From positions 124,001 to 188,000 of the IMG/VR virus record IMGVR_UViG_3300024308_000188: a stretch of DNA of 64,000 nucleotides; one strand, given 5' to 3'. The notes below the pieces were generated by a model. It ran no database searches and had not been told where the DNA came from. It saw nothing but the letters and a program-made list of their open reading frames with translations. Every line of letters starts with the position of its first letter. The first letter of the stretch is position 1. A program made the translations under genes and the position numbers. This document shows positions 1 to 64,000 of this stretch, piece after piece.

Positions 1-1
1 T

Positions 2-127
2 GATCTGCTTACCGGAATTCCAGCTGGTGAAACTAAAATGGAATCCATTGAACATCTTGTAACAGCAGTTAAGATAGTCACAACTGGCGAAGCCCGTATA
101 GTTCTGTCTATCAAAGACAGTATATAA
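2..127 (+). CDS. 3' end of a gene entering from the left window edge
   Basis: Open frame from base 2 (DLLTGIPAGETKMESIEHLVTAVKIVTTGEARIVLSIKDSI) to TAA 125-127. Confidence 0.55.
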   Translation, partial: DLLTGIPAGETKMESIEHLVTAVKIVTTGEARIVLSIKDSI

Positions 128-129
128 AT

Positions 130-480
130 TTCCCTGACCTGCCAAACTTTGCATGTATTTGTTTGGCAACTAAACTCAGGAACTGGATTGTGTCTGCGCT
201 ACATCCTTTCCGATAGTTTGTGTAAGAATTTCTTACGGTCTTTTTTATTTCGGCACTCTAGCGTCCTCTAAGTGCTGTTTCTGGTCGCAAGACTGGTTTT
301 ACAAAACAAGCTTATTCGTTTGCATCGACATGCGAGATACGTGAGTAGCTGTCATGAGAAATTCTTTGTTTTGTATTAGCGCCACCGAATCTGATTGGCG
401 ATCTGATCACGTTTATCAAAGCATATAAGATAGATGGTTATAGTGTAATGCTTTCCACTAGAAGCTGTTTGTTGAAATTG
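130..480 (+). ncRNA. candidate structured non-coding RNA region A
   Basis: No ORF of 60 aa or more; consecutive stems TGCCAAAC/GTTTGGCA, GGAT/ATCC, CGGCACT/AGTGCTG, CTGGTC-GCAA-GACTGG, TTGCAT/ATGCGA, CGCCA/TGGCG. Confidence 0.45.
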
Positions 481-524
481 CTTTTCAGTGACTTTCCATG
501 TTTCAACAGGTAAACATGGTTAAT

Positions 525-599
<75 letters not shown>

Positions 600-618
600 T
601 TTTCAACAGGTAACAAAA

Positions 619-702
619 ATGCTTCCAGATTATTCAGAATTAAAACCCTATCTGCTTTCTCTTGTTTTAGTTTTTGTTATTTTGATTGCGCTTAGTTTTT
701 GA
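619..702 (+). CDS. 27 aa single-TM membrane peptide
   Basis: MLPDYSELKPYLLSLVLVFVILIALSF; AGGT upstream of ATG; below the ORF track cutoff. Confidence 0.45.
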   Translation: MLPDYSELKPYLLSLVLVFVILIALSF

Positions 703-832
703 TTCCAACACTAAACTTATTTCAGTTAGCTAAGTAACTTAAGATAGTCCTGCACTTAGCCGCGTAGGAGACTATGAAAAGTTTGTGGTTTAAGTGTATC
801 ACTGAACAGGAATCTTTATTTGGTAATCATTT

Positions 833-1165
833 ATGGAACCAGAGTTTTTAAATTGCCCTGAATTTTATTCTAAACATTTTCTTGAACTTAACAATAAAGA
901 AAAATTCTGCGCTTTTTATTGGAGTCAGATGCGAAGATTTACAACGCTTAAGCAAGCTTTAACTTCTTTACCTGCAAATAGAATACCTTACAGATGCGCT
1001 TTAATTGTTTTGCGCGAAAAGAAATGTCGTTGGCCTGAAGTAGAATTCTTGATAGCCCAAACTTCTTACTCAAAAGGTTTGTATTTGAATTACATGAAAA
1101 TTTTAGTTGAACGAAACCAATTGACTACAGAAGAATTTGAAGATATTTTGAATATGTTAAAGTAG
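833..1165 (+). CDS. hypothetical protein
   Basis: 110 aa ORF with phage-like composition. Confidence 0.6.
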   Translation: MEPEFLNCPEFYSKHFLELNNKEKFCAFYWSQMRRFTTLKQALTSLPANRIPYRCALIVLREKKCRWPEVEFLIAQTSYSKGLYLNYMKILVERNQLTTEEFEDILNMLK

Positions 1166-1174
1166 ATTCCACTT

Positions 1175-1640
1175 TAGATCTGCAAGCAGAGACATTTTTT
1201 GTCTTAGGTCAGAACAGCCGTTGCTTGTGCGCTGGTATGCAGTGCAAAGTTTATTATGTCAAGCTAGATCCCTTGACTAGACTTTATACGAAGTAGCCTA
1301 ACTTCGAGATTTTTAGTGGAATCTCCTTTAACATCTTTGTCTGTTCGATCTCCTTTTAGGTACGTGGGGTTCCAAGCAAGTTGTGTCGAACAGGCATTCT
1401 AATTTTTCGCGGCATTAGTTTAAGCAGTCCTTGAAAAAGTTTTGTGTGAGGCGGATTCTTCCTTGCCGCTGTGCTGATGAACTTATAGAGGAAAAACAAC
1501 GAGACAATACTTGCGTCCCTCCAAGTCGGTTAGTATTGTGAGTATCTCACGCACTCATTCGTTATTTCAAAACATGAACGTGCTGACGCGAACTCCCGCT
1601 GAGAGTACAAACCTTAATCTAGCATTAAGCAATGTTTAGA
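1175..1640 (+). ncRNA. candidate large structured non-coding RNA region B (~460 nt)
   Basis: No ORF; at least 12 stems tile the region, e.g. CTGTTCGA/TCGAACAG, ACAATACT/AGTATTGT, GTCAAG/CTTGAC, CGAAGT/ACTTCG, CTTAAT/ATTAAG; G-U pairs favour the + strand. Confidence 0.55.
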
Positions 1641-1973
1641 CTTTGAATTGTTGTAGGTTTTTGGACTTTTTTCCTTGCTCCAATTCTTGGGTCGTGTATT
1701 TGAAATGCCGCTATACAGGAATATTCATGGTAACTATATTCATCTTTTTTCTAACGATTTGTATTAACCGCGAAAACAATTTACGGCGGTCATCCGTAGA
1801 AAGTTTTCGTATAACAACTAACATTCAACGCATAACAGATTACTTTGACCTTAAAGGTTGGTTAACTGTTCGCGTTGTACAAGTTGAGCATAAACCTGCT
1901 CACTATAAGCACTCGTTGATATGATGCTTGGCGATTTGTTATTTACATGACTCCTTATCTTGTTGAGAGGGTA

Positions 1974-2177
1974 AGAACAAATCTCGGTAGCCGTAATACC
2001 GATATTAAATAATCCAGCAGGTGGGTTTGTTGTTCGCATTTTGGACAAGGAAACCAAACCCACCGAATCAAATAGATTTTTGTTCTGACGGTAAGATTCA
2101 ACTTTCGCACTGGCTTTGTTCGAGCACCAGTACATATTACAGTCTGTTGCGTTTTGCCGTCAGAACAAAAATCTATT
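1974..2177 (+). ncRNA. structured element C with a 21 bp perfect inverted repeat
   Basis: AATAGATTTTTGTTCTGACGG (2071-2091) pairs with 2157-2177; GGTGGGTTTG (2020-2029) pairs with 2055-2064. Confidence 0.5.
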
Positions 2178-2183
2178 AAACAC

Positions 2184-2209
2184 AAGGCCACTTTGCTGTG
2201 GCCTTTTTT
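2184..2209 (+). terminator. intrinsic terminator
   Basis: AAGGCCAC-tttgct-GTGGCCTT followed by TTTT. Confidence 0.8.
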
Positions 2210-2231
2210 GATCTTAACTGGGGAAATAACT

Positions 2232-2867
2232 ATGCAAGGTAAATTTTTTGTACTTGAAGGATTGGATGGTGTTGGTAAAAGTGAACAAGCAAAAATATTG
2301 ACGGCAAATCTTACTAAAATATTTGGCCCGACTATTCAAGTACGCGAACCTGGAGGAACTCCGATTGCAGAACAGATACGTACTGTGGTAAAAGGTAATG
2401 CTAATAACTCTGATGAAAAGTTTACTGTAGAAGCAGAAACTCTTTTAATGTTTGCTGCCAGAGCGCAATTGGTTCCTTACGTAAGATCACAACTTGCCGC
2501 TGGCGTTAATGTTGTTGCAGATCGTTGGGATTTTTCAACAAGAGCTTTTCAGTGTGGAGGTAAAGGTTTTCCACTTGAGCACTTTTATAACCTGCGTAAA
2601 ATACTGAGTTTAGATACCTTGGTTCCTGATATGATTTTTTACGGAACTAACTCAGGCAAAGTAAAAGAGCCTGAAGATCGAATTGAGTTTGAGTATTTTG
2701 AGTTCAGAGAAAAGATTGGTGCCGAATATGACCGCATGTTTGCTCTTAGCAATATGGATCATACTGTTGCGAAAAGTTTAGTCACTTTCGACATAAATGG
2801 AGTTAGTATTGAAGATACTGCGGAAATGATTTTAATGTGTGCGCGTAAAGCTTTTGGTGATGTATGA
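2232..2867 (+). CDS. tmk: thymidylate kinase
   Basis: FVLEGLDGVGKS P-loop, REPGGT, LLMFAARAQ, DRWDFST motifs; start moved to MQGKF after a GGGA RBS. Confidence 0.93.
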   Translation: MQGKFFVLEGLDGVGKSEQAKILTANLTKIFGPTIQVREPGGTPIAEQIRTVVKGNANNSDEKFTVEAETLLMFAARAQLVPYVRSQLAAGVNVVADRWDFSTRAFQCGGKGFPLEHFYNLRKILSLDTLVPDMIFYGTNSGKVKEPEDRIEFEYFEFREKIGAEYDRMFALSNMDHTVAKSLVTFDINGVSIEDTAEMILMCARKAFGDV

Positions 2868-3307
2868 GAATATTATGCCACTTAAACAGCCCTAGACTCA
2901 CATTTTCTGGTGTGCGTTGGACAATGGCCGAAGCCTATCGAAAACTTTCTGATTTTGCAGAACTTAGTTCTGCGGATAAAAATCGAATAGTGGCCGAAGC
3001 AGGACAAGCTACCGTTCGCGTATTTTCAAGCGTATTCATTGATAAAGATCTTGTTACTGAGATTACTTTCCTACCTACCAATGAAATGACTTTGCAGCAA
3101 ATTGAAGAATACGAAATTCTATCTGTCGATCTTTCCGATGAAAAATTAAAACCTGCCGAACTCAGTGCTTTGATTGATCGCATATCAAATCCCGATAAAG
3201 GCAAGATAATGATTTTATCTGGAACCAAAGTTAAAGAAGCTCCGAGGCTTTCTCCTTCTTTAACACGCGCAATTAAAAAAGCACTGAAAATAAAACATCC
3301 AAGTTAG
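2864..3307 (+). CDS. hypothetical protein
   Basis: ATGA overlap with tmk stop; 147 aa. Confidence 0.7.
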   Translation: MRILCHLNSPRLTFSGVRWTMAEAYRKLSDFAELSSADKNRIVAEAGQATVRVFSSVFIDKDLVTEITFLPTNEMTLQQIEEYEILSVDLSDEKLKPAELSALIDRISNPDKGKIMILSGTKVKEAPRLSPSLTRAIKKALKIKHPS

Positions 3308-3310
3308 ATC

Positions 3311-3342
3311 AAAAAAGGGAACCTCTTTCGGGGTTCCCTTTT
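3311..3342. terminator. bidirectional intrinsic terminator
   Basis: AAAAAAGGGAACCTC-TTTC-GGGGTTCCCTTTT between convergent genes. Confidence 0.85.
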
Positions 3343-3346
3343 GCAT

Positions 3347-3550
3347 TTATTCTGACAGTTGTTTAAAGCGATCTAAAAATTGACCGTCCTTGGCTTTTTC
3401 TGGACTTGCCAATAGTAATGTTGCAAGTCTGTATATTCCACGTTGTTTGTTATCACTGCTATTACGCAATTCAAAATTTTCTGCAATTGACTTTTCAAGA
3501 TCCTCCAGAGTTTTAGTTCCTTCGATCACTTCTTGAATAACTTCTTTCAT
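3347..3550 (-). CDS. hypothetical protein (67 aa, isolated minus-strand gene)
   Basis: AAGGAG RBS 7 nt before ATG (MKEVIQEVIEG); converges on the bidirectional terminator. Confidence 0.75.
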   Translation of the reverse strand: MKEVIQEVIEGTKTLEDLEKSIAENFELRNSSDNKQRGIYRLATLLLASPEKAKDGQFLDRFKQLSE

Positions 3551-3629
3551 AATAATCTCCTTTAGTAGTACCCTTAAATTACTAACAAGTATGACCTTCA
3601 AATTTAACAAAAATCGTTGAAAGTTGCTG

Positions 3630-3687
3630 AACTGATCCAAGTGTGTCAAAAATAGCTATATACATGATCCTACATTTTTGCTATAAT
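3630..3687 (+). promoter_or_regulatory. conserved composite promoter, copy 1
   Basis: ACTGATCCAAGTGTGTCAAAAA, then 32 nt from TGTCAA to TATAAT (3682-3687). Confidence 0.8.
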
Positions 3688-3726
3688 AGGCACATTGAAA
3701 CAGCGAAGAATCTACGAGGTATTAAA

Positions 3727-4053
3727 ATGAAAGTGTCGGTATCAAATAAAAAGTTTGTTAGAAGCTGCGGTGTAGGTTTGACAGAAGTTAAACTGCTGGA
3801 TTTTATTAAATTAGATGCAGCTTTATTGGGAAAAGATCCTTTACTAGATTCTGAAACATTCTATCAGGTTATATCTATTCAGGAGTTAAATAAAAGTTAT
3901 ATTGAAAGTTTGGATGCTTTTTGTCCACAATCTTTCGTACTCGTTCTTTTAGATAACCATGTTCGCAGAACCGCAAAAGGCTCTTTTGAAAAACTGTGTT
4001 TTTCAGTAGAAATAACTGAAGATGAACTTTACAATGTAACAGTTAAGAAGTAA
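3727..4053 (+). CDS. hypothetical protein
   Basis: GAGG RBS before MKVSVSNKK. Confidence 0.7.
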   Translation: MKVSVSNKKFVRSCGVGLTEVKLLDFIKLDAALLGKDPLLDSETFYQVISIQELNKSYIESLDAFCPQSFVLVLLDNHVRRTAKGSFEKLCFSVEITEDELYNVTVKK

Positions 4054-4063
4054 GGAAAAGTTT

Positions 4064-4435
4064 ATGAATGATTTAATTAAAGTAGCACCGGTTGTTGAAG
4101 GTGAGTTGATAGTTGATCCTATTGAATACTCGATTACTATTGAACAAATACAATCTTTTTTAGTCAGGACGATGAATCAACCTGTATCTACACGCATCAG
4201 ATTTTACAATGATGTTATTTTTGAAAAATATTCTTACATTCATTTTGATGAAGAAAACGGATGGCAATTCTATCACGGTCATGATGAAAAGTTTATGCCT
4301 TGGTCTTGGGTAGATGACATTGAAGAAATCTATCGTGATTGTGATATTCAAGAAATACTTGATTACAACGATGGTTGGGTATTTTACGATCTTGACGGTG
4401 GCCGTAATAAACAACTTGTGTTGGGTGATGTATGA
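4064..4435 (+). CDS. hypothetical protein
   Basis: AAGGA RBS; 123 aa. Confidence 0.75.
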   Translation: MNDLIKVAPVVEGELIVDPIEYSITIEQIQSFLVRTMNQPVSTRIRFYNDVIFEKYSYIHFDEENGWQFYHGHDEKFMPWSWVDDIEEIYRDCDIQEILDYNDGWVFYDLDGGRNKQLVLGDV

Positions 4436-4827
4436 TCAAAAAGTTTGTTGATAACCTGCGAAATTACTTTCGGTGGAAAGACGGCAGACAAGGAACCGGA
4501 TATAAAAAGTTTGAGATTTTAATCAGCAAGCGCTTTAATCTGGATTTTCATATTCTGCGCTATGAAGCCGGAAGCAGCATTCCATACCACTTTGATCGTG
4601 TTGGTAAGGATTACGAACACCATAGAATCAACATTGTGATTTTTCCTGCAAAAGTTGGCGGTGAATTTCGTTATGATCAATTCAATAAGTTTGGTCATAA
4701 AAACAAGGTTACACACTTCGGCCCGTTAGTTTATTTTCGACCTGATTTAATTGGACACTCTGTTTCTTACATTGAGTCTGGCACTCGTTATGTATTATCA
4801 ATTGGTTTTCTGAAAAAGGTGAAATAA
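4432..4827 (+). CDS. 2OG-Fe(II) dioxygenase superfamily protein
   Basis: LRYEAGSSIPYHFD (HxD), GGEF, HSVSYIESGTRYVL (distal His and Arg). Confidence 0.82.
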   Translation: MIKKFVDNLRNYFRWKDGRQGTGYKKFEILISKRFNLDFHILRYEAGSSIPYHFDRVGKDYEHHRINIVIFPAKVGGEFRYDQFNKFGHKNKVTHFGPLVYFRPDLIGHSVSYIESGTRYVLSIGFLKKVK

Positions 4828-4828
4828 C

Positions 4829-5440
4829 ATGAAAGACTTAACAAACAAAATGGTTGAAGTTTCTCGTTGGTTAGCATTGCAAAGTACATTTTTATCAAGG
4901 GGTTTGCGTTCTTTGGCCGATGCTGAAAAGTTGTGGCAAGCTTTTGAAGGCAAGTATGCTGATTCAGAAGATTCCCGTGAAAAACGAATTGAGATCTTGG
5001 GTTACGATCCAATCGATTTAACAGCTGAAAAAATCTCTACTGGAAAGAAACCAACTGTAAGTACGGCAGATCGTTTATTACCAAAGACCTGCTATTTTGT
5101 CGGTGAGGATGGAGTTATTTTTTCTATTTACCCACGCGATTTTAAAACTAGCGAAGGACGTTACATTATTCGCACCAACTTTGCTGGCTACAACGGATTG
5201 ATTTACATTCAAGGAAATGAAGTAAACGCGATTGCACCTGCCGATGAAAACGGCCAAAGTTTGATCCTGAATAGTTATCAGCTGTGGACATCATTGCCAG
5301 AGTTGGCTGTTGAAATAGATTCTGACAAGACTAAATTGGATGCAAACTTTTTAGCCGAATTCGACAAAATGAAACATGCAATGTATGTTTCAATGGTTGG
5401 AAAAGAAATGGCCGATTCTATCTTTGATTTTGAGCAATAA
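4829..5440 (+). CDS. hypothetical protein
   Basis: 203 aa ORF abutting the previous gene. Confidence 0.75.
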   Translation: MKDLTNKMVEVSRWLALQSTFLSRGLRSLADAEKLWQAFEGKYADSEDSREKRIEILGYDPIDLTAEKISTGKKPTVSTADRLLPKTCYFVGEDGVIFSIYPRDFKTSEGRYIIRTNFAGYNGLIYIQGNEVNAIAPADENGQSLILNSYQLWTSLPELAVEIDSDKTKLDANFLAEFDKMKHAMYVSMVGKEMADSIFDFEQ

Positions 5441-5444
5441 CATC

Positions 5445-5529
5445 AACTAAACCAAGTGTGTCAAAAATAGGGGTGGCTTCGGCTGCCCTTTTTTGGTATA
5501 ATGTATTCAATGGTTAAGGCAAGAACCAT
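5445..5529 (+). promoter_or_regulatory. composite promoter copy 2 with embedded terminator and AGGCAA leader hairpin
   Basis: CCAAGTGTGTCAAAAA; GGGTGGC-TTCG-GCTGCCC-TTTTTT inside the spacer; TATAAT 5497-5502; ATGGTT-aaggcaag-AACCAT. Confidence 0.85.
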
Positions 5530-5562
5530 GTCAAATCTTGCCAAACATAAGAGAATCTAGTT

Positions 5563-5970
5563 ATGTCACAAGCACGAATCAATTTGAAAAGTTTAATGCG
5601 CGTTACACTGAAAGATCGTAAAGGCACTTTCACTATACTGTCTTTTCGTTTTTCATCGAATCCAACTAAAACCATGATCACTTGCATGGCGGATTCTGAC
5701 GACGAAATTTGTCATACCACGGAAGAAAATGTCGAAAAAGTTGTTTGCTACGATATTCGCAGCAATGGCTTGCAGGAAAGTACGGTCATGAACTATCTGA
5801 CTGACGATAAACATTTTGATGTTAATGATCCTGAAGCTGACATCTACGCTGCGGTTTCAGATGCGCTAAGTGCCAAAGGTGCTAACCGAATCAAAGACGA
5901 ATTCCAGCGCCAAATAAACACACTGGACTACGATTCGATCAAAGAAAAGTTGGTAGCTCTGGCTCAGTAA
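5563..5970 (+). CDS. hypothetical protein
   Basis: 135 aa ORF downstream of promoter copy 2. Confidence 0.75.
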   Translation: MSQARINLKSLMRVTLKDRKGTFTILSFRFSSNPTKTMITCMADSDDEICHTTEENVEKVVCYDIRSNGLQESTVMNYLTDDKHFDVNDPEADIYAAVSDALSAKGANRIKDEFQRQINTLDYDSIKEKLVALAQ

Positions 5971-6017
5971 AATCATTCGGTGGCTTTCGGGCCACCAACT
6001 TTTTGGGAGAAAAGTTT

Positions 6018-6707
6018 ATGCGTAAACTTACCACGGAAGTAGTTTTTCAAGTGCTTCATTTGCTGATGCAATCAACTAAGGCTATGCCTGAAGTTTCTTT
6101 GCAGGGAAGTCGCGTGTACATTTTCGGCAAACTTTTTGCACAATCAAATGAGGCTCGTGAAATTCTCAGACTGTGTGCAAAGCAATGTCACAGGCAAGAA
6201 CGAGCTGAACCAACTTTACCGACTGTCGCAAGTAAGTTTTTCATGGATCGTTATGAGAACGATTTTATCAAGACAGTCGTTCAAAATACAGCGACAGGTC
6301 GAATTACTGAATTTACTTTGATGGACATTACTATCGGTCTTGCGCCTGAAGCAAGTTATGATGTTTTCGATCAAACGATGGAAGCCAACGCTTTTTCTCA
6401 GTACCTGAAGTTTCATGTGACACAAGCTCATACAAAAGTTTGTTTCGCAAAGAATATCGATATGAGAATCAATCATGGTTTACCTATCGGCCTTAGCATT
6501 CACCAACTGGTCAACAAAAAAGTTGGTGTTTTTCTCAGTAACGATCTGGTCAATGTTGACGTTCTTTCTTACACAGATTTGAAAGATGTTGCTAAAACTC
6601 GTGATGGACGTAAGCAACCTTTTGCCCTCGACATACAAGTTTTGTGTGAAGGCAAAAAACTTTTCATCAAGTCAAATTTAATAAGCAGTTTAGTTGCTGA
6701 TAAATAA
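6018..6707 (+). CDS. hypothetical protein
   Basis: GGAG RBS before MRKLTTE. Confidence 0.75.
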   Translation: MRKLTTEVVFQVLHLLMQSTKAMPEVSLQGSRVYIFGKLFAQSNEAREILRLCAKQCHRQERAEPTLPTVASKFFMDRYENDFIKTVVQNTATGRITEFTLMDITIGLAPEASYDVFDQTMEANAFSQYLKFHVTQAHTKVCFAKNIDMRINHGLPIGLSIHQLVNKKVGVFLSNDLVNVDVLSYTDLKDVAKTRDGRKQPFALDIQVLCEGKKLFIKSNLISSLVADK

Positions 6708-6718
6708 CCGGAGAATCT

Positions 6719-7507
6719 ATGAAGTTATTCAAATTAGAATGTAACAAACCACAGAAAAACGGCTCAAGCTTACCTCTGCAAATTTTGTCGCTGGTGAAAC
6801 GCCTTACTCTTGGTGATGTTTATGATGTGGTAATGAACATAGAAAACATTACCAAAGACGTATCTGATTGTGAACCCGAAAACTATGTTTATCGGATCAC
6901 ACTGCTTTCAGCGCAAAACGAAATTTCTTATGTTGATGGAAATATCGACGAAGTATATTCTGCTTTAAAAGTGGTTGTTGCTGATCTTCGTAAGCTGGAA
7001 ATGAATTCCACAATTTTTGCAGACTGGATATTAAAAGGCATGGCCGCTGATATTTTATCGCACGATGCGCTTGACGATCTGGACTTGCCGGAAATTGCCA
7101 ATGAACTTTGTGAAGGTCTTGACCAGCTGGATCTGGATATTAACTTTGATGATATATCCAATCTTGTTAGTATCGAACTGGAAAAGTTTAAGGTATTTGC
7201 TTTAGCCGCGATGAAAACAAAATTCGTGTTTTTAGATGAAAACAAAATCGAAGAGTTTTCATCAGCTACCGAAATTGTTGACTTCTTTACCAAAAATAAA
7301 AATGTAGGAATGCCTGCATCCATTTACGTAACGAACGATCAATTGAATATTAAAAATTCAACAGCCGCTTTCCGTCAGATCAGTCAGATTCTTACTGATA
7401 ACTTCGGGCCGACTGCGGTAAAACGTCAGAAGAAAGTTGATAAAGCTTTTATTGTTGCATCTATTGAAGATGCGTTGGCTTCAGCCTTGAATTACGTGCG
7501 TTCTTAA
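6719..7507 (+). CDS. hypothetical protein
   Basis: GGAG RBS; 262 aa. Confidence 0.75.
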   Translation: MKLFKLECNKPQKNGSSLPLQILSLVKRLTLGDVYDVVMNIENITKDVSDCEPENYVYRITLLSAQNEISYVDGNIDEVYSALKVVVADLRKLEMNSTIFADWILKGMAADILSHDALDDLDLPEIANELCEGLDQLDLDINFDDISNLVSIELEKFKVFALAAMKTKFVFLDENKIEEFSSATEIVDFFTKNKNVGMPASIYVTNDQLNIKNSTAAFRQISQILTDNFGPTAVKRQKKVDKAFIVASIEDALASALNYVRS

Positions 7508-7558
7508 AACTAAACTGAGGGGAACAGAAGTTCCCCTACCGCTTGAAAGGAAAATCAA

Positions 7559-8314
7559 ATGCGACAATTATATACCGTACCAAACAAACCTGCTACTGCG
7601 GATTTATCAAGCTTAATAAAGATCATGTATGATCAACAAGCGCGGATTAGTATCTCAGGCAGTTATCTTGGTGAGTGTCTTTATGAACCTGACAGTTTAG
7701 CAACTTTAATAGTTCGTGGCACTATAAAGATTAGTGTTGAAAAAGTTTATCAGTTGTTCAACGTGACTTCACGAAAAATGTTCGTTGAAGAAAACAAGGT
7801 TATCATTATTAATAACTCTTGTCACTTACACGTTGAGCTTATTTGGGATGGTTCGTTTCCGACTATTGACGAAGAACGCATCTACAAAATAAAATGTTTG
7901 TTGAACTGTAGTAATTACAGTCCAGACCCAAGTATATCAGTATCGCCACGAGCGGCACTTGATGTACTGAAAGATGATTTAGAAAATTACATAGATCATC
8001 TGAATGAAGTTTTAGAGTTTGAAGGCAAATCTTATTCTGCACACACTCTGAAAAACTTTAACTATGATATGCGGTTTGGTCTTAATCTTTTTAGCATTCA
8101 AAAAGGATCGCGCATAACATATCTTGACCGTGGCAAGTTGAAATCTGCTACGGTTGTAAATTTCAATCCGGTAAACTTTGCACTGATTAAACAGGAAGGT
8201 ATGCCGACACGAGATCTTCATTTGATCAACATTGAGTTTAAAGAAGGCGGTTATATGTCTTACAAAACTCTTTACTTAAATCAGATTGTCGCAATAGGAG
8301 GCAATAATGAATAG
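7559..8314 (+). CDS. hypothetical protein
   Basis: AAGGA RBS; 251 aa. Confidence 0.75.
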   Translation: MRQLYTVPNKPATADLSSLIKIMYDQQARISISGSYLGECLYEPDSLATLIVRGTIKISVEKVYQLFNVTSRKMFVEENKVIIINNSCHLHVELIWDGSFPTIDEERIYKIKCLLNCSNYSPDPSISVSPRAALDVLKDDLENYIDHLNEVLEFEGKSYSAHTLKNFNYDMRFGLNLFSIQKGSRITYLDRGKLKSATVVNFNPVNFALIKQEGMPTRDLHLINIEFKEGGYMSYKTLYLNQIVAIGGNNE

Positions 8315-8987
8315 CAAACAAAAAATTATTGCGGATAATCTGGTTATGGTTAAACGCATTGCCAACAGTTTAATTGGCAAACTTTCCGCGAGTATACAGC
8401 TGGATGATTTAATCCAAGCTGGTATGCTTGGAATACTGGAGTCGATTGATCGTTATGATTCAAACTCTGGCACTTCTTTTCAAACTTTTGCTGGAATTCG
8501 AGTTTACGGTTCAATGTTAGACGAGGCCAGAAAACTAGGTTGGATTCCTAAAAATGTTTGTGCAGAAGCTCGTAAACTAAATGAAGTGCGTTCTGCATTA
8601 GAGCAGAAGTTTTTGCGCGTTCCAACAAATATTGAAGTTGCTCATGAACTGAATATTTCTATCGAAGAGTTTAATAAACTCGAACGTGAAACACACAGCA
8701 TTCATGTGTTACTTGACAGTGAACTCAATGAAAGCAACTTTGACGGTTTTTGCACTGAAGTGGATTTTGTGGATCGTCAGTGCGAGGTCACAAAGTTAGG
8801 ATCTGCTTTAAAAGTATTCGTATCAAAACTGCCAAAGCAGGAATCTATTGTAGTTAATCTTTACTATATGCGCGATCTTAACATGGAAGAGATTGGAAAT
8901 CGTATGGAACTTTGTGTGCCTCGCATAAGTAATCTTCATAAACAAGCATTGAAAAGAATGCAATTAAACATGCGTTCTTGGGTATAA
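8307..8987 (+). CDS. fliA: RNA polymerase sigma factor, FliA/WhiG (sigma28) family
   Basis: Region 2 LDDLIQAGMLGILESIDRYD..GTSFQTFAGIRVYGSMLDEARKLGWIPK, region 3 PTNIEVAHEL, region 4 LNMEEIGNRMELCVPRISNLHKQALKRM; GGAGG RBS. Confidence 0.9.
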   Translation: MNSKQKIIADNLVMVKRIANSLIGKLSASIQLDDLIQAGMLGILESIDRYDSNSGTSFQTFAGIRVYGSMLDEARKLGWIPKNVCAEARKLNEVRSALEQKFLRVPTNIEVAHELNISIEEFNKLERETHSIHVLLDSELNESNFDGFCTEVDFVDRQCEVTKLGSALKVFVSKLPKQESIVVNLYYMRDLNMEEIGNRMELCVPRISNLHKQALKRMQLNMRSWV

Positions 8988-8997
8988 GGAAAGTACA

Positions 8998-9588
8998 ATG
9001 AAATTTTATCATAACTTAAAGTTTAAAATTCTTGTGTTCTTTAACAACTTAAGCTTCAAACTCAACTTCATTATACACATGAACAGTTTAAGGTTAAGTC
9101 TGAACGACGATCTTGTCAATAAATCTGAAGAACAGGATTTGATAGTCGTGTATTCACGCATAGACAGATTCTTGCAAAACAATTTGTTTATAGAAAAACA
9201 TATAGCAGGTATGGTTGCCACTGATAAACAAGGTCATAAAATGTCTTATCAAGATCGCACCATGCGTTGGCTTCCCATGATTTTCGTATTGATTATGCAC
9301 TACATGGTTCAAAGCGAAAGTCCTTTCGATAAGACTACTGTAAATCAGATAATGAAACTTATAAACAAAGACGTAAATCAAACTTACGTTGTGGACGTTT
9401 CAACTATTGGGTTGCAATCTTTTAACGACCAAATGCTTTGGCATCAGTTTGTTTTGCACTCAAGGATCTTTTATGCACTTGGCTTATTGATGCAGCAATG
9501 CGACTTAGTTGACTCTAAATTTCTTGCTGGAACCAGATCTAAATCTATTGTCTGTTCAGAAGAGAATCAGCCAGAACCTGCGGAGTAG
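8998..9588 (+). CDS. hypothetical protein
   Basis: AAGGA RBS; 196 aa. Confidence 0.7.
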   Translation: MKFYHNLKFKILVFFNNLSFKLNFIIHMNSLRLSLNDDLVNKSEEQDLIVVYSRIDRFLQNNLFIEKHIAGMVATDKQGHKMSYQDRTMRWLPMIFVLIMHYMVQSESPFDKTTVNQIMKLINKDVNQTYVVDVSTIGLQSFNDQMLWHQFVLHSRIFYALGLLMQQCDLVDSKFLAGTRSKSIVCSEENQPEPAE

Positions 9589-9591
9589 TTT

Positions 9592-9873
9592 ATGAACTCT
9601 GATAAGTTTAATGCGTACATAGTTTCTGTTACCGAATTCGATCACGGTATGTCTCGTCCAGATGGACACATTGTTTGCTTTGATGTTGAAGAAGGTAAAA
9701 AGTTTGCTATTGCAAAACAAGGCTACGTTTACAAAGATGCTGATGTTCGCAGTGAAATATCTGGACAGTTTAAGCGCTGCTTACTTAGTCCTATTGGCAT
9801 CGAAACCGTTCAAAAATTTAATGGCTTGGTTTGGTCTAACGATATAATCAAGCACGTAATGATCATCGAATAA
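9592..9873 (+). CDS. hypothetical protein
   Basis: GGAG RBS; 93 aa. Confidence 0.7.
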   Translation: MNSDKFNAYIVSVTEFDHGMSRPDGHIVCFDVEEGKKFAIAKQGYVYKDADVRSEISGQFKRCLLSPIGIETVQKFNGLVWSNDIIKHVMIIE

Positions 9874-9886
9874 TTGAGGAATTTTT

Positions 9887-10468
9887 ATGAGTACGAATGA
9901 TGTATTAACCTATTTAATGGCTATGCGTTCTTTTCCAACCGACAATAAACTTCGCACAAATATAGTTAAACACTGCGCCACTGTATTAGGTGAATTAACT
10001 TTACCTACTGACGGTGAATCAATAAGAATCAACGATTCTTTTGAAAGCAAAGTTCGCAAAGAAGTATTTGCGGAATTAAAGAAGATGCGTTCTGCTCATT
10101 TGGTGACTGCGGTTGTGATGCGTAATTTTTTGCAGTTTGTCGAACTTGTGTCCTTTGATACAGACAAAGTATTGCTGCAAACTTTATTACGCACAGTTTA
10201 TCTTGATAATACTTTGCCTGATGATAAAATGACAGGTGTGTTTTATCAAATGGTTTTGGCTGATGTCCGAAACAGTTTGAACAAACGCGATGCTACTGCT
10301 GGTGCAGTAACAGCTTCTGCGTTACGCTCAATTGTTTTTACTTATCTGTCTTTGGTTGCCGATGATTCTATGGTAGACAGTTTTGAGATTTATCTGAAGT
10401 TCTCTGACGCTTTCTCTATAGAACAAAAACGTGCTGGTGAAGCCAGCATTTATTGGAGTCCAAAATGA
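9887..10468 (+). CDS. hypothetical protein
   Basis: GAGG RBS; 193 aa. Confidence 0.75.
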   Translation: MSTNDVLTYLMAMRSFPTDNKLRTNIVKHCATVLGELTLPTDGESIRINDSFESKVRKEVFAELKKMRSAHLVTAVVMRNFLQFVELVSFDTDKVLLQTLLRTVYLDNTLPDDKMTGVFYQMVLADVRNSLNKRDATAGAVTASALRSIVFTYLSLVADDSMVDSFEIYLKFSDAFSIEQKRAGEASIYWSPK

Positions 10469-10923
10469 GTCAACTTGATTTTCCGTTAATTCATCCGGTT
10501 CATTTTACAGCCGAAACATTAGAGACAACTTGCCAGCTATTTGCTGAAAGTTTAATCGAAGGCTTTAACGTAGAGCTGGTTGTTGAAGGCCGTGTTTTTC
10601 GTAGCTACTTTTTCGATAAGAAATTTTGGCCGCTTTCTGAAATGGAAGTACGTGTTGCTGCAATGCAAACTTTTGTAAGTAACCTCGGCGTGAATATTTT
10701 AGCTGGCATACATTTAACGAAGCGCAAAGAATTCGATCTTATTGAATTCAATTTGCATTTGGAGTACGCCCAGTTCAATTTGGAAAATGATCAACGGCCT
10801 TATATGTATAATCCAGAAGTGTTAATTTTTGTTTGGATTGTTTACAGACGTATGCCGACAATAACCGCTTCTGAATTTATGAAGTTAATGCAAATTGCGA
10901 TTGCCAATCTGGTAAGGAAATAA
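10465..10923 (+). CDS. hypothetical protein
   Basis: GGAG RBS before MSQLD; ATGA-type overlap. Confidence 0.72.
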   Translation: MSQLDFPLIHPVHFTAETLETTCQLFAESLIEGFNVELVVEGRVFRSYFFDKKFWPLSEMEVRVAAMQTFVSNLGVNILAGIHLTKRKEFDLIEFNLHLEYAQFNLENDQRPYMYNPEVLIFVWIVYRRMPTITASEFMKLMQIAIANLVRK

Positions 10924-10925
10924 AA

Positions 10926-11669
10926 ATGAACTATCAAATGCTTTCTCTTTTAATCGAAGATTTCCACAAAGAACTGGATCATCAAATTCAATATCTGGTT
11001 TCCGGTGAAACAACCGTGGATCAGTATGATTCTGTTGTTAGCGCTGTCTTTGAAATGTTTGAAGATGAAACCAAAATAACTCAGTATGGTTTCTCTAGTT
11101 TGTCCAAAGGCGGTCGTATTCTCAAGTACCTCAACACCAGACTTTATGCGTCTGACAGCTTGGCAATGCAACAGTATTATCCTGTTATATCCTGCTACAA
11201 ATCAAGCTGCCGGATTATCATGGAAGAAAATATGGCGAACAAAAATGCTTTCATGTCTCGCATCCTTTACTTTATTAATAGCGAACATGAAACGCATTCA
11301 GCTACTGCTGTAGCCAGTTGTTTTGCTGATGCTCCAAATGCAGCTTGGCTTTTTACCTCAAGGTTAGAAGGCGGTTATTTTTCTGTACGTAACTCTACAG
11401 AACTTTGCGTGAAATATTTAAAGAACGAGCTTTATATAAATCCTCGTTTTGGCTTAACTGAGATAATGACTGAGCTTATGGCTTTAAGTGAATTCAGTTT
11501 TTTCTTCCAGAACAATCTTAAGATACTGGAAAATAAATGGTACTTTATGTACGTGGTATGTTCTTTCCTTGAAGAATTTATGCCACACATTTATTTACCG
11601 AATCGCGCTGTATTAAACTACGAAGATAACTTAGTTGACGCATTGCGTAAGTTTAGTGATGGAGAGTAG
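10926..11669 (+). CDS. hypothetical protein
   Basis: 247 aa ORF in the co-oriented run. Confidence 0.72.
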   Translation: MNYQMLSLLIEDFHKELDHQIQYLVSGETTVDQYDSVVSAVFEMFEDETKITQYGFSSLSKGGRILKYLNTRLYASDSLAMQQYYPVISCYKSSCRIIMEENMANKNAFMSRILYFINSEHETHSATAVASCFADAPNAAWLFTSRLEGGYFSVRNSTELCVKYLKNELYINPRFGLTEIMTELMALSEFSFFFQNNLKILENKWYFMYVVCSFLEEFMPHIYLPNRAVLNYEDNLVDALRKFSDGE

Positions 11670-11676
11670 AAACTTT

Positions 11677-12120
11677 ATGCAGTTGAATAATCTAAGTAAG
11701 TTCACTAGACGCGATCAAATTCAGTGGCTTGAGTCTGAAATTCGTAGACTATCTACGCAAAGAACGCCAGTCAAACTTAAGAAAGAGGCCATGTTAAATG
11801 ATCTGATCTCTTTAGTTCGCGCCCAAGCTGAACCAGCTTTGCCTTCGATTATTTATTGCGCTCGAATAGTCGAACAGTCTGAAGGTGAAAAAGATCTTCA
11901 TGGCTGGTTAGTTGCTGTAACACCTGAAAAGTTTGAAGAAGCAGTTTTTCATTTGTTACGTAAAGGAAATGGTAAGCGTTATTATCGACTTGAAAACGAG
12001 GAAGCTTTTCAGTTTAAGCCTAAGCTTGAATTGTTTCATCTTAATCCTCGTATTCTTGCCGGAGGTTGGGCCAGAATAAATCAGGAAAATATAGACGCTT
12101 ATGTTTATGAAAAGTTGTGA
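11677..12120 (+). CDS. hypothetical protein
   Basis: GGAG RBS before MQLNNL. Confidence 0.7.
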   Translation: MQLNNLSKFTRRDQIQWLESEIRRLSTQRTPVKLKKEAMLNDLISLVRAQAEPALPSIIYCARIVEQSEGEKDLHGWLVAVTPEKFEEAVFHLLRKGNGKRYYRLENEEAFQFKPKLELFHLNPRILAGGWARINQENIDAYVYEKL

Positions 12121-12752
12121 GGTATTGGATGGAGTTTATTATCGAGTATCAATTTTTCTTGTATGCTACTTTAGCAGGTTTCATTAGTGCGTTTTTCAGA
12201 TCCATACAAAGTAAAAACGTACAGGCTAATCTAAAATTCTCGGCCTTTGGTGTAGGCTGGTTTATGGGATTAGCTGATGCAGCTTCGATTGCTATTGTAG
12301 CGAATAATGGATTTGTGTTTGGTGTATTCACAGGTCTAGGTATCGGTTTAGGTTACGTTGCTGGCATGGTAACTCATGATCGGCTAATGCGTAAGAGACG
12401 TTTGCTGCGTAAGAAAGAAAAACGAGCAAAACTTTATTCTCGAATCAGAAAAGTTGTAAAGCAACTTGATGAAAAAGAAACTAAAGTCGAAACCGTTTAT
12501 ATGGATGACGATCAAATAATTCAAGATATTTTAGCTGACACGAATGAAGAAGATGTCAAAGGTTGGCAAAGTATCTCATTTGATAATCTTGTTAAGTTTC
12601 ACCACACAACAGGACGCGACATTCGCAATCAGTACAAAATGTGGGATTCGAAAAACCCATATAATCAGGATCGATCATCTGCACGTCGATCTATGGATAT
12701 AATTAAACGTATCTGGAAAATTCATAATCCAGATAAAACTGAACACGACTGA
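12117..12752 (+). CDS. membrane protein with a C-terminal soluble domain (DUF6794-like)
   Basis: N-terminal hydrophobic helices, basic stretch, FHHTTGRDIRNQYKMWD motif; family call tentative. Confidence 0.55.
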   Translation: MRYWMEFIIEYQFFLYATLAGFISAFFRSIQSKNVQANLKFSAFGVGWFMGLADAASIAIVANNGFVFGVFTGLGIGLGYVAGMVTHDRLMRKRRLLRKKEKRAKLYSRIRKVVKQLDEKETKVETVYMDDDQIIQDILADTNEEDVKGWQSISFDNLVKFHHTTGRDIRNQYKMWDSKNPYNQDRSSARRSMDIIKRIWKIHNPDKTEHD

Positions 12753-12784
12753 GTAATGTTTTGCTCAGTCATTAAGAGGTAGAT

Positions 12785-12877
12785 ATGAGCAAAGAACTTT
12801 TGGAAAAACAAAAGCGTTTGGTCTGGCAGAATAAAGCGAATATGATTCGTGTTCTGCGTCAAATTAAACGTGTGTAA
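12785..12877 (+). CDS. 30 aa basic peptide
   Basis: AGAGG RBS; MSKELLEKQKRLVWQNKANMIRVLRQIKRV. Confidence 0.55.
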   Translation: MSKELLEKQKRLVWQNKANMIRVLRQIKRV

Positions 12878-12879
12878 TC

Positions 12880-12937
12880 AACTGATCTGAGTGCGTCAAA
12901 AATAGACATAGACGCACTTGGTCATTTTTGGTATAAT
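12880..12937 (+). promoter_or_regulatory. composite promoter copy 3
   Basis: ACTGATCTGAGTGCGTCAAAAA, 32 nt spacing, TATAAT 12932-12937. Confidence 0.78.
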
Positions 12938-13004
12938 GGCATCATACAAACAAGGGAAGTGCTGTACTTTCACATGCACAAAAGTTTGTTAGGAGAAGAA
13001 GTAA

Positions 13005-13229
13005 ATGCAAACTCAGCGTTGGCAACGTCGATTATTCGGTGCTGTAATTAGTGCCACTTTATTACTTTTATCGTGCGCTCTTTTTGATGTGTACTCGACT
13101 AAAGCTGCCGCGTATTTTGTTTATGGTTGTTTAGTAGTATTTTTTACTTTAACAACTTTTGGATTTGTAGTATCAACTGTTTACCACAAAATCAATCGGA
13201 CTAAAGCTCCAAAGAAATTGTGGAAATAA
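13005..13229 (+). CDS. small two-TM membrane protein
   Basis: AGGAG RBS; two hydrophobic segments. Confidence 0.7.
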   Translation: MQTQRWQRRLFGAVISATLLLLSCALFDVYSTKAAAYFVYGCLVVFFTLTTFGFVVSTVYHKINRTKAPKKLWK

Positions 13230-13255
13230 AAAGTTTATCATTTGAGGATCAATAA

Positions 13256-14875
13256 ATGAGCAAAGTCACTTCATCATTAAGTTTCGTTTTATCTGCAATG
13301 GCGTTAGAAATTTGCGCTACTCCAGAAGCTTTTCGCACACAAGCAAAAGCTTCAAAAGTTCCACTGAATTTAATTAACGATGTTTGTGTTCAAGCACAAA
13401 TTCTCGTTGAGAATTTAACTGAGAAATCTTCACTGGCCAATTCTGAACAAAAAAGTTTGTCAGATACTCTGTCTGGCTTTCGTGCCTTTCATGTTCGTCA
13501 CTGCCAAGGTAAAGCAGAAATCCGCGAACCTCTTCGCAATTTTTGTGAATCGGCTGTTATTAAACAGACCAATACTGTTCGTAGTTCTAACAACAGCCTT
13601 GTTCTTCGCATGGTCGATCTTATTGATCAGTACGGCTTGGTAGGAAAGTTTATTACCACTCAGGAAATGGATAAACTTATGTTTCTTGATAAGATTCCAA
13701 TGGTGTGTCAGGCATTTGCGGTACATGGTAAAGAAACTCTGATGTATCAAATAAATCGTCTGGATGTTACTTCAGAAATTTCCGACGAATTTGTTGAGGC
13801 AGCCATTTGGTTAAATCAGACTTATTACAAGTCTGTGGACATCGGTGAATTAACTGATGCTTCACACATTCATCAGAAAGTTTCTACTATGATCGACTTC
13901 ATGGCAAACTATGCCAGAAGTAAATCTAAGTTCTATTCTTATATCCTGAACTTTAAATATCGCTATATTAATTCGTATATGGAACATCCAGACGCGAATG
14001 AAGCCAAAAAGTACAGAGAGTTATCAGCATTTATTTTAAACAACTTTGCAAAAGCCGAGGCCGCTATGAATGAAGAACAAAAAGCTCCAAGCAGTTCAAG
14101 TAAAAAACTTGAATTGGCATCTTTGTTGCGTGAGCCGACTGAAGATAAAAAAGTCTCAGAGCAAAAACAACTTCCACTGGAATCAGATTCCATTCCAGTT
14201 GATGAACTTGTTGAAGTTCCAGCAGAAAGTGCTTCTGAAAAAGTTCGGCCTGTTAAAAAGCCAAAAAGAATTAAACTAAATCCAAAGTTCAAAAAAGAAG
14301 AAAAGCCTGTTGTAATTCGCGGTGTCGGCCCTGCTTTAATGTCAATGGTTTCCAGCTTTAACGCCACGCATTTAGATACGCCAAGGCTTATGCTTATTGA
14401 TCTGGATGAAGATACCCAGTCTGATATTATTTCAGTCTTGGGTCAAACTTCACTTTACGGCTTCGTTCTGGATATTCCAGATACTGAATTTTTTGAAGAG
14501 CAGAGCTATACTTTTGCAGAATCTTTGGACGGCAAAGTTTATATGTTCGGCATTCATTATGTTTCATCTAAAGGCCGTGTTGGTCTGACAATACAAAACT
14601 TTATACAACAAGTTGAAACAGCGGCAGATGCTATCAGAGTTTTCTACAACTATCTGGTTGAAAGTCAGACGCGAATCTCTGGAGAACCTTTGGTTGTAGA
14701 AGTTAGCAAACGCACAAAAGTTGGTACTGAAAAACCCGTGTACGAAAATTGTGATGAATACTCAGAAAACTTCATTTTGGAATTTGCTCATTTGGGGCTG
14801 ATTACTTATGAAGAAGAAGTTGTGAAAACAACTCGTGCTGTTTTCAAAGTACCGGCAACTGTTTCTGTAGAATAA
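13256..14875 (+). CDS. hypothetical protein, 539 aa, with a charged disordered linker
   Basis: GAGGA RBS; long ORF. Confidence 0.8.
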   Translation: MSKVTSSLSFVLSAMALEICATPEAFRTQAKASKVPLNLINDVCVQAQILVENLTEKSSLANSEQKSLSDTLSGFRAFHVRHCQGKAEIREPLRNFCESAVIKQTNTVRSSNNSLVLRMVDLIDQYGLVGKFITTQEMDKLMFLDKIPMVCQAFAVHGKETLMYQINRLDVTSEISDEFVEAAIWLNQTYYKSVDIGELTDASHIHQKVSTMIDFMANYARSKSKFYSYILNFKYRYINSYMEHPDANEAKKYRELSAFILNNFAKAEAAMNEEQKAPSSSSKKLELASLLREPTEDKKVSEQKQLPLESDSIPVDELVEVPAESASEKVRPVKKPKRIKLNPKFKKEEKPVVIRGVGPALMSMVSSFNATHLDTPRLMLIDLDEDTQSDIISVLGQTSLYGFVLDIPDTEFFEEQSYTFAESLDGKVYMFGIHYVSSKGRVGLTIQNFIQQVETAADAIRVFYNYLVESQTRISGEPLVVEVSKRTKVGTEKPVYENCDEYSENFILEFAHLGLITYEEEVVKTTRAVFKVPATVSVE

Positions 14876-14929
14876 ACAAACGTGGCCTCTTAATTGGGGC
14901 CGCAAACTTTTGCGTATGGGAATTGTGAT

Positions 14930-15430
14930 ATGCAAACTAGATTAGAGATTTTAAAAGACCTTAGACGTTATGGTTGTCGTATAGAAACAACTCATTTGAG
15001 CTATGGTCGAACAGAAGATAAAATCTTCTTCCCTTATCCAAAATTAAATCCTGTACACGTTTCAAAATACAATCGCTTTGATCCTAATCCGATTTTGTAT
15101 ACCTATAAGGCGAATGATCAAGAACAGAAAAGTTTGAAGTGTGTTATTACAGGAAGTTCTTGGAACGCATCAAACTCTGAAGCTTTTGTTCGCTACTATG
15201 CACATCAAATGAAAATGTGCATCAGCGATCCATTAGTCCTTAAAGATTTGCATTACAAAAACAGAAACTCACTTAGAGATCTGGATTTGTTTTGTTTTCG
15301 TAAAGGTTTCTTTTGTATATCAGTCAATAAAGATAAAAGTATTGTAAGGGTAATTCATCATGATCCGGTCAAGCTCGATTATTACAAGTGGAAAAACTTT
15401 TCATTTGATCGCCGCACTAACGGCCATTAG
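14930..15430 (+). CDS. hypothetical protein
   Basis: GGGA RBS before MQTRLE. Confidence 0.7.
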   Translation: MQTRLEILKDLRRYGCRIETTHLSYGRTEDKIFFPYPKLNPVHVSKYNRFDPNPILYTYKANDQEQKSLKCVITGSSWNASNSEAFVRYYAHQMKMCISDPLVLKDLHYKNRNSLRDLDLFCFRKGFFCISVNKDKSIVRVIHHDPVKLDYYKWKNFSFDRRTNGH

Positions 15431-15638
15431 TTTATTTTCTTTTTGCCTCGATAAATACTTTAGACAAGTTGGAATTTTATCAGCGGCCCCTATAATTATT
15501 TCAACTTTATTTTCAATCGTTAGCCTTTATTTGCTGATAAAAGATTCAGAAGCTAATCCTGATCGCACTGGAATATCCGCGTACAAAAATGATTTGATTT
15601 TTGCTCCGCAACTTTTAATACTTCTTTTACTGGTGTAA
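15360..15638 (+). CDS. small membrane protein (start uncertain)
   Basis: Hydrophobic segments; fills the gap before uvsE. Confidence 0.55.
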   Translation: MIRSSSIITSGKTFHLIAALTAISLFSFCLDKYFRQVGILSAAPIIISTLFSIVSLYLLIKDSEANPDRTGISAYKNDLIFAPQLLILLLLV

Positions 15639-15639
15639 T

Positions 15640-16662
15640 ATGAAAATTGGCTTCGCTTGTAAATACATGCACCCTGACAGATCACTAAAAGCAAGTGAAC
15701 TTAAAAAGTTGGAAGAACCTTACAATATGAGAACCACAACTGTCAAGTGGTGCAAAGACAATCCTGACCTTTGGCAAGAACGTCTTTGGGAAATAATGGA
15801 ATTTAATATCAAAGCTATCTACAACATGATCGGCTATGTTAGATCGTTGCCTAAGATTGCACAAATGGTTCGTCTTAGTAGTGATGCTTTTCCTCTTTTT
15901 ACGCATCCTGATTTTTCTCATTTTTACAAACGTAAAGACGTAGAGCGTTACCTAGAAAAACATTTGGCCAATGTGCGAACTTTTGCTGGTGACGTTAGAC
16001 TTAGTTTTCATCCAGCGCAATTTTGTGTGCTTGCCAGTGAGAATCCAAATGTTGTTGAAAAGAGTATTGAAGAATTTGAGTATCATGCTTATATCGCAGA
16101 ACTTATGGGCTATGGTAGAAAGTTTCAAGATTTTAAATGCAACATTCATTTGAATGGTAAAGGTGGTGAATCTGTTTTCAGAAAAACCTACAAAAGATTA
16201 AGTGCGGCTGCCCGTAACATAATCACTGTGGAAAATGATGAATACAGTTCTGGCTTGGATGACGTTTTAGCTATAGCCGACTTGGTTCCTATTGTTCTGG
16301 ATATTCACCATCATTGGATTCATAGCGGCGGTTACATTAAACCTGATTCTAAACGTGCGTTACAAGTTATAGAAAGTTGGAGAGGCGTCAGGCCAGTTAT
16401 TCACTATGCGTATTCGCGTGAGGAATATCTGGTCAATGAAAAGTTTTCACGTAGACCTACTTTGGCAAAAATGGAGACTGATAGTAGAAAGTTGCGTGAG
16501 CACAGTGACCAATATCCAAACTGGCACTCGAATGCTTGGGCGCTAAGTTTTCTACCAAGCTTCGATATTATGTGTGAGGCGAAACATAAAAACATTGCTT
16601 CACAGCAATTAATTGATCAATACCTGAAATCTATTTCTGGAGGAAGGAATGTCAATTTATGA
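15640..16662 (+). CDS. uvsE: UV DNA damage endonuclease
   Basis: KIGFACKY, VRLSSD, RLSFHPAQFCVLAS, TVENDE, VLDIHHHW, HSD, DIMCEAKHK motifs of the UvdE/UvsE family. Confidence 0.95.
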   Translation: MKIGFACKYMHPDRSLKASELKKLEEPYNMRTTTVKWCKDNPDLWQERLWEIMEFNIKAIYNMIGYVRSLPKIAQMVRLSSDAFPLFTHPDFSHFYKRKDVERYLEKHLANVRTFAGDVRLSFHPAQFCVLASENPNVVEKSIEEFEYHAYIAELMGYGRKFQDFKCNIHLNGKGGESVFRKTYKRLSAAARNIITVENDEYSSGLDDVLAIADLVPIVLDIHHHWIHSGGYIKPDSKRALQVIESWRGVRPVIHYAYSREEYLVNEKFSRRPTLAKMETDSRKLREHSDQYPNWHSNAWALSFLPSFDIMCEAKHKNIASQQLIDQYLKSISGGRNVNL

Positions 16663-16981
16663 TGGAAGTGGCCGACCTAGAAAACCACACAAACTTGAAA
16701 AAAGTTTGGTTCCCAAAAAGCTAATTAGCACCAAAGAAATATGTGACGCTGTATTTGGTGTTGAATCTAAATTTATAAATGTCGATACGGAGAAATGCCA
16801 CTACAAAAGAATTCAAAAAAGTGCAAAAACCTTAGAAGAATGTTTGGATAAACTTAACGAGGTTGTCCAACAGAAATTGGATGTGAACAAATACAAGATC
16901 TATGTATTACCTTGTTTACTTGCTTTTCATCCTGATTATGTTCGTGTTGAAATCCCATTTTATTATCAAAGGAAGTCGTAA
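16649..16981 (+). CDS. hypothetical protein
   Basis: GGAGG RBS; overlaps uvsE end. Confidence 0.7.
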   Translation: MSIYDGSGRPRKPHKLEKSLVPKKLISTKEICDAVFGVESKFINVDTEKCHYKRIQKSAKTLEECLDKLNEVVQQKLDVNKYKIYVLPCLLAFHPDYVRVEIPFYYQRKS

Positions 16982-17451
16982 TGAAAAAAGCTGGCAATAG
17001 AATTCAAATAACAGCAGAAGTTCAATCGGTAGTTCGTAGTGTTGACTCTCAATTATCTAAGGCAGTTGACAAAGGATTTATAACAGGACAACAAAAAACA
17101 TTGGCCGTTAATCTGATAGGTCGCTCTGCAAATAAAAGGACTAAGAAGAATCTTGGTATTTTACGGCCATTCAAACATGATACAACGAATAAAGAAATGA
17201 TGGGAGAACGTGATTCTGGAAAAATTGCTTTAAGCTTTCCTTTTGCCTTTGTTGATTGTTACGGAACTTTCTGGCTATGCTGTGATTCAGATACTGGTCT
17301 TTATTTAGAATGCAAGATCGATTCTAAATTTGATACTGTTTACACGCAACGCTTTTATTTAAAGGGCAATACAAAAAGTTGTATAAAGAAACTGTGCCGA
17401 TTCTTAGAATCATCGAACAACTTGGAAACTTCTCTTCGTAATCTGAACTAA
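16981..17451 (+). CDS. hypothetical protein
   Basis: TAATG coupling; 156 aa. Confidence 0.72.
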   Translation: MKKAGNRIQITAEVQSVVRSVDSQLSKAVDKGFITGQQKTLAVNLIGRSANKRTKKNLGILRPFKHDTTNKEMMGERDSGKIALSFPFAFVDCYGTFWLCCDSDTGLYLECKIDSKFDTVYTQRFYLKGNTKSCIKKLCRFLESSNNLETSLRNLN

Positions 17452-17535
17452 ACCAAGTGTGTCAAAAACAGCGGTTGTTATGAATGGCCGCTTTTGGTAT
17501 AATGTCGTCATTGGTAAGGCAAGAGTGTCTACCAA
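17446..17535 (+). promoter_or_regulatory. composite promoter copy 4 with AGGCAA leader hairpin
   Basis: CCAAGTGTGTCAAAAA; -35 TTGTTA, 17 nt, TATAAT 17498-17503; TTGGTA-aggcaagagtgtc-TACCAA. Confidence 0.85.
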
Positions 17536-17560
17536 ATAACCCACATTTGAGGATCAAGAA

Positions 17561-18052
17561 ATGTATCAAGTAACATTAGTATATGAAAGCAACGTAACTG
17601 TAACTTCGCGTAAACCAATAGAACCAAAAAATGGTTTTGTTAAGATCGAAAATCTTTTGGTTCCTGCTCAAAAAGTTGATTGTGTTTTCATGGAAGAATC
17701 TGACTACTTAATAACATATCCTATTATTAAAACAGAAGTTCTTTTTGTTGACGCTGTTTCGTTTAACGAAAAAGGTGAATTGCAGGTTGATTCGTTTTGC
17801 GCGAACGCTGTTGCAGGTTTCAAACTTTTAGGCCACACGATTTTAGAGGCCAGCCGCCAAACATTATATGAAGGCGAGTTCACTATGCACTCAGATGGCT
17901 ATCGTGAAATTTCTGAAGAAGCGTACAACAGACTTAATATTATGCGCTGCCTTTATTATGTGGAAGGCTCAAACATTTCAGGATATGCCGATGCCAATAA
18001 AGTTGTAGTGCTTTATGCGGATCGTTTAGAACCTCGTTACTTTAAAGTTTAG
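17561..18052 (+). CDS. hypothetical protein
   Basis: GAGGA RBS; 163 aa. Confidence 0.75.
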   Translation: MYQVTLVYESNVTVTSRKPIEPKNGFVKIENLLVPAQKVDCVFMEESDYLITYPIIKTEVLFVDAVSFNEKGELQVDSFCANAVAGFKLLGHTILEASRQTLYEGEFTMHSDGYREISEEAYNRLNIMRCLYYVEGSNISGYADANKVVVLYADRLEPRYFKV

Positions 18053-18063
18053 CGGAGAACTTT

Positions 18064-18708
18064 ATGAAGAAAATAACACGACAAAAAACAACTAAAAGTA
18101 AAGCAAAGAAAGAAAAGCCTACTTTAGTTACTCCATTGTTTCCAGCTGCTTACTTTGGTTTTGATCTGGTATCAAAAGCCGCTGGCTATTCTTTTGAAGT
18201 AGATTGGGATAATTACGCTGTTGGTTTATCTGGACGGCAAAATCTTTCCGATCTGAAAGAACTGATTAGTCTGCTTGAGCATTTTATTCAAATTGAAAAG
18301 ACTAATAAGGTTTATCAATATTCAGAATTAGATATTTCCGATTTTGAACTTGAAACTTATGAACCTTTTGAATCTGGTATGTCTCAAACTGCCATAGTCA
18401 TTGATTGTTCGGTGTATAAAAACAGATACGCTTTATTCTGTACCGCAGACACGATCAACTTTTCCACGCTGAATATTGATTCCTGCGAAGATATTGAAGT
18501 TGTTCTGGTGCTGGAATGTAATCACAACCGAGCGCGTATCGTCAGACTTTCTAAGCTATTGCAATCAAAGGCTGTTATGACGCTTGCCGCCCAGTTTGAA
18601 TATGTTGCTTATGCACCAATTTCTGATAAACAAACTTTGATGGAAAAAGTCTTATACTCTGATACAGAAGAAGTATATTTGGAAAGACTTTCCCGTTTAG
18701 AAAAGTAA
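18064..18708 (+). CDS. hypothetical protein with a Lys-rich N-terminus
   Basis: GGAG RBS; MKKITRQKTTKSKAKKEKP. Confidence 0.75.
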   Translation: MKKITRQKTTKSKAKKEKPTLVTPLFPAAYFGFDLVSKAAGYSFEVDWDNYAVGLSGRQNLSDLKELISLLEHFIQIEKTNKVYQYSELDISDFELETYEPFESGMSQTAIVIDCSVYKNRYALFCTADTINFSTLNIDSCEDIEVVLVLECNHNRARIVRLSKLLQSKAVMTLAAQFEYVAYAPISDKQTLMEKVLYSDTEEVYLERLSRLEK

Positions 18709-18725
18709 TGTGTGTGATAAATCAA

Positions 18726-18766
18726 GGACTGGCTGTTATGACCGAATGGCAGCTAGTCCGTTTATT
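18726..18766 (+). terminator. probable terminator hairpin
   Basis: GGACTGGCTG/CAGCTAGTCC 10 bp stem followed by GTTTATT. Confidence 0.6.
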
Positions 18767-18861
18767 CAAAACTTTGTTCGGTATTGAACTAGATTTAATA
18801 ACAATACAAACTTTTCGCCATGACATTGAAGCAAAATTGTCGATGCGAATTAAGGATCAAA

Positions 18862-19035
18862 ATGTTTGTTGAATATTGCTTACGGGTAATCGCGCTGATT
18901 GCTGTTATTCTTTTAATTGTTTGCGTTTTGCCATTTCCTTTTGTTAAAGCGCATCCGATATTAACGCCGACTATTGGATCAATGTGTGTTATTTATTTAA
19001 TATACTTTGTATTCTATAGGCCACGGCACTTTTAA
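18862..19035 (+). CDS. small membrane protein
   Basis: AAGGA RBS; two hydrophobic segments. Confidence 0.65.
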   Translation: MFVEYCLRVIALIAVILLIVCVLPFPFVKAHPILTPTIGSMCVIYLIYFVFYRPRHF

Positions 19036-19059
19036 ACGTAACCACTTGAGGATCTAGAA

Positions 19060-19644
19060 ATGGTTAAGAATGTAATCAACTTTATTTTGCGCTACACAGT
19101 CGGATTAGTAATAGCTCTTTTTATCGAATTACTTTTCCGAATTGTCGTAGCTTGTTTACCCTTTTATTCAAAACTGGATAAAAAGTTTGCTGCCAAAGCG
19201 AAACACATCGATACAGTGGCTGCCGAACTTAAATCTACTCGTATTACTTTGTGGACAAAAAATAAAATGTGTCAGTCGGAAGAAATGCTCAGCCGATCTA
19301 TGTGTCGTCGTTTTAACGCGCTGTATCGCTTTATGTCTTTGGACTTTGTAGAAAGCTTGATGTTGAATGATGAAAAATCTACAACTTGGCTGCAACACAG
19401 AGAAAAAGCTTTGGATGAATTTTACACTCTTTTGCTTTTGGCTAGAAATGAGCAAAATGATCCTTCTTTTACTCGTGAAAAGTTTGAGATAGAATTACGT
19501 AGAACTGCCAGCTATTTTGATGCTTGGTCAACATTGATGAATTTGATGAATGAAATGTTTGGCCGTTTAGGTCTAATTGTTTTGGCGGTCAAACTGGATT
19601 TAGTAACTGTAAATCTTAAGGTAAAGTGTAATGACAAAGAATGA
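19060..19644 (+). CDS. hypothetical protein with N-terminal TM
   Basis: GAGGA RBS; 194 aa. Confidence 0.72.
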   Translation: MVKNVINFILRYTVGLVIALFIELLFRIVVACLPFYSKLDKKFAAKAKHIDTVAAELKSTRITLWTKNKMCQSEEMLSRSMCRRFNALYRFMSLDFVESLMLNDEKSTTWLQHREKALDEFYTLLLLARNEQNDPSFTREKFEIELRRTASYFDAWSTLMNLMNEMFGRLGLIVLAVKLDLVTVNLKVKCNDKE

Positions 19645-19852
19645 AAAGCTTCTCAGGTCTTTGAAACGCAAATTGGCTTTGTTGGATCTTACTGATGCTG
19701 AATATGCTTTGTTGGGTTTGGAGCCGCCAAAAAGAAAGCCACCTAAGCGTTTGATCGAAAAGGCAGCTAAACTTGTTCGTGCCTTAAAACGCAAGGCCAA
19801 GAAAAAAGCTGATAAGAAAAGTTTAGATCCGGTAATCTGGCATACTAGCTAG
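19631..19852 (+). CDS. small, highly basic protein
   Basis: 73 aa, K/R-rich (KRKAKKKADKK). Confidence 0.68.
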   Translation: MTKNEKLLRSLKRKLALLDLTDAEYALLGLEPPKRKPPKRLIEKAAKLVRALKRKAKKKADKKSLDPVIWHTS

Positions 19853-19862
19853 GAGAATAAAA

Positions 19863-20435
19863 ATGCAGTTAGTGTCTTATATTTTTAATCACCGTTGGGA
19901 TTCGGAATGGAAATCTATTCCTGCAACAATGCGTGACGTAATTCGTCCGGCCCAAACTCGCAACGATAAGTTGGATGCTTTCAATAAAGCCAACGATGTT
20001 ATGTTGCGTAGTATTTTATTGAATAATGAAAATCCAATATTGGATTTTAGTTTGAATCGTGAAATCGTTGTTCCTGAGAAAAAGTCTGAGCAAAGCAGCG
20101 TGTGGTATTTACGTGCTTTACCTTTGAACCAAAGTCAGCCGATTGATGCGGATTATTTGCTGGATCTTCAGGAAACTATATCAGCGTACCGCAAAAAGAC
20201 TGTGGAAAACTCTGACTGCGCTTTTTGTTTACCTCAAAGCGAGAACAACGATTTACGTAATGTTGTTTGGTTTGATCTGGACTCCGGTACTTTTCTTACC
20301 TACAACAAAAATTTCTGCACTCGCATTCAAAGACACTTTCATGATTTGGCGAAACGCCATGTTATGGATTATATCTCAGATGCGGGTGAAGAACTCCAGA
20401 AGCTTTACTCTGCTTCTGTTTATAGCTCACGTTAA
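19863..20435 (+). CDS. hypothetical protein
   Basis: AGGAG RBS; 190 aa. Confidence 0.75.
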   Translation: MQLVSYIFNHRWDSEWKSIPATMRDVIRPAQTRNDKLDAFNKANDVMLRSILLNNENPILDFSLNREIVVPEKKSEQSSVWYLRALPLNQSQPIDADYLLDLQETISAYRKKTVENSDCAFCLPQSENNDLRNVVWFDLDSGTFLTYNKNFCTRIQRHFHDLAKRHVMDYISDAGEELQKLYSASVYSSR

Positions 20436-20437
20436 AT

Positions 20438-20596
20438 ATGTGTGCTTGTTTAGGTTGTGAATCAAAACGCAAGCTCAACAAACGTCTTAAGCAAAAGCTC
20501 GTAGAGCACAAACGCTTGATGAAATTGTATGAGCGCAAGTTAATGGCTTTGGGTGTAGATCCTAAAAGCCTTGAATCAAAGAGAGAATCTAAATGA
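20438..20596 (+). CDS. 52 aa basic protein
   Basis: Fills the gap exactly; TGA overlaps the next ATG; MCACLGCESKRKLNKRLKQKLVEHK... Confidence 0.6.
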   Translation: MCACLGCESKRKLNKRLKQKLVEHKRLMKLYERKLMALGVDPKSLESKRESK

Positions 20597-21222
20597 AAGA
20601 ACCTAAGAAACTTGCAAAGAAACCTTTGGCTAAAAAGCCTTCGCTTCCATTGAAGAAGTCTTTTATTAAGTCTCAGGCCGAGCAAAAATCTGTTCCTGCT
20701 AAAGCAGAGAAAAAAGAACCTGTCACTTTAACTTACAACAGCCAGATTGAAAAGTTGGAATGGTTATCAAACTTTCAACCTTGTCTGATCGTTGTGGTTA
20801 TTGATCGTACTACTGGCGAAACATTAAAGTTTAGCAGTGTAGAACAAGGCTTCCATTACTTCAAAACTCGCAGTCCTGAATTCCGCCAAAAGATTTACAA
20901 CTGCGTCAAAGCAAAAGACGCTCGTTATCATGGCAGTGAAAAATCTGGTTGCCCTATGCGACCTGACTGGAAAGAAATTCGCAAGAGCGTGATGAAAAAT
21001 CTTCTTCTTGCAAAATACGGCCAAAACTTGATTTTGAAAAAGTGGCTTCTTGCTACTGAAGATGCTAAGTTGGTTGAACTTGCACCTTGGGACAAAGAAA
21101 AGTTTTGGGGTGTTGACGAACAAGGGAACGGATCAAACAATTCTGGTTTACTTACAGAAGAAGTTCGTGAAATTCTGGCCGATAAATCAATCACAACTGT
21201 TTATATGGATCGTTACTTATGA
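20593..21222 (+). CDS. NADAR (YbiA-like) family protein with a K/P-rich N-terminal extension
   Basis: FSSVEQGFHYFK, DWKEIRKSVMKNLLLAKYGQN, LLATEDAKLVE, FWGVDEQGNGSNNSGLLTEEVRE. Confidence 0.88.
   Translation: MKEPKKLAKKPLAKKPSLPLKKSFIKSQAEQKSVPAKAEKKEPVTLTYNSQIEKLEWLSNFQPCLIVVVIDRTTGETLKFSSVEQGFHYFKTRSPEFRQKIYNCVKAKDARYHGSEKSGCPMRPDWKEIRKSVMKNLLLAKYGQNLILKKWLLATEDAKLVELAPWDKEKFWGVDEQGNGSNNSGLLTEEVREILADKSITTVYMDRYL
21159..21185 (+). promoter_or_regulatory. possible sigma28-type promoter
   Basis: AGAAGTTC-N11-GCCGATAA versus consensus TAAAGTTT-N11-GCCGATAA, 33 nt before the ATG at 21219. Confidence 0.4.
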
Positions 21223-22037
21223 CACAGTTAACTGATGCAAAACTCGATACAATGGTTTCTGCCGTCCAACAATTCGTTGCTCGTACAGTCGTTGACGATT
21301 TAGTTATTGCTTTGACGACCGAACAGCTTTTAAAATTGATCGCAGTTAATTCTGCTGATCTGAAAGCTGATCCTTCTGCGATTTTAAAGTTGCAGGAAAT
21401 GCTGATGTTAAGCGGTGTATGTTTGGTTAGCTTACCGACAGAACAGCGTGAATCAGCCACTGAAGGCAAGGCCAAAAAGTTGTATTACATTTTCCGTGAT
21501 ACAAATACTTTCCTGACAGATGCTGAAAAATATTCAATGGATGATTTTGATGATCTGTTAAATAGTAAACAAGTTTTGTTTGCAGATATTCAAAATCTGA
21601 AGCGTTTAAATTTACCGGAAGATAAAGTTGCTTCCGTTGTATGTGAAGCCGTTGGCCACAGTCGTTTGTCTATTCGACAGACAGGTAAATGCTCTCGCTG
21701 CGGATCTAAAATCCCTGCAACTTCTTTTACAGTCCTTATTACGGATAAAGGAAATGTTGGCATTGTGCCAACTAAGTTCCGTCCGATAGATCGCTTGGAT
21801 TGGAAAGATTTGATATTTGTTCCTGAGAAAACTTTGCAAATTTTGGCACGTAGTAAAAAGTTTAAGACTGTTGTTGATGTGAATAACAGTTACGATCTTG
21901 TTGTGCCGAAACAGGACAAATCTGAATTAATGTCCGACGACGATAAGCTTGAGATACATAAAATAGTCGCAAGCAAGTTGGAAGGTAAGGACAAAAAATC
22001 TCACGATAAGAAATCTCGTGAAAAAGATAAGAAGTAG
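21219..22037 (+). CDS. hypothetical protein with a CxxC motif and basic C-tail
   Basis: CSRCG; ends KDKKSHDKKSREKDKK. Confidence 0.75.
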   Translation: MTQLTDAKLDTMVSAVQQFVARTVVDDLVIALTTEQLLKLIAVNSADLKADPSAILKLQEMLMLSGVCLVSLPTEQRESATEGKAKKLYYIFRDTNTFLTDAEKYSMDDFDDLLNSKQVLFADIQNLKRLNLPEDKVASVVCEAVGHSRLSIRQTGKCSRCGSKIPATSFTVLITDKGNVGIVPTKFRPIDRLDWKDLIFVPEKTLQILARSKKFKTVVDVNNSYDLVVPKQDKSELMSDDDKLEIHKIVASKLEGKDKKSHDKKSREKDKK

Positions 22038-22105
22038 ATTTTACTTCGTTAAATAGTATTGCCAGATAAACTGGCCGAATCAAATATAACAACAGAGAAT
22101 TAATT

Positions 22106-22378
22106 ATGACACAGCAAAATACCGCGCAAGTTTGTGACTCAACTGAAGTTGTTGAATTTAGTACAAGCACCTCGGAAATAGTTGATGTTTTACACGATGC
22201 TGCCACGCGAACTTATTGGCAGCGTTACTTTGAAGCTGATTGTCAATATCCAGAACTTACTGACGAAAAACTTAAAGAGTATATCGAAAATCTTAGTTTC
22301 TATAAAAATGAAGATGACGAATATTCTTTTGAATTGTTCGGTGAAGGTTTTGTCGTTAAATTAAATTTCTTAGATTAA
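22106..22378 (+). CDS. hypothetical acidic protein
   Basis: 90 aa ORF. Confidence 0.7.
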   Translation: MTQQNTAQVCDSTEVVEFSTSTSEIVDVLHDAATRTYWQRYFEADCQYPELTDEKLKEYIENLSFYKNEDDEYSFELFGEGFVVKLNFLD

Positions 22379-22393
22379 TGTAAAGGAAACTTT

Positions 22394-24103
22394 ATGAAAA
22401 GTATCACAGTTCGTATTACTCACCTTATTGCTGTTGGTGAACTTTTTCAATCTCAAACAAACAAAGCTATGGCCGCTATCATCCCAAAAGATGATGCTTT
22501 GCCAACTTACAAAATTGAAACCGATGATTACAGACTGATTGAACAACTTTCTGGCGCTGTACTTTTGGTTCCTAAAAATCCGATTGATGCTGATTGCTCA
22601 AGTACAATTCAGCTGACCGAAATGGAAGTTGGTTATGGTGACTCTATCTATCCGGTTTATTCTGCGGTTACGCATGACAAAAAATCTGGAAAAACTCGTC
22701 CAATCTTTTTTATTGCGGGTATGGTTCAAACAATTTATGGTAGTTCTTTGTTCTTGCCGACTTTGACCGTACCGGCTGATGAAGTTGATATTGCGGCTTT
22801 GGTAAAAGATCCTGAAGAATCTGCAACAGGATTTGAAAAGCCACAGGCTTCATCTTTAGAGTTTATTCCAACAGACGAAGGCGCAAAAGTTGTTGCGCCT
22901 GAACCCGTTGTCGAAAACAGCGAGTCCAATGTAGAACCTGAAGAAGTTGAGTTTGATTTGATTCCAACAACTTCAGCTTTACTCGAAACTGATGCTACTC
23001 AATTGAATAAAGATGCTTTTGATGCCGCTGTTGAAAATTCAGGCTACGCGCATTTGTTTTCTTTGGATAGTTACAAAGTTTACGCGAATATTCAAAACGC
23101 TGAGTTTATCCAACAGTTAACAGAATCTTTAAGAGAAAGCGGTGATGTCAGCGCTTTCATTTATGAAGCTTTTGTTGGCCTTACAACAGACGATACAAGT
23201 TTAGTTTGGGATCAGGAATTTTGCGCCAACTATTTGGCCCCTGTTCTGTCACACTTGACCGCTTTGGCTGAAGGCCAGACGCGCGTTATTAAAGTTAGTA
23301 GTCAGTTTGATTGTACTTCGTTTGAAAGTTTTTGTGCTGCCTTACGAATCATAAAACATTTAAGTCTGCCGTTTGAATCGTCGCTTGATGCTCCAACAGT
23401 TGAAGCTTTCTTGCTTGATACAGCTTATGTAACAAACGAAGTTTTGGGCGCAATCCTAAACATTTATGTTGCGATCAATGAAGGTAAAACTACAACAGCT
23501 TGGTCTAAGCGCGGTAAAGCGTGTATTGTTTTAAGCTTGCTCGGCTTTATTGATGTGAATCCAGAAACACGATTCACAGAAGATGGTGCATTGTATGCTG
23601 TTGACCTGATCCGAACTTATTACACAACAGAAGATCAGTTTGAAGATAGCGGCTGCACTAATTTACTTCGCTATGTTCCTGAAGTTATTGACCAACTTTT
23701 CGAAGCTTTAAAAGTTCGCAAGCTGGTTGACAATCGCTGTTTATCCGAAACATCTATCGAGAAACGCGCTAAAATTGTTCGCGCTGTTTTGAATGATGTT
23801 ATTACAGTGAACGCTTTATCTTCGTGCGTACCAGACGTTTACGAAGCTTTATGTAAAGTTGAAAAACGTCTGTCTGATACTGGAGTTATTGTTGTCGGTG
23901 ATTCATGGTTAGCTCAACTCGAAGCCGCCTTACTTGCGGCTGATGATCTGGATATTGAATTCGCAGAGTATTCCACAAAGACTTTTCCGGTGGCACTGTC
24001 AGTTTGTTCAATCCTTCATCCTGAAATTGAAGTAACTTCTATTAATAGTGTTGATAGCAAAGAACAGCGCGTTAAAAATCTTATTGATGCACTGTTGACC
24101 TAA
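22394..24103 (+). CDS. hypothetical protein, 569 aa
   Basis: AAGGA RBS; long acidic ORF. Confidence 0.82.
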   Translation: MKSITVRITHLIAVGELFQSQTNKAMAAIIPKDDALPTYKIETDDYRLIEQLSGAVLLVPKNPIDADCSSTIQLTEMEVGYGDSIYPVYSAVTHDKKSGKTRPIFFIAGMVQTIYGSSLFLPTLTVPADEVDIAALVKDPEESATGFEKPQASSLEFIPTDEGAKVVAPEPVVENSESNVEPEEVEFDLIPTTSALLETDATQLNKDAFDAAVENSGYAHLFSLDSYKVYANIQNAEFIQQLTESLRESGDVSAFIYEAFVGLTTDDTSLVWDQEFCANYLAPVLSHLTALAEGQTRVIKVSSQFDCTSFESFCAALRIIKHLSLPFESSLDAPTVEAFLLDTAYVTNEVLGAILNIYVAINEGKTTTAWSKRGKACIVLSLLGFIDVNPETRFTEDGALYAVDLIRTYYTTEDQFEDSGCTNLLRYVPEVIDQLFEALKVRKLVDNRCLSETSIEKRAKIVRAVLNDVITVNALSSCVPDVYEALCKVEKRLSDTGVIVVGDSWLAQLEAALLAADDLDIEFAEYSTKTFPVALSVCSILHPEIEVTSINSVDSKEQRVKNLIDALLT

Positions 24104-24160
24104 ACTTTTCTAGGTGTGTCAAAAATGAGTGTTGCCTATTATAGTCTGTTTTGATATAAT
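24102..24160 (+). promoter_or_regulatory. composite promoter copy 5
   Basis: GGTGTGTCAAAAA; -35 TTGCCT, 17 nt, TATAAT 24155-24160. Confidence 0.8.
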
Positions 24161-24186
24161 AGGCACATTCAAACAAAGGAGAAAAC

Positions 24187-24441
24187 ATGCAAGCTAATAT
24201 ACTTAGCGTTAATAATGGGTTCCCATTCAATATGACTGTTGAGCAATTAAAGCCAAACGCAGTTGTAGAAATTCATATTAACGGACGCCAACAAAATTGT
24301 TTGATTATTTCCGTTGAAAAAGTTAAACAAGGTTTTAAAGGCGAAAGATTTTTTATGGCAATGACTCAACAAGGTGATCAATTTAGAGCAAGCCAGTTGA
24401 GCATTATTCGTTTAGTGAATCACAGCTTGACCTACGGGTGA
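24187..24441 (+). CDS. hypothetical protein
   Basis: AGGAG RBS; 84 aa. Confidence 0.72.
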   Translation: MQANILSVNNGFPFNMTVEQLKPNAVVEIHINGRQQNCLIISVEKVKQGFKGERFFMAMTQQGDQFRASQLSIIRLVNHSLTYG

Positions 24442-24444
24442 TAT

Positions 24445-24861
24445 ATGAAAAAAGAAATTGTTGGAATTCCGGCACTTCAAACATACGCCGAGAAGTTCTT
24501 TGCTAAAGTTCCTGATGCTGACTTTCAAACACTCAGGTTATATGCTGAAAAACGTCCGGCCTTTGCTGAGAACTTAATAACAGCTGGAAAAAGTTTGCGC
24601 TATTCATCAAAAGATTACGCAATCACTTTGACTCGCATCAGTGAAAAAGTTTATCAATTACTTTTGGATCGTATTGATTCCGAAGGTAACTCGCAAAAAG
24701 ATTTATACAGACTTACGCCATTCTATGCAATGCGTTTGTTTGCAAGTTTTGCTATGGCTTGTGTTCCACGCAAATCACGCGATCTTGAATTGGTTCTTGA
24801 TCGTCACCAAGCTAGACGAATTGATCCAAGCGTGTCAAAAACAGTGGTTGATCGACACTAA
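24445..24861 (+). CDS. hypothetical protein
   Basis: 138 aa; 3' end carries promoter copy 6. Confidence 0.7.
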   Translation: MKKEIVGIPALQTYAEKFFAKVPDADFQTLRLYAEKRPAFAENLITAGKSLRYSSKDYAITLTRISEKVYQLLLDRIDSEGNSQKDLYRLTPFYAMRLFASFAMACVPRKSRDLELVLDRHQARRIDPSVSKTVVDRH

Positions 24862-24908
24862 GCTTTTTGGTAAAATACAGTCATTGGTTAAGGCAATAAG
24901 GCCACCAG
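24819..24908 (+). promoter_or_regulatory. composite promoter copy 6 with AGGCAA leader hairpin
   Basis: TGATCCAAGCGTGTCAAAAA; -35 TTGATC, 17 nt, TAAAAT 24871-24876; TGGT-taaggcaataaggcc-ACCA. Confidence 0.75.
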
Positions 24909-24937
24909 TTAAACATATTATGATGGGAATCTAGATC

Positions 24938-25714
24938 ATGAAAAGTGTACAAGAGTTAAACAACGCTAGTATGTCAGACCTTTTAACTTTCGCGGAAGAA
25001 AAAGGTTTAACCATTCCTGAACAAATGCGTTCAACAAAATATCAAAAAGCTGTTGTTGAGTATTTGACCCGAAATGCAATCTACGCAAACAAAGCACCTG
25101 TTCAGGTTGTTATCGACACTACTCAGGAATGCAAACTTTTGGTTTCAAGCGAATGTGTTGATGCTTATGTAGAATTTTTAGCACAAACAGCTGCAAAAGG
25201 TCGTGCGCCTGACTTTATGAATTCAGGTTATGAAATTCGTGAAGATCTTGGTGTGGTTACTGATGCACGTTTGCTGTTTAACTACGGCATGGTAAAACGT
25301 GTTGAAAAGTTTATTCAGTTACCTAAACTTGGGCTGCATATTAATTCTTTGAAAGATAAGTTTTCCGTTTTTGTTGTTGACGTTCCGTACAGGGTTGAAT
25401 TTTCATTTGCCGACGAATTCAAAATTCAACCTATAACCCCAAATTCAATAATGGTTGACGGCCAACTTTTTACAAATTGCAGTTACAGCGTTCGTATTCT
25501 TCGTGAAGATGAAGAAGATATGGAAGAAGATGATGCTGATTTACCTGTAGAAAACTTTGTCGATTTTCAGGAAATGAGTTTGCCAGCTTTGCAGCGTTAC
25601 GCTCGTGAAAATCTGCCGGATAAAGGTGCAAGTATTGATCACGGTATTTTCACCAGCCAAAGTTTCCTGCAAGAATATTTGGATGCTGTTATAAACGGAA
25701 TTGATATAGAATAA
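24938..25714 (+). CDS. hypothetical protein with terminal Rho_N/HeH-like helical modules
   Basis: N-term ELNNASMSDLLTFAEEKGLTIP; C-term DFQEMSLPALQRYAREN. Confidence 0.7.
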   Translation: MKSVQELNNASMSDLLTFAEEKGLTIPEQMRSTKYQKAVVEYLTRNAIYANKAPVQVVIDTTQECKLLVSSECVDAYVEFLAQTAAKGRAPDFMNSGYEIREDLGVVTDARLLFNYGMVKRVEKFIQLPKLGLHINSLKDKFSVFVVDVPYRVEFSFADEFKIQPITPNSIMVDGQLFTNCSYSVRILREDEEDMEEDDADLPVENFVDFQEMSLPALQRYARENLPDKGASIDHGIFTSQSFLQEYLDAVINGIDIE

Positions 25715-25778
25715 AGTTTTGGCAAAGGTGATTTTATCAAGTCGCCTTTTACGCAAGCTTTAGCAAAAGGATATTTAT

Positions 25779-26030
25779 ATGAGAAAAGAATTAGTTGGTG
25801 CAATCGTCGCTTCTCAATTTAATCAGATTGCGATAGCCGAGGATATTAGTGAAGCCGAAGTTAAGCGTATTGTTAAAAGTTTAAAAGAAGATTACAGTGA
25901 GCCGCAGCAAGATTCTTGGCACGATGAAGGTATAGCTACTCGTTATCGTGCAACAAAAAAGTTGATTCCAAAAAGTTTACGTAGAGCAAAACGTGCTGTA
26001 CAAAAGAAGGCACGTAAAGCTCAACGATAA
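25779..26030 (+). CDS. hypothetical protein with a basic C-tail
   Basis: AAGGA RBS; 83 aa. Confidence 0.72.
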   Translation: MRKELVGAIVASQFNQIAIAEDISEAEVKRIVKSLKEDYSEPQQDSWHDEGIATRYRATKKLIPKSLRRAKRAVQKKARKAQR

Positions 26031-26032
26031 TC

Positions 26033-26090
26033 AACTGATCGAGGTGTGTCAAAAATAGTGGTTGTTATGAGCTACCACTTTTGATATAAT
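26033..26090 (+). promoter_or_regulatory. composite promoter copy 7
   Basis: ACTGATCGAGGTGTGTCAAAAA; TTGTTA, 17 nt, TATAAT 26085-26090; spacer hairpin AGTGGT/ACCACT. Confidence 0.85.
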
Positions 26091-26151
26091 TACACCATCG
26101 AAACAACAGAGAAAGTTTGTCTGAAGTTTCGTTCCCGATAAAAAGTTTGTT

Positions 26152-26241
26152 ACTAAACAAAGTGTGTCAAAAATAGTGGTTGTTATGAGCTGCCACTTTT
26201 AGTATAATGTATACATTGGTTAGGCAATAAAGCTCAGCCAA
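26152..26241 (+). promoter_or_regulatory. composite promoter copy 8 (tandem with copy 7) with AGGCAA leader hairpin
   Basis: ACTAAACAAAGTGTGTCAAAAA; TTGTTA, 17 nt, TATAAT 26203-26208; TTGGTT-aggcaataaagctc-AGCCAA. Confidence 0.85.
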
Positions 26242-26277
26242 AGTAAAAAGTTTATCAATCATTTGAGGATCTCGACC

Positions 26278-26883
26278 ATGATTAAAAAGTTTCCAAAGAA
26301 AGGTGAAAACAAAGCTCCAGTAAGTGTAAAACCTTCTGGTAAAGTTAAACCAAGTGCTAAATTTCCTGCAAAAGATACTCCGGTTAAAAAACCAAAAGCA
26401 AGTATTCCTGTTGCGGTAAGGTCAACTTTAAAAAGTGCTGGCATCGAAGTAAACAACATCGACAACTTAGATGCAAAATCATTAACTCGTGTTCTTTCTG
26501 CCGTAGATCAACTTTCAACTTTGATAAAAGAAAAGTTGGTTGATCTGAAAGGTTCTGGTACTGCCAAAACTGTAAATAAAACAGTGACTGGCAAAGCAAG
26601 TAAAAAGCAAGCGGTAGCGCAGTTCGTTGCTCCATCCACAGAGTTACGAAAGGTTTATCGTGAAGCAGGTTTGAGCGAAACTAAAGATTCGTTCAAGGCG
26701 AATTTAGCCAAAGCTAAAGAATTCGGCGTTGCATTATCAATGTTCAACAAGTCGATATTCGTAGATGATCAGGAACTTCTGGTTTACGGTGTTTCAGTGC
26801 GTGGTGGCGTTTGCCGCTTAATCTGTAAAAATGCCAAAGGCAAGGATGTTCGCGTTGAGTCAGATACTGTAATCAGTTTCTAA
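26278..26883 (+). CDS. basic protein with a K/P-rich N-terminus
   Basis: GAGGA RBS before MIKKFPKKGENKAP. Confidence 0.8.
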   Translation: MIKKFPKKGENKAPVSVKPSGKVKPSAKFPAKDTPVKKPKASIPVAVRSTLKSAGIEVNNIDNLDAKSLTRVLSAVDQLSTLIKEKLVDLKGSGTAKTVNKTVTGKASKKQAVAQFVAPSTELRKVYREAGLSETKDSFKANLAKAKEFGVALSMFNKSIFVDDQELLVYGVSVRGGVCRLICKNAKGKDVRVESDTVISF

Positions 26884-26931
26884 CAAAAAGTTTGTTTGAT
26901 TAATGTGTGGGGCAATCCTGCCCCGACCGTT

Positions 26932-26939
26932 CTGTAAAT
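26932..26939 (+). promoter_or_regulatory. CTGTAAAT candidate phage promoter
   Basis: Intergenic, just after the hairpin GGGGCA/TGCCCC; recurs at 31983, 32652, 50233 and 54376. Confidence 0.5.
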
Positions 26940-26971
26940 ATTTATTTGAATCCAATGTAAGGAAAGTTGAA

Positions 26972-28435
26972 ATGAAAGTAACTCCTAATGAAGCTTTAGT
27001 CGGTAAAAAAATTACTCTGTTAGATGGTTCGCGTGACACTATCACAGAGACAACTAAAACTGGTTACAAACTGCAAGGTCGTCGTAAAGGCGTTGCCGCA
27101 AATTGTGTTGTACGTGATGGTCAAAAGTTTGAAGAAATCGATCAGCCTGTTGACGGTGCAAAAGTTGGTTCTGGTTATGTGACTTTGCCAAAAGTTAAAA
27201 AAGCTCCGGCCAAAGCCGACAAAAAAGCTCCAGCAAAAGCTCCGGCCAAAGCCGACAAAAAACCAGCTGGCAAAAAAGTTGCTGAAACAAAACCTGCACG
27301 TAAGTCTGCCGCCAAAGTTGTGGAAGAACTGGAAGAAGTTGACGCCATTACTATCGAAAATGTTACTGAACAGTCAGGTGAAATTCGTTCAGCGGTTGAA
27401 GAAATTCTGCGCGAACATTTGCCAAAACGCTTTGACAATTTCGTTAGCGTAAACACTGGCGCACAGATCGAAGAAGAAGGTGGCGATCCGACCGTTATTC
27501 TTTGCATGTCAGATTTAACTTTTGACATTCCTGAAGAAGAGGAAGAGTTAGAAGAAGAACTAGAAGAACTGGAAGAAGAGGAAGAAGCTGTAGAATTTAA
27601 CTTCAGCGAAGAAACTTTATCTCTGGTTGAAGAAGGTCTGTGGGAAAGTCAGGTTGCCGCGAATTCAAAAGTTGCTCAACGTGTGTTTGCCGCACTGCAA
27701 CTGGACGAAGAAGAAATGGAAGAGTTTGTCATCGGTTCACGCTTAGTTGACGAAGATGGTAAAACTTACTACTTTGCTGGTATGCAACGTGATCCAGTTC
27801 GTTTGATTCTGGAAGATGAAAACGGTGAACCAAAAGATGTTGGTTCAAAAGACTTTGAAAGTTTAGACTTTGTTCCTTTCTCTGAAGAAGAGGAAACAGA
27901 AGTTGATGAACTGGAGGAAGAAGAAGTTGATGAACTGGACGAGCTGGACGAAGCCGAAGAAGAGGAAGAAGAATCTGAAGATGATTCAAATCTTTTAGAA
28001 GGCTGTGAATCTGCTGAAGAAGCCGCTGACGCACTGGCCGATTACTCTGAATCAGAAATCCGCACTTTCATCTTTGGTGCTGTTGATTTAGGTGAAGAAG
28101 GTAGCGAAGATTACGAAGCTACTGTTGATTACATCGAAGGTTTGGATAAAGAAGAACTGATCGAATACGTGGTCAGCCTGTTCTTTGAAGAAACTGACGA
28201 AGAGGAAGAGGAAGAAGAAGTTGAGGAAGGCATTACTGCCGAGGAAATCAACGAAATCCGCGACTTCGATTCTTTACTGGAAATTGCAAAACAATACAGC
28301 GATAAAGTTGGTAAAGTTTCGCAGAACATCCGTCACTTCCGTAAAATCAAAGCGTTGAAAGCTTTACTGATTGAAAAGTTGGTTGACGCTGAAGAAACTA
28401 CTGGCGAAGAGGACTTCGAGTTCGAGAGCGAGTAA
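26972..28435 (+). CDS. bipartite low-complexity protein: histone-like KKAPAK repeats plus a very acidic C-terminal two-thirds
   Basis: KKAPAKADKKAPAKAPAKADKK followed by multiple poly-Glu tracts; AAGGA RBS before MKVTPNE. Confidence 0.82.
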   Translation: MKVTPNEALVGKKITLLDGSRDTITETTKTGYKLQGRRKGVAANCVVRDGQKFEEIDQPVDGAKVGSGYVTLPKVKKAPAKADKKAPAKAPAKADKKPAGKKVAETKPARKSAAKVVEELEEVDAITIENVTEQSGEIRSAVEEILREHLPKRFDNFVSVNTGAQIEEEGGDPTVILCMSDLTFDIPEEEEELEEELEELEEEEEAVEFNFSEETLSLVEEGLWESQVAANSKVAQRVFAALQLDEEEMEEFVIGSRLVDEDGKTYYFAGMQRDPVRLILEDENGEPKDVGSKDFESLDFVPFSEEEETEVDELEEEEVDELDELDEAEEEEEESEDDSNLLEGCESAEEAADALADYSESEIRTFIFGAVDLGEEGSEDYEATVDYIEGLDKEELIEYVVSLFFEETDEEEEEEEVEEGITAEEINEIRDFDSLLEIAKQYSDKVGKVSQNIRHFRKIKALKALLIEKLVDAEETTGEEDFEFESE

Positions 28436-28527
28436 TTCTCTAGCTTAAGAGGAAGATGAAGAAGAGGAAGAATCTTTAACCAAGTAAATTGGCGGTAGGA
28501 ATTCCTACCGCCTAATCTGGAAAATTT

Positions 28528-29805
28528 ATGAATCAGCACACAAAGTTGATCTATTCAAGCATTTTGCATGAACAAGCGCCAAACGCTTTAACAAATTGTT
28601 TGATTACTACTGCTGTGCCTTTGTCTGGTGATCGTTGGGTAGCGCGAGGTAGCGCAAGCAGCGAACATCATTTCATGTTGCGTATATCACGTTCGCACCT
28701 TATTAATTTGTACAATCAAATTTGTCGTGGTAGTTATGTTGCTTGTGAAAAAGTTGCATTACTTTACGAATGCGGTTTAGCTTTGCCCCAAAGCAATATA
28801 AATAAAATGCTTTGGAATGAAGTCGCTGGTTATGATGCGGTTCAGTTGCCTGATTCCGTATTAACGAAAAAAGATCTAAGATCAGTTTTAAAAGAACACA
28901 TGCGCTCCGCTTTAGATTGCAGTGTGACTTATGTTCCTTCTGATCACTATTTAAAATTGATGAAGAGCATTTCTCAGTTCAAAATAGTAGATGGGCCAGC
29001 AAAATCTTGTTTAGGTAAAAGTTTTGTTCGTGTTCAAACTGACGCTTATGATATGTACTGCGTTTATAAAAAAGTTGCTGGTCAGACTAAGTTAGTTTCT
29101 GCTTTTCTGAATTACGTAGACTCCAAACAAAAAGAAAAGTTTGTTGATTTTACGTATCAAGCTTCAAACATTGTTCCACCGAATTTACCTGACGGTGCTT
29201 TTGGTAAAAGTGAGCAGTATTATGTTGTTTACGGCAAACTTGAGCGCAACGAATACGATCCTGAAATGGATTATGCTTCGGTGATTCATGAATGGATTAT
29301 TCACGATGTTGATCGTTTAGCTGAGATATATCGTGAACGTGCGGATCGAAAAAGTCCATATATTGGATTCTTAGATAAGTATCGTGAAAAGAAAGCAAAG
29401 GCAGTGCTTTATCTTTCAGAGTTCAATCAAATAAAACGGCCAACAAGACGCCAGATTAATTTGGCTGAAGCCGCTAAAAAGTTGATTGATGCTTTTGAAG
29501 AAAAGCGAGAAGCCAATCGTGAATTGCGTAAAAAAGCTCGTGAAGTTGCGAAAGCAAATGACCCAGTGAATTTATTTTGTTTTAAAGCATTAGATTTATT
29601 TCTTTGCTCAAATTCAAATGAGATCACATGCACTCCACCGAGCGTTAAACACCCTCAGATTATGAGCAAACTAAAAAGTTTGGGTTTTGTTTGTTGTGAT
29701 TCAAAAACAGCTCAGAGTTCCAGCCTCGAAAGCAGAAAGGGCAAAAATGGAACTCAGCCAGTTGTGAGAATTTCAAAACCTAAAATGTACTGGCAAAAAG
29801 CCTAG
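28528..29805 (+). CDS. hypothetical protein, 425 aa
   Basis: Long ORF after the hairpin GGCGGTAGG/CCTACCGCC. Confidence 0.8.
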   Translation: MNQHTKLIYSSILHEQAPNALTNCLITTAVPLSGDRWVARGSASSEHHFMLRISRSHLINLYNQICRGSYVACEKVALLYECGLALPQSNINKMLWNEVAGYDAVQLPDSVLTKKDLRSVLKEHMRSALDCSVTYVPSDHYLKLMKSISQFKIVDGPAKSCLGKSFVRVQTDAYDMYCVYKKVAGQTKLVSAFLNYVDSKQKEKFVDFTYQASNIVPPNLPDGAFGKSEQYYVVYGKLERNEYDPEMDYASVIHEWIIHDVDRLAEIYRERADRKSPYIGFLDKYREKKAKAVLYLSEFNQIKRPTRRQINLAEAAKKLIDAFEEKREANRELRKKAREVAKANDPVNLFCFKALDLFLCSNSNEITCTPPSVKHPQIMSKLKSLGFVCCDSKTAQSSSLESRKGKNGTQPVVRISKPKMYWQKA

Positions 29806-29813
29806 AGGACATT

Positions 29814-31964
29814 ATGCTAAAACCAAAACATAAGTTGTTGCCTAAAGTTAGTGCAGCTGCCGCTGCTTCTATGCAACAATCTAAAGTAGTGCCGAACTCA
29901 GCGCCTGTTGTGGCTGAACCAAAAACAAATGTTGGAGAAACCGCAATGTACGTTAACGAAGTTAAAATTCCTGCTCCAGAGAAAAAGCAATTCAATCCAT
30001 CTGTTGATTACACTAATCCGGTGAATCTTGAAGAGTTAAGTTTGAAAGGCCACAAAGATCTGTTGAACCATTTAGGTGGTAATGCGGAAGCTTTGTTGAA
30101 AGGTATTAAAAACGGTGCTGAATCTCGCAACAAACTTCGTGCCGAAATTGATCCGTTATTGGCCGCTTTATCTGGCGGAAATCCAGCAAACTCTACTTTT
30201 GATGAAGCTGATTTTGCCGAATTCGATCCGATGGTCGATTACTCAGACGCTTCAAAAGTTGAACAACTTTCTGATGACGGTCTGGCCGATCTGCTTATTC
30301 ACTTAGGCGGTTATGCCGATGAAGCTACAGAAAACGCTGAAACTTCAGACGAAGCTCGTCAAATGTTGATTGCAGCAATCAACAAAATTTATGCTGAAGA
30401 TTCAGATGAAAGCACAACTGTAGTTGTTGATGCTGTGCCGACTGCCAGCGATTTTGAAGCCGAAGAGTCGAGCGAATTTGATTTTGCAGAAAACGAAACT
30501 GTTTCAACAGCGCAGGTTATGCAGGAAATCACCGGAACTGAAAAAGTTGATGATTCAGATTTTGATGAACTTCTGGAACATGCTACCAACGGTGACGAAG
30601 ATAAATTTCTGGAAGTTTTGGACTCTATGGATCGCAAAGCCTTGCTTTCTCATTTTGAACAGCACATTAGCTTAACAGCTGATCAGCTTTCAGAAATTTC
30701 TGACTTAGGTACTTCAGAAATTCGTGAAGAATTACGCGGTCAGTATTCTGACGTTCTGGCCGTTGCTGAAAACAAAGCTTTGGCTGAAGTAGAAGCCGAA
30801 GATGATTCAGAAACTTCTGACGAAACTGACGACTTTGAAACTCATGAAGAAGAAGTCGAAGAAGTTGAACGCGACGATCCTGAAAACTATGTTTCTGATG
30901 AAGATGAAGAAGATGGTGTTCAGATTGAATTCACCGAAGAACAATTGGCTGAAATGGATGCCGAAATCGAAGCAGAAATGCAAGCTGAGGCTGAAGCTGA
31001 AGCTTTGAATGCCGAAGTGATTCGTCACTTAGAAGAAGTAGATTATTTAGGTTCAGAAGTTCCGCACTTTGAACTTACAACTTCTTCTCGCATTATTCTG
31101 GTTTTATCGGCTGGCACACAGCAAACTCGTGAAATCGATCAGGAAGAACTGGCCGCAATTTACATTGGCGAAAATGCAATGTGTGCCAATCATCCGTTAC
31201 GCCGTCGTGAAACCGATGACAAAAACATGGGCTGGTTTGTAGATCCAATGCAATCATTATCGCAAATGGTTGCAGAGTTTAACATGAAGCAGCGCGTTTA
31301 CTGCGGCCCAACAATTGCTGTTCATCAAACCGTTTATGGTATTTGTGAGAACCTGCAAAAAGTTGCAAAAGCTTTGGTCTACGGTTTAACCGATGACAAC
31401 GTATTACCAGAAGGTATCGATTTAAGCGACTTAGCTTCTATCAATGTTCAACCTTCAGTCGGTGATACTGAAAATGAAATCGTGTACAACTTTTTCGTAT
31501 CTCTGAACGTCCCAATGTTGGGCCGTAGCCGTGATTCAGAAAAGTTGCGCGGAAATCTGACGGCACTAAAAAAATCTGCTCAAGCAATTGCTGATGAAGC
31601 GACAGAAGAGTCGATTGAAATCATGGTTACTTTTGCAGCCGATTTAGATCTGCTGTTAAAATCTCGTGCTGTTGTTGATCTGTTTAACAAAACAGGCTAC
31701 TATAGCCGCGAACAGTTAGTTGAATATGTTCGTGAAAAAGCAGAACAGGCCGCTGAAATGCAGGACTCTGAATTTGAATTCGATGGTGAATTGGATGAAG
31801 AGTACGAAAGCGAAGAAGTTGAAGAAACAGAAGAAGAAATTGATTCAGAAGAAGAAACTGAGTCAGAAGTCGAAACCGACATTGTTCACACTCTGTTATC
31901 TGATTTTGATTCAATTTCTTACCTGTTGCCGTGGTCTGCAAACTCAATGATTGTCATTGAGTAA
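29814..31964 (+). CDS. large, highly acidic protein with repeated short helical modules
   Basis: 716 aa, D/E-rich linkers, basic N-terminus MLKPKHKLLPK; GAGGA RBS. Confidence 0.82.
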   Translation: MLKPKHKLLPKVSAAAAASMQQSKVVPNSAPVVAEPKTNVGETAMYVNEVKIPAPEKKQFNPSVDYTNPVNLEELSLKGHKDLLNHLGGNAEALLKGIKNGAESRNKLRAEIDPLLAALSGGNPANSTFDEADFAEFDPMVDYSDASKVEQLSDDGLADLLIHLGGYADEATENAETSDEARQMLIAAINKIYAEDSDESTTVVVDAVPTASDFEAEESSEFDFAENETVSTAQVMQEITGTEKVDDSDFDELLEHATNGDEDKFLEVLDSMDRKALLSHFEQHISLTADQLSEISDLGTSEIREELRGQYSDVLAVAENKALAEVEAEDDSETSDETDDFETHEEEVEEVERDDPENYVSDEDEEDGVQIEFTEEQLAEMDAEIEAEMQAEAEAEALNAEVIRHLEEVDYLGSEVPHFELTTSSRIILVLSAGTQQTREIDQEELAAIYIGENAMCANHPLRRRETDDKNMGWFVDPMQSLSQMVAEFNMKQRVYCGPTIAVHQTVYGICENLQKVAKALVYGLTDDNVLPEGIDLSDLASINVQPSVGDTENEIVYNFFVSLNVPMLGRSRDSEKLRGNLTALKKSAQAIADEATEESIEIMVTFAADLDLLLKSRAVVDLFNKTGYYSREQLVEYVREKAEQAAEMQDSEFEFDGELDEEYESEEVEETEEEIDSEEETESEVETDIVHTLLSDFDSISYLLPWSANSMIVIE

Positions 31965-31982
31965 GCTGCTGGTCTGCTAAAA

Positions 31983-31990
31983 CTGTAAAT
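31983..31990 (+). promoter_or_regulatory. CTGTAAAT candidate phage promoter
   Basis: Intergenic; followed by the long leader hairpin GGCAGGTC/GACCTGCC. Confidence 0.5.
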
Positions 31991-32087
31991 ACATAGGCAG
32001 GTCGGGAGGAATTTTAGAATTCTGACCTGCCGATGATAATGTAATAACTGTCGCTTTTGACTAAAATCGCAAAGGAAATTTATAGCT

Positions 32088-32609
32088 ATGTCAAACCAAA
32101 AGAAACTGCCTTTAACCAAAGGCAAAGCCCCTGTAAAAGCTGCCGGTAAAGTACCTGCCAAAGCTCCTGCTACAAAAGTTAAGAAAGCTGGCCAGCCTTC
32201 AATGCTTGATAAGTTTGAAAGCAAACTTTCCAAAATTTCTTTACGCAAGCACAACCCTAAAATGGAATTACGTGTTCGTATTGTTGCGAAACGCACTGCC
32301 CAACACCTGCAAGGTTATTTGCTGAAAATCGAAGGTGAATCTTTTGTTTTCTCACACACAAAACCTCGTTCTTCCAAGCAAACAGTTTCAATCTTTCCAG
32401 CGAAAGATGTAATCATGTACACTGGTGCTGTAGGTGAACGCGCTCAAATCACCGTGATGTCACAAGAAGTTGTTCGTGAAATCAAACGTGCCAATGTTGA
32501 AACTCGCGGTTCTGCCAATGTTATCACAAATCTGGACACTGGTGACGTTACTGTTTTTAATACGTCAAATACTGACGGCTTTGAAATGCAGACCGAACTG
32601 GCCGAGTAA
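32088..32609 (+). CDS. basic protein: K/A/P-rich N-tail plus a small beta domain
   Basis: KKLPLTKGKAPVKAAGKVPAKAPATKVKK; AAGGA RBS. Confidence 0.8.
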   Translation: MSNQKKLPLTKGKAPVKAAGKVPAKAPATKVKKAGQPSMLDKFESKLSKISLRKHNPKMELRVRIVAKRTAQHLQGYLLKIEGESFVFSHTKPRSSKQTVSIFPAKDVIMYTGAVGERAQITVMSQEVVREIKRANVETRGSANVITNLDTGDVTVFNTSNTDGFEMQTELAE

Positions 32610-32651
32610 TTCTTTTCAAGTATTCCCTTAGTTTAGTCTGCTTTGGGAATA

Positions 32652-32659
32652 CTGTAAAT
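32652..32659 (+). promoter_or_regulatory. CTGTAAAT candidate phage promoter
   Basis: Intergenic, abutting the hairpin AGTATTCCC/GGGAATACT. Confidence 0.5.
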
Positions 32660-32721
32660 TCTTTAGTATACCTAAATGGTATAAACAATTTTTTATAACA
32701 GTAGAACATTGGGAAAATATC

Positions 32722-33447
32722 ATGTCAAAGAAAAAGACCGCCGGAAAAACAGTTGCTTCTGCGTTACTGGAATTGCTGACAGTTTGTGTTGAAGAAGGTG
32801 TTATCGAAGCTGATGACGTTGTTGCCGCTGTAGGCGCTCCTGCCGGTAAATCCTCCAAAGGCAAAAAATCCAAAAAGGATGAAGAAGTCGAAGAGGAAGA
32901 AGAGGAAGAAGAGTCTGATGAACCAGACTTTGAAGAAATGAATCTGAAGCAGCTGAAAAAGTTTGCTAAAGACAACGAAATCGAGATCCCTAAAAAGATC
33001 AAAGATGAAGATGACCTGCGCGAGTTTTTAGCTGAGCAGTATTCCGAAGAGGAAGAGGAAGAAGAGGAAGAAGAGGAAGAAGAATCTGATTCTCCTGACT
33101 TCGAGGACATGGATCACAAAGCACTGAAAAAGTTTGTGAAAGAAAATGATCTGGAAGTTCCTGCCAAAGTTCTGAAAGACGAAGATGACCTGCGCGAGTG
33201 GTTGGAAGAAAACTATTCCTCTGACGAAGAAGAGGAAGAAGAGGAAGAAGAGTCTGAAGAACCAGACTTTGAAGAAATGGATTTAAAAGAAATGAAGGCT
33301 TTCGCAAAAGAAAACGATCTTGAGCCGCCTAAGAAGGCGCTGAAGAACGAAGATACTCTGCGTGAGTGGCTGGAAGAAAACTATTCCTCTGACGAAGAAG
33401 AGGAAGAGGAAGAAGAGGAAGAAGAGGAAGAGTGGGAAGAAGATTAA
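32722..33447 (+). CDS. extremely acidic protein with three tandem ~40 aa helical modules separated by poly-Glu
   Basis: 3x PDFE(E/D)M..K.LK.F.K.N.LE.P.K.LK.ED.LREWL.E.YS-E(n). Confidence 0.85.
   Translation: MSKKKTAGKTVASALLELLTVCVEEGVIEADDVVAAVGAPAGKSSKGKKSKKDEEVEEEEEEEESDEPDFEEMNLKQLKKFAKDNEIEIPKKIKDEDDLREFLAEQYSEEEEEEEEEEEEESDSPDFEDMDHKALKKFVKENDLEVPAKVLKDEDDLREWLEENYSSDEEEEEEEEESEEPDFEEMDLKEMKAFAKENDLEPPKKALKNEDTLREWLEENYSSDEEEEEEEEEEEEEWEED
32923..33440 (+). repeat. three ~170 bp direct repeats plus GAAGAGGAA tracts
   Basis: CCAGACTTTGAAGAAATG, GAAGATGACCTGCGCGAG and GAAGAAAACTATTCCTCTGACGAAGAAGAGGAAG recur. Confidence 0.85.
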
Positions 33448-33535
33448 TCCCTGACCTCTAACTAACCTTCTTTAAAATTTAAAGCGATGTGTATTGCATC
33501 GCTTTCCTTTAATTCGCAATAAGAGAAATTGAAAA

Positions 33536-34003
33536 ATGAGTAAACAAGCTATTTCCGCACTGAACAAAAGTGCAACTGCTTCTACAAAGCAAGCCGCTGC
33601 TTTACGCAAACAAGCAGAAGCTTTAGTTAAAGCCGCTGAACAAGCAGAAGCAGTTGCTGCCGCTACAAAACAGCAAGCCGAAGCTTTAGCAGGTAATCCA
33701 GCTCCTGCCGCAAAAGCTCCTGCCAAAGCTGACAAAAAAGCTCCGGTAGCCGATAAGAAAGCTCCGGCCAAAGCGGATAAGAAAGCTGACAAAAAAGCTG
33801 ACAAAAAAGCTCCGGCCAAAGCGGATAAGAAAGCTGATAAAAAGTCTGCTGACAAAAAAGCTCCGGCCAAGTCAGACAAGAAAGCTGACAAAAAGCCAGC
33901 TGATAAAAAGTCTGCTGACAAAAAAGCTCCGGCCAAGTCAGACAAGAAAGCTGACAAAAAGCCTTCTACAAAAAAGAAAAATAACGACTTCGATTTTGAA
34001 TAA
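33536..34003 (+). CDS. histone H1-like / AlgP-like Lys-Ala-Pro DNA-condensing protein
   Basis: N-terminal Ala-rich coiled coil followed by repeated KKAPAKADKK / KADKK units. Confidence 0.8.
   Translation: MSKQAISALNKSATASTKQAAALRKQAEALVKAAEQAEAVAAATKQQAEALAGNPAPAAKAPAKADKKAPVADKKAPAKADKKADKKADKKAPAKADKKADKKSADKKAPAKSDKKADKKPADKKSADKKAPAKSDKKADKKPSTKKKNNDFDFE
33712..33963 (+). repeat. tandem imperfect repeats encoding KKAPAK(A/S)DKK
   Basis: AAAGCTCCGGCCAA, GCTGACAAAAA and GATAAGAAAGC repeated. Confidence 0.85.
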
Positions 34004-34025
34004 TAAATTTTAGTCGTTATAAAAC

Positions 34026-34050
34026 AAAAGCCGCTTCTTGCGGCTTTTTT
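34026..34050 (+). terminator. intrinsic terminator
   Basis: AAAAGCCGC-ttctt-GCGGCTTTTTT. Confidence 0.85.
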
Positions 34051-34082
34051 CGTAAAAGTTCTCTAGCGAATGGAATTGAGAA

Positions 34083-34511
34083 ATGAACACGAGTTTGGCT
34101 CATGTAACCAATAATCTGCTTCACATAAAAGATCCTGTTGAGCTTTATGCTTACATGGTTTCTTACCGCACTTCGCTTCGCCTCAACTTACTTGAGCTAG
34201 AGCAACAAAAAACTGAACAAACAAACTTAGTTGCAAAGGGAAATAGAATCCTTACTAAAAACAAGGACAATCTAGATCCAGAAGATATTGCAATTTGGGA
34301 AGGTTCAGTATCTTGCGCCAAAGCCTCTTTGGAAATTCTAAAAGTTAGTCTGATGGAAACCTCTATGGTTCTTGATGCTGTTAATGCAAATATTTCCTTG
34401 CTAGGGAAACATTATAATCTCAGCGAAGAAAAGATTTTATCTACTCAGATTGATAGCATTAACGAATATTTCCGAAAATGTTTGGGGATAACTTTAAATG
34501 CCGAGCATTAA
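34083..34511 (+). CDS. hypothetical coiled-coil protein
   Basis: 142 aa ORF. Confidence 0.7.
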   Translation: MNTSLAHVTNNLLHIKDPVELYAYMVSYRTSLRLNLLELEQQKTEQTNLVAKGNRILTKNKDNLDPEDIAIWEGSVSCAKASLEILKVSLMETSMVLDAVNANISLLGKHYNLSEEKILSTQIDSINEYFRKCLGITLNAEH

Positions 34512-34875
34512 AAAGCGCTTGACTTCTTTGCAGAATCAAGGAACTTCGTGGTTTGAAAAGTTTGAGGCTAAGGTTGATGTTTTCCGGCAAGATGTTTTCC
34601 GAGCTTTTATTTTGGATGGTTATATTTTCCTGATAACAGCTACAGGTAACTCAATCACAGCACCTATTGAAATTGTCGCCACCGTTCTTGACGAAAATTT
34701 TTCTCAGATACCAGTCAAGTTGGATTCTTCTGATCTGAAATTGGTTAATGCTTATGTAAAAGTTCTTAACCTTATTTCTTCTGGAAGATTACCAGATGCT
34801 GATCCAGATCTGACTTCAAAAATAATTCAAGTGTTGGAGTCTCGTTATTTCAATACAAATAACAATACGCCTTAA
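34498..34875 (+). CDS. hypothetical protein
   Basis: Overlapping start; 125 aa. Confidence 0.7.
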   Translation: MPSIKKRLTSLQNQGTSWFEKFEAKVDVFRQDVFRAFILDGYIFLITATGNSITAPIEIVATVLDENFSQIPVKLDSSDLKLVNAYVKVLNLISSGRLPDADPDLTSKIIQVLESRYFNTNNNTP

Positions 34876-34887
34876 GGAAAGATCCCA

Positions 34888-36870
34888 ATGGCTAAAGCAA
34901 AAGCAAAATCTGCAAATACTTATGATGAAGATAGTATTCAGGTTCACAAAGGTTTAGCTGGTGTTAGATTAAACGCTGGCATGTACATGGGTGAGCTTGG
35001 CGATTCAATGATGTATCGCATGGGCAAAGAAGCTGTTGAAAACAGCCGCGATGAATACGAAGCTGGACGCAACAACGCAATCTATGTAGCCTTTAATAAC
35101 AAAACAAGTGAATACGTTTTTGCCGACTGCGCTCAAGGTATTCCTGTTGGAATGAAAACAGTTGAAGGTAAAAAAGTAAGCGCATTAACAGTAATTCTTA
35201 CTGAACTTCATGCTGGCGGAAAATTTGATGTAAAAGCTTATCAGACTTCAGGTGGTACGCACGGTGTTGGTATTTCTGCGGTCAATGCTTTATCAAAAGA
35301 ACTTGAGGTCTGGACTTGTCGTGAAGATCAGTGGTACTACCAAAGTTTTTCATGCGGAAAAGAAACCAGTCCTGTTAAAAAGGTTCCAGACACTTTCCTC
35401 AAGAAAAAGTTTGGTTATCTTTTGCCGCTCAAGAAAAAGTTTAAGCGACTTGGCACTATCATTCGCTTGGTTCCAGATCAAAGCGTGATAAGCGTTGATG
35501 CTAGTCGTACCTCAAAACTTAAAACATATACCCAAGCTGTTTTGGAAGAACAAAAGTTTGCTGATTATTTAAAGTTCATGAGTACCATGAATAGCAAGCT
35601 TTATATCGGTTTCCTAAACCTTGAAACAAACAAAGAACAGGTTTTCTACAATGATAAAGGTTTGGGTGCTGTAGTCAGTTCAATAATTTCTGATCATGAT
35701 TTAGAGCCTTTGGGTAAGCCATTCGAGTTCGATGGCTCAAGCCTGAAAGTTGCTATTCAATGGTCTAATCACTATGACAGTGATCTGTTCAGAAGTTATG
35801 TAAATAGTAGTCCAACAATAGATCATGGTACGCATGTAAATGGTTTCCGTGCGGCCATGTCAAAAGCTTTGAAAAACTATCTGCCCAAAAAAGCAGGTAA
35901 GTTTAAGCCAGAAGATCTTTATGTTGGCGCAGTTGCTATTATCAACTGGAAAATGAACAGCGCTCAATTTAGTGGTCAGGTAAAAGATAAACTGGTATCT
36001 AAAATCGATAACGAAGTTTGTGATTTACTGACTCAACCATTAACCGATTTTTTTGCAAAGAACAAAACATTAGCCAAGCAGATTATAAAACGCGCAAGTG
36101 ATGTTGCGGCTTCCCGTGAAGATCTTGCTAAAACAATGAAAGGCATGAGCGAAGTTAAAAAAGGTGGAAGTAAGCTGCCGATAAAACTTTATGAAGCTCC
36201 AGATTGTAAACCGCATGAGCGTGAGCTGTATTTTGTCGAAGGCGATTCGGCTGGCGGTACTGCCAAAAATGCTCGTGGCTTTAATCAGGAAGTTTTAAAA
36301 CTTGGCGGTAAAATTCCAAACGCATTGAATGTTAGTCTAAGTGCCTTACTTTCAAATGACCGCATTCAAGATATGCTGAACAGTTTGGGAGTTGACATAA
36401 AAAGTTTGGATGTTAAAGCTGATAATCCTACATTCAGTACAAAGAATCTGCGAGTTGCTGTTGCAATGTTGCTTGCTGATGCTGATGCTGATGGATCTCA
36501 CATTAACGTACTTATCACCGCATTTTTCTATAAACTTATGCCCGACTTTATTAAAGAAGGTCGTTTGTTTGTTGTTGACGCTCAATTGTACAACGCACTC
36601 GTTAATGGTGTGCATTACAGCGGAAACACAATGGAAGAGTGTTTAGCTAAGTTACCAAAAAATGCTCCGAAGGGAAGTGTGTTCCGTGCAAAAGGTTGGG
36701 GAGAGACAGATGCAGATTTACTTGAAGCCATAGCATTTGATATTAACAACAGAAAGTTGATTCAAATTGAATATGGCAAAGTTCAAGAAGATCTTGCGTT
36801 TTACAGATCAGTTGTAGGTGAAGATGCCTCTGCCAGACGGCAATTGTTGGGGTTAAGTTCCAACGATTAA
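34888..36870 (+). CDS. gyrB: type IIA topoisomerase, GyrB/ParE-like subunit
   Basis: GHKL ATPase (EAVENSRDE, D..QGIP, LHAGGKFD, SGGTHGVGISAVNALS), TOPRIM EGDSAGG and DADADGSHI, KGWGE. Confidence 0.95.
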   Translation: MAKAKAKSANTYDEDSIQVHKGLAGVRLNAGMYMGELGDSMMYRMGKEAVENSRDEYEAGRNNAIYVAFNNKTSEYVFADCAQGIPVGMKTVEGKKVSALTVILTELHAGGKFDVKAYQTSGGTHGVGISAVNALSKELEVWTCREDQWYYQSFSCGKETSPVKKVPDTFLKKKFGYLLPLKKKFKRLGTIIRLVPDQSVISVDASRTSKLKTYTQAVLEEQKFADYLKFMSTMNSKLYIGFLNLETNKEQVFYNDKGLGAVVSSIISDHDLEPLGKPFEFDGSSLKVAIQWSNHYDSDLFRSYVNSSPTIDHGTHVNGFRAAMSKALKNYLPKKAGKFKPEDLYVGAVAIINWKMNSAQFSGQVKDKLVSKIDNEVCDLLTQPLTDFFAKNKTLAKQIIKRASDVAASREDLAKTMKGMSEVKKGGSKLPIKLYEAPDCKPHERELYFVEGDSAGGTAKNARGFNQEVLKLGGKIPNALNVSLSALLSNDRIQDMLNSLGVDIKSLDVKADNPTFSTKNLRVAVAMLLADADADGSHINVLITAFFYKLMPDFIKEGRLFVVDAQLYNALVNGVHYSGNTMEECLAKLPKNAPKGSVFRAKGWGETDADLLEAIAFDINNRKLIQIEYGKVQEDLAFYRSVVGEDASARRQLLGLSSND

Positions 36871-36882
36871 GAGGATCGTGAA

Positions 36883-37272
36883 ATGGGACAACGCTACTAT
36901 GCTCTAATGGACTTAAGCTTTATTCCAATAAAGATGAATCCAGATCACATGCGAAATAATAGTTTGACTGTGTTTTGGGTTCGACTTTCATTTATCAACA
37001 CAAAGATTAAACGGGCCGCTTTGATTGTACTTAGTAATGATGGTACAATCGTAAAAAGTGTTTGGCCCACAAAATCGAAAACAATATCTTCAGTTATATT
37101 GAATGTGTTTGAGAGAACTTCTCTTGATGGTGACGATTGGAATTGGGACGAGCTTTTAAAAATAAGTCTGGCGCGAAAGCGTATGATTCAGTATTATGGA
37201 TCAAGAGAGTCTTATCGCAGACGTATTGCTTTGCTTCCAGTTACGCAAAATAGTTTGCATAATATTTGTTGA
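36883..37272 (+). CDS. hypothetical protein
   Basis: GAGGA RBS; 129 aa. Confidence 0.7.
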   Translation: MGQRYYALMDLSFIPIKMNPDHMRNNSLTVFWVRLSFINTKIKRAALIVLSNDGTIVKSVWPTKSKTISSVILNVFERTSLDGDDWNWDELLKISLARKRMIQYYGSRESYRRRIALLPVTQNSLHNIC

Positions 37273-37281
37273 GGAAATTGC

Positions 37282-37707
37282 ATGATTAAAAAACAAATTG
37301 TATTCATGTATATGGCTCAAGGTGTAGTCGAAGAAAGTTGTCGATGGATAAAAGCTGAACTTGAAGTCAACGACAATCCTAAAAAATTGTTGGAAACTCG
37401 ATTGCAGTGTATGGCCTTAGCTATTGTGGATGCGAACGGATTTTTCATAAAACGCCCTCCACAAAATATTATTGGTAGCGTTTCCCGTGTTTACACTACA
37501 GGTCTTTATTGGTTGGGTAAGAATAGTAAATTCCTGACAGACACGTTGCTTAATGAATTGAGTGAAAAGAAAACTCTTTCAACATTAGGACTGGACTCTG
37601 TGAGAGCATATGTTTCTTATTTGAGTTCAAATAATCCGTATGATCAAGTTCAATTCACTTCATTCCTGAAAGAAGTGTTACCTAAAGGAACACCATCTTT
37701 AGTATGA
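37282..37707 (+). CDS. hypothetical protein
   Basis: GAGGA RBS; 141 aa. Confidence 0.7.
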   Translation: MIKKQIVFMYMAQGVVEESCRWIKAELEVNDNPKKLLETRLQCMALAIVDANGFFIKRPPQNIIGSVSRVYTTGLYWLGKNSKFLTDTLLNELSEKKTLSTLGLDSVRAYVSYLSSNNPYDQVQFTSFLKEVLPKGTPSLV

Positions 37708-37765
37708 ACTGATCCAAGTGTGTCAAAAATCAGGGGTTTATTTCAATACCTTATTTTGGTATAAT
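37707..37765 (+). promoter_or_regulatory. composite promoter copy 9 (upstream of gyrA)
   Basis: AACTGATCCAAGTGTGTCAAAAA; 33 nt from TGTCAA to TATAAT 37760-37765. Confidence 0.78.
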
Positions 37766-37805
37766 CCGGCCTGTTCGCTTACACAAAAAGTTGGTAAACT
37801 AAACA

Positions 37806-39449
37806 ATGAAATCAAAAAAGCCGCCAGCAAAAACAAAGAAAGTTTCTAAGACTGAGTTGGGAGATATTAAACAACATAAAAAGTCGAAGAAAAATTTACC
37901 CGCAGTTGTTGAACCTAATCAATTCAAACTGCCTTCCACTGTACTGATGAAAACTATTGTCAAAGAAGATTTGGCAAACTTTGCAAAAAGAAATTTAACT
38001 CATTACGGTGAATACGTTGTACAAGATCGTGCTGTTCCAGAATTCCGTGATGGATTAAAGCCAGTTCACCGCCACATTATTTATGCAATGTCTCAGCTGA
38101 ATTTATTCGGTTCTGACTTTAAAAAGTGTGCGCGTATTGTTGGTGATACAATTGGTAAGTATCATCCTCACGGTGACTCTGCAACGTATGGTGCATTAGT
38201 TACGTTAGCCAATACAATTCCAAAACTTATTCAAGGTCGAGGAAATTTTGGCAGTCCACTCGATATGGCGGCAGCTCAGCGTTATACTGAAGCGCGTTTG
38301 AGTGATTACAGCAAACTTTTTCTTTTGGATAAAGGTTATCTTGAAGTTGTTCCGCGTATAAACAACTTTGATGACAGCGAAAAAATTCCGTTGTATTTGC
38401 CTTCGCTTCTTCCAACAATGCTGTTGATTGGAAATGCTGGTGGTATTGCCTACGGTGTTCGTGCTTGTAATCCTGCTTTTGAAATTGAAGGCGTTACAAA
38501 ACTTATTCAAATTGTATTGGAAAAAGGCGATTTGAAATCTTCTGATTGTGTAAAGCATTTAAAAATTCAAGCTCCTTTTGGATCTGATTGCGTTAGCACA
38601 CCAGAAGAACTTGCAAGCTTTATTGAAACAGGTAGAGCAAAGGCAATAAAATATTGTCCGAAAGTTCAAGTTGATTACAAAAATAAAATCGTTGAAATTG
38701 TTTCTTATTCTCCCGGTTTCGCATCTGAAGATGGCGTTGCTAAAAAACGTGATAAGATTTTAGAATTACCCGAAGTTAGTCGTTGGGTAAGTGACTGTGG
38801 TGATAAACGTCCGAACGCTGGCCCTTATGGTGCATATTATTATGTTGTACCAAAACGTGGAATGTCAGATGACGGCCTTTTTGATTTAGCTGAAAAAATT
38901 CGTAAGATGTTGACTGGCAGTGAGTTCTATAACTTAGGACTTACAATAAACAACGTCGATGGAACTGCTAAATTCCTTTACTGTAACTTTGCGACCTATA
39001 TTAAAAACTGGGTTCGCTATCGTGTGGAATTGGAAAAGCGTTATCTGGAAAACATTATTGCAAAACGCGAACGCGATTTGTGGGAATACAACGTATTGTC
39101 CTACGCTGTTATCAACAAGAATAAAATCTTGGAAGTAATGAAAAAAGCTTTGGACAAAGATGATCCAGATACTTACACTGCAAAAACATTGAAGATTCCT
39201 CAAGATGAAGCTACTTTCATTTTGGAATTGAAAATGCGTAGGCTGGCAAAACTTGAACTGAAAGCGCTACAGGACAAGATTAAAATTGCTACTGCCGACA
39301 TTAAAGGATGGAAACGCGATCACAAAGATCCTAATCCTCGTATCGCTTCTTCCTTGACCGAATCTGTAAATAAGTATGTACGGATGGTAAATGCTTCAAT
39401 CGCAGACACTAAAAAGTCTGAGAAGAAGCGCAAGAAAAAAGCAGACTGA
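37806..39449 (+). CDS. gyrA: type IIA topoisomerase, GyrA/ParC-like subunit lacking the C-terminal pinwheel
   Basis: [53 protein letters not shown] (catalytic Tyr); only 547 aa. Confidence 0.95.
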
Positions 39450-39550
39450 CGCTGCTTTAGGATAAAGGCAAGAGGATTATAATTTATAATCCTCAACACC
39501 TTTCGGGCCTAGCCCATTATAACAAACAGAAAATTAGGGAAATTAACACA

Positions 39551-40936
39551 ATGTCAGAAGTCCTTTACGCGACGGTACTTCAATCATTGATGTCGAGCAT
39601 TAGCTCAACAGACAATTTGATTAAAAAGGCTGCAACACCTAAAAAGTTTGCTAAAGCTAGTGAAACACTGGCTGACCTATCATCTACTATAGATGCTTTA
39701 GCTGACTTCGATTCTAGCTCAAAGCGGGATCGTAAATTTACCGCACAGCGAAAACCTGCTCGGTATTTAGCTAACACTATACGTTCTTTAAAGGATGCGT
39801 TGGAAAATCGTGAGATTAATCTCACTAGATTTTGTGAATTGATCAGAACAGAAATGTCTGACAGATTGCAAGATCTAAAAGATTCTTCGCAGACCCATAT
39901 AAAAAGGATCGAGCAAAATCCAGATCTTTTAATGGAAGTAAGTGACGACGAAGTTGGCCATGCCATTTTTGTTGAATCCTACAAAAAAGTTTCTGGTGCT
40001 TCAAAATCCAAGGCAGAACCTGTCGAGGAGTACGAAGAGATTGCCGATTTTTCTCAAGCTCAATATGAATTTGTGACAAACAGATTGGCTGTTCATAGTC
40101 AAGCTGTACACAAAGCATTAGTCAGCAAAATAAAATCTGATAAATTAAATTTCTCCAGAAGTGCTGTAATACCAACGCAGTGCCCTGTTACAGTTAACTT
40201 TGAAAATGTTGCTTTACGCAGCACAAAACTTTTACGTCACATATTTACTGGTGTCGATGCGCTTGGCTTTGCTGGCCCTGATAGCAGTGATGTTGCTTTA
40301 ATTTTACCTAATCAAATTCTTTTGCAGTTTAGCAAAAGTCAAAGCGAATTGTTGATTGCTACAAAACACGACGATTCAAAGTTTGCCGATGCCGTAACAA
40401 AAAACAAGTCTGCAATGAAAGCGGAAAAAAGTTTGTTACGTAAACTTCTGACCGAACGTGAAAAACTAAATAACAGAAAAGAAGGGGCAAAGCGTACTGG
40501 AACTCTGGACTCTGAATTACGTAAAAAACTTGAAGCCGAACTGAAATCGGTTCAAGTTAAAATAGATACTTCTGAAAAGATGATCTCTATTTTGAAACGT
40601 CATGGAGTAGAAGCTAAAAGTATCTATGATTCCAAGGCTCGATTCCTTGACAAGAAAACCTCAAATGTTTATTTTGAGCGCGTTAATCAATTTCTTGATG
40701 ACGCTAGATCTCGCGGCCATGAATATAGTTTAATGTCAAATGATTTTGCTACCAGTCCTACTAATAGCGATATTTCCTTGGCATGGATCGTACCAACAGC
40801 CGTCTATAAAAAGTTGTATGCTCAAACAAAAGGCAATATCAAAGTTTTGTCATGGGGACTTCCACTTTCAAATAAAAGTTTAGGAGTTTCAAATGGAAAA
40901 CAAACTGCCAGTGGTAAAAAGAGCCGACGGCTGTGA
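39551..40936 (+). CDS. hypothetical protein with a coiled coil
   Basis: 461 aa ORF. Confidence 0.8.
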   Translation: MSEVLYATVLQSLMSSISSTDNLIKKAATPKKFAKASETLADLSSTIDALADFDSSSKRDRKFTAQRKPARYLANTIRSLKDALENREINLTRFCELIRTEMSDRLQDLKDSSQTHIKRIEQNPDLLMEVSDDEVGHAIFVESYKKVSGASKSKAEPVEEYEEIADFSQAQYEFVTNRLAVHSQAVHKALVSKIKSDKLNFSRSAVIPTQCPVTVNFENVALRSTKLLRHIFTGVDALGFAGPDSSDVALILPNQILLQFSKSQSELLIATKHDDSKFADAVTKNKSAMKAEKSLLRKLLTEREKLNNRKEGAKRTGTLDSELRKKLEAELKSVQVKIDTSEKMISILKRHGVEAKSIYDSKARFLDKKTSNVYFERVNQFLDDARSRGHEYSLMSNDFATSPTNSDISLAWIVPTAVYKKLYAQTKGNIKVLSWGLPLSNKSLGVSNGKQTASGKKSRRL

Positions 40937-41444
40937 GTTATGTTGTATTTGTATGAATTGGTTTGCCAATATACATTGGCACCACACTATTCCAAGATCG
41001 TTAGGTGGTAGTGATAGTTTGCAAATTCCTATCGATGGAGCTTGCCATACAACACTTCATGCTCATGCAGATGCTATAGTTGCACGTATTGGTGCTAAAA
41101 ACCCAAAACCCTTAAGGAAATTTTGGGCTGACCCTGAGACAGAACTTAGAGCTAAAACTTGGTTAGAAATTTTGGTCAAGGCATTATTGAGTCCTCCAGT
41201 TTCTTCCAATGCTAAAATGACTTTACTTCCTATGGTACATGCCGATCCAGCAACTCGGCAAGGATTAGAGTTACTCAAAAAAGATCTTCCGGGGATAACC
41301 AATATGGAGCAGACGATCTTATATTGTATCAATCACACGTTGAGATCCAAAGGATTAAAAAATGACAACAAAAAGACAGACATCAGTAAACAAAGCGCAG
41401 ATAAAGATAAAAGTCATAACAGAAGAAAAACTAACTTGTGGTGA
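40893..41444 (+). CDS. HNH endonuclease-domain protein
   Basis: CCIC....IHWHHTIPRSLGGSD...IDGACHTTLH. Confidence 0.75.
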   Translation: MENKLPVVKRADGCELCCICMNWFANIHWHHTIPRSLGGSDSLQIPIDGACHTTLHAHADAIVARIGAKNPKPLRKFWADPETELRAKTWLEILVKALLSPPVSSNAKMTLLPMVHADPATRQGLELLKKDLPGITNMEQTILYCINHTLRSKGLKNDNKKTDISKQSADKDKSHNRRKTNLW

Positions 41445-42447
41445 GTGCATTGGACTCACACGAGAACGGTTGATTGCTGGTGACGATACGCCTTGCATTA
41501 AACAAGGTCGCTTTGAATACTCTTCGAGCTGTGAAAATTTTAAACCCAACAGTGTGGCTCTGGCCGAGAGCATCGAGAAAAATGGCAGTTCACTTTATGA
41601 GCTTGCCGATATTATGCGTGAATTTGATAATGGACAGCTAAGACTTTTTGGTGCAGCTATTTTAAACGAACATATTACTCGCAAACAAGGATATACATTC
41701 TTACAAAAAGTTTATGTTCGTTTCCGTGGAACTTTGGCTTCGGATTATTTATCAAATTTCATGACAGCACGTATTCTTTCAGCTGATAAAGATTATGTGC
41801 GTGTGTGCAGTGATGATGGAAAGATTGTACTGACTTTCCAAAATCTAGGAAAAGAGAAGAATATATTTACGGTTTCTCAGTTTTCTATTTTCCGCCGTCA
41901 GATGGAATTCAAAGGTCGAGTTGTAGATCCTAAGTTGGACAGACCGACCGCTAAAAATGTAAAAGCTCTTGAACTTCCATTTGAATTAAAATTGAATACC
42001 AATGGAGTCATGGGTTACATTGATGACATAGGATCTTTGGCTAAACGCAACAAAATTAAACGTGAAAGCTCTGATCAGCAAGTTTACAGCCTTGTTGATA
42101 TTGCTCGTGATATTGACCGTGGTTATGCAAAAGCTCATAAAGAAACGGATGAAGATCATTACGAACTGGATGAACTTGACTACAAGCGTGAAACCACGAT
42201 TGAAGATATTCAGGAAATGGAAGAAGCGCAACTTCTGAAGTTTGCCAAAAAGAACAAAATTCGTATACCTCGTGATATTAAAGAAAGCGATGACGTCGAT
42301 GACTTAAGACAACATTTGTCAACAGCTTATCTTGAAAAATTGGAACTGGAATTGGCAGAGGCTCAGGCCGAAACGAAAAACTCTGGTAAGAAACGAAGTC
42401 TTAAAGGCGGTAAGATCAAAACTGAACTTGGCGATATGGCAGACTAA
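41362..42447 (+). CDS. hypothetical protein: Cys-rich N-terminus, C-terminal copy of the acidic-cluster module
   Basis: CGECIGL..C..C; EDIQEMEEAQLLKFAKKNKIRIPRDIKESDDVDDLRQHL. Confidence 0.75.
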   Translation: MTTKRQTSVNKAQIKIKVITEEKLTCGECIGLTRERLIAGDDTPCIKQGRFEYSSSCENFKPNSVALAESIEKNGSSLYELADIMREFDNGQLRLFGAAILNEHITRKQGYTFLQKVYVRFRGTLASDYLSNFMTARILSADKDYVRVCSDDGKIVLTFQNLGKEKNIFTVSQFSIFRRQMEFKGRVVDPKLDRPTAKNVKALELPFELKLNTNGVMGYIDDIGSLAKRNKIKRESSDQQVYSLVDIARDIDRGYAKAHKETDEDHYELDELDYKRETTIEDIQEMEEAQLLKFAKKNKIRIPRDIKESDDVDDLRQHLSTAYLEKLELELAEAQAETKNSGKKRSLKGGKIKTELGDMAD

Positions 42448-42470
42448 CCTTCTTATTCAGGGATTTAAAA

Positions 42471-43601
42471 ATGCAAATAGAGTCCAGATCTATAGTAAGC
42501 GTTTTTCAAAAAGTTTTGGGTGTTGAATATGATACTCAGCAATGCAAAGATTTGTTTAATTATGTTGTTGAACACTTTTGTATGCAAACAAACATCGCGG
42601 ATTTCCATAAAAAGATTTCCTCTGTTGTAAATTTTAATGATACGGAACTTTCTGCCAGCCAGTTTAGATTACTGCTTTCTGAAACAGGTTATGTTGTTTT
42701 GAATTTGCGTTACTATGCAACATTCTTGTCTGGTTATCGTGGTTTGAACAGTATGGTGGCCGAAGAAAACTATGCGCGATTTGATTTATGCCGTTGTGAT
42801 GCTGTGCGAGTATTTCACGCAGTTAAAATACACAGAACGGCAATAAACAAATTTTTGGTTAAACGTAAGCAAACAAGCAAACTTTTTTGCCCAAGTGAAT
42901 TTGAGCAGGTTCGTAATGGCTTTGCTCAGTATGCCGAGCCGATTCAACGCTTTATACGTTATAAGACTAAAAGCAAACTGAAATTTGTTTATCAGTCTAA
43001 CAATATTGATAAGAAGGATTTTCACTCTGAACTTACTATAGCTGCTTTAAGAGCATACTATAAAAGACAGCCGTGCAATTTAAGTTATGACCACATGCTG
43101 AATTATTTAAGAGCCAGTGTTCGTAATACAACTTGCAATCTTATCGATAAGTACACAACTGAAAAACGTCAAACACTTATTGGTGATGGTGAAGGAGCAG
43201 ATCGTCGTTATCGGTTGAACGTAGAAGCTATGAGTCAAATAACTCCACGTTACAATGGTGACGGTGAAGAAATTTCAATCGAAGATCGTTTCGATGAATC
43301 TGCTCACACTAAATCTGGAAGTGATTTTGATTTCAGCGTAGATCGTATGCTTGATCGTTTACGCAACACCAAAAAAGGATTCATCCTTGCTGTTTATGTT
43401 GGACGGGAAGTAGCCAAGTTTACACAGTGGCTCCGTGAGAAAAGATACATTCGTACAGAAGATAAAAGTTGTCAAGATTTTTTAGCTGAGCGCGGTTTTG
43501 ATGAAACTGCAAGTGTTGTAGCTAAATTTATGGGATCTGATGTCGATTACGTTCATAAAAAACTACGGGAAGTTGCGTTAGAACTTGGCGTCATGAATTA
43601 G
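42471..43601 (+). CDS. putative sigma-factor-like transcription protein
   Basis: Region-2-like KKDFHSELTIAALRAYY...NYLRASVRNTTCNLIDKY; C-terminal HTH-like DETASVVAKFMGSDVDYVHKKL. Confidence 0.45.
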   Translation: MQIESRSIVSVFQKVLGVEYDTQQCKDLFNYVVEHFCMQTNIADFHKKISSVVNFNDTELSASQFRLLLSETGYVVLNLRYYATFLSGYRGLNSMVAEENYARFDLCRCDAVRVFHAVKIHRTAINKFLVKRKQTSKLFCPSEFEQVRNGFAQYAEPIQRFIRYKTKSKLKFVYQSNNIDKKDFHSELTIAALRAYYKRQPCNLSYDHMLNYLRASVRNTTCNLIDKYTTEKRQTLIGDGEGADRRYRLNVEAMSQITPRYNGDGEEISIEDRFDESAHTKSGSDFDFSVDRMLDRLRNTKKGFILAVYVGREVAKFTQWLREKRYIRTEDKSCQDFLAERGFDETASVVAKFMGSDVDYVHKKLREVALELGVMN

Positions 43602-43610
43602 GTAAGTAAA

Positions 43611-44057
43611 ATGACAACTACATCAAATTTGTTATTAAAAAGTAGTAAAGTGGACGGTGACTTATTGATAAAAAGGTCACTATTGTTTGGGTTGGTTTCT
43701 GAGGGCTTGTTCGAGGAAAAGAACAATCTGCTTTATGTTGTACTCAAAACGCTTAAGCGCTATCCGAGTATATCTAATAGCATGTTGTCCTACAATCTGT
43801 CTAAGCGTTTTCCATTTTCAGAAAAAGTTATTATGCAAATGGTAGATGCTTTAACAACGGATGCAGCTGGCACACCTCCTTTAGTGTGGAGTCGCAAGAA
43901 TACTCAGGATGCTAAACGCCCTGAAAAAGTTTTTTACTCTATCCAAAATGCAGAACTTGCTGACCAGTGGTTATCTGCTTTAGAGTTGGAAAATTCGGCT
44001 TTGAAATTGGTTAACGTAGTAATCGGTGCGCTTGAACAAAAAAGCAAAGGGAGTTAA
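43611..44057 (+). CDS. hypothetical protein
   Basis: 148 aa ORF directly before dnaB. Confidence 0.72.
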   Translation: MTTTSNLLLKSSKVDGDLLIKRSLLFGLVSEGLFEEKNNLLYVVLKTLKRYPSISNSMLSYNLSKRFPFSEKVIMQMVDALTTDAAGTPPLVWSRKNTQDAKRPEKVFYSIQNAELADQWLSALELENSALKLVNVVIGALEQKSKGS

Positions 44058-44060
44058 CCA

Positions 44061-45428
44061 GTGTCTAAGAAATTGTTTTCGCCACTAGCGGAAATGACTT
44101 TGTTAAAGACGATAACCGACACTGACGTTCCAGAAAAACAAAGAACAATGTTGCTTGCAAAAACTGATGCAAGTCTTTTTCATACACCTGCAACAAAGAA
44201 AGCTTTCTTGCGTGTGAAAAAATTGACTGAAGCAAAGCAACGTGTTCCTGTTTGGGATGATATAGTTGATGATCCTACGTTCGATGCAAAAGTCCGAGAA
44301 TTTTTAGCGGACTCAGATGCTAAGCCTGTAAAAAGTAAAATAAAGGCAAGGACTCTAATTGAGCGTTTAGATCGTTACCGCAAATTACGCGGTCTATTTG
44401 ATATGGGAAAGGATATTATTTCCTATTTCGATTTACAGGATTCTTTAGATCCTGAAGAACTTGCAGATAAGTTAGCGCTTCAACTAGCCAATAACCGTAA
44501 AGAGTTTGGAAAGCAACAAGAAATACACACGTTTGGTGTTGGTGGATCTATTCGTGCTTTGGTACGCAGAACTTTGCATAAACCAACAGAACGAATGTAC
44601 AAAACTGGTTACGCAGATTACGATAGGCGTAATGGTGGATTGCCGACAACTGGAGTTATGTTACTTGCTGGTACAACGAGCGGTGGTAAATCCGTTCTCG
44701 CATCAAACTTGGAACATAATCTAACTTCTTTAAATTCTGGACTTTCAGCTATCAAGATAACTCTTGAAATGACGGCAGAGCAAGAAACCAACAGGGTTCT
44801 TTCAATGCTTACTGGAATTCCATTATGGAAGTTCAAACAAAATAAGCTTACTAAACAGGAGAAGAAAAGAATAGAACGTGCTGCCTTAAAGCACGATAAG
44901 AAACTGAAAAAACTTGGCAGCAAATTTAGTTATTCGAGTCCTGATGGTTCAATGACGATAGATGATGTCATTAACATGGTCAAACCTTTTGGTTACAATG
45001 TTGTTATTCTCGACTACATTAGTTTGCTTGAAGGTGTTGACGATGATAACCAGTGGCGTATGCTAAGCGCTATTTGTCGTAAAGCAAAAGTTTATGCAAC
45101 AGAATTCAAAGTGTTGTTTATAATTCTTGCTCAGTTAGATAGCGATAGTAACAATCTGAGATATTCTCGTGGTATGAAAGAACACGCTGACATTGTGTGG
45201 ACTTGGAACTATAGTAAACCTGAAGTTCGTGCTACGAAGATATTACCAATCGATGTTGTTAAAGCGCGTGACGGTGAATTATTCCGTCTTGAGTTGCAAG
45301 AGACATTTGAAACAATGCGTGTTTCAAACTTACCCGGAGTTGCAGGTTCTCAATTTGGAGCAAGCGCTGCTGGCGGGTCTGACGTTGATGAAGATGATGA
45401 AGATGCTGGTCTTAATGCTTTATCGTAA
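44061..45428 (+). CDS. dnaB: DnaB-like replicative helicase
   Basis: LLAGTTSGGKS (Walker A), LEMT, VILDYISLL, ILAQL, LRYSRGMKEHAD, VVKARDGE. Confidence 0.92.
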   Translation: MSKKLFSPLAEMTLLKTITDTDVPEKQRTMLLAKTDASLFHTPATKKAFLRVKKLTEAKQRVPVWDDIVDDPTFDAKVREFLADSDAKPVKSKIKARTLIERLDRYRKLRGLFDMGKDIISYFDLQDSLDPEELADKLALQLANNRKEFGKQQEIHTFGVGGSIRALVRRTLHKPTERMYKTGYADYDRRNGGLPTTGVMLLAGTTSGGKSVLASNLEHNLTSLNSGLSAIKITLEMTAEQETNRVLSMLTGIPLWKFKQNKLTKQEKKRIERAALKHDKKLKKLGSKFSYSSPDGSMTIDDVINMVKPFGYNVVILDYISLLEGVDDDNQWRMLSAICRKAKVYATEFKVLFIILAQLDSDSNNLRYSRGMKEHADIVWTWNYSKPEVRATKILPIDVVKARDGELFRLELQETFETMRVSNLPGVAGSQFGASAAGGSDVDEDDEDAGLNALS

Positions 45429-45437
45429 ACTTAGATA

Positions 45438-45458
45438 AGAGGCACATTTTGTGCCTCT
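45438..45458 (+). terminator. hairpin or terminator after dnaB
   Basis: AGAGGCAC-atttt-GTGCCTCT. Confidence 0.6.
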
Positions 45459-45480
45459 ATTCTTTGGGGAAATAAAAAAT

Positions 45481-46290
45481 ATGTTTAGTTCACCAGAAAA
45501 TAGTCCTTATGGAGTGTTGCCAGAACATACAATACCTTTGGTTGAAATAGAAGAATCTTTGTGTGAACCTTATATTCATGGTCAAACAGTAAAAGTCAAA
45601 AAGCTTCCAAGGTTTCAACCAGTATGTCACATTATAATTCGCCCACCTGAAGCCAAACAAGTTGTTGTAGAAGAAAGTTTCGAGCAAGATTTTATTCAAC
45701 AAAAATACACAACTGTAGATCTCAGCAAACTTTCTCGCTACAAAAGAACAGCCGAACAAAAAGAAGTCATGCAGGAAGTTGACATCGAAGTTGATATTTC
45801 TCCACCTGACAATCTGATACGTTTAAAAACTGCCCATATAAAAAACTTTCCTAAAATACTTCAAACTAAATCAGGTTTGATAAAAGATGTTTTTATAAAA
45901 GAATATCTTCCTCAAATTTTAGGTATTGATGAAGCTTCTGCTTATGTAGAGGCATTCGCAAAAGACGGACTCGGCTTATCTGAATTTGAGATAAGCGTTG
46001 ATATGATTCCATATATTCATAACGCGATCAAGACTGATTTCGTTAGCCTTATCCTAAAACAATTGACTAACCTAAGTGAAGAAACCCGACAAGCTTATAT
46101 TATAGGTTATGTAACTGATGCTCTTGCATCTGCGCGTTATCTAGCTAAAAATAATCTTGCGGCTCAACAGCACAGACGTTACCAAGAAAGACTGGACAAT
46201 CCTGCCGGATATGTTGCTGGCGTTGGAATGAAAAAATCTAAGGTAATTCGTGATGGTAAAGCAGATAAAGAAAAAGAAGCCAATAGGTAA
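45481..46290 (+). CDS. hypothetical protein upstream of TerL (small terminase by position only)
   Basis: GGGGA RBS before MFSSPE; overlaps the TerL start. Confidence 0.6.
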   Translation: MFSSPENSPYGVLPEHTIPLVEIEESLCEPYIHGQTVKVKKLPRFQPVCHIIIRPPEAKQVVVEESFEQDFIQQKYTTVDLSKLSRYKRTAEQKEVMQEVDIEVDISPPDNLIRLKTAHIKNFPKILQTKSGLIKDVFIKEYLPQILGIDEASAYVEAFAKDGLGLSEFEISVDMIPYIHNAIKTDFVSLILKQLTNLSEETRQAYIIGYVTDALASARYLAKNNLAAQQHRRYQERLDNPAGYVAGVGMKKSKVIRDGKADKEKEANR

Positions 46291-49201
46291 AGCCAAAAAA
46301 CCTAGTGCAATTAAACCATTAGATGATTTATTCAATTTGTTGGGTGAAGATGACGATGAAAGCGTCACAATAGTACATGACGACGATGACGACGATGATG
46401 GCCATCATTTTAAGCATGATTTAGAAGATGGCCATGAAGTCTTAGATCTCGAACAACTTATATATGATGAACTGGATAATGCTAGGCCGATCTCTAAAGA
46501 TTTGCGTATAGACGACAGTTCTATGCCGATAGCAAAAAACTTCTTACAGTTTGCTAATGATGAAAGTTTTCTTAGTTCCACGCCTTATCTCGAACAGGCC
46601 ATAATAGGTATCAAACTTTTTGCTGAGTATTGTCCAAGACCTGAATGTTCTGATTTAAAATGGTTTTCTGATGATGGACATTCGGCAGATGAACCATTAG
46701 CAACACTTTCCAGAAAAGTGTCTCTTTTACATCATGGTGTTTGTCCAAAGTGTGGCGCACGTAAATCCGAACTTATTGCAAGTGGTGAACTAAATTTCTA
46801 TAACGAACTTGTAGTTGTTGCTGGACAGCGTTGTGTTACTGGCGATACTCATATTTTCACTGGAAAAGGTATTGAAAGAATTGGAGATCTTGTTCCGCGC
46901 AATGCTAAACAAGGTTACAATGATTTTAAATATCCTGTATTCAACGGTGAAAAGCTTGAGACAACAAAAGAATTTTATATAACGAAAGCCGAACACGTTT
47001 ACACACTACAGCTGGATAATGGATCTACTTTAAGTGGAACTCTTGACCATCCTGTTCGTGTTGAAAAGTTTGGTTATCGTGCTTTGCACCAAATAAAAGC
47101 TGGTGAGCAAGTTGTTGTACAAACCGGACAAAATTGTTGGGGAAATTTAAACTGCCCTTATACAGTTGATGAATTACGCTCTATAGGATCTGATATTACA
47201 AATCGACTAGACTTGTTGGTTGATACAGTAGCTGGTAAAGGCTTACATCCAGATCTTTTAAAATACAGTATGAAAAATTGTCGAGAATTTCTACGTGGAG
47301 TATTCGACAACAACACAACGCAATATCCTGTTGCTTACCACCAATTAGTAAAAGATGTTTATGCCTTGCTGCTAAACATTGGCATTCTGCCTACAATTCA
47401 AAATACCTCAGAAACAATCTCCATTTCTATCTCAAACGAAAACCGAAATATATTATTTGATGATCACAGATCCGTCAAAAGAAATCGGCATCTTTTATCC
47501 GTTGTTAGCTGCGGAGTTACAGATAGAACTGAAGTCATGTACGATGTTACAATGCCTATCACACAACATTTTATTACCAATGGCATTGATTCACATAACA
47601 GCGGCAAGTCTGCGGTTGTTACCATGATAAGTGCTTATATAGTGCATTTGTTTTTGATGTGTGGTAAGCCCACTGAACTTTTCAATATTCGTAATAACGA
47701 AATATTGCATGGAACTTTCCTTGCGCTTACACTTGGACAAGCAACACAAAACTTATGGGAACCTTTTCTCGGTTACATAAATAATAGTCCTTGGTTTAAA
47801 GCTTATCACTTAATGCTTCGTCGTTATGAAAAGAAATACGGAGAAGTTCTACTAAAGCTAAAAGATACCTTTATTGATTATCGTCATAGAAACCTTAAAC
47901 TTTATCCGGCAACTCCAGACAAACGTGTACTTCGTGGTCGTACTCGTATACTCGGAGCCCTGGATGAACTTGGGTGGTTTGATTCTAATCGTGATAGTAA
48001 AAAAGTTAAGGATAACGCGCACGAAGTTTATAAAGCAATGTCAAACAGTTTGGCTACTGCCAGACAAAGTGAAAAGCGTTTAGTCGAACAAGGCTTTGAT
48101 CAATTCATGTTAACCGGATATATGTTGAACGTAAGTTCTCCAAATAATATCCGTGACAAAATCATGGAACTTTATAAACAAAGTTTGGGCAGTCGTAAGA
48201 TGCTTGGCCTTCATCGTCCAACATGGAAAATGAATCCACATATTCCATTTGATGGTGAATTGATACGTGAAGAATATCGTAAAGATCCTATTGGAGCTGC
48301 ACGAGACTTTGGAGCCGAGCCAAGTTTATCAAGTAATCCGTTTATGAGTAATCACAGATTACTTGAAGAGACTGTTAGAACTAGCGGTAAAAATTGGGTT
48401 AAATATGCGCTCAAAACTATTCGTATCAGTCGAGACGAAAAGCACAGAACCGTTGAGTTACTTAACGTCAAACAAAATGGCTCTAGGAGTGTTATGGCTA
48501 TTGATGCTGGATTCTCTAACAACTGTTTTGCCATAGTCTGTGGATCTTTGCATGATGGTATTCCTCACATGGATTGCCTTTTAGAAATAAATGCTCTTCC
48601 TGGTATTCCAATAAGTTTCACTTCTGTTTTTGCAGATGCTGTACTTCCACTTATTGAACAGCGCAATTGCAGTATTCTTTTGGCAGACCGTTGGAATAGT
48701 ATCAAGTTATTGCAAGATGCTCAAGCCACCTATGATAGTTTAAAAGTGTCAGGTCAATATAGCTTACGCTACAACGATATGTACGAAGTTAAAACAGCTA
48801 TTGAAATGGGTCAATTCAAAATACCAAACATTGAAGATCCTAGCATTAAAAATATCCTTGCTAGTAACCTCGATGATTATCCAGCGTGTTTTGAAGGTAG
48901 ACCTGTACATCATTTGCTGCTGCAACTTGCAACCGTTGTTGATGTTGGTAAGAAATCTGTTGAAAAAGGAAATGGATTCACCGATGATCTTTGGAGAGCA
49001 GCCGCGCTTTGTTATTTTGGTTTAACTAATCCAGATTATCAAGAGCATTTGGTTGGTGAGGTTGAAAGTAAAAAAGTTCAACCACCGTTAGCCCTGTTGA
49101 AGAAACTCACGGGCGGAATGAATGCGCTTACTGTTACAACCGGAAACAAAACGTATTCGGGTTCGACAAAATTCATCGGTGTAAAACGAACAGGAAAATA
49201 A
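46250..49201 (+). CDS. terL: terminase large subunit, intein-containing
   Basis: Walker A VAGQR/SGKS split by the intein; LRGRT, Walker B GALDELGWF, motif III NVSSP; nuclease AIDAG...FTDDLWRA. Confidence 0.9.
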   Translation: MMVKQIKKKKPIGKAKKPSAIKPLDDLFNLLGEDDDESVTIVHDDDDDDDGHHFKHDLEDGHEVLDLEQLIYDELDNARPISKDLRIDDSSMPIAKNFLQFANDESFLSSTPYLEQAIIGIKLFAEYCPRPECSDLKWFSDDGHSADEPLATLSRKVSLLHHGVCPKCGARKSELIASGELNFYNELVVVAGQRCVTGDTHIFTGKGIERIGDLVPRNAKQGYNDFKYPVFNGEKLETTKEFYITKAEHVYTLQLDNGSTLSGTLDHPVRVEKFGYRALHQIKAGEQVVVQTGQNCWGNLNCPYTVDELRSIGSDITNRLDLLVDTVAGKGLHPDLLKYSMKNCREFLRGVFDNNTTQYPVAYHQLVKDVYALLLNIGILPTIQNTSETISISISNENRNILFDDHRSVKRNRHLLSVVSCGVTDRTEVMYDVTMPITQHFITNGIDSHNSGKSAVVTMISAYIVHLFLMCGKPTELFNIRNNEILHGTFLALTLGQATQNLWEPFLGYINNSPWFKAYHLMLRRYEKKYGEVLLKLKDTFIDYRHRNLKLYPATPDKRVLRGRTRILGALDELGWFDSNRDSKKVKDNAHEVYKAMSNSLATARQSEKRLVEQGFDQFMLTGYMLNVSSPNNIRDKIMELYKQSLGSRKMLGLHRPTWKMNPHIPFDGELIREEYRKDPIGAARDFGAEPSLSSNPFMSNHRLLEETVRTSGKNWVKYALKTIRISRDEKHRTVELLNVKQNGSRSVMAIDAGFSNNCFAIVCGSLHDGIPHMDCLLEINALPGIPISFTSVFADAVLPLIEQRNCSILLADRWNSIKLLQDAQATYDSLKVSGQYSLRYNDMYEVKTAIEMGQFKIPNIEDPSIKNILASNLDDYPACFEGRPVHHLLLQLATVVDVGKKSVEKGNGFTDDLWRAAALCYFGLTNPDYQEHLVGEVESKKVQPPLALLKKLTGGMNALTVTTGNKTYSGSTKFIGVKRTGK
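46832..47599 (+). mobile_element. intein (256 aa) in the TerL Walker A motif, with a degenerate LAGLIDADG remnant
   Basis: Starts CVTGDTHIFT; block B GTLDHPV; block E-like EFLRGVFD; ends YDVTM..HFITNGIDSHN, +1 Ser. Confidence 0.92.
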
Positions 49202-49243
49202 ATTGATTAGGGGATAAACTTTATCCCCTATCAGGAGAAACCT

Positions 49244-49927
49244 ATGTCAAATCAATATGTCTATAGTGCTAAGCAGCACTCAGACTTTCTGCAAAAACAT
49301 AATGTACTTAAAGCCGCAAATTTTCTTGAGTTTGTCTCTGCCCCTCAGTTTTTAGGGCAATCTGTTATTTGGGAAAAGATGTCTACTGCAAGTGTAATGG
49401 ACTACGCACACAAAATTACATTTTTTCAAAATAGTGTAATGGGTGATGTTAACTATTATGAAGCATTATTTTTATATGCGATACATACTCAAATAACAAC
49501 ACTCAATTTTCACGAACACAACGCACAACCTAAACACCTTTATTTGTGTCGTACTGAACGTGCATATATGTTCAATCGATTCAAAGATATTTTCCGAGAT
49601 AGTCCTTGGTTCTCAAATTTACTTAAATCATTGGCTGAATACAATAGCAATTCTTTTAAAGCCCTAACAATTAAAGACTGTGACATGGAATTCTCTTTGT
49701 GTGGGAATTTAGTTATTCGATTTGTTGGAGCTATTAACACAGATAATGATCTAAGATTGATGCGCGGTAAATTCATTGTAGGTATTCTGAACTTCCAAAG
49801 TTCGCTATTTCCTAGTGTGAAATTGCCTTATGAAAAACCTCGCCTTATCTATGATAAGTTTTTGTCCGAAAATGTAGATCCTGCTGATTTGCCGTATTTG
49901 CCATACATAAACGCTTGTTTAGAATAA
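49244..49927 (+). CDS. degenerate paralogue of the TerL ATPase domain
   Basis: ANFLEFVSAPQFL, FRDSPWFSNLL and DLRLMRGKFIVGIL align with TerL KNFLQFANDESFL, INNSPWFKAYH and DKRVLRGRTRILGAL; no Walker A. Confidence 0.6.
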   Translation: MSNQYVYSAKQHSDFLQKHNVLKAANFLEFVSAPQFLGQSVIWEKMSTASVMDYAHKITFFQNSVMGDVNYYEALFLYAIHTQITTLNFHEHNAQPKHLYLCRTERAYMFNRFKDIFRDSPWFSNLLKSLAEYNSNSFKALTIKDCDMEFSLCGNLVIRFVGAINTDNDLRLMRGKFIVGILNFQSSLFPSVKLPYEKPRLIYDKFLSENVDPADLPYLPYINACLE

Positions 49928-49950
49928 GTAGGGTACATGCTCTAATTCGA

Positions 49951-49963
49951 TAATTTAAGGGTA
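49951..49963 (+). promoter_or_regulatory. TAATTTAAGGGTA motif (second copy on the minus strand at 3569-3581)
   Basis: Identical 13-mer just before the RBS of two unrelated small genes. Confidence 0.45.
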
Positions 49964-49983
49964 TAAACACAAGGAAACTGATC

Positions 49984-50220
49984 ATGAACCAAACTCAAAG
50001 AAAAAAGCCTTTAGATCCATTCGCACTTGTTAAACAGCAAAAGCTTTCAAGTGAAAGTAGTGCGATTAAGAGTGAAAGTAGTGTAGATAACACTCGTGCT
50101 GGTGTGTGTCCAAAGTGTGGTGTTCCTATGGATATAGTTAAAGCTAACACACATAGCATGAGCACAGTGGATGCTTATATGTGCGCTCCATGTTGCGTGG
50201 TTACACCTATTCCTGCGTAA
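49984..50220 (+). CDS. small zinc-ribbon protein
   Basis: GVCPKCG...YMCAPCC; AAGGA RBS. Confidence 0.75.
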   Translation: MNQTQRKKPLDPFALVKQQKLSSESSAIKSESSVDNTRAGVCPKCGVPMDIVKANTHSMSTVDAYMCAPCCVVTPIPA

Positions 50221-50232
50221 CATCCACTAAAT

Positions 50233-50240
50233 CTGTAAAT
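50233..50240 (+). promoter_or_regulatory. CTGTAAAT candidate promoter upstream of the portal
   Basis: Intergenic, within the palindrome ATCTGTAA/TTACAGAT. Confidence 0.5.
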
Positions 50241-50266
50241 ACAATTACAGATATGGAGAATACATA

Positions 50267-52201
50267 ATGTTCAGTTTTAAGAAAACAATTCCTTCCACTT
50301 CTCGAAGTCGAGATCAAGAAGGGTTAGGTACGTCATCTAAAGATCGTGTTAGTGTTCGCAAAGCTGCTGAGGCAGAACAAAAGAAAACACGATCCGAACA
50401 ACAAGGCTTCAGATCTGAAAGTAACGCTTCAGCTGGCGCACGTATGAGTAGTTTAGACGTAAACTTAGATACCTCTTTATTGTTAGAAGGTATGGACAGT
50501 GATTTAAAAGATCAGCAACTGTTCAGAGTTTATCGTGATATGTACTGGCACGATCCTGTTTGTGGATCTTGTGCAGATTTATACTCAACACTTCCTTTTT
50601 CTGAATTTAGTTTGGCCGGAGCTTCGGACAAATATTTAGATCAATACAGAGAAGTAGTTGAACTCTTGAATCTGCGTACAGCAATGCCTCGTATTAGTAT
50701 TGACCATCAAGTTACTGGCGCATTCACTGCAACTATTTTGTACAACAGCCAGAAAAAGCAATTCATTGATTTGATGTGTCACAAATATGAAAACCTTACC
50801 GTACACTCTTTGCCATTATTTGGTCAAGATCCAATAATGTACTTGCAGCTTGATGCTGATATGAAACGTACTTTGGGTTTGCCTTCAAAACGCATAGAGC
50901 AAATACGTCAAAGTCTTGGTATAGAATTTTTTAACAAACTACTCAACGATCAAATTGAATTAGATCCAGTAGGTACTTTGTATGTTCCACGTAAAACTTT
51001 CTCTTATGGTGAAGGTGTTAGTTACTTTAAACGAGTGCTTCCACTTTGGTTGATTGAGAAAAATTTATATCGCGGAACACTGATTGAAAGTGGACGTAGA
51101 CAACGAGCCATACTTCACTTAATGTTAGGTGAAGAAGGTTGGGAACCTACACCACAAGATTACGAACAAGCAACTGATTTATTTCTTGATGCTGATGCTG
51201 ATCCTATAGGTGCTGTTGTCGCAACACGTTTAGGTATTAGCGTTAGCGAGTTAAGACCAGGTGGTGACTTTTGGAAAGTTACTGACATTTGGGATCAAAC
51301 AACTCCAGCAAAAATGAGAGCGCTTGGAATAAGTGAAGCTTTCTTGAGTGGTGACGCAAGTTATCAAACAATGGAAGGCTCAATGACTGTTTTCACTGAA
51401 ACAATGAGAGCATATCGTGATATGCAAACTCGTTGCATTTTCTACGATAAAGTATTTCCGTTAGTTTCTATGATGCACGGTAATACAATTCGTAAAGGTA
51501 AGATTGTTAAACGTGAAGGCTTGATGTCTGGAACTACAGAAGAACGCTTACGTTTAATGCAAGATGGTTCAAAACTTTTAATTCCAAATGTACATTGGGC
51601 AAAAAGTTTAAAGCCTGAGCAAGATCAATCTTATATGGAAATTCTTGATCGTATGACTGCTGCTGGAATTCCAGTTCCAATACGAATGATGGCTGCTGCT
51701 GGTGGATTTAACTTGGATCAGCTGTTATTAAATCAAGATGAAGATTTTGCTATTCAACGTCAACTTCTTGATTACAAAAAACGTGTTGCCGATATGACCG
51801 CTAAATATGCTGCTGCCGAAGGCGGTGGCGCTGAAGGCGGTGGCGGAGGAATGGGATCTTTCAGTTCTTCAAGTTCTGATCGTTATTTCAATCCAGATCG
51901 TTATCTCGATAAAGTAACTGCACAGCCACGGGGATTCAGTAATATTCTTGGAGGTGCTTCGCAAAATCTTTTACGTCACGATTTTGGTGAAGGAAGCGAG
52001 TTATATACTCACGATCATAGCGGTAAGAAAAAGCATGTATTTAATCAGACTGCGAAAAACAAGATGATCAATGCCAAAATTACAAAAGCCTTAGTTGCTA
52101 TGAGTAAGAGTGGTAATGCACCATTGTTAACGCACGAAACAACGACAAATTTAAAGCCAACGCAAAGAGAAATGCAACGGCTTCTTGGAGTAGTTAAATG
52201 A
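50267..52201 (+). CDS. probable portal protein
   Basis: 644 aa near TerL; RDMYWHDPVCGSCADLYSTLPFSEF resembles the portal wing helix; Gly/Ser-rich C-terminal tail. Confidence 0.62.
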   Translation: MFSFKKTIPSTSRSRDQEGLGTSSKDRVSVRKAAEAEQKKTRSEQQGFRSESNASAGARMSSLDVNLDTSLLLEGMDSDLKDQQLFRVYRDMYWHDPVCGSCADLYSTLPFSEFSLAGASDKYLDQYREVVELLNLRTAMPRISIDHQVTGAFTATILYNSQKKQFIDLMCHKYENLTVHSLPLFGQDPIMYLQLDADMKRTLGLPSKRIEQIRQSLGIEFFNKLLNDQIELDPVGTLYVPRKTFSYGEGVSYFKRVLPLWLIEKNLYRGTLIESGRRQRAILHLMLGEEGWEPTPQDYEQATDLFLDADADPIGAVVATRLGISVSELRPGGDFWKVTDIWDQTTPAKMRALGISEAFLSGDASYQTMEGSMTVFTETMRAYRDMQTRCIFYDKVFPLVSMMHGNTIRKGKIVKREGLMSGTTEERLRLMQDGSKLLIPNVHWAKSLKPEQDQSYMEILDRMTAAGIPVPIRMMAAAGGFNLDQLLLNQDEDFAIQRQLLDYKKRVADMTAKYAAAEGGGAEGGGGGMGSFSSSSSDRYFNPDRYLDKVTAQPRGFSNILGGASQNLLRHDFGEGSELYTHDHSGKKKHVFNQTAKNKMINAKITKALVAMSKSGNAPLLTHETTTNLKPTQREMQRLLGVVK

Positions 52202-52983
52202 AGTTAGTCCGTGACCTTTTTTATAAAGGAACTGCGGCAATATCTGACTGGCTTGTATTCCACCGATTCATTCGTCAGCCATTATCTTTCTTTGAGGATA
52301 ATCTGAGGAAAGGAATTTTGTCTGAAGTAAAAGCAATTGAAGATATTCTCTTTGCTTTTACTTCAGAACATTCCGCTTGGTTTACAGACAGACACTTCAA
52401 TCAATACGGTGCATTTATGTGCCGTGATTTGATAAACAAAGAACTTTTCGATATAAATGATTATGTAGCTACGGATCTATATGATGCTGTGGCGCGGTCA
52501 TCCATCAAAAGTAATTTTTCAGTTGAAGTGCAAAAGATGGTTGCTGAGCTTTCTAAGAAATTTTCAGAAGATCCTCGTTTCCAAAACACAACAACTGAAA
52601 CTTATTTGAATTTATTTCACAGAACGCTACCTTTATTGTTTTTGAGATTTTTTGCACCAAAAGATTTGGTGAATTTCTCTAACAATTTCTTATATGCTAT
52701 CGCAGCATTAGTAGCGTTTGATCGTAAAGGCTACTCAGAGTTTACCTCACCTGAAGCCATAAAAACAAAAACCTTTCTTGAGGATTTTTTGTTTGAAGTT
52801 GTCAACGATAGCTTTCACATATACAGCTACAATTTTTATATGGTTGTGCGTCGTATGTTTCCTGAAAGAATGTCTAACAGAATGGCAACCGTGCAATTCA
52901 AATTCAAATCCCTTCAAAGTGATAATTACATATATGCGCCAAAACGCATGGTTAGTGATGTTGCCCTGTTCAGGAGAAAATGA
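52198..52983 (+). CDS. hypothetical protein
   Basis: ATGA overlap; 261 aa. Confidence 0.75.
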   Translation: MKLVRDLFYKGTAAISDWLVFHRFIRQPLSFFEDNLRKGILSEVKAIEDILFAFTSEHSAWFTDRHFNQYGAFMCRDLINKELFDINDYVATDLYDAVARSSIKSNFSVEVQKMVAELSKKFSEDPRFQNTTTETYLNLFHRTLPLLFLRFFAPKDLVNFSNNFLYAIAALVAFDRKGYSEFTSPEAIKTKTFLEDFLFEVVNDSFHIYSYNFYMVVRRMFPERMSNRMATVQFKFKSLQSDNYIYAPKRMVSDVALFRRK

Positions 52984-53363
52984 TGGAACTTTCTTGGTCA
53001 GAATTTCTGAAGAAATTTGAGGAAAAAGAATCTGGATCGAACATACGCTTGCTTATTCAAGATGTGAATTTACCTGCGTTTTGTGTTGGGATTATTTTTA
53101 GAAGCAATCAAGGAGTGCTAGAACCTATTGTTAGATTCTTCACTACAAAAGACGCGACTGATGCACTACAAGCAAATGCCGAGAATCTCGTTTCTTTAAA
53201 TTCGTGCTATGTAATTCCACACGTTCTTTACTATCCGGCTGGTTTGCTGGTTAATCGTGTAATGGCTTGGATGTCAGGATCTACAACTCTTGCTGGTGTT
53301 CCGTTTAATTCAATGCAATACAAAACAACATTGACATACAGGGATCATAAACAAGATGAATAA
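52980..53363 (+). CDS. hypothetical protein
   Basis: AGGAG RBS; overlap. Confidence 0.72.
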   Translation: MMELSWSEFLKKFEEKESGSNIRLLIQDVNLPAFCVGIIFRSNQGVLEPIVRFFTTKDATDALQANAENLVSLNSCYVIPHVLYYPAGLLVNRVMAWMSGSTTLAGVPFNSMQYKTTLTYRDHKQDE

Positions 53364-53625
53364 TGAAGAGTTAAATGCCGCTTGGTCAGAACTTACAAAA
53401 CAGCCTGTTAAAGCTTGGGCAGAAGATCAGGTTAAACTTGATTTAAGCTTTATAACCGATCTTGAGTTGCAAGTTAAGATTGCAACAAGCTTTAGCGGAT
53501 CTGTTTCTGAACAATTTTATAAGTTGCCTTCTAGTCAACAAGATGCTTACTTGTTTTATTTTATGATGGCAACCATACCGAACAAACTGCTTATGCAAGC
53601 AGTTTTATCTCAACTTAAAAAGTAA
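53356..53625 (+). CDS. hypothetical protein
   Basis: Overlap; 89 aa. Confidence 0.7.
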   Translation: MNNEELNAAWSELTKQPVKAWAEDQVKLDLSFITDLELQVKIATSFSGSVSEQFYKLPSSQQDAYLFYFMMATIPNKLLMQAVLSQLKK

Positions 53626-53633
53626 AGGAAGTA

Positions 53634-54011
53634 ATGATGGAAACTTTGTTTGATTTTTCTCAGGTTGATTTGAGTTCTGCCCCTGCACTGGTTATATTAC
53701 CTGTTGGAAATTTCAATGGGGAAGATCTGGAAACCTTAAAACGCTTTGAACAAGAGTACGATAAATACGTAAATCTTGGTGAGATCGTTAACTACGAAAC
53801 AGCTGAAATTTTAGTGGATGCTTTTGGTGAATTTCAGGAAGAAAACGAATTGTATGTTGGTGACGAATCTTCAGCTGAAGAAGATGGTGTTGAAAACATT
53901 GCAATGATTTCAGGCGTTACGTTATTAGCGCTTGGTACTCGTCAAACCATTTTGATTACAATCATACCGTCCTTTGAAGATGCTGAATCTGAAGAAGATG
54001 ACTTTGAATAA
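53634..54011 (+). CDS. hypothetical acidic protein
   Basis: AAGGA RBS; 125 aa. Confidence 0.75.
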   Translation: MMETLFDFSQVDLSSAPALVILPVGNFNGEDLETLKRFEQEYDKYVNLGEIVNYETAEILVDAFGEFQEENELYVGDESSAEEDGVENIAMISGVTLLALGTRQTILITIIPSFEDAESEEDDFE

Positions 54012-54025
54012 CAGTTAACCCAAGG

Positions 54026-54052
54026 AAGGGCGGCCCAGTGTCGCCCTTTTTT
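54026..54052 (+). terminator. intrinsic terminator
   Basis: AAGGGCGGC-ccagt-GTCGCCCTT-TTTT. Confidence 0.8.
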
Positions 54053-54067
54053 ATTAGGAATTTCATT

Positions 54068-54370
54068 ATGAATATTCAACTTGTACATTCCTCAGTTTTA
54101 ACCGTTAATCATTTTGTACGCAATCAAATGGCAGGAGAACTTACTGTTGTTTTATGTGATACAAGCGATACACTAGAAGCCCAGCGCTATATGGAAACCT
54201 TCAAAAAGAAAGTCCAACAGGTAATGCCGCTTATGGTTCCAGATAAGTTAAGTTGCTACTGCTATACAAATGGCCGCCTTAATTGCAGAAAGCTACACAG
54301 GAATCTTTCTACCTTTATTCAAAATCATCCAGACCAGAAATTAATTAATCAACGAGCCGAGTGGCATTAG
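54068..54370 (+). CDS. hypothetical protein
   Basis: AGGA RBS before MNIQLV. Confidence 0.65.
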   Translation: MNIQLVHSSVLTVNHFVRNQMAGELTVVLCDTSDTLEAQRYMETFKKKVQQVMPLMVPDKLSCYCYTNGRLNCRKLHRNLSTFIQNHPDQKLINQRAEWH

Positions 54371-54375
54371 TAAAA

Positions 54376-54383
54376 CTGTAAAT
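54376..54383 (+). promoter_or_regulatory. CTGTAAAT candidate phage promoter
   Basis: Intergenic, 25 nt before the next ATG. Confidence 0.5.
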
Positions 54384-54408
54384 CTTTCTTTAGTAACAGG
54401 AGAGATTT

Positions 54409-55110
54409 ATGATATGCACTTTATATTCGTGTGGTTGCAGTAACACAGCTAAAAAGCAAGGGCCAGATTTCTGTGACATACATGGAAGGCAGTATATAAT
54501 CAGAGGCAGCTGGCCGAATCCTTTAAAGAAAAGAAAGTTTGTGCGCGATAAGTATTCTGTTTATTTATGTGCTAATCCAGAAGATGTGCCGTTCAAACCT
54601 GTGATAACAGATCTTGTTGTCATAAACAATATGTATGACTTAACAGTCGAAAACATAAAGCATTTCTTTGGTGGAAATAAAGTTCTTTGTTTGCTCTTAG
54701 AAAACATGAAAGCAGAATCTGACATAAGATCTTTTATTTTTGCTGGCGTCCCTATGAACATGGGTACTGTAGGAAAAAGTTTCCAGTTTGTGGACATACA
54801 TACAGTAGAAAATGGATCTATTATTTCAGAATACAAAACGCTTTCTGGAATACTCGCTCCGAAAAAGCTTGAAGAATTTGCTGAGTGTCATCGCAGCGTT
54901 GGTTGCTTTTTTGAAAAGTGGCTTATTACACAAGTTAAGCCAAAACGAGTTGTTCACGTAAATGCTAAATCTTTACGTTGGTTAAAAGCAGCTAAAGAAA
55001 CTGAAACTCCTTACACAGCGCAAACTGTAAATCCATTAGTATACAATCTAATGGTCGATTCGGATAAATTGGAAAGAATTCAATTATCCGAACATGGGAT
55101 AATCAAATGA
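54409..55110 (+). CDS. possible degenerate N4/N6 DNA methyltransferase-fold protein
   Basis: DLVVINNMY at the expected DPPY position; C-terminal WLITQVKPKRVVHVNAKS..WLKAAK....YTAQTVNPLVY resembles the beta-class SAM module without FxGxG. Confidence 0.4.
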   Translation: MICTLYSCGCSNTAKKQGPDFCDIHGRQYIIRGSWPNPLKKRKFVRDKYSVYLCANPEDVPFKPVITDLVVINNMYDLTVENIKHFFGGNKVLCLLLENMKAESDIRSFIFAGVPMNMGTVGKSFQFVDIHTVENGSIISEYKTLSGILAPKKLEEFAECHRSVGCFFEKWLITQVKPKRVVHVNAKSLRWLKAAKETETPYTAQTVNPLVYNLMVDSDKLERIQLSEHGIIK

Positions 55111-56075
55111 ATAAAATCAAACCTAATCCGGTTATAGATATTATTGACGGCCACAACTGGCTTAATCGAGCATATTACTCCAGTTTAAAGAACAAGGGAA
55201 TGACGTTAAAGGACGGAACACCTACCGGAGCAGCTAAAACTTTTTGCGTTATGCTAAATGCTCTTATTCGCAGAAGATTAGCGTCACGAGGTCAAGTTAT
55301 TTTAGCTGTTGTATTTGACCACAAAAAAGGTTCGGACAAGCGCAAGAAAATAATGCGCGATTTCATGGAAAAGCGTTTACGCGGAGAAGATGCTGCTAAA
55401 TTTCCAGAAAAATATTTAAGTGGTTATAAAGGTAATCGTTTTTCTGACGGTGACGATGCTAAAAGTATTGCACTTCGCCCACAATTAAAAATGATTATTG
55501 ATATTTTGACTGCGCGTGGAATTCACCCTATAACTTCTGTTCACGGTGAGGCCGACGATATTATAGGAAGCTTGTGTTTCCAACTAAAATGTCGTAAATA
55601 TATTTGGAGTCGTGACGGTGATTTCGCTCAGTTATTAAAACCTGATACAAGGTTACGTTTACCAAAACAAGACAACAGTGAAGAACAAGATATTACATAT
55701 CAAAGTTGTCTTGAAAAGTATGGCGTTATTCCTCCAATGTTTGTGGATCTTTTGGCACTGACAGGAGATCAGAGCGATAACATTCCAGGCATTCCAGGCG
55801 TCGGAGATAAAACAGCTATCGAATTGTTGATGCAGTATGAAGATCTTGATTCTATATTCCAAGCAGAACATAAAGGCGCTTTGGGAAAAAAACTCAAAGA
55901 TCCATTTTATCAAGATCTTTGTTTTATGTGCAGAGATTTAGTTGAGATCAAGAAAGACTTAAAGGTAGATACACGATTATCGACCTATCTGTTGGAACCT
56001 TGGTCTAAAAAAGTCGAACGAAAAGTTCGTTCTGTAGAAAAACAGTTTGAGTTCAAAGAAACATTCAACTGTTAG
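55107..56075 (+). CDS. 5'-3' exonuclease / flap endonuclease (PolA N-terminal / T4 RNase H family)
   Basis: IIDGHNWLNRAYY, VVFD, YKGNR, EADDIIGSL, SRDGDFAQL, LTGDQSDNIPGIPGVGDKTA. Confidence 0.95.
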   Translation: MNKIKPNPVIDIIDGHNWLNRAYYSSLKNKGMTLKDGTPTGAAKTFCVMLNALIRRRLASRGQVILAVVFDHKKGSDKRKKIMRDFMEKRLRGEDAAKFPEKYLSGYKGNRFSDGDDAKSIALRPQLKMIIDILTARGIHPITSVHGEADDIIGSLCFQLKCRKYIWSRDGDFAQLLKPDTRLRLPKQDNSEEQDITYQSCLEKYGVIPPMFVDLLALTGDQSDNIPGIPGVGDKTAIELLMQYEDLDSIFQAEHKGALGKKLKDPFYQDLCFMCRDLVEIKKDLKVDTRLSTYLLEPWSKKVERKVRSVEKQFEFKETFNC

Positions 56076-56089
56076 CGAGGGGAAATATT

Positions 56090-56764
56090 ATGACAACATT
56101 AGAACAAAGACTTCAACAGCTGGTTAAAGGTGGCTTGGGCTGCAAAACAAATTCAGTTAACTATATGATAACCGATCATTTCTTGGACGCTATAGTACAC
56201 AGCGTAAGAAATAATTTTTCTGATTTGGTTGTTGCCTCAAATACGTCCCATGTTCCTAAAGGTCTTGTGGGTTCTTTGCATAAGTTTATACCTGAACTTA
56301 TTAAAGCAGAAGCTGCTTGCAAATTCACCGGACGTACTGCACTAGGAAAGCATTTTAAATATTCTTGCTATCCGGCTTCAGAGTTACCTAACATAGTTGA
56401 CCAGAGAAATGCCGGACGCAAACTCGATATTACTACAATATTCGTGCAAAATACTTTTGGACACAAAGTTCCAGATAATAAAGTTCACCACGTTGATCTG
56501 GATTCTGTAGAATCTGGCTTTAATCAATTGTTGGAAGATTTTGATAAACCGACCAACATCGGACTTTATTTTTTCGGTAACGATTCTTCTTATGGTACAC
56601 CTTGGGAAGAAATAGAAGATGCTTTAAATCGGTCTTTTGATGGTACTCGCCACAACTTAACAGTTTTCCTTCCTGCATCTGTTGTTCGAGATCATAATTT
56701 TTTCAAAAGACTGAGTTTGACTTCAGTTCCTAAGTATTACAGCAAAGTCAAAAACAAAAACTAA
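56090..56764 (+). CDS. divergent macrodomain-like protein (T4 Tk.4 / Poa1p type)
   Basis: VVASNTSHVPKGLVGSLHKFIPEL...LGK, TIFVQNTFG, DLDSVESGFNQL and GTPWEEIEDAL follow the Tk.4-like motif order; Gly loops degenerate. Confidence 0.5.
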   Translation: MTTLEQRLQQLVKGGLGCKTNSVNYMITDHFLDAIVHSVRNNFSDLVVASNTSHVPKGLVGSLHKFIPELIKAEAACKFTGRTALGKHFKYSCYPASELPNIVDQRNAGRKLDITTIFVQNTFGHKVPDNKVHHVDLDSVESGFNQLLEDFDKPTNIGLYFFGNDSSYGTPWEEIEDALNRSFDGTRHNLTVFLPASVVRDHNFFKRLSLTSVPKYYSKVKNKN

Positions 56765-56816
56765 AAAGTTTGGGGGCTTAGGCTCCCAACCTGTTAGTTC
56801 TGATAACAGGTGAATC

Positions 56817-57650
56817 ATGATCACTCAATTTTCAGCTAATGAAGCTGTTCGTTGTTTTATAAGTCAAGAGTCCTCAGACTTGTCTTTGTTAGAAGATAAT
56901 TCGGAGGCTTTAGAGAGACTCACAACAAAATACAATCGTACTTATATCTTCAAGGTAACTAAAGATCGTATTGATTGCTTTAGTACAAGCATGACACGAG
57001 TTATGAATGCCGTGCTTTATCATGGATATGATATTCCTTGCTATTTGGTTCCTGCTTCCTCAAATTCTTTAACTGACAGGCTGGCTAGACTTATCGAGCA
57101 TAGTGAATTAATAAATACATTGAGAAGCAATTTTACAGAAAGCTTTGTTACCGTTACAAAAATAGAAGATACTTGGTATTTCAAATATGGCCATAAAGAT
57201 TCTATTTCTGATAAAGCGTTAACATCTTTTGGATTTCCAATTTGTTCAAAGTTAAATCGCTTAATTGATTCTCAGCTTGATGTGTCGGGCATAGGTAAAA
57301 TTTTTCTGATAAAAGATCAGACTCTTATGTTGAACGTACAGTCTTTGCTTGAAATGAAATATTCATTTGATTTAATTGAAAGCAGAGCCGAAAACAAATC
57401 CACCTCTGACGAAATGGATATTTGGCGTTTGACATCTTGGATGAATGAATATGCTCTTTTCATATACAGAACTTACGACCTTGATATTTGCACTAGCTTG
57501 AGCGGTAAATATTTTGGATTAAATCACGACAGAGTTTGCATTAAGTCTATTGACGGGCATTTACGCATTGTAAGTAATTCAAGCCCAAGACATCACGACT
57601 TGCATTATCTTCATATTTTAAATCAAGTAGAAGCCATAATGGAGGCTTAG
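56817..57650 (+). CDS. hypothetical protein
   Basis: AGGT RBS; 277 aa. Confidence 0.75.
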   Translation: MITQFSANEAVRCFISQESSDLSLLEDNSEALERLTTKYNRTYIFKVTKDRIDCFSTSMTRVMNAVLYHGYDIPCYLVPASSNSLTDRLARLIEHSELINTLRSNFTESFVTVTKIEDTWYFKYGHKDSISDKALTSFGFPICSKLNRLIDSQLDVSGIGKIFLIKDQTLMLNVQSLLEMKYSFDLIESRAENKSTSDEMDIWRLTSWMNEYALFIYRTYDLDICTSLSGKYFGLNHDRVCIKSIDGHLRIVSNSSPRHHDLHYLHILNQVEAIMEA

Positions 57651-57652
57651 TT

Positions 57653-58108
57653 TTGCAGATACAACCTTATTCAAGTACAACTTGGTGGCGTGATATTTTA
57701 AATCAATCGCTGCCTTCCCATCTTTTGCTTGTCGATGTTCAGTTGACAGAGTTTCCTGTAAGTACATCCAAGCATTGGGGTAAGCTTGAGTTGATTCAAG
57801 ATCCTGAAGATCAAGAGTCGCAGAGTTACAATGAGTATCTTCAATCTTTTATAGATGAAGGAAATATTTTTAATTATGGTGCAGAACGTCTTGAAGATTG
57901 CACTTTGTTTATGACAGTAGCTACTGTGATAATGGAAAAACAAGACGGCGAATTATTTGCTCAAATTGAAATTCCTCTTGTTATTGATCAGACTACAGTA
58001 AGTCCTGATGTAGTTGGTATAAGAAAAACTGTTCTTACCACTGTCAAAACGCAGTTAGATGAATTGTTATCTGATATTCCAGAATTTATTCCTCACAGGC
58101 TAAACTAA
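57653..58108 (+). CDS. hypothetical protein
   Basis: GGAGG RBS before TTG. Confidence 0.68.
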   Translation: MQIQPYSSTTWWRDILNQSLPSHLLLVDVQLTEFPVSTSKHWGKLELIQDPEDQESQSYNEYLQSFIDEGNIFNYGAERLEDCTLFMTVATVIMEKQDGELFAQIEIPLVIDQTTVSPDVVGIRKTVLTTVKTQLDELLSDIPEFIPHRLN

Positions 58109-58109
58109 G

Positions 58110-58790
58110 ATGAAAGCAAAACAACTATTAGCTGAGTACGGAAAGTGTTACAGCATTGTTCACCGCACAGCAAACTCAAAATTCAATACAACGATGGGTG
58201 TTGTTTGTGAGTGCGAAAAACGACTTGAATCTATTACAAATGAATTGATTAAGTTACCTGAAAAATCTCAGTACGCAAGTCCTTATGTTCGTATTCGTTA
58301 TGGAAATCGGTTATGCACTATTGATGAACTTGCTTCTGCTTTTGATTGTTCACCAGTTTATATAGCTGCATATTATGGAATTTATGGTGCTGATATTAAA
58401 GGTATGTTACGCGATCTTGGTCGTGACTACATTGAATACCACGGCCACCACTATGATCTTTTAGAGATAGGGAATAGAATAAATGTTCCTTGGTCGCTAA
58501 TGAAAGACATTGAAGATCCAGAAGTTTTGTACAAGCTGCATGATCACTATCTGAGAATTTTATTCATAGATAAAAATGTTTCTCACGGCAAACCAAATAA
58601 AGAACCTTCTGAGAAAATTAAAAAGGAATACGATATTATACTGAAGAAAATTCTTCAGGCATTTAATACACTTCCTAAGCTTGAAAGTTACTTGGCGGAT
58701 AAAGCAAAATGTAATTCTGCCGCGCAAGCACGTAGCGTTAAACGTAGGGCAAAACCTGCCGATATTTTTGATAACATTGATAGAGGATAA
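58110..58790 (+). CDS. hypothetical, possible DNA-binding protein with two small HTH-like repeats
   Basis: IRYGNRLCTIDELASAFDCSP and IEYHGHHYDLLEIGNRINVP. Confidence 0.55.
   Translation: MKAKQLLAEYGKCYSIVHRTANSKFNTTMGVVCECEKRLESITNELIKLPEKSQYASPYVRIRYGNRLCTIDELASAFDCSPVYIAAYYGIYGADIKGMLRDLGRDYIEYHGHHYDLLEIGNRINVPWSLMKDIEDPEVLYKLHDHYLRILFIDKNVSHGKPNKEPSEKIKKEYDIILKKILQAFNTLPKLESYLADKAKCNSAAQARSVKRRAKPADIFDNIDRG
58739..58765 (+). promoter_or_regulatory. sigma28-type promoter upstream of the peptidase
   Basis: TAAA-N15-GCCGATAT (consensus TAAA-N15-GCCGATAA), 28 nt before the ATG at 58794. Confidence 0.55.
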
Positions 58791-58793
58791 TTC

Positions 58794-59600
58794 ATGTTTT
58801 TCACAAACTCAAATCCGTATATGACCGCTACTGAAGCCAAAGTGAACTTGAATCCAAAGGGATTTATTTTGGTTGAACAGCAGGTAAGTGCCGAAGAAGT
58901 ACATCAAACTCTTTTAGATCGTTACCGTGATAAAGATGGTGATGGTTACTTAGATATTAATCCTGACGAACTTTTAAGCGACAACTTTAAATATAAAGAG
59001 TTGATTCGTAGTGATAACGCCACTAAGTATGGCCTTGAAAATCGTGTACCTGCCAACATGATTCACATTGTTGAAAATGCACGTTACACAGCTAAAACTT
59101 GTTTGGAAGTTATTCGTAATAAGTTTGGCGGCTTCACACCTAACAGTTGGTATCGCGGCCCTGAAGTTGAGTACATGGCTACCTATAAAGACGGCTTTAG
59201 TAAATACGTTACAAAGTCTTATCGTCGCAGCAACAACAGTGAGCCTACAGCCGCTGAATTAGTTACCATAATTAATTCAACTATGTATCATCGTGATTTA
59301 GTTCGGAATGCACTGAATTCAAAAACTCACACGTATGCGATTATTTTAGAACTTTGGGATCGCTATTACGCTGGCAAGCAGCATCCGTTAGGTGAAGCTG
59401 TTGATCTTGAAGTTACTAAGAGTGGAAGTAATGGCTCATTGTTTAACTGGATCAAAAACGACAGTAAGATTCAGTACGATCAGTTGATTCTGGAATTTCA
59501 CAAACCAAATATGGGTGCATTTACTGGTTGGGTTCATATTAGCACAACGGAAACCGCACGTACTGGTAAAAAGAATCGGTTGAGCGCATTCAGCATTTAA
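58794..59600 (+). CDS. peptidase M15A family zinc peptidase (endolysin-like)
   Basis: LSDNFKYKELIRS, NSWYRG, QHPLGEAVDL, YDQLILEF, GWVHIS. Confidence 0.88.
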   Translation: MFFTNSNPYMTATEAKVNLNPKGFILVEQQVSAEEVHQTLLDRYRDKDGDGYLDINPDELLSDNFKYKELIRSDNATKYGLENRVPANMIHIVENARYTAKTCLEVIRNKFGGFTPNSWYRGPEVEYMATYKDGFSKYVTKSYRRSNNSEPTAAELVTIINSTMYHRDLVRNALNSKTHTYAIILELWDRYYAGKQHPLGEAVDLEVTKSGSNGSLFNWIKNDSKIQYDQLILEFHKPNMGAFTGWVHISTTETARTGKKNRLSAFSI

Positions 59601-59603
59601 TAT

Positions 59604-59623
59604 ACGAGGCCGCAGCCTCGTTT
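59604..59623 (+). terminator. probable terminator
   Basis: ACGAGGC-cgca-GCCTCGT-TT. Confidence 0.6.
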
Positions 59624-59639
59624 CCTATTGGAGATTCTT

Positions 59640-59858
59640 ATGTTTGAGTATCAAACTCCTCAATTGTTTCAAGCCGATGATATTCGGGACTCTGAAACGC
59701 AAACACAAATTACTCGTCAGGGTGCAAGTTGTTGGACTGCTTCTCGTCCATTATCGCTTCCAAGTTTACGTACTCGTTTAAGTTTAGCTTGGAAAGTATT
59801 TACTGGACAAGCTGATGCTTTAGTGTGGCGTGGAGATCAGGGAAAACAAACAAAATGA
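59640..59858 (+). CDS. hypothetical phage protein
   Basis: GGAG RBS; RLSLAWKVFTGQADALVW. Confidence 0.7.
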   Translation: MFEYQTPQLFQADDIRDSETQTQITRQGASCWTASRPLSLPSLRTRLSLAWKVFTGQADALVWRGDQGKQTK

Positions 59859-59983
59859 TGTATATGAAAAAGATGAATCCTTTTATTCGTGCTGTACTTA
59901 TTTACATTGCAAGTACAATTGTAGTATCTACTTTACTCGTGGCAAGCAACGCACTCAGTTATGTAGCAAAAGAACTAGATTAA
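59855..59983 (+). CDS. 42 aa membrane peptide
   Basis: ATGA overlap; MMYMKKMNPFIRAVLIYIASTIVVSTLLVASNALSYVAKELD. Confidence 0.5.
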   Translation: MMYMKKMNPFIRAVLIYIASTIVVSTLLVASNALSYVAKELD

Positions 59984-59998
59984 AGGTTACGGCACTCT

Positions 59999-60514
59999 AT
60001 GACTTCAGATCAATTTTGGACAATTTACAACATGATCAAGGCCAAGCCTGTAATAAGTAAAAGTGTACATGCTGTGCATGACGTCTTGTGTGGTAGCCTG
60101 TCTGTTAGTGAATCCGCTGCTAAATATGGTGTGAGTATTCCAGTTGTTTTTGATGGTGTAAAGCGCTACACTAAATATCACGCTGATTTATGTATAGCCT
60201 ATGGTTATTCGGATCGTGAGATAATTCAGTTACGTATTGCTTCATCTTCGCGTGATTGGATTTTAATGCAACGTCCGTTTGCTGCACGTAATTATAAATT
60301 TGTTGCTGAGCTTGCGTTAAAATCTGATCCAAACGCGAAAACGGCAATGATAGACAACTTTATTGCAAGCGTGATTAAACTTGTTAAACAAAACAAGTGC
60401 ATTCAACCTGATGTGAAGTTAAGGGCTTTAGTTTACAGTTGGCACAGCATTCCAGCAATGGATGCGTTAAACTCTTTGGAATTGAAACCTCAACCGCAGC
60501 AATTAGTCTGTTAA
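59999..60514 (+). CDS. putative HTH protein (TrfB/KorA-like N-terminus)
   Basis: AVHDVLCGSLSVSESAAKYGVSIPVVFDGVKR. Confidence 0.5.
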   Translation: MTSDQFWTIYNMIKAKPVISKSVHAVHDVLCGSLSVSESAAKYGVSIPVVFDGVKRYTKYHADLCIAYGYSDREIIQLRIASSSRDWILMQRPFAARNYKFVAELALKSDPNAKTAMIDNFIASVIKLVKQNKCIQPDVKLRALVYSWHSIPAMDALNSLELKPQPQQLVC

Positions 60515-60527
60515 AGGAATTAATTTA

Positions 60528-60734
60528 ATGTCAACAAGCTCTAATGTTCCACCGCATCCAGAAATTAAATATTTCCCCACTGGAAATTCACGATTGCGCC
60601 CTCACACTTTAGAAGATGGCACTGTTTTGCTTGTATATCAAATTGAGTTGGCTTCAAATATGAATCAAGTTAAAATATATCGTGACGCCACTGTGCAAGA
60701 TTTATCTCTTAATATTCCTCTTGTAAAAAACTAG
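60528..60734 (+). CDS. hypothetical protein
   Basis: AAGGA RBS; 68 aa. Confidence 0.68.
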   Translation: MSTSSNVPPHPEIKYFPTGNSRLRPHTLEDGTVLLVYQIELASNMNQVKIYRDATVQDLSLNIPLVKN

Positions 60735-60749
60735 AAAAGGAAATCAATT

Positions 60750-61271
60750 ATGAAAATTTTGGTATCTTTAAATAAAAATAAACCTAAGTCTTTTCCTCAG
60801 AAAAGTGCTCAAGTAATTTGCGGCTTTCCTGGAATTGGTAAAACTCATTTCTTCAATCGCCAGCAAGAGTTGGGATTTACTGTTATGGACAGCGATAGTT
60901 CAAAATTCCCTAAAGATGATTTTCCGGCAAATTACATTAAACACATTGAAGAAGCTCGTTACCAGTGCGATTATTTACTCGTTAGTTCGCATGATGCTGT
61001 ACGCCAAGCTTTGGTAGATGCTGGAATTGAATTCACTTTGATTTATCCAGAAAAGAATTTAAAAGTAGAGTACATGCAGCGTTATGCTAAGCGTGGATCT
61101 CCAAAAGAATTCTTAACCATGATGAACAAGAACTGGGCAAATTTTTTAACCAGTTGTGTTGATCAACAAGGTTGCACTCATGTTGTGTTAAAAGCAAAAC
61201 AATTTATGTCGGATGTGATTGGCACACAGGAGAAAGTTGATGAATTTACAACAGATGAAAGTCAGGGTTAG
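60750..61271 (+). CDS. small P-loop NTPase / kinase-like protein
   Basis: VICGFPGIGKT, DSDSS. Confidence 0.78.
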   Translation: MKILVSLNKNKPKSFPQKSAQVICGFPGIGKTHFFNRQQELGFTVMDSDSSKFPKDDFPANYIKHIEEARYQCDYLLVSSHDAVRQALVDAGIEFTLIYPEKNLKVEYMQRYAKRGSPKEFLTMMNKNWANFLTSCVDQQGCTHVVLKAKQFMSDVIGTQEKVDEFTTDESQG

Positions 61272-62112
61272 AAACTGGCTTACTAATTGTTTTGGTGTTG
61301 AACACACAAATGACAAAAGTGAACGCAGTTTTCGTTTTGCAGAAGAATGTGTAGAATTGTGTCAGGCTATAGGTTTATCGCGTGACCAAATGAATAGTAT
61401 TTTAGATCACGTTTATAGCCGACCAAAAGGTGAAGTAGATCAGGAAGCAGCAGGTACACTGATCACATTATTATCAGTGTGTGATTTGCATAGCGTTTCA
61501 CTTGAATCAATTTTTAAAAGTGAAATGAATCGCGCTGAAAATAATATTGAGGCTATTCGTGCTAAGCATAATACAAAACCTGCACATTTGGCCAAACATA
61601 TTTCTTATTCACAAAATCAAGAAATTTTAAATCGATCAAAGATAAAGCACGTTACTAAGAAATTGTGTGATTTCTTTAACGCACCTATTTCCTTTGCTTT
61701 TCACATGGGAACCGCATCTTCGGAATATTTCGCAATAAGTGTTAAATCTATTTCAGCAGTTATTCAGGCAGATCCTACATTGCTGGACATAAGGGTATAT
61801 AAAGAGTGGCGCGAAAAACAACCAAAACTGTTTTTCTTGGATTCTTATACCACTATAGAAAGAATCACCGGCATCTTTGAAGGCATTAAACTTGATAAGA
61901 AACAGACTAAATTTTGGGTAACTCGCATTGCACCAAACTCAAAAGATTTGAATAATATAGTAGAGCTTACGGAAGCTCTGGACTTGGACTCAATTGGTTT
62001 TTGCTTACAAGGAATTGCATTTCCAAAGGTTGTTCAGTGTGAGTTCGGTAGCCCTGTTCCATCAGACAATGAATACTTATTTATATTCAATAAACAAATA
62101 TTGAATGACTGA
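61243..62112 (+). CDS. MazG-like NTP pyrophosphohydrolase domain fused to an unknown C-terminal domain
   Basis: ERSFRFAEECVELCQAIG...DHVYSRPKGEVDQEAAGTLITL; AGGAG RBS before MNLQQ. Confidence 0.65.
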   Translation, partial: NLQQMKVRVRNWLTNCFGVEHTNDKSERSFRFAEECVELCQAIGLSRDQMNSILDHVYSRPKGEVDQEAAGTLITLLSVCDLHSVSLESIFKSEMNRAENNIEAIRAKHNTKPAHLAKHISYSQNQEILNRSKIKHVTKKLCDFFNAPISFAFHMGTASSEYFAISVKSISAVIQADPTLLDIRVYKEWREKQPKLFFLDSYTTIERITGIFEGIKLDKKQTKFWVTRIAPNSKDLNNIVELTEALDLDSIGFCLQGIAFPKVVQCEFGSPVPSDNEYLFIFNKQILND

Positions 62113-62121
62113 GGGTAAATT

Positions 62122-62955
62122 ATGCAATCTTTTTTCCAATTTTGTACAAAATACCATGATGGAATGTGGCCTGATTTAATTTTGATCGGAAGTCAGATAT
62201 TCGGTCAAGTTAAGCCTGATGAATTCTTAAAAAGAGACGGTATAAACATTCCGAAACCTTGCACTTATTTAGATGTTGGTAACTTGCAGTTAGATGCTAG
62301 TTACTACAGGGAACAGGCTTTGACATCTAGCCTTCTTATAGGTCAAAGATCCGGTAAATCTTATTTGTTAAGAGCTTTAGTGAGCTATATATCTAGCTTC
62401 TCAGAAGAATTTAATTTAGGTCAGAATTCTACACAGTCAAAAGATTATTTTCATATTGATGTGCCGAATGCAAATGTTGAAGATCATGTAAGAAGTATAT
62501 GTGAAACTTTAACAGCCTTTAAAGCAGCCTTTACTGTGGAAATGTTTGAATCAGGAAATCAGACAGCTGCACGAATTCTAATGAATTCTGGATTCACCGT
62601 GGTTTTGTGTGATGGTATTCCAAATTCAGGAAACGCTGATTATTTTGAACTTGGAAGATGTATTGGTTATATATCTGAAGAGTTAGCTTGGAGATATAAA
62701 GCAGTAAAAAATAAATCAATGAATCCAATTGACCGACTTAATTCTTTAAAGATGTCGAGCATTGCACATAATGCACCTCTCTTTATTTCGATAAGTTCGG
62801 TTTTCGATGATGATACCTTTTTAAAATGTCGCGTTAATTTATTCATACGTCGCGCTACTTGGGAAGTCAACCCAAATATAAAAGGATCTTTACTTGGAGA
62901 GTTATTCATCGCAGATCCTACAGGAGCCATGCGTGATTTTGGATCACGAGTTTAA
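62122..62955 (+). CDS. truncated terminase-ATPase paralogue (no intein, no nuclease domain)
   Basis: IGQRSGKSYL Walker A; RRATWEVNPNIKGSLLGELFIADPTGAMRDFGS matches TerL RPTWKMNPHIPFDGELIREEYRKDPIGAARDFGA. Confidence 0.72.
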   Translation: MQSFFQFCTKYHDGMWPDLILIGSQIFGQVKPDEFLKRDGINIPKPCTYLDVGNLQLDASYYREQALTSSLLIGQRSGKSYLLRALVSYISSFSEEFNLGQNSTQSKDYFHIDVPNANVEDHVRSICETLTAFKAAFTVEMFESGNQTAARILMNSGFTVVLCDGIPNSGNADYFELGRCIGYISEELAWRYKAVKNKSMNPIDRLNSLKMSSIAHNAPLFISISSVFDDDTFLKCRVNLFIRRATWEVNPNIKGSLLGELFIADPTGAMRDFGSRV

Positions 62956-62974
62956 ATTTACTTGTTGAAAAAAG

Positions 62975-63001
62975 AAAAGGGAACCGTAATGGCTCCCCTT
63001 T
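62975..63001 (-). terminator. terminator between convergent operons
   Basis: Minus strand GGGAGCC-attac-GGTTCCC-TTTT. Confidence 0.72.
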
Positions 63002-63002
63002 C

Positions 63003-63467
63003 TCATATTGCTACGACTAATGCAAGTGCAGTAATTATTTTCAGTGTTATGCTTTCAATACTATTCCGCAATTGTTCTTCCCTTCTGCTTTCCCTTTCAT
63101 CATTCAAAACAACTTCCATTTTCAATGCTCTGTATTCTTCCAGCTCAGCAAGTTCACGTATTAAGTTTGCGCGTTGGACAGTTAATTCTAAAATTAAATT
63201 GGCCTGTTCCACAAGTGCTGCATTAGATTCAGCACTGATATAAGCTTGCTCTACTTTTACTAAGTCGTCAGGATCTACAAGTGCCCATGTTTTTCCATTT
63301 GCATCTTTATAACTTCCTACATCATGCGTGAAGGCTTCTGGAATACTCACAGGAGTTACTTCTTTGTGTACGAATTCTGCAATCTTTTTGGTCTGTATTT
63401 CTCTCGGCTCTGGCGCACTAGCACATCCAAAAAGAAACATTGATAAAACAATTAGAGCGTATTTCAT
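63003..63467 (-). CDS. lipoprotein with a coiled coil and hydrophobic C-terminus (spanin-like)
   Basis: MKYALIVLSMFLFG/C lipobox; heptad-rich helix; ends LKIITALALVVAI. Confidence 0.65.
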   Translation of the reverse strand: MKYALIVLSMFLFGCASAPEPREIQTKKIAEFVHKEVTPVSIPEAFTHDVGSYKDANGKTWALVDPDDLVKVEQAYISAESNAALVEQANLILELTVQRANLIRELAELEEYRALKMEVVLNDERESRREEQLRNSIESITLKIITALALVVAI

Positions 63468-63973
63468 TTCATTCCCCTGTTTTCTTCCCAAGCACGAAAT
63501 CCAACTAAACGAAGTGCATTGTACATTGCCCAAGATTTTCTGTCGGTTACGCCTTCAACAATTAAACCTATTTTAAAAATTAAGTCCGCATCTTTCTGCG
63601 TGTAAAATTGCCCTGATGGAGAAGGAATATCATTTCTATAAAGTAGATCATGAATAACCGATGCCTTTAGTCCACTACCAAATGGAGGAAACAGCGACCA
63701 TAGAAATCGAGGACTACTAATAAGATCAGATTCAAAACCTTCTCTTGCTGTTAGCGTTACGATCTTAAACTTACGCAACTTATTAGCTGTTGGAAGTATA
63801 GGGCAATTATTTTCTATGTCCCAACAAAAATCCATACTAAAATCTTCAAGTAAATTAAACTTGTAGCCGCCATCATGTGCTTGAATTTTCAAACTATCGT
63901 GAAATTTCGCAGAGAAGGCATTGGCTACAGAAATTTGCTCTGAATGTTTTACCAAGTAATTTTCTGTAGCCAT
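63464..63973 (-). CDS. DUF1353 family protein
   Basis: GFESDLISSPRFLWSLFPP, ASVIHDLLY, ADLIF, AMYNALRLVG; GGAG RBS. Confidence 0.8.
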   Translation of the reverse strand: MATENYLVKHSEQISVANAFSAKFHDSLKIQAHDGGYKFNLLEDFSMDFCWDIENNCPILPTANKLRKFKIVTLTAREGFESDLISSPRFLWSLFPPFGSGLKASVIHDLLYRNDIPSPSGQFYTQKDADLIFKIGLIVEGVTDRKSWAMYNALRLVGFRAWEENRGMK

Positions 63974-64000
63974 TAACTATCTCCGTTTTTTCATGCTTTC

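What the first reader, a model, noticed from the sequence alone, without database searches (positions are those of the whole stretch)
5510..26241. Covarying 5' leader hairpin with an AGGCAA loop at four promoters
At the predicted +1 of copies 2, 4, 6 and 8: ATGGTT-aaggcaag-AACCAT, TTGGTA-aggcaagagtgtc-TACCAA, TGGT-taaggcaataaggcc-ACCA and TTGGTT-aggcaataaagctc-AGCCAA. Stems vary with pairing kept (T-A, A-T, T-G) while AGGCAA is invariant, as expected for a protein-bound RNA site such as a boxB/nut-like antitermination signal. Copies 1, 3, 5 and 7 have a different leader (CAT..AAACA), giving two promoter classes. AAAGGCAAG also occurs in the structured spacer near 39464.
Basis: partly seen in the sequence, partly recalled or inferred. 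Interest (0 to 1): 0.68.

Follow-up and report, generated by a model that had tools for sequence, protein, structure and literature searches.

The report
5'-end hairpin on phage early transcripts
Four of the nine repeated early promoter cassettes in this uncultured jumbo phage start their transcripts with a small conserved hairpin, which looks more like a 5'-end cap that protects the mRNA than like a lambda-type antitermination site.

Summary
They start 0-1 nt after the predicted +1 of four extended -10 sigma-70 promoters, at window 5510-5529, 17511-17535, 24883-24909 and 26216-26241. These promoters belong to nine promoter/terminator cassettes of the PeSL type. The cassettes occur only in this 214.5 kb phage record (plus a second contig from the same sample) and in four related metagenomic phages. 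A diverged version occurs in Phage NCTB.

Every class-A leader in five genomes (16 distinct sequences) keeps the hairpin, and the 3' arm differs in sequence and distance.

- AGGCAA is not invariant; relatives have AGGGCAA and AAGGCAG.
- GGC(A) is not displayed in a loop. In copies 4, 6 and 8 it forms an upper helix, and in copy 2 it pairs with a downstream CUUGCC, a candidate pseudoknot. The apical loops vary.

No boxA and no N/Q family protein was found. Strict covariation is weak because the 5' strand hardly changes.

Best reading: a 5'-terminal stem-loop module that stabilises a subset of early mRNAs (confidence 0.45). A protein-bound regulatory or antitermination role is not excluded. The transcription start is predicted, not mapped.

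The parts
5445..5502 (+). Cassette 2. Upstream box AACTAAACCAAGTGTGTCAAAAATAG (5445-5470), GC-rich stem-loop plus T-run (5469-5490 plus T-run) and extended -10 TGGTATAAT (hexamer 5497-5502). Predicted +1 is A5509.
5510..5529 (+). Class-A leader hairpin of copy 2: AUGGUU-AAGGCAAG-AACCAU, a 6 bp stem with 1 unpaired 5' nt.
   Evidence: The G2 orthologue has AUAGGUU/AACCUAU, that is an inserted A-U pair.
5518..5542 (+). Candidate second helix of copy 2. GGCAAG (5518-5523) pairs with CUUGCC (5537-5542), giving an H-type pseudoknot or an alternative hairpin.
   Evidence: This pairing is the MFE fold. A 6 bp Watson-Crick match has p = 0.006. G3/G4 have UUUGCC (G-C to G.U) and G2 has GGCAG/CUGCU at the same offset. 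Support is moderate.
17446..17503 (+). Cassette 4: box, stem-loop 17470-17492 plus T-run, -35-like TTGTTA with a 17 bp spacer, and TGGTATAAT (hexamer 17498-17503). Predicted +1 is A17510.
17511..17535 (+). Class-A leader hairpin of copy 4. Lower stem UUGGUA/UACCAA, bulge A, upper stem GGCA/UGUC, loop AGAG.
   Evidence: The orthologues have different 3' strands (CCGAU, AGCCGAU) and still pair.
24819..24876 (+). Cassette 6: box, weak stem-loop 24843-24859, and TGGTAAAAT (hexamer 24871-24876). Predicted +1 is A24883. The upstream ORF ends inside the cassette at 24861.
24883..24909 (+). Class-A leader hairpin of copy 6. Lower stem AUUGGU/ACCAGU (one U.G pair), bulge UAA, upper stem GGC/GCC, loop AAUAAG.
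   Evidence: G1/G3/G4 have ACCAAU (U.G to U-A).
26151..26208 (+). Cassette 8: box, stem-loop 26175-26197 plus T-run, and TATAAT 26203-26208. Predicted +1 is A26215. It lies 118 nt after cassette 7 (26033-26090), which has no gene of its own in this genome.
   Evidence: G3/G4 carry a 202-203 aa gene between cassettes 7 and 8.
26216..26241 (+). Class-A leader hairpin of copy 8. Lower stem UUGGUU/AGCCAA, upper stem GGC/GCU, loop AAUAAA.
   Evidence: G1 has GGGC/GCCC with AAUCAA and G3 has GGGC/GCUC. Every change seen in a paired position keeps the pair.
3630..3694 (+). Cassette 1 (class-B leader AUUGAAACA..., unstructured).
12880..12944 (+). Cassette 3 (class-B leader AUACAAACAAGG...).
24103..24167 (+). 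Cassette 5 (class-B leader AUUCAAACAAAGGAG, 20 nt, unstructured).
26033..26097 (+). Cassette 7 (class-B leader AUCGAAACA...). It is an orphan promoter that reads into cassette 8.
37707..37771 (+). Its leader is of neither class.

Best explanation
The four hairpins are the transcribed end of one flavour ('class A') of a repeated early promoter/terminator cassette in an uncultured jumbo phage.

Each cassette holds these parts, in order:
- an upstream box, AACTGATCnnnGTGTGTCAAAAA, whose A-tract lies about where a proximal UP element would;
- a stem-loop of variable sequence, followed by a T-run, that carries a -35-like hexamer 17 bp from the -10;
- an extended -10, TGnTATAAT.

This is the architecture described as PeSL in T4-like phages. 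Host sigma-70 RNA polymerase most likely starts at the A that lies 7 nt after the -10 (inferred, not mapped).

In class A the first ~14 nt, A(U/A)UGGU(U)A(A/G)GGCAA, are part of the conserved module. A locus-specific downstream segment pairs with them. The RNA is therefore born with a compact 5'-terminal hairpin that leaves 0-1 unpaired nucleotide. The hairpin has a lower stem UUGGU/ACCAA and an upper stem GGC(A)/(U)GCC; in copy 2 the upper stem is replaced by a pseudoknot-type pairing.

The most likely effect is protection of these primary transcripts from 5'-end-dependent decay. That pathway (RppH, then RNase E) needs a few unpaired 5' nucleotides. Class-A operons would then have longer-lived mRNA than class-B operons, whose leaders are open (inferred).

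Why the 5' strand itself is so conserved is not explained by this reading. It may be homogenised together with the cassette, or it may also serve as initial transcribed sequence or as a binding site.
For: Position and persistence:
- The hairpin starts at predicted +1/+2 in all 4 copies here and in all orthologues in G001, G002, an ENA contig and a Logan contig. That makes 16 distinct leaders, with MFE -5 to -11.6 kcal/mol.
- Lower-stem pairs L2-L5 form in 16 of 16 leaders.
- The changes seen in paired positions preserve pairing: U-A to U.G, G-C to G.U, A-U against U-A at two positions, U-A to A-U once, and one inserted A-U pair.
- The 3' arms differ in sequence and lie 8-21 nt away, which does not fit a DNA palindrome or operator.

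Stability and strand:
- Shuffling only the 3' tail gives p = 0.006-0.038 per copy.
- Summed MFE is -111 kcal/mol for the sense strand against -80.5 for the antisense strand.

Specificity:
- A covariance model built from the copy-8 family alone recovers copies 6 and 4. All hits at E < 0.05 in 781 kb lie at +1 of a cassette promoter.
- The genes behind the four promoters are unrelated to each other, so the leader is not a by-product of gene duplication.

Support from a distant relative:
- Phage NCTB carries a homologous cassette. Four of its 9 leaders also begin with hairpins at +1/+2, and these have quite different sequences. This suggests that the structure at the 5' end is what is selected.

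Background:
- Cassette promoters are the top sigma-70 matches, with TG-extended -10 elements.
- PeSL precedent: PMC2839356 and PMC4122927.
- 5'-terminal stem-loops as stabilisers in E. coli: Emory 1992, Bouvet and Belasco 1992, Arnold 1998, as listed in PMC3997798.
Against: - No transcript 5' end has been mapped. The only public runs that hold this phage are kept as contigs.
- The host is unknown, so the presence of an RNase E/RppH pathway is assumed.
- A pure stabiliser should tolerate any sequence. Yet the 5' strand is conserved about as well as the -10 element across genomes whose leaders have otherwise diverged, and GGGCAA recurs in one NCTB leader.
- Strict covariation statistics are not significant.
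- The stems are short (4-7 bp lower stem, 3-5 bp upper stem).
Confidence: 0.45

Rival explanations
1. The hairpin is a binding site for a phage or host protein, or acts on RNA polymerase directly. It would then control elongation (nut- or put-like antitermination through the terminator-like hairpins inside the operons) or control translation or decay of class-A operons.
For: - The 5' strand A(U/A)UGGUUARGGCAA is conserved in sequence, not just in pairing, across five genomes. GGGCAA recurs in a 5' hairpin of the distant Phage NCTB.
- Class-A operons contain terminator-like hairpins. One, at 5979-5996, lies right after the first gene and is conserved in G1/G3/G4 and replaced by another hairpin in G2. 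The phage sigma factor gene lies downstream of it.
Against: - The apical loops vary in sequence and length.
- GGC(A) is predicted to be paired.
- There is no boxA.
- No N, Q or other antiterminator family was found among about 45 ORFs.
- Every operon has its own promoter, so read-through is not needed for expression.
- A single 26-28 nt hairpin is unlike put, which has two stem-loops.
Confidence: 0.2
2. The conserved +1..+14 acts at the DNA level as the initial transcribed sequence of one promoter flavour, setting start-site choice, promoter escape or an operator. The downstream complement would be of little consequence.
For: - Conservation is one-sided: the 5' strand is nearly invariant.
- It lies directly next to the conserved -10.
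- G2 has a cassette with CATTGGTT at +1 but without GGCA and without the complement (G2r 190489).
Against: - A complement is present in 16 of 16 class-A leaders, although their downstream sequences differ.
- The tail-shuffle p-values are low.
- The G.U pairs make the fold sense-strand specific.
- Compensated indels occur in the copy-2 lineage.
Confidence: 0.15
3. The hairpin has no function of its own. It is inherited with a cassette that spread by recombination (PeSL-type shuffling) and has not yet decayed.
For: - The cassettes are repeats that mediate indels. An extra gene lies between cassettes 7 and 8 in G3/G4.
- Contigs of related strains break or join at the cassettes.
Against: - The hairpin persists in G2, whose proteins are far more diverged and whose leader sequences after +16 are unalignable.
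- The 3' arms have changed repeatedly without losing pairing.
Confidence: 0.1

Closest known systems
PeSL (promoter-early stem-loop) cassettes of T4-like phages (Arbiol et al. 2010, PMC2839356; Comeau et al. 2014, PMC4122927)
   Same: - Repeated intergenic modules that combine a strong sigma-70-type early promoter with a stem-loop terminator or attenuator overlapping the -35/spacer.
- They are placed after the stop codon of the upstream gene and before genes of unknown function.
- They are associated with gene indels between related genomes.
   Different: - The phage here is not evidently T4-like. Its topoisomerase II is closest to Phage NCTB and to Dickeya, Erwinia and Yersinia jumbo phages.
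- It has a long conserved upstream box.
- In 4 of its 13 cassettes there is a second, transcribed hairpin module at +1 with a conserved 5' strand. The PeSL passages I read do not describe such a module.
5'-terminal stabiliser stem-loops of E. coli mRNAs (ompA, papA; Emory, Bouvet and Belasco 1992; cited in PMC3997798)
   Same: A hairpin within 0-2 nt of the transcript 5' end, ahead of an otherwise open leader and Shine-Dalgarno sequence.
   Different: - Those act independently of sequence.
- Here the 5' strand is conserved across paralogues and genomes.
- The effect on stability is untested here.
Lambda-type nut sites (boxA + boxB with N protein)
   Same: A small RNA hairpin in the leader of early phage operons that contain terminator-like structures.
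   Different: - There is no boxA.
- The hairpin sits at +1 rather than tens of nucleotides downstream.
- There is no conserved GNRA-like pentaloop.
- No N-like protein was detected.
H-type leader pseudoknots, such as the T4 gene 32 autoregulatory pseudoknot (from my own knowledge, not checked here)
   Same: Copy 2 could form a 5'-proximal H-type pseudoknot with two 6 bp stems and loops of 2, 0 and 7 nt.
   Different: This applies to only one of the four paralogue families, the support is moderate, and there is no link to an autoregulating protein.

Membership tests
lambda-type nut site (boxA/boxB) | boxA-like linear element (CGCUCUUA / GCUCUUUAACAA) just upstream of the hairpin | tested here: not met
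   The hairpin begins at predicted +1/+2, so no transcribed sequence precedes it. The boxA consensus with up to 2 mismatches gives 14 matches against 13.5 expected in the window, none of them in a class-A leader.
lambda-type nut site (boxA/boxB) | Short stem that presents a conserved purine-rich (GNRA-like) loop recognised by N | tested here: not met
   The apical loops are AGAG, AAUAAG, AAUAAA, AUAG, AAUAUC, AAUACC and an 8-nt loop. The conserved GGC(A) is predicted to be paired.
lambda-type nut site (boxA/boxB) | Cognate N-like arginine-rich antiterminator encoded in the early region | tested here: inconclusive
   Pfam scans of about 45 ORFs between 3.7 and 52 kb found no N or Q family, and a PHROGs scan of ten ORFs next to the cassettes added only topoisomerase II. 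No ARM-like N-terminus is obvious. N proteins are small and divergent, so absence is weak evidence.
lambda-type nut site (boxA/boxB) | Confers read-through of downstream terminators | not testable with these tools
   Terminator-like hairpins exist inside class-A operons (5979-5996, 33481-33505). Read-through needs an experiment.
PeSL promoter/terminator cassette | Sigma-70-type early promoter (-35, -10) | tested here: met
   The cassettes score 9-10 of 12 with a 17 bp spacer. Six of the seven cassettes the scan lists carry TG before the -10 (not cassette 8); cassettes 2 and 9 are not in its list but read TGGTATAAT. The -10 is TATAAT in 8 of 9.
PeSL promoter/terminator cassette | Stem-loop overlapping or between the promoter boxes, able to terminate upstream transcription | tested here: met
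   GC-rich stems plus a T-run at 5469-5490 and 17470-17492 and at 26057-26079 and 26175-26197 by sequence, with different sequences that each pair. The stem-loop is weak or absent in cassettes 1, 3, 5, 6 and 9. Terminator activity is not tested.
PeSL promoter/terminator cassette | Many copies, intergenic, flanking ORFans and marking indels between close relatives | tested here: met
   There are 9 copies in the window and 13 in the phage. The downstream genes are ORFans. G3/G4 have a 202-203 aa gene between cassettes 7 and 8 that G0/G1 lack.
PeSL promoter/terminator cassette | Host phage belongs to the T4 superfamily | not tested
   Only topoisomerase II was compared. Its best hits are Phage NCTB and Dickeya, Yersinia and Erwinia jumbo phages at 44-50% identity. 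T4 core genes were not searched.
5'-terminal stabiliser stem-loop | Helix begins within about 2 nt of the transcript 5' end | tested here: inconclusive
   This is met for the predicted start, which lies 7 nt after the -10, in 16 of 16 class-A leaders. The start itself is not mapped, and no RNA reads are available.
5'-terminal stabiliser stem-loop | Prolongs mRNA half-life by blocking 5'-end-dependent RNase E/RppH attack | not testable with these tools
   This needs half-life measurements. The host is unknown.
HK022 put RNA | Two adjacent stem-loops of about 65-70 nt that act on RNA polymerase without a protein | tested here: not met
   There is a single hairpin of 20-30 nt. There is no second conserved stem-loop, and the rest of the leader diverges. 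The put architecture is taken from my own knowledge.

The most novel reading that the evidence does not exclude
The class-A leader is a clade-specific regulatory RNA. Its conserved 5' strand and bulge, A(U/A)UGGUUARGGCAA, would be recognised by a phage-encoded factor or by RNA polymerase itself. This would make transcription from these four promoters resistant to the terminator hairpins embedded in the cassettes and operons. It would thereby time expression of, among others, the phage sigma factor. Such a system would be a new kind of promoter-proximal antitermination in jumbo phages.
Probability: 0.15. Interest if true: 0.7.

Novelty: new variant of a known kind. Interest (0 to 1): 0.4.

Why it matters
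Little is known about how jumbo phages that rely on host RNA polymerase time and dose their early genes. This clade appears to use one mobile promoter/terminator cassette in two flavours. One flavour gives open leaders and the other gives transcripts that are capped by a hairpin from the first nucleotide. If the hairpin sets mRNA lifetime, it is a simple built-in way to give unrelated early operons different expression levels from near-identical promoters. It would also be a compact, portable part for expression design. If it instead binds a factor, it would mark a new early regulatory circuit. Either way, the cassettes give a set of well-defined predicted early promoters and start sites for an uncultured phage group.

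Tried and rejected
- Megablast of 22 kb against GenBank phages found no match.
- The pattern scan of IMG/VR gave only two related genomes among 47 stretches; the rest were chance matches.
- The pattern scan of JGI metagenomes gave only the phage's own sample.
- Single-protein locus searches found only G001.
- Rfam at gathering threshold found only a tRNA at 525-596.
- Sequencing runs. All holders are stored as contigs, so no transcript starts could be read. The 'joints' at cassettes are most simply cross-alignment of contigs among the repeated cassettes, and I make nothing of them.
- One covariance model over all class-A leaders. MAFFT could not give a structure-consistent alignment, because the two helices are separated by asymmetric loops of variable size. 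I therefore built the model from the copy-8 family only.
- A 10-codon upstream ORF in the copy-2 leader (AUG at 5528). Rejected because the changes in G3/G4 are non-synonymous and G2 has no AUG.
- Strict alternation of classes A and B along the genome. It is not kept in G2, so I treat it as chance or history.
- AAAGGCAAG at 39464 as a further copy. Rejected.
- A sigma-70-dependent pause element or Q-type site in +1..+9. By eye there is no -10-like word with the key A and T.
- The phiR1-37 transcriptome paper was consulted. That phage uses its own RNA polymerases and A/U-rich promoters, so it is not informative here.
- The ENA contig could not be searched as a whole. I walked along it with three exact-protein look-ups instead.
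- No contig looked human, no other genetic code was used and no toxin gene was met.


Full report
**Context**

The window is bases 124001-188000 of a 214.5 kb IMG/VR phage record that is about 85% complete. An 80.8 kb contig from the same sample carries four more cassettes and probably holds the rest of the genome.

Nearly all ORFs in the window run on the + strand. The region encodes:
- two topoisomerase II subunits;
- a sigma-70-family protein (8307-8987);
- UvdE;
- a NADAR-domain protein;
- a 2OG-Fe(II) oxygenase;
- many ORFans.

By topoisomerase II the nearest deposited phages are Phage NCTB (50% identity) and jumbo phages of Dickeya, Yersinia and Erwinia. The complete relatives G001 and G002 show no Pfam RNA polymerase beta-subunit domain but have one or two sigma-family genes. 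This fits early transcription by the host polymerase, although very divergent phage polymerases could be missed.

**The repeated element**

Nine copies of a 75-nt cassette lie at window 3627, 5442, 12877, 17443, 24100, 24816, 26030, 26148 and 37704. All are on the + strand, and there are none elsewhere in the 214.5 kb record.

Each cassette has:
- an upstream box, AACTGATCnnnGTGTGTCAAAAAyAG;
- a segment that in several copies forms a GC-rich stem-loop of different sequence, followed by a T-run;
- an extended -10, TGnTATAAT.

The simple sigma-70 scan ranks the cassettes among its best matches and finds a -35-like hexamer (TTGTTA, TATACA, TTGATC...) at 17 bp, inside the stem-loop.

This is the design published as PeSL, 'promoter-early stem-loop'. 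PeSLs are composite promoter/terminator cassettes that flank ORFans in T4-like phages and mediate modular shuffling (PMC2839356, PMC4122927). The same behaviour shows here. Two relatives carry an unrelated 202-203 aa gene between cassettes 7 and 8, which are adjacent (118 nt apart) in this genome.

Phage NCTB has a recognisably homologous cassette with a diverged box, TAACTTTTTTATCnnGGTACAAAA, at the same distance from TTTTGCTATAAT.

**The observation**

Taking the A 7 nt after the -10 as +1, the helix starts at +1 or +2 in every case.

Cassettes 1, 3, 5 and 7 have an A-rich leader (AUUGAAACA...) that is mostly unstructured at its 5' end. The ninth has yet another leader. The two-class description therefore holds.

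**Relatives**

A pattern scan, word-based protein searches and exact-protein look-ups gave four related genomes:
- G001 (319.5 kb, complete, near-identical synteny);
- G002 (286.6 kb, more distant);
- an ENA contig of 329 kb (G3);
- a Logan contig of 24 kb (G4).

The first gene of the copy-2 operon is 74-75% identical in G3 and G4, and the first gene of the copy-8 operon is 85% identical in G4. G001, G3 and G4 keep class-A leaders at all four orthologous promoters. G002 keeps the copy-2 and copy-8 leaders and has one more class-A leader elsewhere. That gives 16 distinct sequences.

**What the structure is**

RNAfold gives the same picture throughout:
- a lower stem, (A)UUGGU(U) with (A)ACCAA(U);
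- a one-sided bulge, A or UAA;
- an upper stem, GGC(A) with (U)GCC, GCU or UGUC;
- an apical loop that varies: AGAG, AAUAAG, AAUAAA, AUAG, AAUAUC, AAUACC.

The 'invariant loop' is therefore mostly the 5' strand of an upper helix.

In the copy-2 family the lower stem closes an 8-nt loop. The loop's GGCAAG can pair with CUUGCC 7 nt further on, at 5537-5542. That pairing is the MFE fold of the whole leader, and its 6 bp Watson-Crick match has p = 0.006. G3/G4 have UUUGCC and G2 has GGCAG/CUGCU at the same offset. The two helices could coexist as an H-type pseudoknot. I rate this as a candidate only.

AGGCAA itself changes in relatives. It is AGGGCAA in G1 copies 2 and 8 and in G3 copies 6 and 8, and it is AAGGCAG in G2. 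The G insertion after 26222 is seen in three public runs.

**Is it more than chance?**

- Shuffling only the 3' tail of each leader gives MFE p-values of 0.012, 0.028, 0.038 and 0.006 for the four copies here. My Fisher combination of these is about 1e-4.
- In a table keyed to the 5' strand, pairs L2-L5 form in 16 of 16 leaders. Two-sided changes occur at L2 (A-U in the copy-2 family, U-A elsewhere), L3 (one G2 leader) and L7 (copy 4 here). There is an inserted A-U pair in G2, plus many one-sided wobble changes.
- Between G0 and G1 the copy-8 leader differs at four paired positions, and all four keep pairing.
- The fold is sense-specific: summed MFE is -111 against -80.5 kcal/mol.
- A covariance model built from the copy-8 family alone finds the copy-6 and copy-4 families at E = 2e-4 to 0.02. 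All hits at E < 0.05 in 781 kb of the five genomes plus NCTB loci lie at +1 of a cassette promoter.

Against this, the formal count on the model-fitted alignment shows 95.8% of cells paired, compared with 15-58% when slid. It shows only one two-sided change, and 63 of 500 shuffles reach the observed score. The 5' strand is almost invariant, so 'covariation' in the strict sense is weak. The case rests on repeated, independent complements to a fixed 5' strand.

**What it most likely does**

Three facts shape the interpretation:
1. The helix begins at the first or second nucleotide of the predicted transcript.
2. The genes behind the four promoters are unrelated. The 3' arms differ in sequence and distance, so each locus supplies its own complement to a module-borne 5' strand.
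3. In Phage NCTB four of nine cassette leaders also begin with hairpins at +1/+2. Their sequences are quite different: GCAGAA.../UUCUGC, UGUUGU/ACAACA, AAGUUG/CAGCUU, and a 10-bp AUGUUGGGGC/GCUCUAGCAU.

Selection thus seems to act on having the 5' end base-paired. That is the defining property of the 5'-terminal stabiliser stem-loops of E. coli mRNAs, which block 5'-end-dependent attack (references 92-95 in PMC3997798).

I therefore favour a stabilising 5' cap-like hairpin that gives class-A operons longer-lived mRNA than class-B operons. Shown here: the sequence, the predicted fold, its conservation and its position relative to the -10. Inferred: the start site, the RNA-level function, and the host decay pathway.

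**What this does not explain, and the rivals**

The 5' strand is conserved in sequence about as well as the -10. This holds even in G002, where the leader beyond +16 is unalignable. GGGCAA also recurs in one NCTB hairpin.

That leaves room for three rivals:
- a factor-binding role (antitermination or translational control);
- a DNA-level role as initial transcribed sequence;
- simple homogenisation of the cassette by recombination.

The nut-like version fails each feature I could test. There is no boxA, no conserved displayed loop, and no N/Q family. Terminator-like hairpins do exist inside class-A operons. The clearest is at 5979-5996, after the first gene of the operon that also encodes the sigma factor. 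It is conserved in G1/G3/G4 and replaced by another hairpin in G2.

**Verdict**

This is a real, conserved feature. The nut-like interpretation is not supported.

It is best filed as a new variant of known kinds: PeSL-type cassettes that carry a 5'-terminal leader hairpin module. The interest is moderate, and simple experiments would settle the function.

Noticed in passing
window-wide; examples at 3748, 4438, 12979, 13228, 13450, 26140, 26245, 26885, 33127, 37785, 40426: The word AAAAAGTTTGT (up to 1 mismatch) occurs 45 times against 9.6 +/- 2.9 expected, 37 of them on the + strand. It is concentrated in genome bins 100-170 kb. Several copies sit in leaders just upstream of Shine-Dalgarno sequences, and some sit at N-termini, where they read K-K-F-V. 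It could be a second promoter type (the phage encodes its own sigma factor), a translational signal, or something else.
   Followed up: partly
window 13238-13255, 17543-17560, 26255-26277: A shared translation-initiation module, CATTTGAGGATC(n6-8)ATG, precedes three unrelated genes. Copies 2 and 6 share a different one, GRGAATCTAG(n2-3)ATG. The leaders therefore look assembled from several small modules.
   Followed up: no
window 8307-8987: A sigma-70-family protein (regions 2, 3 and 4) is encoded inside the class-A copy-2 operon. G001 has a second sigma-like ORF of 347 aa, and G002 has only the longer type.
   Followed up: partly
window 5979-5996: The hairpin GGUGGC-UUUCGG-GCCACC, followed by AAC and UUUUU, lies directly after the first gene of the copy-2 operon. 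It is identical in G1, G3 and G4 and is replaced by a long AU-rich hairpin in G2. It could be an internal attenuator or terminator, or a 3'-end stabiliser.
   Followed up: partly
window 26033-26150 compared with L196:9180-10000 and L198:11644-12427: Cassette 7 has no gene of its own in this genome and reads straight into cassette 8. Two relatives have an unrelated 202-203 aa gene there. This is a cassette-flanked indel of the kind described for PeSLs.
   Followed up: yes
Phage NCTB LT598654.1, loci L180-L188: A homologous promoter cassette with a diverged upstream box (TAACTTTTTTATCnnGGTACAAAA), at the same distance from TTTTGCTATAAT, is present in at least 9 copies on one strand. This shows the cassette family is older than the clade studied here.
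   Followed up: partly
window 26903-34003: A run of genes encodes highly acidic, E/D-rich repeat proteins and K/A/P-rich repeat proteins (AKAPAKADKK-type repeats). These dominate the direct-repeat output. Their function is unknown.
   Followed up: no
window 39472-39494: A near-perfect 23-nt palindrome, GAGGATTATAA-T-TTATAATCCTC, lies in the spacer after the topoisomerase A-type gene. It contains TATAAT on both strands.
   Followed up: no
window 46250-49201: A 983-aa ORF has a sub-threshold Intein_splicing match (31.9 bits against a cut-off of 35.8) at residues 204-450. It may be an intein-interrupted gene.
   Followed up: no
window 525-596: One tRNA gene (Rfam RF00005, 59.6 bits).
   Followed up: no
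whole stretch 17001-27000: Near-identical DNA occurs in subsurface metagenomes (one of them is probably the source sample). At lower word share it also occurs in wastewater and drinking-water runs. The phage or close relatives are therefore not confined to one site.
   Followed up: partly

What the first reader, a model, noticed from the sequence alone, without database searches (positions are those of the whole stretch)
8307..8987. Phage-encoded full-length FliA (sigma28) homologue
It resembles gammaproteobacterial FliA across regions 2-4 rather than T4 gp55-type phage sigmas. It could rewire host flagellar/chemotaxis genes or transcribe a phage subset. Region 4 is altered (LCVPRISNLH where FliA has VGESRVSQLH), which may change -35 recognition or FlgM sensitivity.
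Basis: partly seen in the sequence, partly recalled or inferred. Interest (0 to 1): 0.62.

Follow-up and report, generated by a model that had tools for sequence, protein, structure and literature searches.

The report
Retuned FliA-like sigma on jumbo phage
A roughly 320-kb groundwater jumbo phage carries an intact, strongly selected relative of the bacterial flagellar sigma factor FliA inside a swappable block of early genes. The residues that let FliA read flagellar promoters are replaced, so it probably steers the host RNA polymerase to other promoters that are still unknown.

Summary
Window 8307-8987 (+) is an intact 226-aa ORF with sigma-70 regions 2, 3 and 4. Its best family is FliA/WhiG, and its best solved relatives are P. 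aeruginosa and E. coli FliA. The window is phage DNA: it holds a large terminase, a portal protein and topoisomerase II. A 99%-identical gene sits in a complete 319.5-kb relative.

The gene is not a recent host capture. It forms a small clade of four metagenomic sequences on a very long branch. It keeps the core-binding and DNA-melting residues. It has replaced the nearly invariant sigma-28 residues that read the -35 element and the extended -10 element. dN/dS against an 81%-identical homologue is 0.06.

The gene lies in an ~8.8-kb block of 15 ORFs that is missing from a syntenic relative. Relatives that lack it keep the lineage's own 339-aa sigma and the same phage promoter motifs. I found no promoter class of its own, and the complete genome has no FlgM.

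Best reading: an accessory, probably early, phage sigma with changed promoter specificity and unknown targets. Simple rewiring of host flagellar genes is unlikely but not excluded.

The parts
8307..8987 (+). FliA-family (group 3) sigma factor gene, 226 aa. Sigma-2 is about residues 1-80, sigma-3 about 81-132, the disordered 3/4 linker about 133-161, and sigma-4 about 162-222.
   Evidence: AF2 model with three helical domains, mean pLDDT 75.8, low-confidence linker 133-161; dN/dS 0.06 against the homologue in L002
8296..8301 (+). Shine-Dalgarno AGGAGG, 5 nt before the ATG. The start overlaps the end of the upstream ORF 7559..8314 by 8 nt, which fits an operon arrangement.
8916..8972 (+). Region 4.2 recognition helix (residues 204-222). 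Pro205 and Asn209 stand where sigma-28 has the -35-reading Ser224 and Gln228. Lys212 stands where most FliA have Ser.
8544..8573 (+). Start of region 3.0 (residues 80-89, IPKNVCAEAR). Lys82 replaces R97, the extended -10 reader. Cys85 replaces H100 and Ala86 replaces R101. R104 is kept as Arg89.
5444..5502 (+). Nearest upstream promoter cassette ('class A'). It has a conserved A-rich box (5444-5470), a GC hairpin with a T-run (5469-5490) and an extended -10 TGGTATAAT (5494-5502). It is of the host sigma-70 type and has no -35 element. It is the likely source of the transcript that reaches the sigma gene.
   Evidence: That it drives 8307-8987 is inferred. A terminator-like hairpin at 5979-5996 lies in between.
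2868..11634 (+). Accessory early-gene block of 15 ORFs: the sigma gene plus 14 ORFs without family assignment. It has no syntenic counterpart in the relative G002, where about 1.5 kb stands in its place. Class A cassettes lie at about 3643 and 5458, with the next at about 12930.

Best explanation
The ORF encodes a working alternative sigma factor that descends from the FliA/WhiG (sigma-28) family and now belongs to a small, phage-associated clade. The phage has no detectable RNA polymerase of its own. The protein should therefore bind the host core enzyme through its intact region 2.2 and region 4, and melt DNA with the retained sigma-28 -10 core machinery. Its -35 and extended -10 reading residues have been exchanged, so it should select promoters other than the flagellar TAAA-N15-GCCGATAA type. 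It sits in a dispensable, exchangeable block of early genes behind a host sigma-70-type promoter cassette. That makes it an accessory takeover or 'middle' regulator added on top of the lineage's own programme of sigma-70-type early cassettes, a CTGTAAAT class and a TATAATTTAG class, which relatives run with a single 339-aa phage sigma.

Shown: gene integrity, family, purifying selection, the residue pattern, the phyletic pattern and the genomic setting.

Inferred: core binding, early timing and altered specificity.

Unknown: the target promoters and the host.
For: Family and fold.

Core binding: the region 2.2 block DLIQAGMxGxxE is invariant against bacterial FliA.

Retained residues (P. aeruginosa numbering): F/Y76, I79, R80, D87, R90, P96 and R104, which flip -11A and hold -12/-13.

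Replaced residues: H36S, R40K, R82Y, D93G, R97K, H100C, R101A, S224P and Q228N. Among 42 close bacterial FliA, R82, R97, S224 and Q228 are 42/42. Among 126 family representatives, R97 is R in 116 and Q228 is Q in 120.

Clade: the same pattern is shared by P0002 (81% identity), P0052 (43%) and P0056 (40%). The four form a clade with support 0.96. P0056 lies in a phage-like array of ORFans.

Selection: dN/dS is 0.06.

No phage polymerase: no RNAP beta, beta' or T7-type polymerase was detected.

Sigma genes: only two sigma genes are present in the complete genome.

Accessory status: the block is absent from the syntenic relative G002 and the gene is absent from Erwinia phage Y3.

Other promoter classes: the class B and C motifs and the 339-aa sigma persist in those relatives.

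Setting: a strong RBS and an upstream extended -10 cassette.
Against: K-mer, dyad and seed searches of the 214-kb and 319.5-kb genomes found no cognate promoter class.

There is no expression data. Only fragmentary contigs of uncertain RNA or DNA origin were available.

A terminator-like hairpin lies between the cassette and the gene.

Lys for Arg at position 97 and Asn for Gln at position 228 are chemically mild changes, so partial sigma-28-like specificity cannot be excluded.

Sigma-28-like sites are modestly over-represented: 5 observed against 1.0 expected at 14 or more of 16 matches.

The host is unknown.
Confidence: 0.55

Rival explanations
1. Sigma-28 mimic. The protein keeps FliA specificity and switches on host class III flagellar and chemotaxis genes, or competes there.
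For: Best family and structure matches are FliA. The -10 core readers R80, D87 and R90 are kept. A 15/16 match to TAAAGTTT-N11-GCCGATAA lies in the phage at window 47878-47904 (-), and sigma-28-like sites show a modest excess.
Against: Both base-specific -35 contacts and the extended -10 reader R97 are replaced, along with R82, D93, H36 and H100. These are invariant or nearly so in bacterial FliA, and mutating Q228 or R97 severely impairs transcription. The PRK06986 FliA model scores below its cut-off. The best sigma-28-like site is antisense inside terL, and 3 of 60 random genomes reach the same score.
Confidence: 0.15
2. It reads one of the phage's own abundant promoter classes: class B (aAAACTGTAAAT) or class C (TATAATTTAGT).
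For: Two phage sigmas and two phage-specific motif classes coexist. Class B precedes the replication genes and the 339-aa sigma gene, which would fit a cascade started by an early sigma.
Against: Erwinia phage Y3 and G002 lack this gene and any other region-4 sigma. Y3 still has 41 strand-matched CTGTAAAT copies, one of them 47 nt before its own sigma gene, plus a class C-like motif. G002 has 50 CTGTAAAT copies and 18 class C copies.
Confidence: 0.12
3. Non-transcribing decoy. It soaks up host FlgM, freeing host FliA, or simply competes with host sigmas for core enzyme.
For: Of the sigma-4 FlgM-contact residues, L187, L204, Y206 and L210 are identical and I191V and L200I are conservative. The phage encodes no FlgM. 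The core-binding region is intact.
Against: The DNA-melting residues are under the same conservation as in real sigmas, which a decoy would not need. Clade members P0052 and P0056 have lost FlgM contacts (L210K, A203R, L200Q/M). R40 and R82 are changed. A sigma that blocks core enzyme would also starve the phage's own transcription.
Confidence: 0.1
4. Functionless passenger or decaying gene.
For: It lies in a dispensable block that is absent from relatives.
Against: The frame is intact in three phage genomes and several runs. dN/dS is 0.06 with dS about 1.85. It has a strong RBS.
Confidence: 0.03

Closest known systems
Bacterial FliA / sigma-28 (P. aeruginosa 9wsf/9wsm, E. coli 6pmi, A. aeolicus 1rp3)
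   Same: It has the same three-domain group 3 architecture and length. Identity is 36-39% over the whole protein. Region 2.2, the -11A pocket aromatic residue, R80, D87, R90 and R104, and most sigma-4 FlgM-contact hydrophobic residues are kept.
   Different: It is encoded by a phage, outside any flagellar operon, with no FlgM partner in the genome. S224, Q228, R97, R82, D93, H36 and H100 are replaced. The 3/4 linker is shorter. It sits on a very long branch outside 79 gamma- and betaproteobacterial FliA.
Cellular-type sigma factors of RNAP-less ('group 2') jumbo phages (Iyer et al. 2021, PMC7824862)
   Same: It is carried by a jumbo phage without its own RNA polymerase that relies on phage sigmas to recruit the host enzyme. 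That paper already notes 'more complete' sigmas, probably acquired secondarily from cells.
   Different: The paper describes them as RpoD-like. This one is FliA/WhiG-type, is accessory rather than lineage-wide, and carries a defined set of specificity-residue changes.
Sporulation-type (SigF/SigG-like) sigma factors of Bacillus phages (Schwartz et al. 2022, PMC9429907)
   Same: These are also phage-borne homologues of a host developmental group 3 sigma, thought to redirect a host programme.
   Different: The host clade and sigma subfamily differ. Those proteins mimic host specificity closely enough to alter sporulation, whereas here the specificity residues are replaced. tblastn identity to them is only about 25%.
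T4 gp55 and the lineage's own 339-aa sigma (phrog_17569)
   Same: Both are phage sigmas that retarget host core RNAP. The 339-aa protein is the conserved sigma of this phage lineage.
   Different: gp55-type and phrog_17569 proteins match only region 2. The ORF studied here has regions 2, 3 and 4 and is unrelated beyond the superfamily.

Membership tests
FliA/WhiG sigma-28 family (TIGR02479; PRK06986) | [quoted passage not shown] | tested here: met
   Pfam r2, r3 and r4 all score above their cut-offs. The protein is 226 aa. The AF2 model has three helical domains.
FliA/WhiG sigma-28 family (TIGR02479; PRK06986) | Score at or above the curated family cut-off | tested here: inconclusive
   TIGR02479 scores 189.6 against a cut-off of 189.6, exactly on the line. 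PRK06986 FliA scores 189.4 against 201, below the cut-off.
FliA/WhiG sigma-28 family (TIGR02479; PRK06986) | -10 core and melting residues (Y/F76, I79, R80, D87, R90, R104; P. aeruginosa numbering) | tested here: met
   All are retained: F61, I64, R65, D72, R75 and R89.
FliA/WhiG sigma-28 family (TIGR02479; PRK06986) | Sigma-28 promoter-specificity residues: -35 readers S224 and Q228; extended -10 reader R97; template-strand contacts R82, D93 and H100 | tested here: not met
   The phage protein has P205, N209, K82, Y67, G78 and C85. In bacteria, R82, R97, S224 and Q228 are 42/42 among close FliA. Q228 is 120/126 and R97 is 116/126 among family representatives.
FliA/WhiG sigma-28 family (TIGR02479; PRK06986) | Flagellar gene neighbourhood and an FlgM anti-sigma partner | tested here: not met
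   The neighbours are ORFs without family matches. No FlgM (PF04316) is found in the 214-kb or the complete 319.5-kb genome. Binding to a host FlgM was not decided.
FliA/WhiG sigma-28 family (TIGR02479; PRK06986) | Initiates at TAAA-N15-GCCGATAA promoters | not testable with these tools
   A sequence scan gives only a weak excess and one 15/16 site antisense in terL. This needs in vitro transcription.
FliA/WhiG sigma-28 family (TIGR02479; PRK06986) | Nests among cellular FliA in a tree | tested here: not met
   It joins the backbone of 79 gamma- and betaproteobacterial FliA on a stem of about 5 changes per site. It forms its own four-member clade among 130 representatives. Long-branch effects make the exact position unsure.
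Phage-encoded sigma-70-family factors that retarget host RNAP | Encoded on a bona fide phage genome that lacks its own RNA polymerase | tested here: met
   Terminase, portal and tail sheath are present. No PF00562, PF00623 or PF00940 is found in G000 or G001. Very divergent phiKZ-type subunits could escape these models.
Phage-encoded sigma-70-family factors that retarget host RNAP | Intact determinants for core binding, and selection on the protein | tested here: met
   Region 2.2 is invariant against FliA. dN/dS is 0.06.
Phage-encoded sigma-70-family factors that retarget host RNAP | A cognate phage promoter class | tested here: inconclusive
   No motif class could be assigned to it. Classes A, B and C are explained without it.

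The most novel reading that the evidence does not exclude
The four sequences (this gene, P0002, P0052 and P0056) represent a phage-specific offshoot of the FliA family. Its -35 and extended -10 readers have been re-engineered: R97K in all four, and Q228 to N, L or I. These sigmas would act as mobile 'plug-in' factors that travel in early-gene cassettes and open a promoter class, on the phage or on the host chromosome, that no known sigma reads.
Probability: 0.35. Interest if true: 0.65.

Novelty: new variant of a known kind. Interest (0 to 1): 0.5.

Why it matters
Phage sigma factors are a main way that phages without their own polymerase reprogramme the host. The known ones are either minimal gp55-like proteins or close mimics of host sigmas. 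This case is a complete group 3 sigma that has kept the machinery and changed the reading heads. It sits in an exchangeable early module of an uncultivated ~320-kb phage found in groundwater, wastewater and drinking water. It offers a natural experiment on how few substitutions retarget sigma-28, with positions 97, 224 and 228 as candidates. It also flags a small family of such proteins. It cautions against annotating phage 'FliA' genes as motility regulators.

Tried and rejected
1. Canonical sigma-28 promoters in the phage. GCCGATAA-like -10 elements are not enriched in intergenic DNA. The full-consensus scan gives one 15/16 site and a weak excess that may reflect composition.

2. De novo motif searches. 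I ran k-mers, gapped dyads, seeds with mismatches and inspection of unexplained intergenic regions on the 214-kb and 319.5-kb genomes. They returned only class A cassettes, class B, class C, terminators and ribosome-binding sites.

3. The class A upstream box as the sigma's site. Rejected, because G002 lacks the sigma and still has the box. Its position at about -45 and its A-rich sequence fit an UP-like element; that reading is my inference.

4. Assigning class B to this sigma. Rejected, because Y3 and G002 have class B without the gene.

5. Donor or host from phylogeny. No donor emerged, and bacterial FliA are all about equally distant at 33-39%. The careful tree search did not finish, so a quick tree was used.

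6. Complex prediction with E. coli FlgM residues 40-97. It gave no verdict (score 0.01), which is not evidence either way.

7. Expression from public runs. Only contigs were available, possibly DNA, with no starts or strands.

8. Family searches of neighbouring ORFs in Pfam and PHROGs. Nothing usable came back.

9. Literature searches for phage FliA homologues or the CTGTAAAT motif. Nothing relevant was found.

10. Near-DNA search in INPHARED. No match.

Full report
**What is there.** Window 8307-8987 (+) is an uninterrupted 226-codon ORF. An AGGAGG lies 5 nt before its ATG, and the start overlaps the end of the preceding ORF by 8 nt. Pfam finds sigma-70 regions 2, 3 and 4, each above its cut-off. 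Among NCBIfam models the FliA/WhiG subfamily is clearly best, at 189.6 bits and E 6e-56. WhiG scores 132, SigB/F/G 91 and RpoD 67. However, 189.6 is exactly the curated cut-off, and the narrower FliA model PRK06986 falls short at 189.4 against 201. The best solved relatives are P. aeruginosa FliA (E 5e-40), E. coli FliA (1e-36) and A. aeolicus FliA (6e-23), aligned end to end. An AlphaFold2 model gives three helical domains and a disordered 3/4 linker at residues 133-161, with mean pLDDT 75.8.

**The replicon.** The window is G000:C1:124001-188000 of a 214.5-kb IMG/VR virus record.
- It holds a 983-aa large terminase, a portal protein and both topoisomerase II subunits. Elsewhere the record holds a tail sheath, DNA polymerase, clamp loader, primase and SSB.
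- The terminase is about 40% identical to those of Erwinia phage vB_EamM_Y3 and the Dickeya JA phages, which are jumbo myoviruses of about 260 kb.
- A 319,518-bp IMG/VR genome, G001, has terminal repeats and is rated complete. It is 97-99.5% identical in DNA and shows that the window's record lacks about 105 kb.
- No RNAP beta, beta' or T7-type polymerase is detectable.
- The DNA recurs in subsurface, wastewater and drinking-water metagenomes.
- The host is unknown.

**Relatives of the protein.** The word-index search and the exhaustive search give the same picture.
- One 81% homologue, P0002, lies on a 3-kb contig with the same downstream genes.
- Two intermediate relatives follow: P0052 at 43% and P0056 at 40%.
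- Below them are thousands of cellular FliA at 40% identity or less.
- P0056 lies in a 9.6-kb array of unidirectional ORFs without families, next to a terminator and a TTGACA-N17-TATAAT promoter. That looks like another phage early region.
- The four sequences form a clade with support 0.96.
- Against 79 named gamma- and betaproteobacterial FliA, the phage pair sits on a stem of about 5 changes per site with no nearest donor.
- In 50,697 deposited phage genomes nothing exceeds 30% identity.
- dN/dS between the window gene and P0002 is 0.06, with dS about 1.85. The protein is under strong purifying selection.

**Which residues are kept and which are changed.** I mapped the protein onto the P. 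aeruginosa sigma-28/FlgM crystal structure and open-complex cryo-EM structure (PMC12784957). I used the gap-free alignment, and numbering below is P. aeruginosa.

Kept:
- The region 2.2 core-binding block.
- The -11A stacking aromatic residue Y76, present as Phe as in most gammaproteobacteria.
- I79, R80 (contacts -12G), L86, D87, R90 (contacts -13G), P96 and R104.

Replaced:
- H36 to S, R40 to K, R82 to Y, D93 to G and R101 to A.
- R97 to K. R97 reads the two guanines of the extended -10 element.
- H100 to C. H100 stacks on the flipped template -11T.
- In region 4.2, S224 to P and Q228 to N. These are the only two base-specific -35 contacts in that structure.
- S231 to K.

Conservation in bacteria:
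- In the 42 closest bacterial FliA, R82, R97, S224 and Q228 are invariant.
- In 126 representatives of the wider family, R97 is R in 116 and Q228 is Q in 120.
- According to the paper, Q228A strongly lowers transcription and motility, and mutation of R97 is severely defective.

All four clade members share H36S, R40K and R97K and have lost Q228, to N, N, L and I. The pattern reads as 'engine kept, reading heads exchanged'. That is the basis for predicting a changed promoter specificity.

**FlgM.**
- In the window protein, the sigma-4 hydrophobic contacts L187, L204, Y206 and L210 are identical. I191V and L200I are conservative, and A203 is N. The sigma-2 contacts R40 and R82 are changed.
- In P0052 and P0056 several of these contacts are lost, for example L210K.
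- The complete phage genome has no FlgM.
- A complex prediction with E. coli FlgM gave no verdict and is not evidence either way.
- FlgM sensitivity stays open.

**The phage's promoter landscape.** Three motif classes stand out in intergenic DNA.
- *Class A.* It has 9-13 copies, all in the early-looking blocks of small ORFs. Each copy is a conserved A-rich box, a GC hairpin with a T-run, and then an extended -10 TGGTATAAT without a -35 element. This is a host sigma-70-type cassette. One copy at window 5444-5502 heads the run of genes that contains the sigma gene.
- *Class B.* The motif is aAAACTGTAAAT, about 35 nt before start codons. It precedes DNA polymerase, clamp loader, primase, an SbcC-like protein, SSB, endonuclease VII, an exonuclease, the portal and the phage's second sigma gene.
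- *Class C.* The motif is TATAATTTAGT or GATAATTT. It precedes the tail sheath gene, among others.

The second sigma is 339 aa, belongs to phrog_17569 and matches region 2 only. It lies outside the window at G000 116501-117520.

**The comparative test.**
- Erwinia phage Y3 has a 45% homologue of the 339-aa sigma. It has no FliA/WhiG-type sigma and no region-4-bearing sigma at all.
- Y3 nevertheless carries 41 strand-matched copies of CTGTAAAT, one of them 47 nt before its sigma gene. It also carries a class C-like motif, gCTAATTTa.
- A closer relative is G002, 286.6 kb and rated complete, whose lineage sigma is 70% identical. It also lacks the FliA-like gene and still has class A boxes, 50 CTGTAAAT copies and class C.

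The lineage's transcription programme therefore does not need this protein.

G001 and G002 are syntenic around the locus. The 15 ORFs at window about 2868-11634, the sigma gene among them, have no counterpart there, and about 1.5 kb stands in their place. The block lies among class A cassettes. From memory, this recalls the promoter-stem-loop cassettes reported to mediate module shuffling in T4-type phages. I did not test that parallel.

**Search for its own promoters.**
- Neither canonical sigma-28 elements nor any further repeated motif could be tied to the protein.
- A scan of G001 with TAAAGTTT-N10-12-GCCGATAA finds 5 sites at 14 or more of 16 matches, against 1.0 expected from first-order Markov genomes.
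- The best site scores 15/16. It lies at window 47878-47904 on the minus strand, antisense inside terL, and is conserved in G001. Three of 60 random genomes reach that score.
- I treat this as a curiosity, not a regulon.

**Conclusion.** The finding is real. It is a FliA-derived sigma factor on a jumbo phage. It is best described as a member of a small phage-associated offshoot of the family, not as a functional FliA orthologue, because the specificity-defining residues, the flagellar context and the narrower family cut-off are not met. It most likely works like other phage sigmas, by redirecting host core RNAP, but as an optional early add-on with an unidentified target set. I put 0.55 on that reading, 0.15 on a true sigma-28 mimic acting on host flagellar genes, about 0.12 on it reading class B or C promoters, 0.10 on a decoy or competitor role, and about 0.03 on a passenger gene. 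The remaining ~0.05 is left for readings not listed here. Phage-borne cellular-type sigmas are already known (PMC7824862; PMC9429907). This is therefore a new variant of a known kind and of moderate interest.

Noticed in passing
window ~3620-3700, 5444-5502, ~12890-12940, ~17440-17510, ~24100-24170, ~24815-24880, ~26030-26100, ~26150-26215, ~37705-37770 (+): A repeated early 'class A' cassette: a conserved box (AACTrAwCCAAGTGTGTCAAAAAyAG), a GC hairpin with a T-run, and an extended -10 TGGTATAAT, often followed by a conserved leader (CATTGGTTAAGGCAA). It recalls the promoter-stem-loop cassettes of T4-type phages. The cassettes lie around the accessory block that holds the sigma gene. The box also occurs in G002.
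   Followed up: partly
window 19607, 31983, 32652, 50233, 54376, 55025 (+); many more in G000/G001: The class B motif aAAACTGTAAAT lies about 35 nt before the starts of replication and recombination genes and the portal. The same 8-mer is strand-matched and abundant in Erwinia phage Y3 (41 copies) and in G002 (50 copies). This looks like a promoter class conserved across this jumbo-phage lineage, probably tied to the phrog_17569 sigma.
   Followed up: partly
window 47878-47904 (-): A near-perfect sigma-28 consensus, TAAAGTTT-N11-GaCGATAA, lies antisense inside the large terminase gene and is conserved in G001. Chance expectation is about 0.05 per genome. No obvious ORF lies downstream.
   Followed up: partly
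G000:C1:116501-117520 (outside the window; L005:1015-2034): A second phage sigma of 339 aa (phrog_17569, E 1e-111) that matches region 2 only. It is followed by a gp32-like SSB with a long Lys/Asp/Glu-rich tail. Homologues are present in Y3 (45% identity) and G002 (70%).
   Followed up: yes
whole record: The window's 214.5-kb record is rated 85% complete by CheckV. It actually lacks about 105 kb relative to the complete 319.5-kb G001 (G001:107973-213264).
   Followed up: yes
G001:C1 ~177500-177580 and ~178310-178400 (-), not in the window: Two copies of a ~35-nt element with an inverted repeat (..GTACATT..AGTGTAC..CAAT.AAAA) lie directly before two adjacent small genes. It may be an operator or an RNA hairpin.
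   Followed up: no
window 525-599 (+): A tRNA-Gly (TCC) gene.
   Followed up: no
window ~27200-27260 and ~33740-33900 (+): Tandem Lys/Ala/Pro-rich coding repeats (AAAGCTCCGGCCAAAGC.GA.AA units) occur in ORFs of the early/middle region. They dominated the dyad statistics.
   Followed up: no

Follow-up and report, generated by a model that had tools for sequence, protein, structure and literature searches.

Six copies of a helical module in a jumbo phage gene cluster

The window, by which we mean the whole stretch of 64,000 nucleotides analyzed here, comes from a PaBG/NCTB-like jumbo phage with a genome of approximately 320 kb. It contains a cluster of genes in which very acidic products alternate with basic, H1-like ones (successive net charges of +21, −90, +18, −119, +14, −69, and +23), which adjoins topoisomerase II and has topoisomerase II subunits, DnaB, and H1-like AKKAP-repeat proteins as neighbors. 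Copies of a short module are found within this cluster. All genes and modules whose coordinates are given below are on the plus strand.

The protein P0004 (32722..33447; 241 aa; net charge −69) has a conserved helix at its N-terminus and further contains a K-rich patch, three modules separated by poly-E linkers, and a C-terminal tip ending in EEEWEED; the gene directly downstream encodes P0159, an (ADKKAPAK)n protein. A preliminary description of this DNA had pointed to three copies of a module of about 40 aa in P0004, and we indeed recovered them, as tandem repeats of about 42 aa. Copy 1 (32923..33045; aa 68–108) was matched by HMM (iE 1.1e-25) and by an independent profile (72 bits), copy 2 (33094..33219; aa 125–166), the one used for the AlphaFold model, was matched by HMM, and copy 3 (33262..33387; aa 181–222) by both HMM and independent profile. 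At the DNA level, the repeat has a period of 168 bp with 78% matches. The ratio dN/dS between the repeats was 0.1–0.16 (about 0.1 for copy 3 versus copy 2) with saturated dS, so the duplications are old and were retained under purifying selection. Orthologues of P0004 carry two (P0009), three (P0013), or four modules (NCTB P0006, P0022). In contigs from four runs covering positions 32000–34000, the assemblies break at the GAA repeats; the module segments in them were near-identical in a subsurface study and in a wastewater study. When P0004 was compared by tblastn with 50,697 phage records no match was returned, for which the low-complexity filter is probably to blame; megablast with the region gave no match, and a word-index protein search with one repeat as query found one orthologue only.

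A fourth copy (42202..42333; aa 281–324) is C-terminal in P0005 (41362..42447; 361 aa), where it was detected by self-search of the genome, by HMM, and by the independent profile. Its closeness to the P0004 repeats, already proposed from inspection of the letters, was significant both in the self-search, in which P0004 found P0005 in its own phage genome at E 1.7e-7 with 42% identity, and with an HMM trained on nothing but the three repeats of P0004, which gave P0005 an E of 9.5e-7 and 25.3 bits; the top score across 20 shuffled proteomes was 8.5 bits. The rest of P0005 (aa 10–270) matches phrog_17701, a family labeled "DNA topoisomerase" by other annotators, and its gene is syntenic, lying between a GyrA-like gene and DnaB. 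The module is missing in the NCTB, PaBG, and Y3 orthologues of P0005, whose matches end near aa 256. Searching the PDB with P0005 by phmmer gave no match, and the ESM Atlas look-alikes of its N-terminal domain, for which the Atlas model is poor, included nothing informative.

The last two copies are more divergent and lie at both ends of P0001 (24938..25714; 258 aa), around a conserved central domain of unknown family that is followed by an acidic linker. The N-terminal module (24947..25075; aa 4–46) was matched by the independent profile (iE 0.0094) and by hhalign (63%), and the C-terminal module (25556..25690; aa 207–251), which is kept in three orthologues, by hhalign (84–94%) and by HMM (iE 0.046–0.049). 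The two weaker matches first suspected in this protein are therefore supported, at a lower level: the independent profile matched P0001 at both ends (E 8.8e-7), and a leave-one-out HMM gave E 0.03 and 10.9 bits, higher than every shuffle. The independent profile, a second-iteration one, was built from 160 modules of other genomes with P0001 excluded. Aligned by hhalign to the module profile, P0001 reached 94% at its C-terminal end and 63% at its N-terminal end, versus 0.3% for a control from the middle of the protein. Pfam Rho_N also matched aa 6–31 of P0001 (E 0.045).

Two further proteins had been thought to carry the module. In P0003 (29814..31964; 716 aa; net charge −119), the second-iteration HMM gave E 0.75, which is noise, and hhalign gave 6.8%; this protein has three internal repeats of its own of about 55 aa (aa 64–122, 141–197, and 260–316), and the AlphaFold model of aa 55–325 (pLDDT 57) is too poor for comparison. 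P0002 (26972..28435), whose real start is M24 of a longer ORF, has a domain at its N-terminus and also contains basic repeats of the H1-like AKKAP type and a long stretch rich in acidic residues; its C-terminus had no HMM match and reached 4.8% by hhalign. Support for a module in P0002 is indirect only and comes from P0129, an orthologue at 28% identity, which has a canonical module at aa 311–355.

Amphipathic helices in charged regions of low complexity may look alike by chance, with no common module behind them. This explanation fits P0003 and P0002, with E 0.75 or no match and hhalign at 5–7%, and it stands for these two proteins only. As an account of the whole pattern we hold it to be extremely improbable: P0005 and P0001 score well above 20 shuffled proteomes, both are recovered by a profile from unrelated genomes, and D4, M8, L13, K29, and R35 are 78–91% conserved among 157 non-redundant modules. 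For P0004, P0005, and P0001, chance resemblance is refuted by the shuffles, the profile from other genomes, and hhalign. The idea of one module dispersed through several unrelated proteins thus stands for P0004, P0005, and P0001 but not for P0003 and P0002, which none of the HMM or profile-profile tests recovered. In total there are six copies, and three proteins rather than five carry them. In a complete, near-identical genome of 319.5 kb, the module is at the same five places and none is found elsewhere.

The module has a predicted helix-extended loop-helix fold

The modules share the signature D-[LFI]-x-x-M...L..[FY]AKEN.[IL].[IV]P...K....[LIV]R..[IL]. They are net acidic (median charge −4), with flanks of roughly 50% D/E, and they have three conserved basic positions (K18, K29, and R35), each kept in 62–85% of the 157 non-redundant modules. 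The AlphaFold model of copy 2 (pLDDT 88) has helices at residues 10–19 and 32–42, a short turn at 26–29, and an extended loop. Comparison of the module with solved structures by VIA-align placed SAP, LEM, Rho_N, and endonuclease VII C-terminal domains in large number among the top 50 rows, with the whole module covered, at Z scores of 3.2–5.2, which are inside the range that the tool gives for chance matches of small helical units. The SAP domains of CDNF/MANF (Z 5.2 and 4.5), residues 111–155 of T4 endonuclease VII (PDB 1e7d; Z 5.0 over 44 residues), residues 1–45 of Rho (Z 4.3), and the LEM domains of emerin and LAP2 (LEM and LEM-like structures, Z 3.2–4.1) were among these neighbors, together with the SAP domains of SLX4, PIAS1, Hcc-1, SF3B2, and FAN1. 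The best PDB match by Foldseek, whose E-values are not significant, was the SAP structure 1h1j (E 1.7). Among BFVD neighbors, those with names are HeH/LEM, SAP, and Rho_N proteins, and the ESM Atlas look-alikes are small unnamed viral proteins only. A profile search of PDB sequences with the module gave no significant match.

Curated profile families were matched through the homologues. The copies in the window all stay below the gathering scores of Pfam (for Rho_N, 17.9 and 14.2 bits versus 24.9). P0013, the representative of the 50%-identity cluster of P0004, passes the Ish1 cut-off (27.6 versus 26.6) and also that of DUF6887, and the homologues P0109 and P0077 are above the HeH, Rho_N, and SAP cut-offs. 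At E ≤ 1e-3, Rho_N matched 50 of the 146 homologues (best E 1.3e-23), SAP 30/146, SAP_new25 20/146, Ish1 14/146, HeH 9/146, Fan1_SAP 3/146, and ARMET_C 2/146. The NCBIfam scan gave compositional matches only. The helicase-associated (HA) domain of Pfam was considered for P0004 and rejected, with a partial match (positions 9–40 of 64; 23.4 bits, E 7.7e-5) against a cut-off of 28.4.

An early guess from the letters had likened the pattern to the helix-extension-helix folds of Rho_N, HeH, SAP, and LEM, and this is supported by the AlphaFold model, by the make-up of the structural neighbors, and by the transitive Pfam matches. These data support the prediction that the repeat is a small helix-extended loop-helix domain that folds on its own and belongs to the HeH/SAP/Rho_N superfamily, which we take to be the HeH clan of Pfam.

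Similar modules recur in other phage proteins

A large representative-library search, from which the other carriers of the module were obtained, revealed similar arrays in some 140 further clusters of metagenomic proteins, the majority of which match phage families. The module is promiscuous: homologues have one to five tandem copies in acidic contexts, and at least 85 clusters have two to five. Two of the array-bearing homologues are on contigs shorter than 2 kb. The (acidic linker-HeH)n architecture thus recurs, and some homologues place the modules on single-stranded DNA-binding proteins (SSBs), helicases, and annealases: a gp32-like SSB is fused to four modules, an SNF2 helicase to three, and a Sak4-like AAA_24 protein to two. 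The module is real and a fairly ordinary, putative adaptor domain, of a sub-type common in phage proteins. Our literature searches turned up no work on the function of tandem HeH/Rho_N modules in phages.

A putative role in anchoring or recruitment

Taking these observations together, we consider it reasonably probable that the module serves as a nucleoprotein-anchoring or recruitment adaptor of HeH/SAP/Rho_N type, with a ligand and an avidity mechanism that we infer. The module has been duplicated in tandem within one very acidic protein of this PaBG/NCTB-like jumbo phage, and two more proteins encoded in the DNA-replication/topoisomerase region have gained it at their ends. Each copy may act as a weak anchoring unit that keeps its carrier on the DNA of the phage or on a replication or nucleoid complex bound to DNA, with avidity presumably set by copy number, while the poly-acidic linkers would be flexible spacers, either DNA-repelling or DNA-mimicking. 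As far as sequence can tell, anchoring appears to be favored by the fusions to DNA-transaction domains, by the genomic context, and by the conserved K18, K29, and R35. The net-acidic modules and the charge of P0004 (−69) argue against strong non-specific DNA binding, and the superfamily includes DNA binders as well as protein dockers, in which nucleic acid or a defined protein partner is contacted by the loop and the N-terminus of helix 2.

A common docking partner is the other of two live readings, possible although rather unlikely in our estimation. The module would then be a protein-protein docking tag that brings P0001, P0004, P0005, and the SSB, helicases, and annealases to one common partner, and P0004, with little in it besides modules, would act either as a multivalent scaffold or as a competitor. 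Precedents exist among the fold matches (the SAP domain of MANF/CDNF with BiP, LEM with BAF, and the SAP domain of SLX4 with MUS81); the net acidity of the modules and of their flanks, the presence of the same tag on replication proteins of differing function, and the acidic-aromatic tips of P0002, P0004, and P0159 also agree with docking. However, most superfamily members whose function is known bind nucleic acid, and three basic positions are among the conserved exposed residues, both of which count against docking.

The charge pattern of the cluster suggested other explanations. Proteins of the P0004 type might be DNA mimics or acidic chaperones, whose poly-acidic tracts sequester basic DNA-binding proteins, be they nucleoid proteins of the host or the H1-like AKKAP proteins that the phage encodes in adjacent genes, with the HeH modules only targeting or spacing these tracts. 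The alternation of acidic and basic gene products, the position of P0159 next to P0004, and a weak match of the P0002 AKKAP repeats to the Rv3852-family model would fit such a role; yet the argument is purely one of composition, and it leaves unexplained the selection on the module as well as its presence on P0005, P0001, and the SSB/helicase fusions, which do not have such long acidic tracts, so that we rate it as very unlikely. It is also improbable, as a wider view, that the cluster (26263–34003) forms a phage "chromatin-like" or condensate-forming system that, during infection, organizes or compartmentalizes the 320 kb genome and recruits topoisomerase and replisome components. That HeH modules would work there as "stickers" on poly-E "spacers", three in P0004, two in P0001, and one in P0005 as a client, is a speculative assignment which we doubt to the same degree, and we give as little credence to the proposal that the partners would be the H1-like AKKAP-repeat basic proteins (the basic segment of P0002, P0159, P0160, and P0161).

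Returning to anchoring or recruitment, a ligand, if identified, would show by what means an entire group of phage replication proteins is recruited or held in place. The present gain is modest, at the level of annotation, and no surprise: in a jumbo-phage clade for which annotation is poor, three hypothetical proteins gain a fold and a superfamily assignment, and a misleading PHROG label is corrected.

Comparison with known systems

The label in question is that of phrog_3281 ("endonuclease VII"), positions 40–104 of 107 of which match P0004 three times, P0005 once, and 95 of the 146 homologues. Identity with endonuclease VII was rejected: the match is confined to the helical C-terminal part of this profile, an HeH-like module, with no nuclease or zinc-binding N-terminal domain, and aa 1–66 of P0004, with one Cys and zero His, have no zinc-binding Cys/His cluster. 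The carriers are therefore not endonucleases.

Rho_N (PF07498) is the N-terminal helical domain of the transcription terminator Rho, and many phage proteins are annotated as "Rho termination factor N-terminal domain-containing". The module shares with it its length and the helix-loop-helix pattern ...L..[FY]AKE..I.I....K...L...L, but occurs in the window in tandem between poly-E linkers. The carriers were rejected as Rho, since the Pfam scan found no RNA-binding cold-shock/OB domain or RecA-type ATPase in P0001–P0005.

The families SAP (PF02037), SAP_new25, Fan1_SAP, and ARMET_C are eukaryotic two-helix motifs for chromatin/DNA binding or protein docking. SAP domains dominate the fold neighbors of the module; however, the usual SAP consensus has Gly positions at which the consensus module has N/E and P, and the module is net acidic. 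The HeH/LEM group (HeH, PF12949; Ish1, PF10281; LEM of emerin and LAP2) has Pfam and structure matches in common with the module, whereas the carriers lack a membrane anchor and any nuclear-envelope setting, and we know of no BAF-type partner in bacteria.

Finally, T4 gp32 and T7 gp2.5 are phage SSBs with acidic tails. P0004 differs from them in having no OB fold, although the C-terminal tips of P0002, P0004, and P0159 are acidic-aromatic and we liken them to SSB-type recruitment tails, a likeness of tail architecture only. Four homologues are gp32-like SSBs with C-terminal acidic linkers and modules.

Copies of the module in the window

The gene at 32722-33447 (+ strand) encodes P0004, a 241-aa protein with a net charge of -69, in which three copies of a module of about 42 aa each stand in tandem (aa 68-108, 125-166, and 181-222), with poly-glutamate runs between them. 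A single copy is found in P0005, the product of 41362-42447, at aa 281-324 (42202-42333). P0005 was matched when P0004 was used as a query against its own genome (E 1.7e-7), and an HMM trained on nothing but the three P0004 copies scored P0005 at 25.3 bits (E 9.5e-7) and reached at most 8.5 bits in 20 residue-shuffled proteomes. The resemblance between the three P0004 copies and the P0005 segment at 42202-42330, first noticed in the preliminary description, is thus not due to chance.

The P0004 copies share about 78% DNA identity. As their synonymous sites are saturated and dN/dS among them is about 0.1-0.16, they represent old duplications under selection rather than recent slippage. P0004 orthologues carry two (P0009), three (P0013, the representative of P0004's own 50%-identity cluster), or four modules (P0006 of the uncultured Phage NCTB, and P0022). 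The matches of the NCTB, PaBG, and Y3 orthologues to P0005 end at about aa 256, before the module, and we read the P0005 copy as a lineage-specific addition. In four public runs, every short-read assembly breaks at the GAA/GAG (poly-E) repeats (33040-33094, 33221-33254, and 33386-33438), so that metagenomic contigs carrying such genes are broken up and short-read data give no reliable copy number; two array-bearing homologues sit on metagenomic contigs shorter than 2 kb.

The spread of the module over five proteins, as originally proposed, held for P0004, P0005, and P0001 and failed for P0003 and P0002; HMMs of the repeats, searched against the proteome, likewise recovered P0005 and P0001 and missed the other two. 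P0001 (24938-25714) scored higher than every shuffle with a leave-one-out HMM (E 0.03, 10.9 bits) and reached E 8.8e-7 with a second-iteration profile made of 160 modules of other genomes, none taken from P0001, which matched aa 14-41 and aa 209-225. Aligned to the module profile by hhalign, the C-terminal end reached 94%, the N-terminal end 63%, and a mid-protein control 0.3%, and both ends are kept in three orthologues (53-98% identity), supporting the two weaker copies suggested for this protein.

The copies claimed for P0003 (29814-31964) were not recovered either by the second-iteration HMM (E 0.75, level with the best noise matches) or by hhalign (6.8%). The AlphaFold model of its aa 55-325 (pLDDT 57) is too poor to use. 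P0003 has three repeats of its own, of about 55 aa (aa 64-122, 141-197, and 260-316; window 30003-30761), the other two matching the first at 39% and 27% identity, with the common motif VDY...LS..G..DLL.HLGG...R..L; no test linked them to the HeH module, from which they came out as distinct. In P0002, the start is at 26972 (M24 of the longer ORF) since the L006 orthologue begins at the corresponding Met, which makes the longest ORF, with 26903-26971 added, 23 codons too long. No module HMM matched P0002 (26972-28435) and hhalign gave 4.8%, so the copy placed at its C-terminus finds indirect support only, from P0129, a 28%-identical orthologue whose aa 311-355 form a canonical module (iE 3.5e-11) and whose module-like C-terminal segment aligns to the P0002 C-terminus. 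In the complete 319.5 kb relative, the five sites at which the module can be detected are the same, and there are no others. Taken strictly, three proteins with six copies in all are supported.

Fold and superfamily

Across 157 non-redundant modules, the signature consists of D at position 4 (86%), L/F/I at 5, M at 8 (91%), L at 13 (91%), F/Y/L at 16, A at 17 (57%), K at 18 (62%), N at 20 (59%), I/L at 22, I/V at 24, P at 25 (55%), K at 29 (85%), L/I/V at 34, R at 35 (78%), and I/L at 38, shares not being summed at positions with alternative residues. The AlphaFold model obtained from an alignment of six copies was confident (pLDDT 88) and places two helices, at residues 10-19 and 32-42, on either side of an extended loop that contains a short turn. 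Exhaustive structural comparison against 48,161 PDB representatives returned a neighbor list dominated by a single domain kind: the C-terminal SAP domains of CDNF and MANF (Z 5.2 and 4.5), the C-terminal domain of T4 endonuclease VII (residues 111-155, Z 5.0), the SLX4 SAP domain, Rho residues 1-45 (Z 4.3), the LEM and LEM-like domains of emerin and LAP2, and the SAP domains of PIAS1, Hcc-1, SF3B2, E1B-AP5, and FAN1. As these are low Z values by absolute standards, which, by the tool's warning, small helical units can reach by chance, and as Foldseek matches of the model had nonsignificant E-values, the modeled structure is consistent with an HeH/SAP/Rho_N assignment rather than decisive.

What decides the predicted assignment is transitive sequence evidence. 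The module profile, searched against 1.84 billion cluster representatives at E <= 1e-3, matched 147 proteins; among the 146 then scanned with Pfam, we found Rho_N in 50 (best E 1.3e-23), SAP in 30, SAP_new25 in 20, Ish1 in 14, HeH in 9, Fan1_SAP in 3, and ARMET_C in 2. P0013 scores above the Ish1 and DUF6887 gathering scores. The window's own copies fall below every curated cut-off (e.g., Rho_N 17.9 bits versus 24.9), which explains why they would go without a name in routine annotation. Among PHROGs, the module corresponds to positions 40-104 of 107, at the C-terminal end of phrog_3281, labeled "endonuclease VII", in agreement with the structural match to the C-terminal domain of the T4 enzyme; as a function, the label is misleading because no nuclease domain is present. 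Model, neighbors, and Pfam matches together support the early guess of a Rho_N/HeH/SAP/LEM fold, and the module is a further member of an already known superfamily.

Homologues and genomic context

A near-complete module is present in 140 of the profile matches, once in 55 proteins, twice in 61, three times in 19, four times in 4, and five times in 1. The modules are net acidic (median -4) and the 15 residues flanking them on each side average about 50% Asp/Glu, so the acidic linkers pointed out in the preliminary description are a recurrent architecture and no peculiarity of this phage; the tandem-acidic arrangement is widespread in metagenomic, largely phage-family proteins. Where additional domains are present, they are DNA-transaction domains: gp32-like SSB in four proteins (in the homologue P0025, at aa 44-190 and ahead of four modules), DUF669 in nine, an SNF2 helicase with three C-terminal modules (P0109), an AAA_24 domain with two (P0038; the domain class of the PHROG "Sak4-like" family phrog_124), and a GyrB-type ATPase. 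PHROG labels among the homologues include SSB, helicase, DNA polymerase, and Arc-like repressor.

The window spans bases 124001-188000 of its source record, a linear 214.5 kb virus fragment, about 85% complete, with a 99% identical complete IMG/VR relative (319,518 bp, direct terminal repeats); near-identical DNA was found in subsurface and wastewater metagenomes of two studies. Genes in the window are tightly packed on the + strand at 37-40% G+C, with a single tRNA-Gly (TCC) gene at 525-599. The module region shows synteny with Phage NCTB (LT598654) and, less closely, with Pseudomonas phage PaBG and Erwinia phage Y3: a stretch of unknown genes is followed by GyrB-like (34888-36870) and GyrA-like (37806-39449) topoisomerase II subunits, three conserved unknown genes, and DnaB (44061-45428), after which terminase and portal come in PaBG. 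Judged by this gene order, the module carriers belong to the DNA-replication region of a jumbo phage similar to PaBG and NCTB.

The P0005 gene overlaps the ORF at 40893-41444 by 83 nt in a different frame, with AGGA 8 nt 5' of its ATG at 41362. As the NCTB sequence is homologous to P0005 from a point 5' of the annotated NCTB start onward, the overlap seems conserved and that start was probably mis-called. The N-terminal domain (residues 1-270, 41362-42171) is conserved and includes the motif CxxC...C...C; in the PaBG and Y3 records, orthologues bear the name "DNA topoisomerase 4 subunit A", for which Pfam, NCBIfam, and PDB gave no support.

A putative adaptor for DNA-transaction complexes

We consider it rather probable that the module is an avidity-tuned adaptor that serves phage DNA-transaction complexes in anchoring or recruitment; our confidence in the predicted domain assignment, which rests on sequence, is much higher than in this statement as a whole. 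Its basis is a domain with a predicted HeH/SAP/Rho_N-type fold, kept under selection and varying in copy number between orthologues, which travels with DNA-transaction proteins. The ligand is the step that we infer, and it may be nucleic acid or nucleoprotein, or else a docked protein. Both are familiar in the superfamily: SAP and LEM-like domains, the Rho primary site region, and the endonuclease VII C-terminal domain contact nucleic acid, and LEM docks to BAF, the MANF SAP to BiP, and the SLX4 SAP to MUS81, the last two SAP domains being among the structural matches of the module. Docking to one common protein, as suggested in the preliminary description, would suit the net acidic modules, the extreme acidity of P0004, and an SSB-tail-like architecture; the fusion partners, the topoisomerase neighborhood, and three conserved basic positions speak for a nucleic-acid or nucleoprotein anchor. 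The chances of DNA and protein as direct ligand are nearly even.

Charge-alternating neighbors and acidic tips

Along 26263-34003, strongly basic products alternate with strongly acidic ones (net +21, -90, +18, -119, +14, -69, and +23). P0002 contains an AKKAP-type lysine/alanine/proline repeat with a weak match to the Rv3852-family model, and ORFs 32088 and 26263 have K/A/P-rich N-termini. Directly downstream of P0004, P0159 (33536-34003, +; 155 aa, no Pfam match) combines an alanine-rich helix with the roughly twelve ADKKAPAK-like repeats that follow it and ends in ...NNDFDFE; an antisense ORF overlapping its gene (33472-33957) is probably an artefact of the repeat. K/A/P tails like those of these basic products are reminiscent of histone H1 and of H1-like nucleoid proteins in bacteria, an analogy that fits a role in DNA organization. 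These tails motivate the idea of a chromatin-like or condensate-forming system, which we regard as improbable. Acidic-aromatic C-terminal tips are found in P0002 (EDFEFESE, 28412-28435), P0004 (EEEWEED, 33424-33447), and P0159 (DFDFE, 33983-34003); present in only 14 of 146 module-bearing homologues and 6 of 263 ORFs of the genome, such tips are similar in these three proteins to SSB-type C-terminal recruitment tails.
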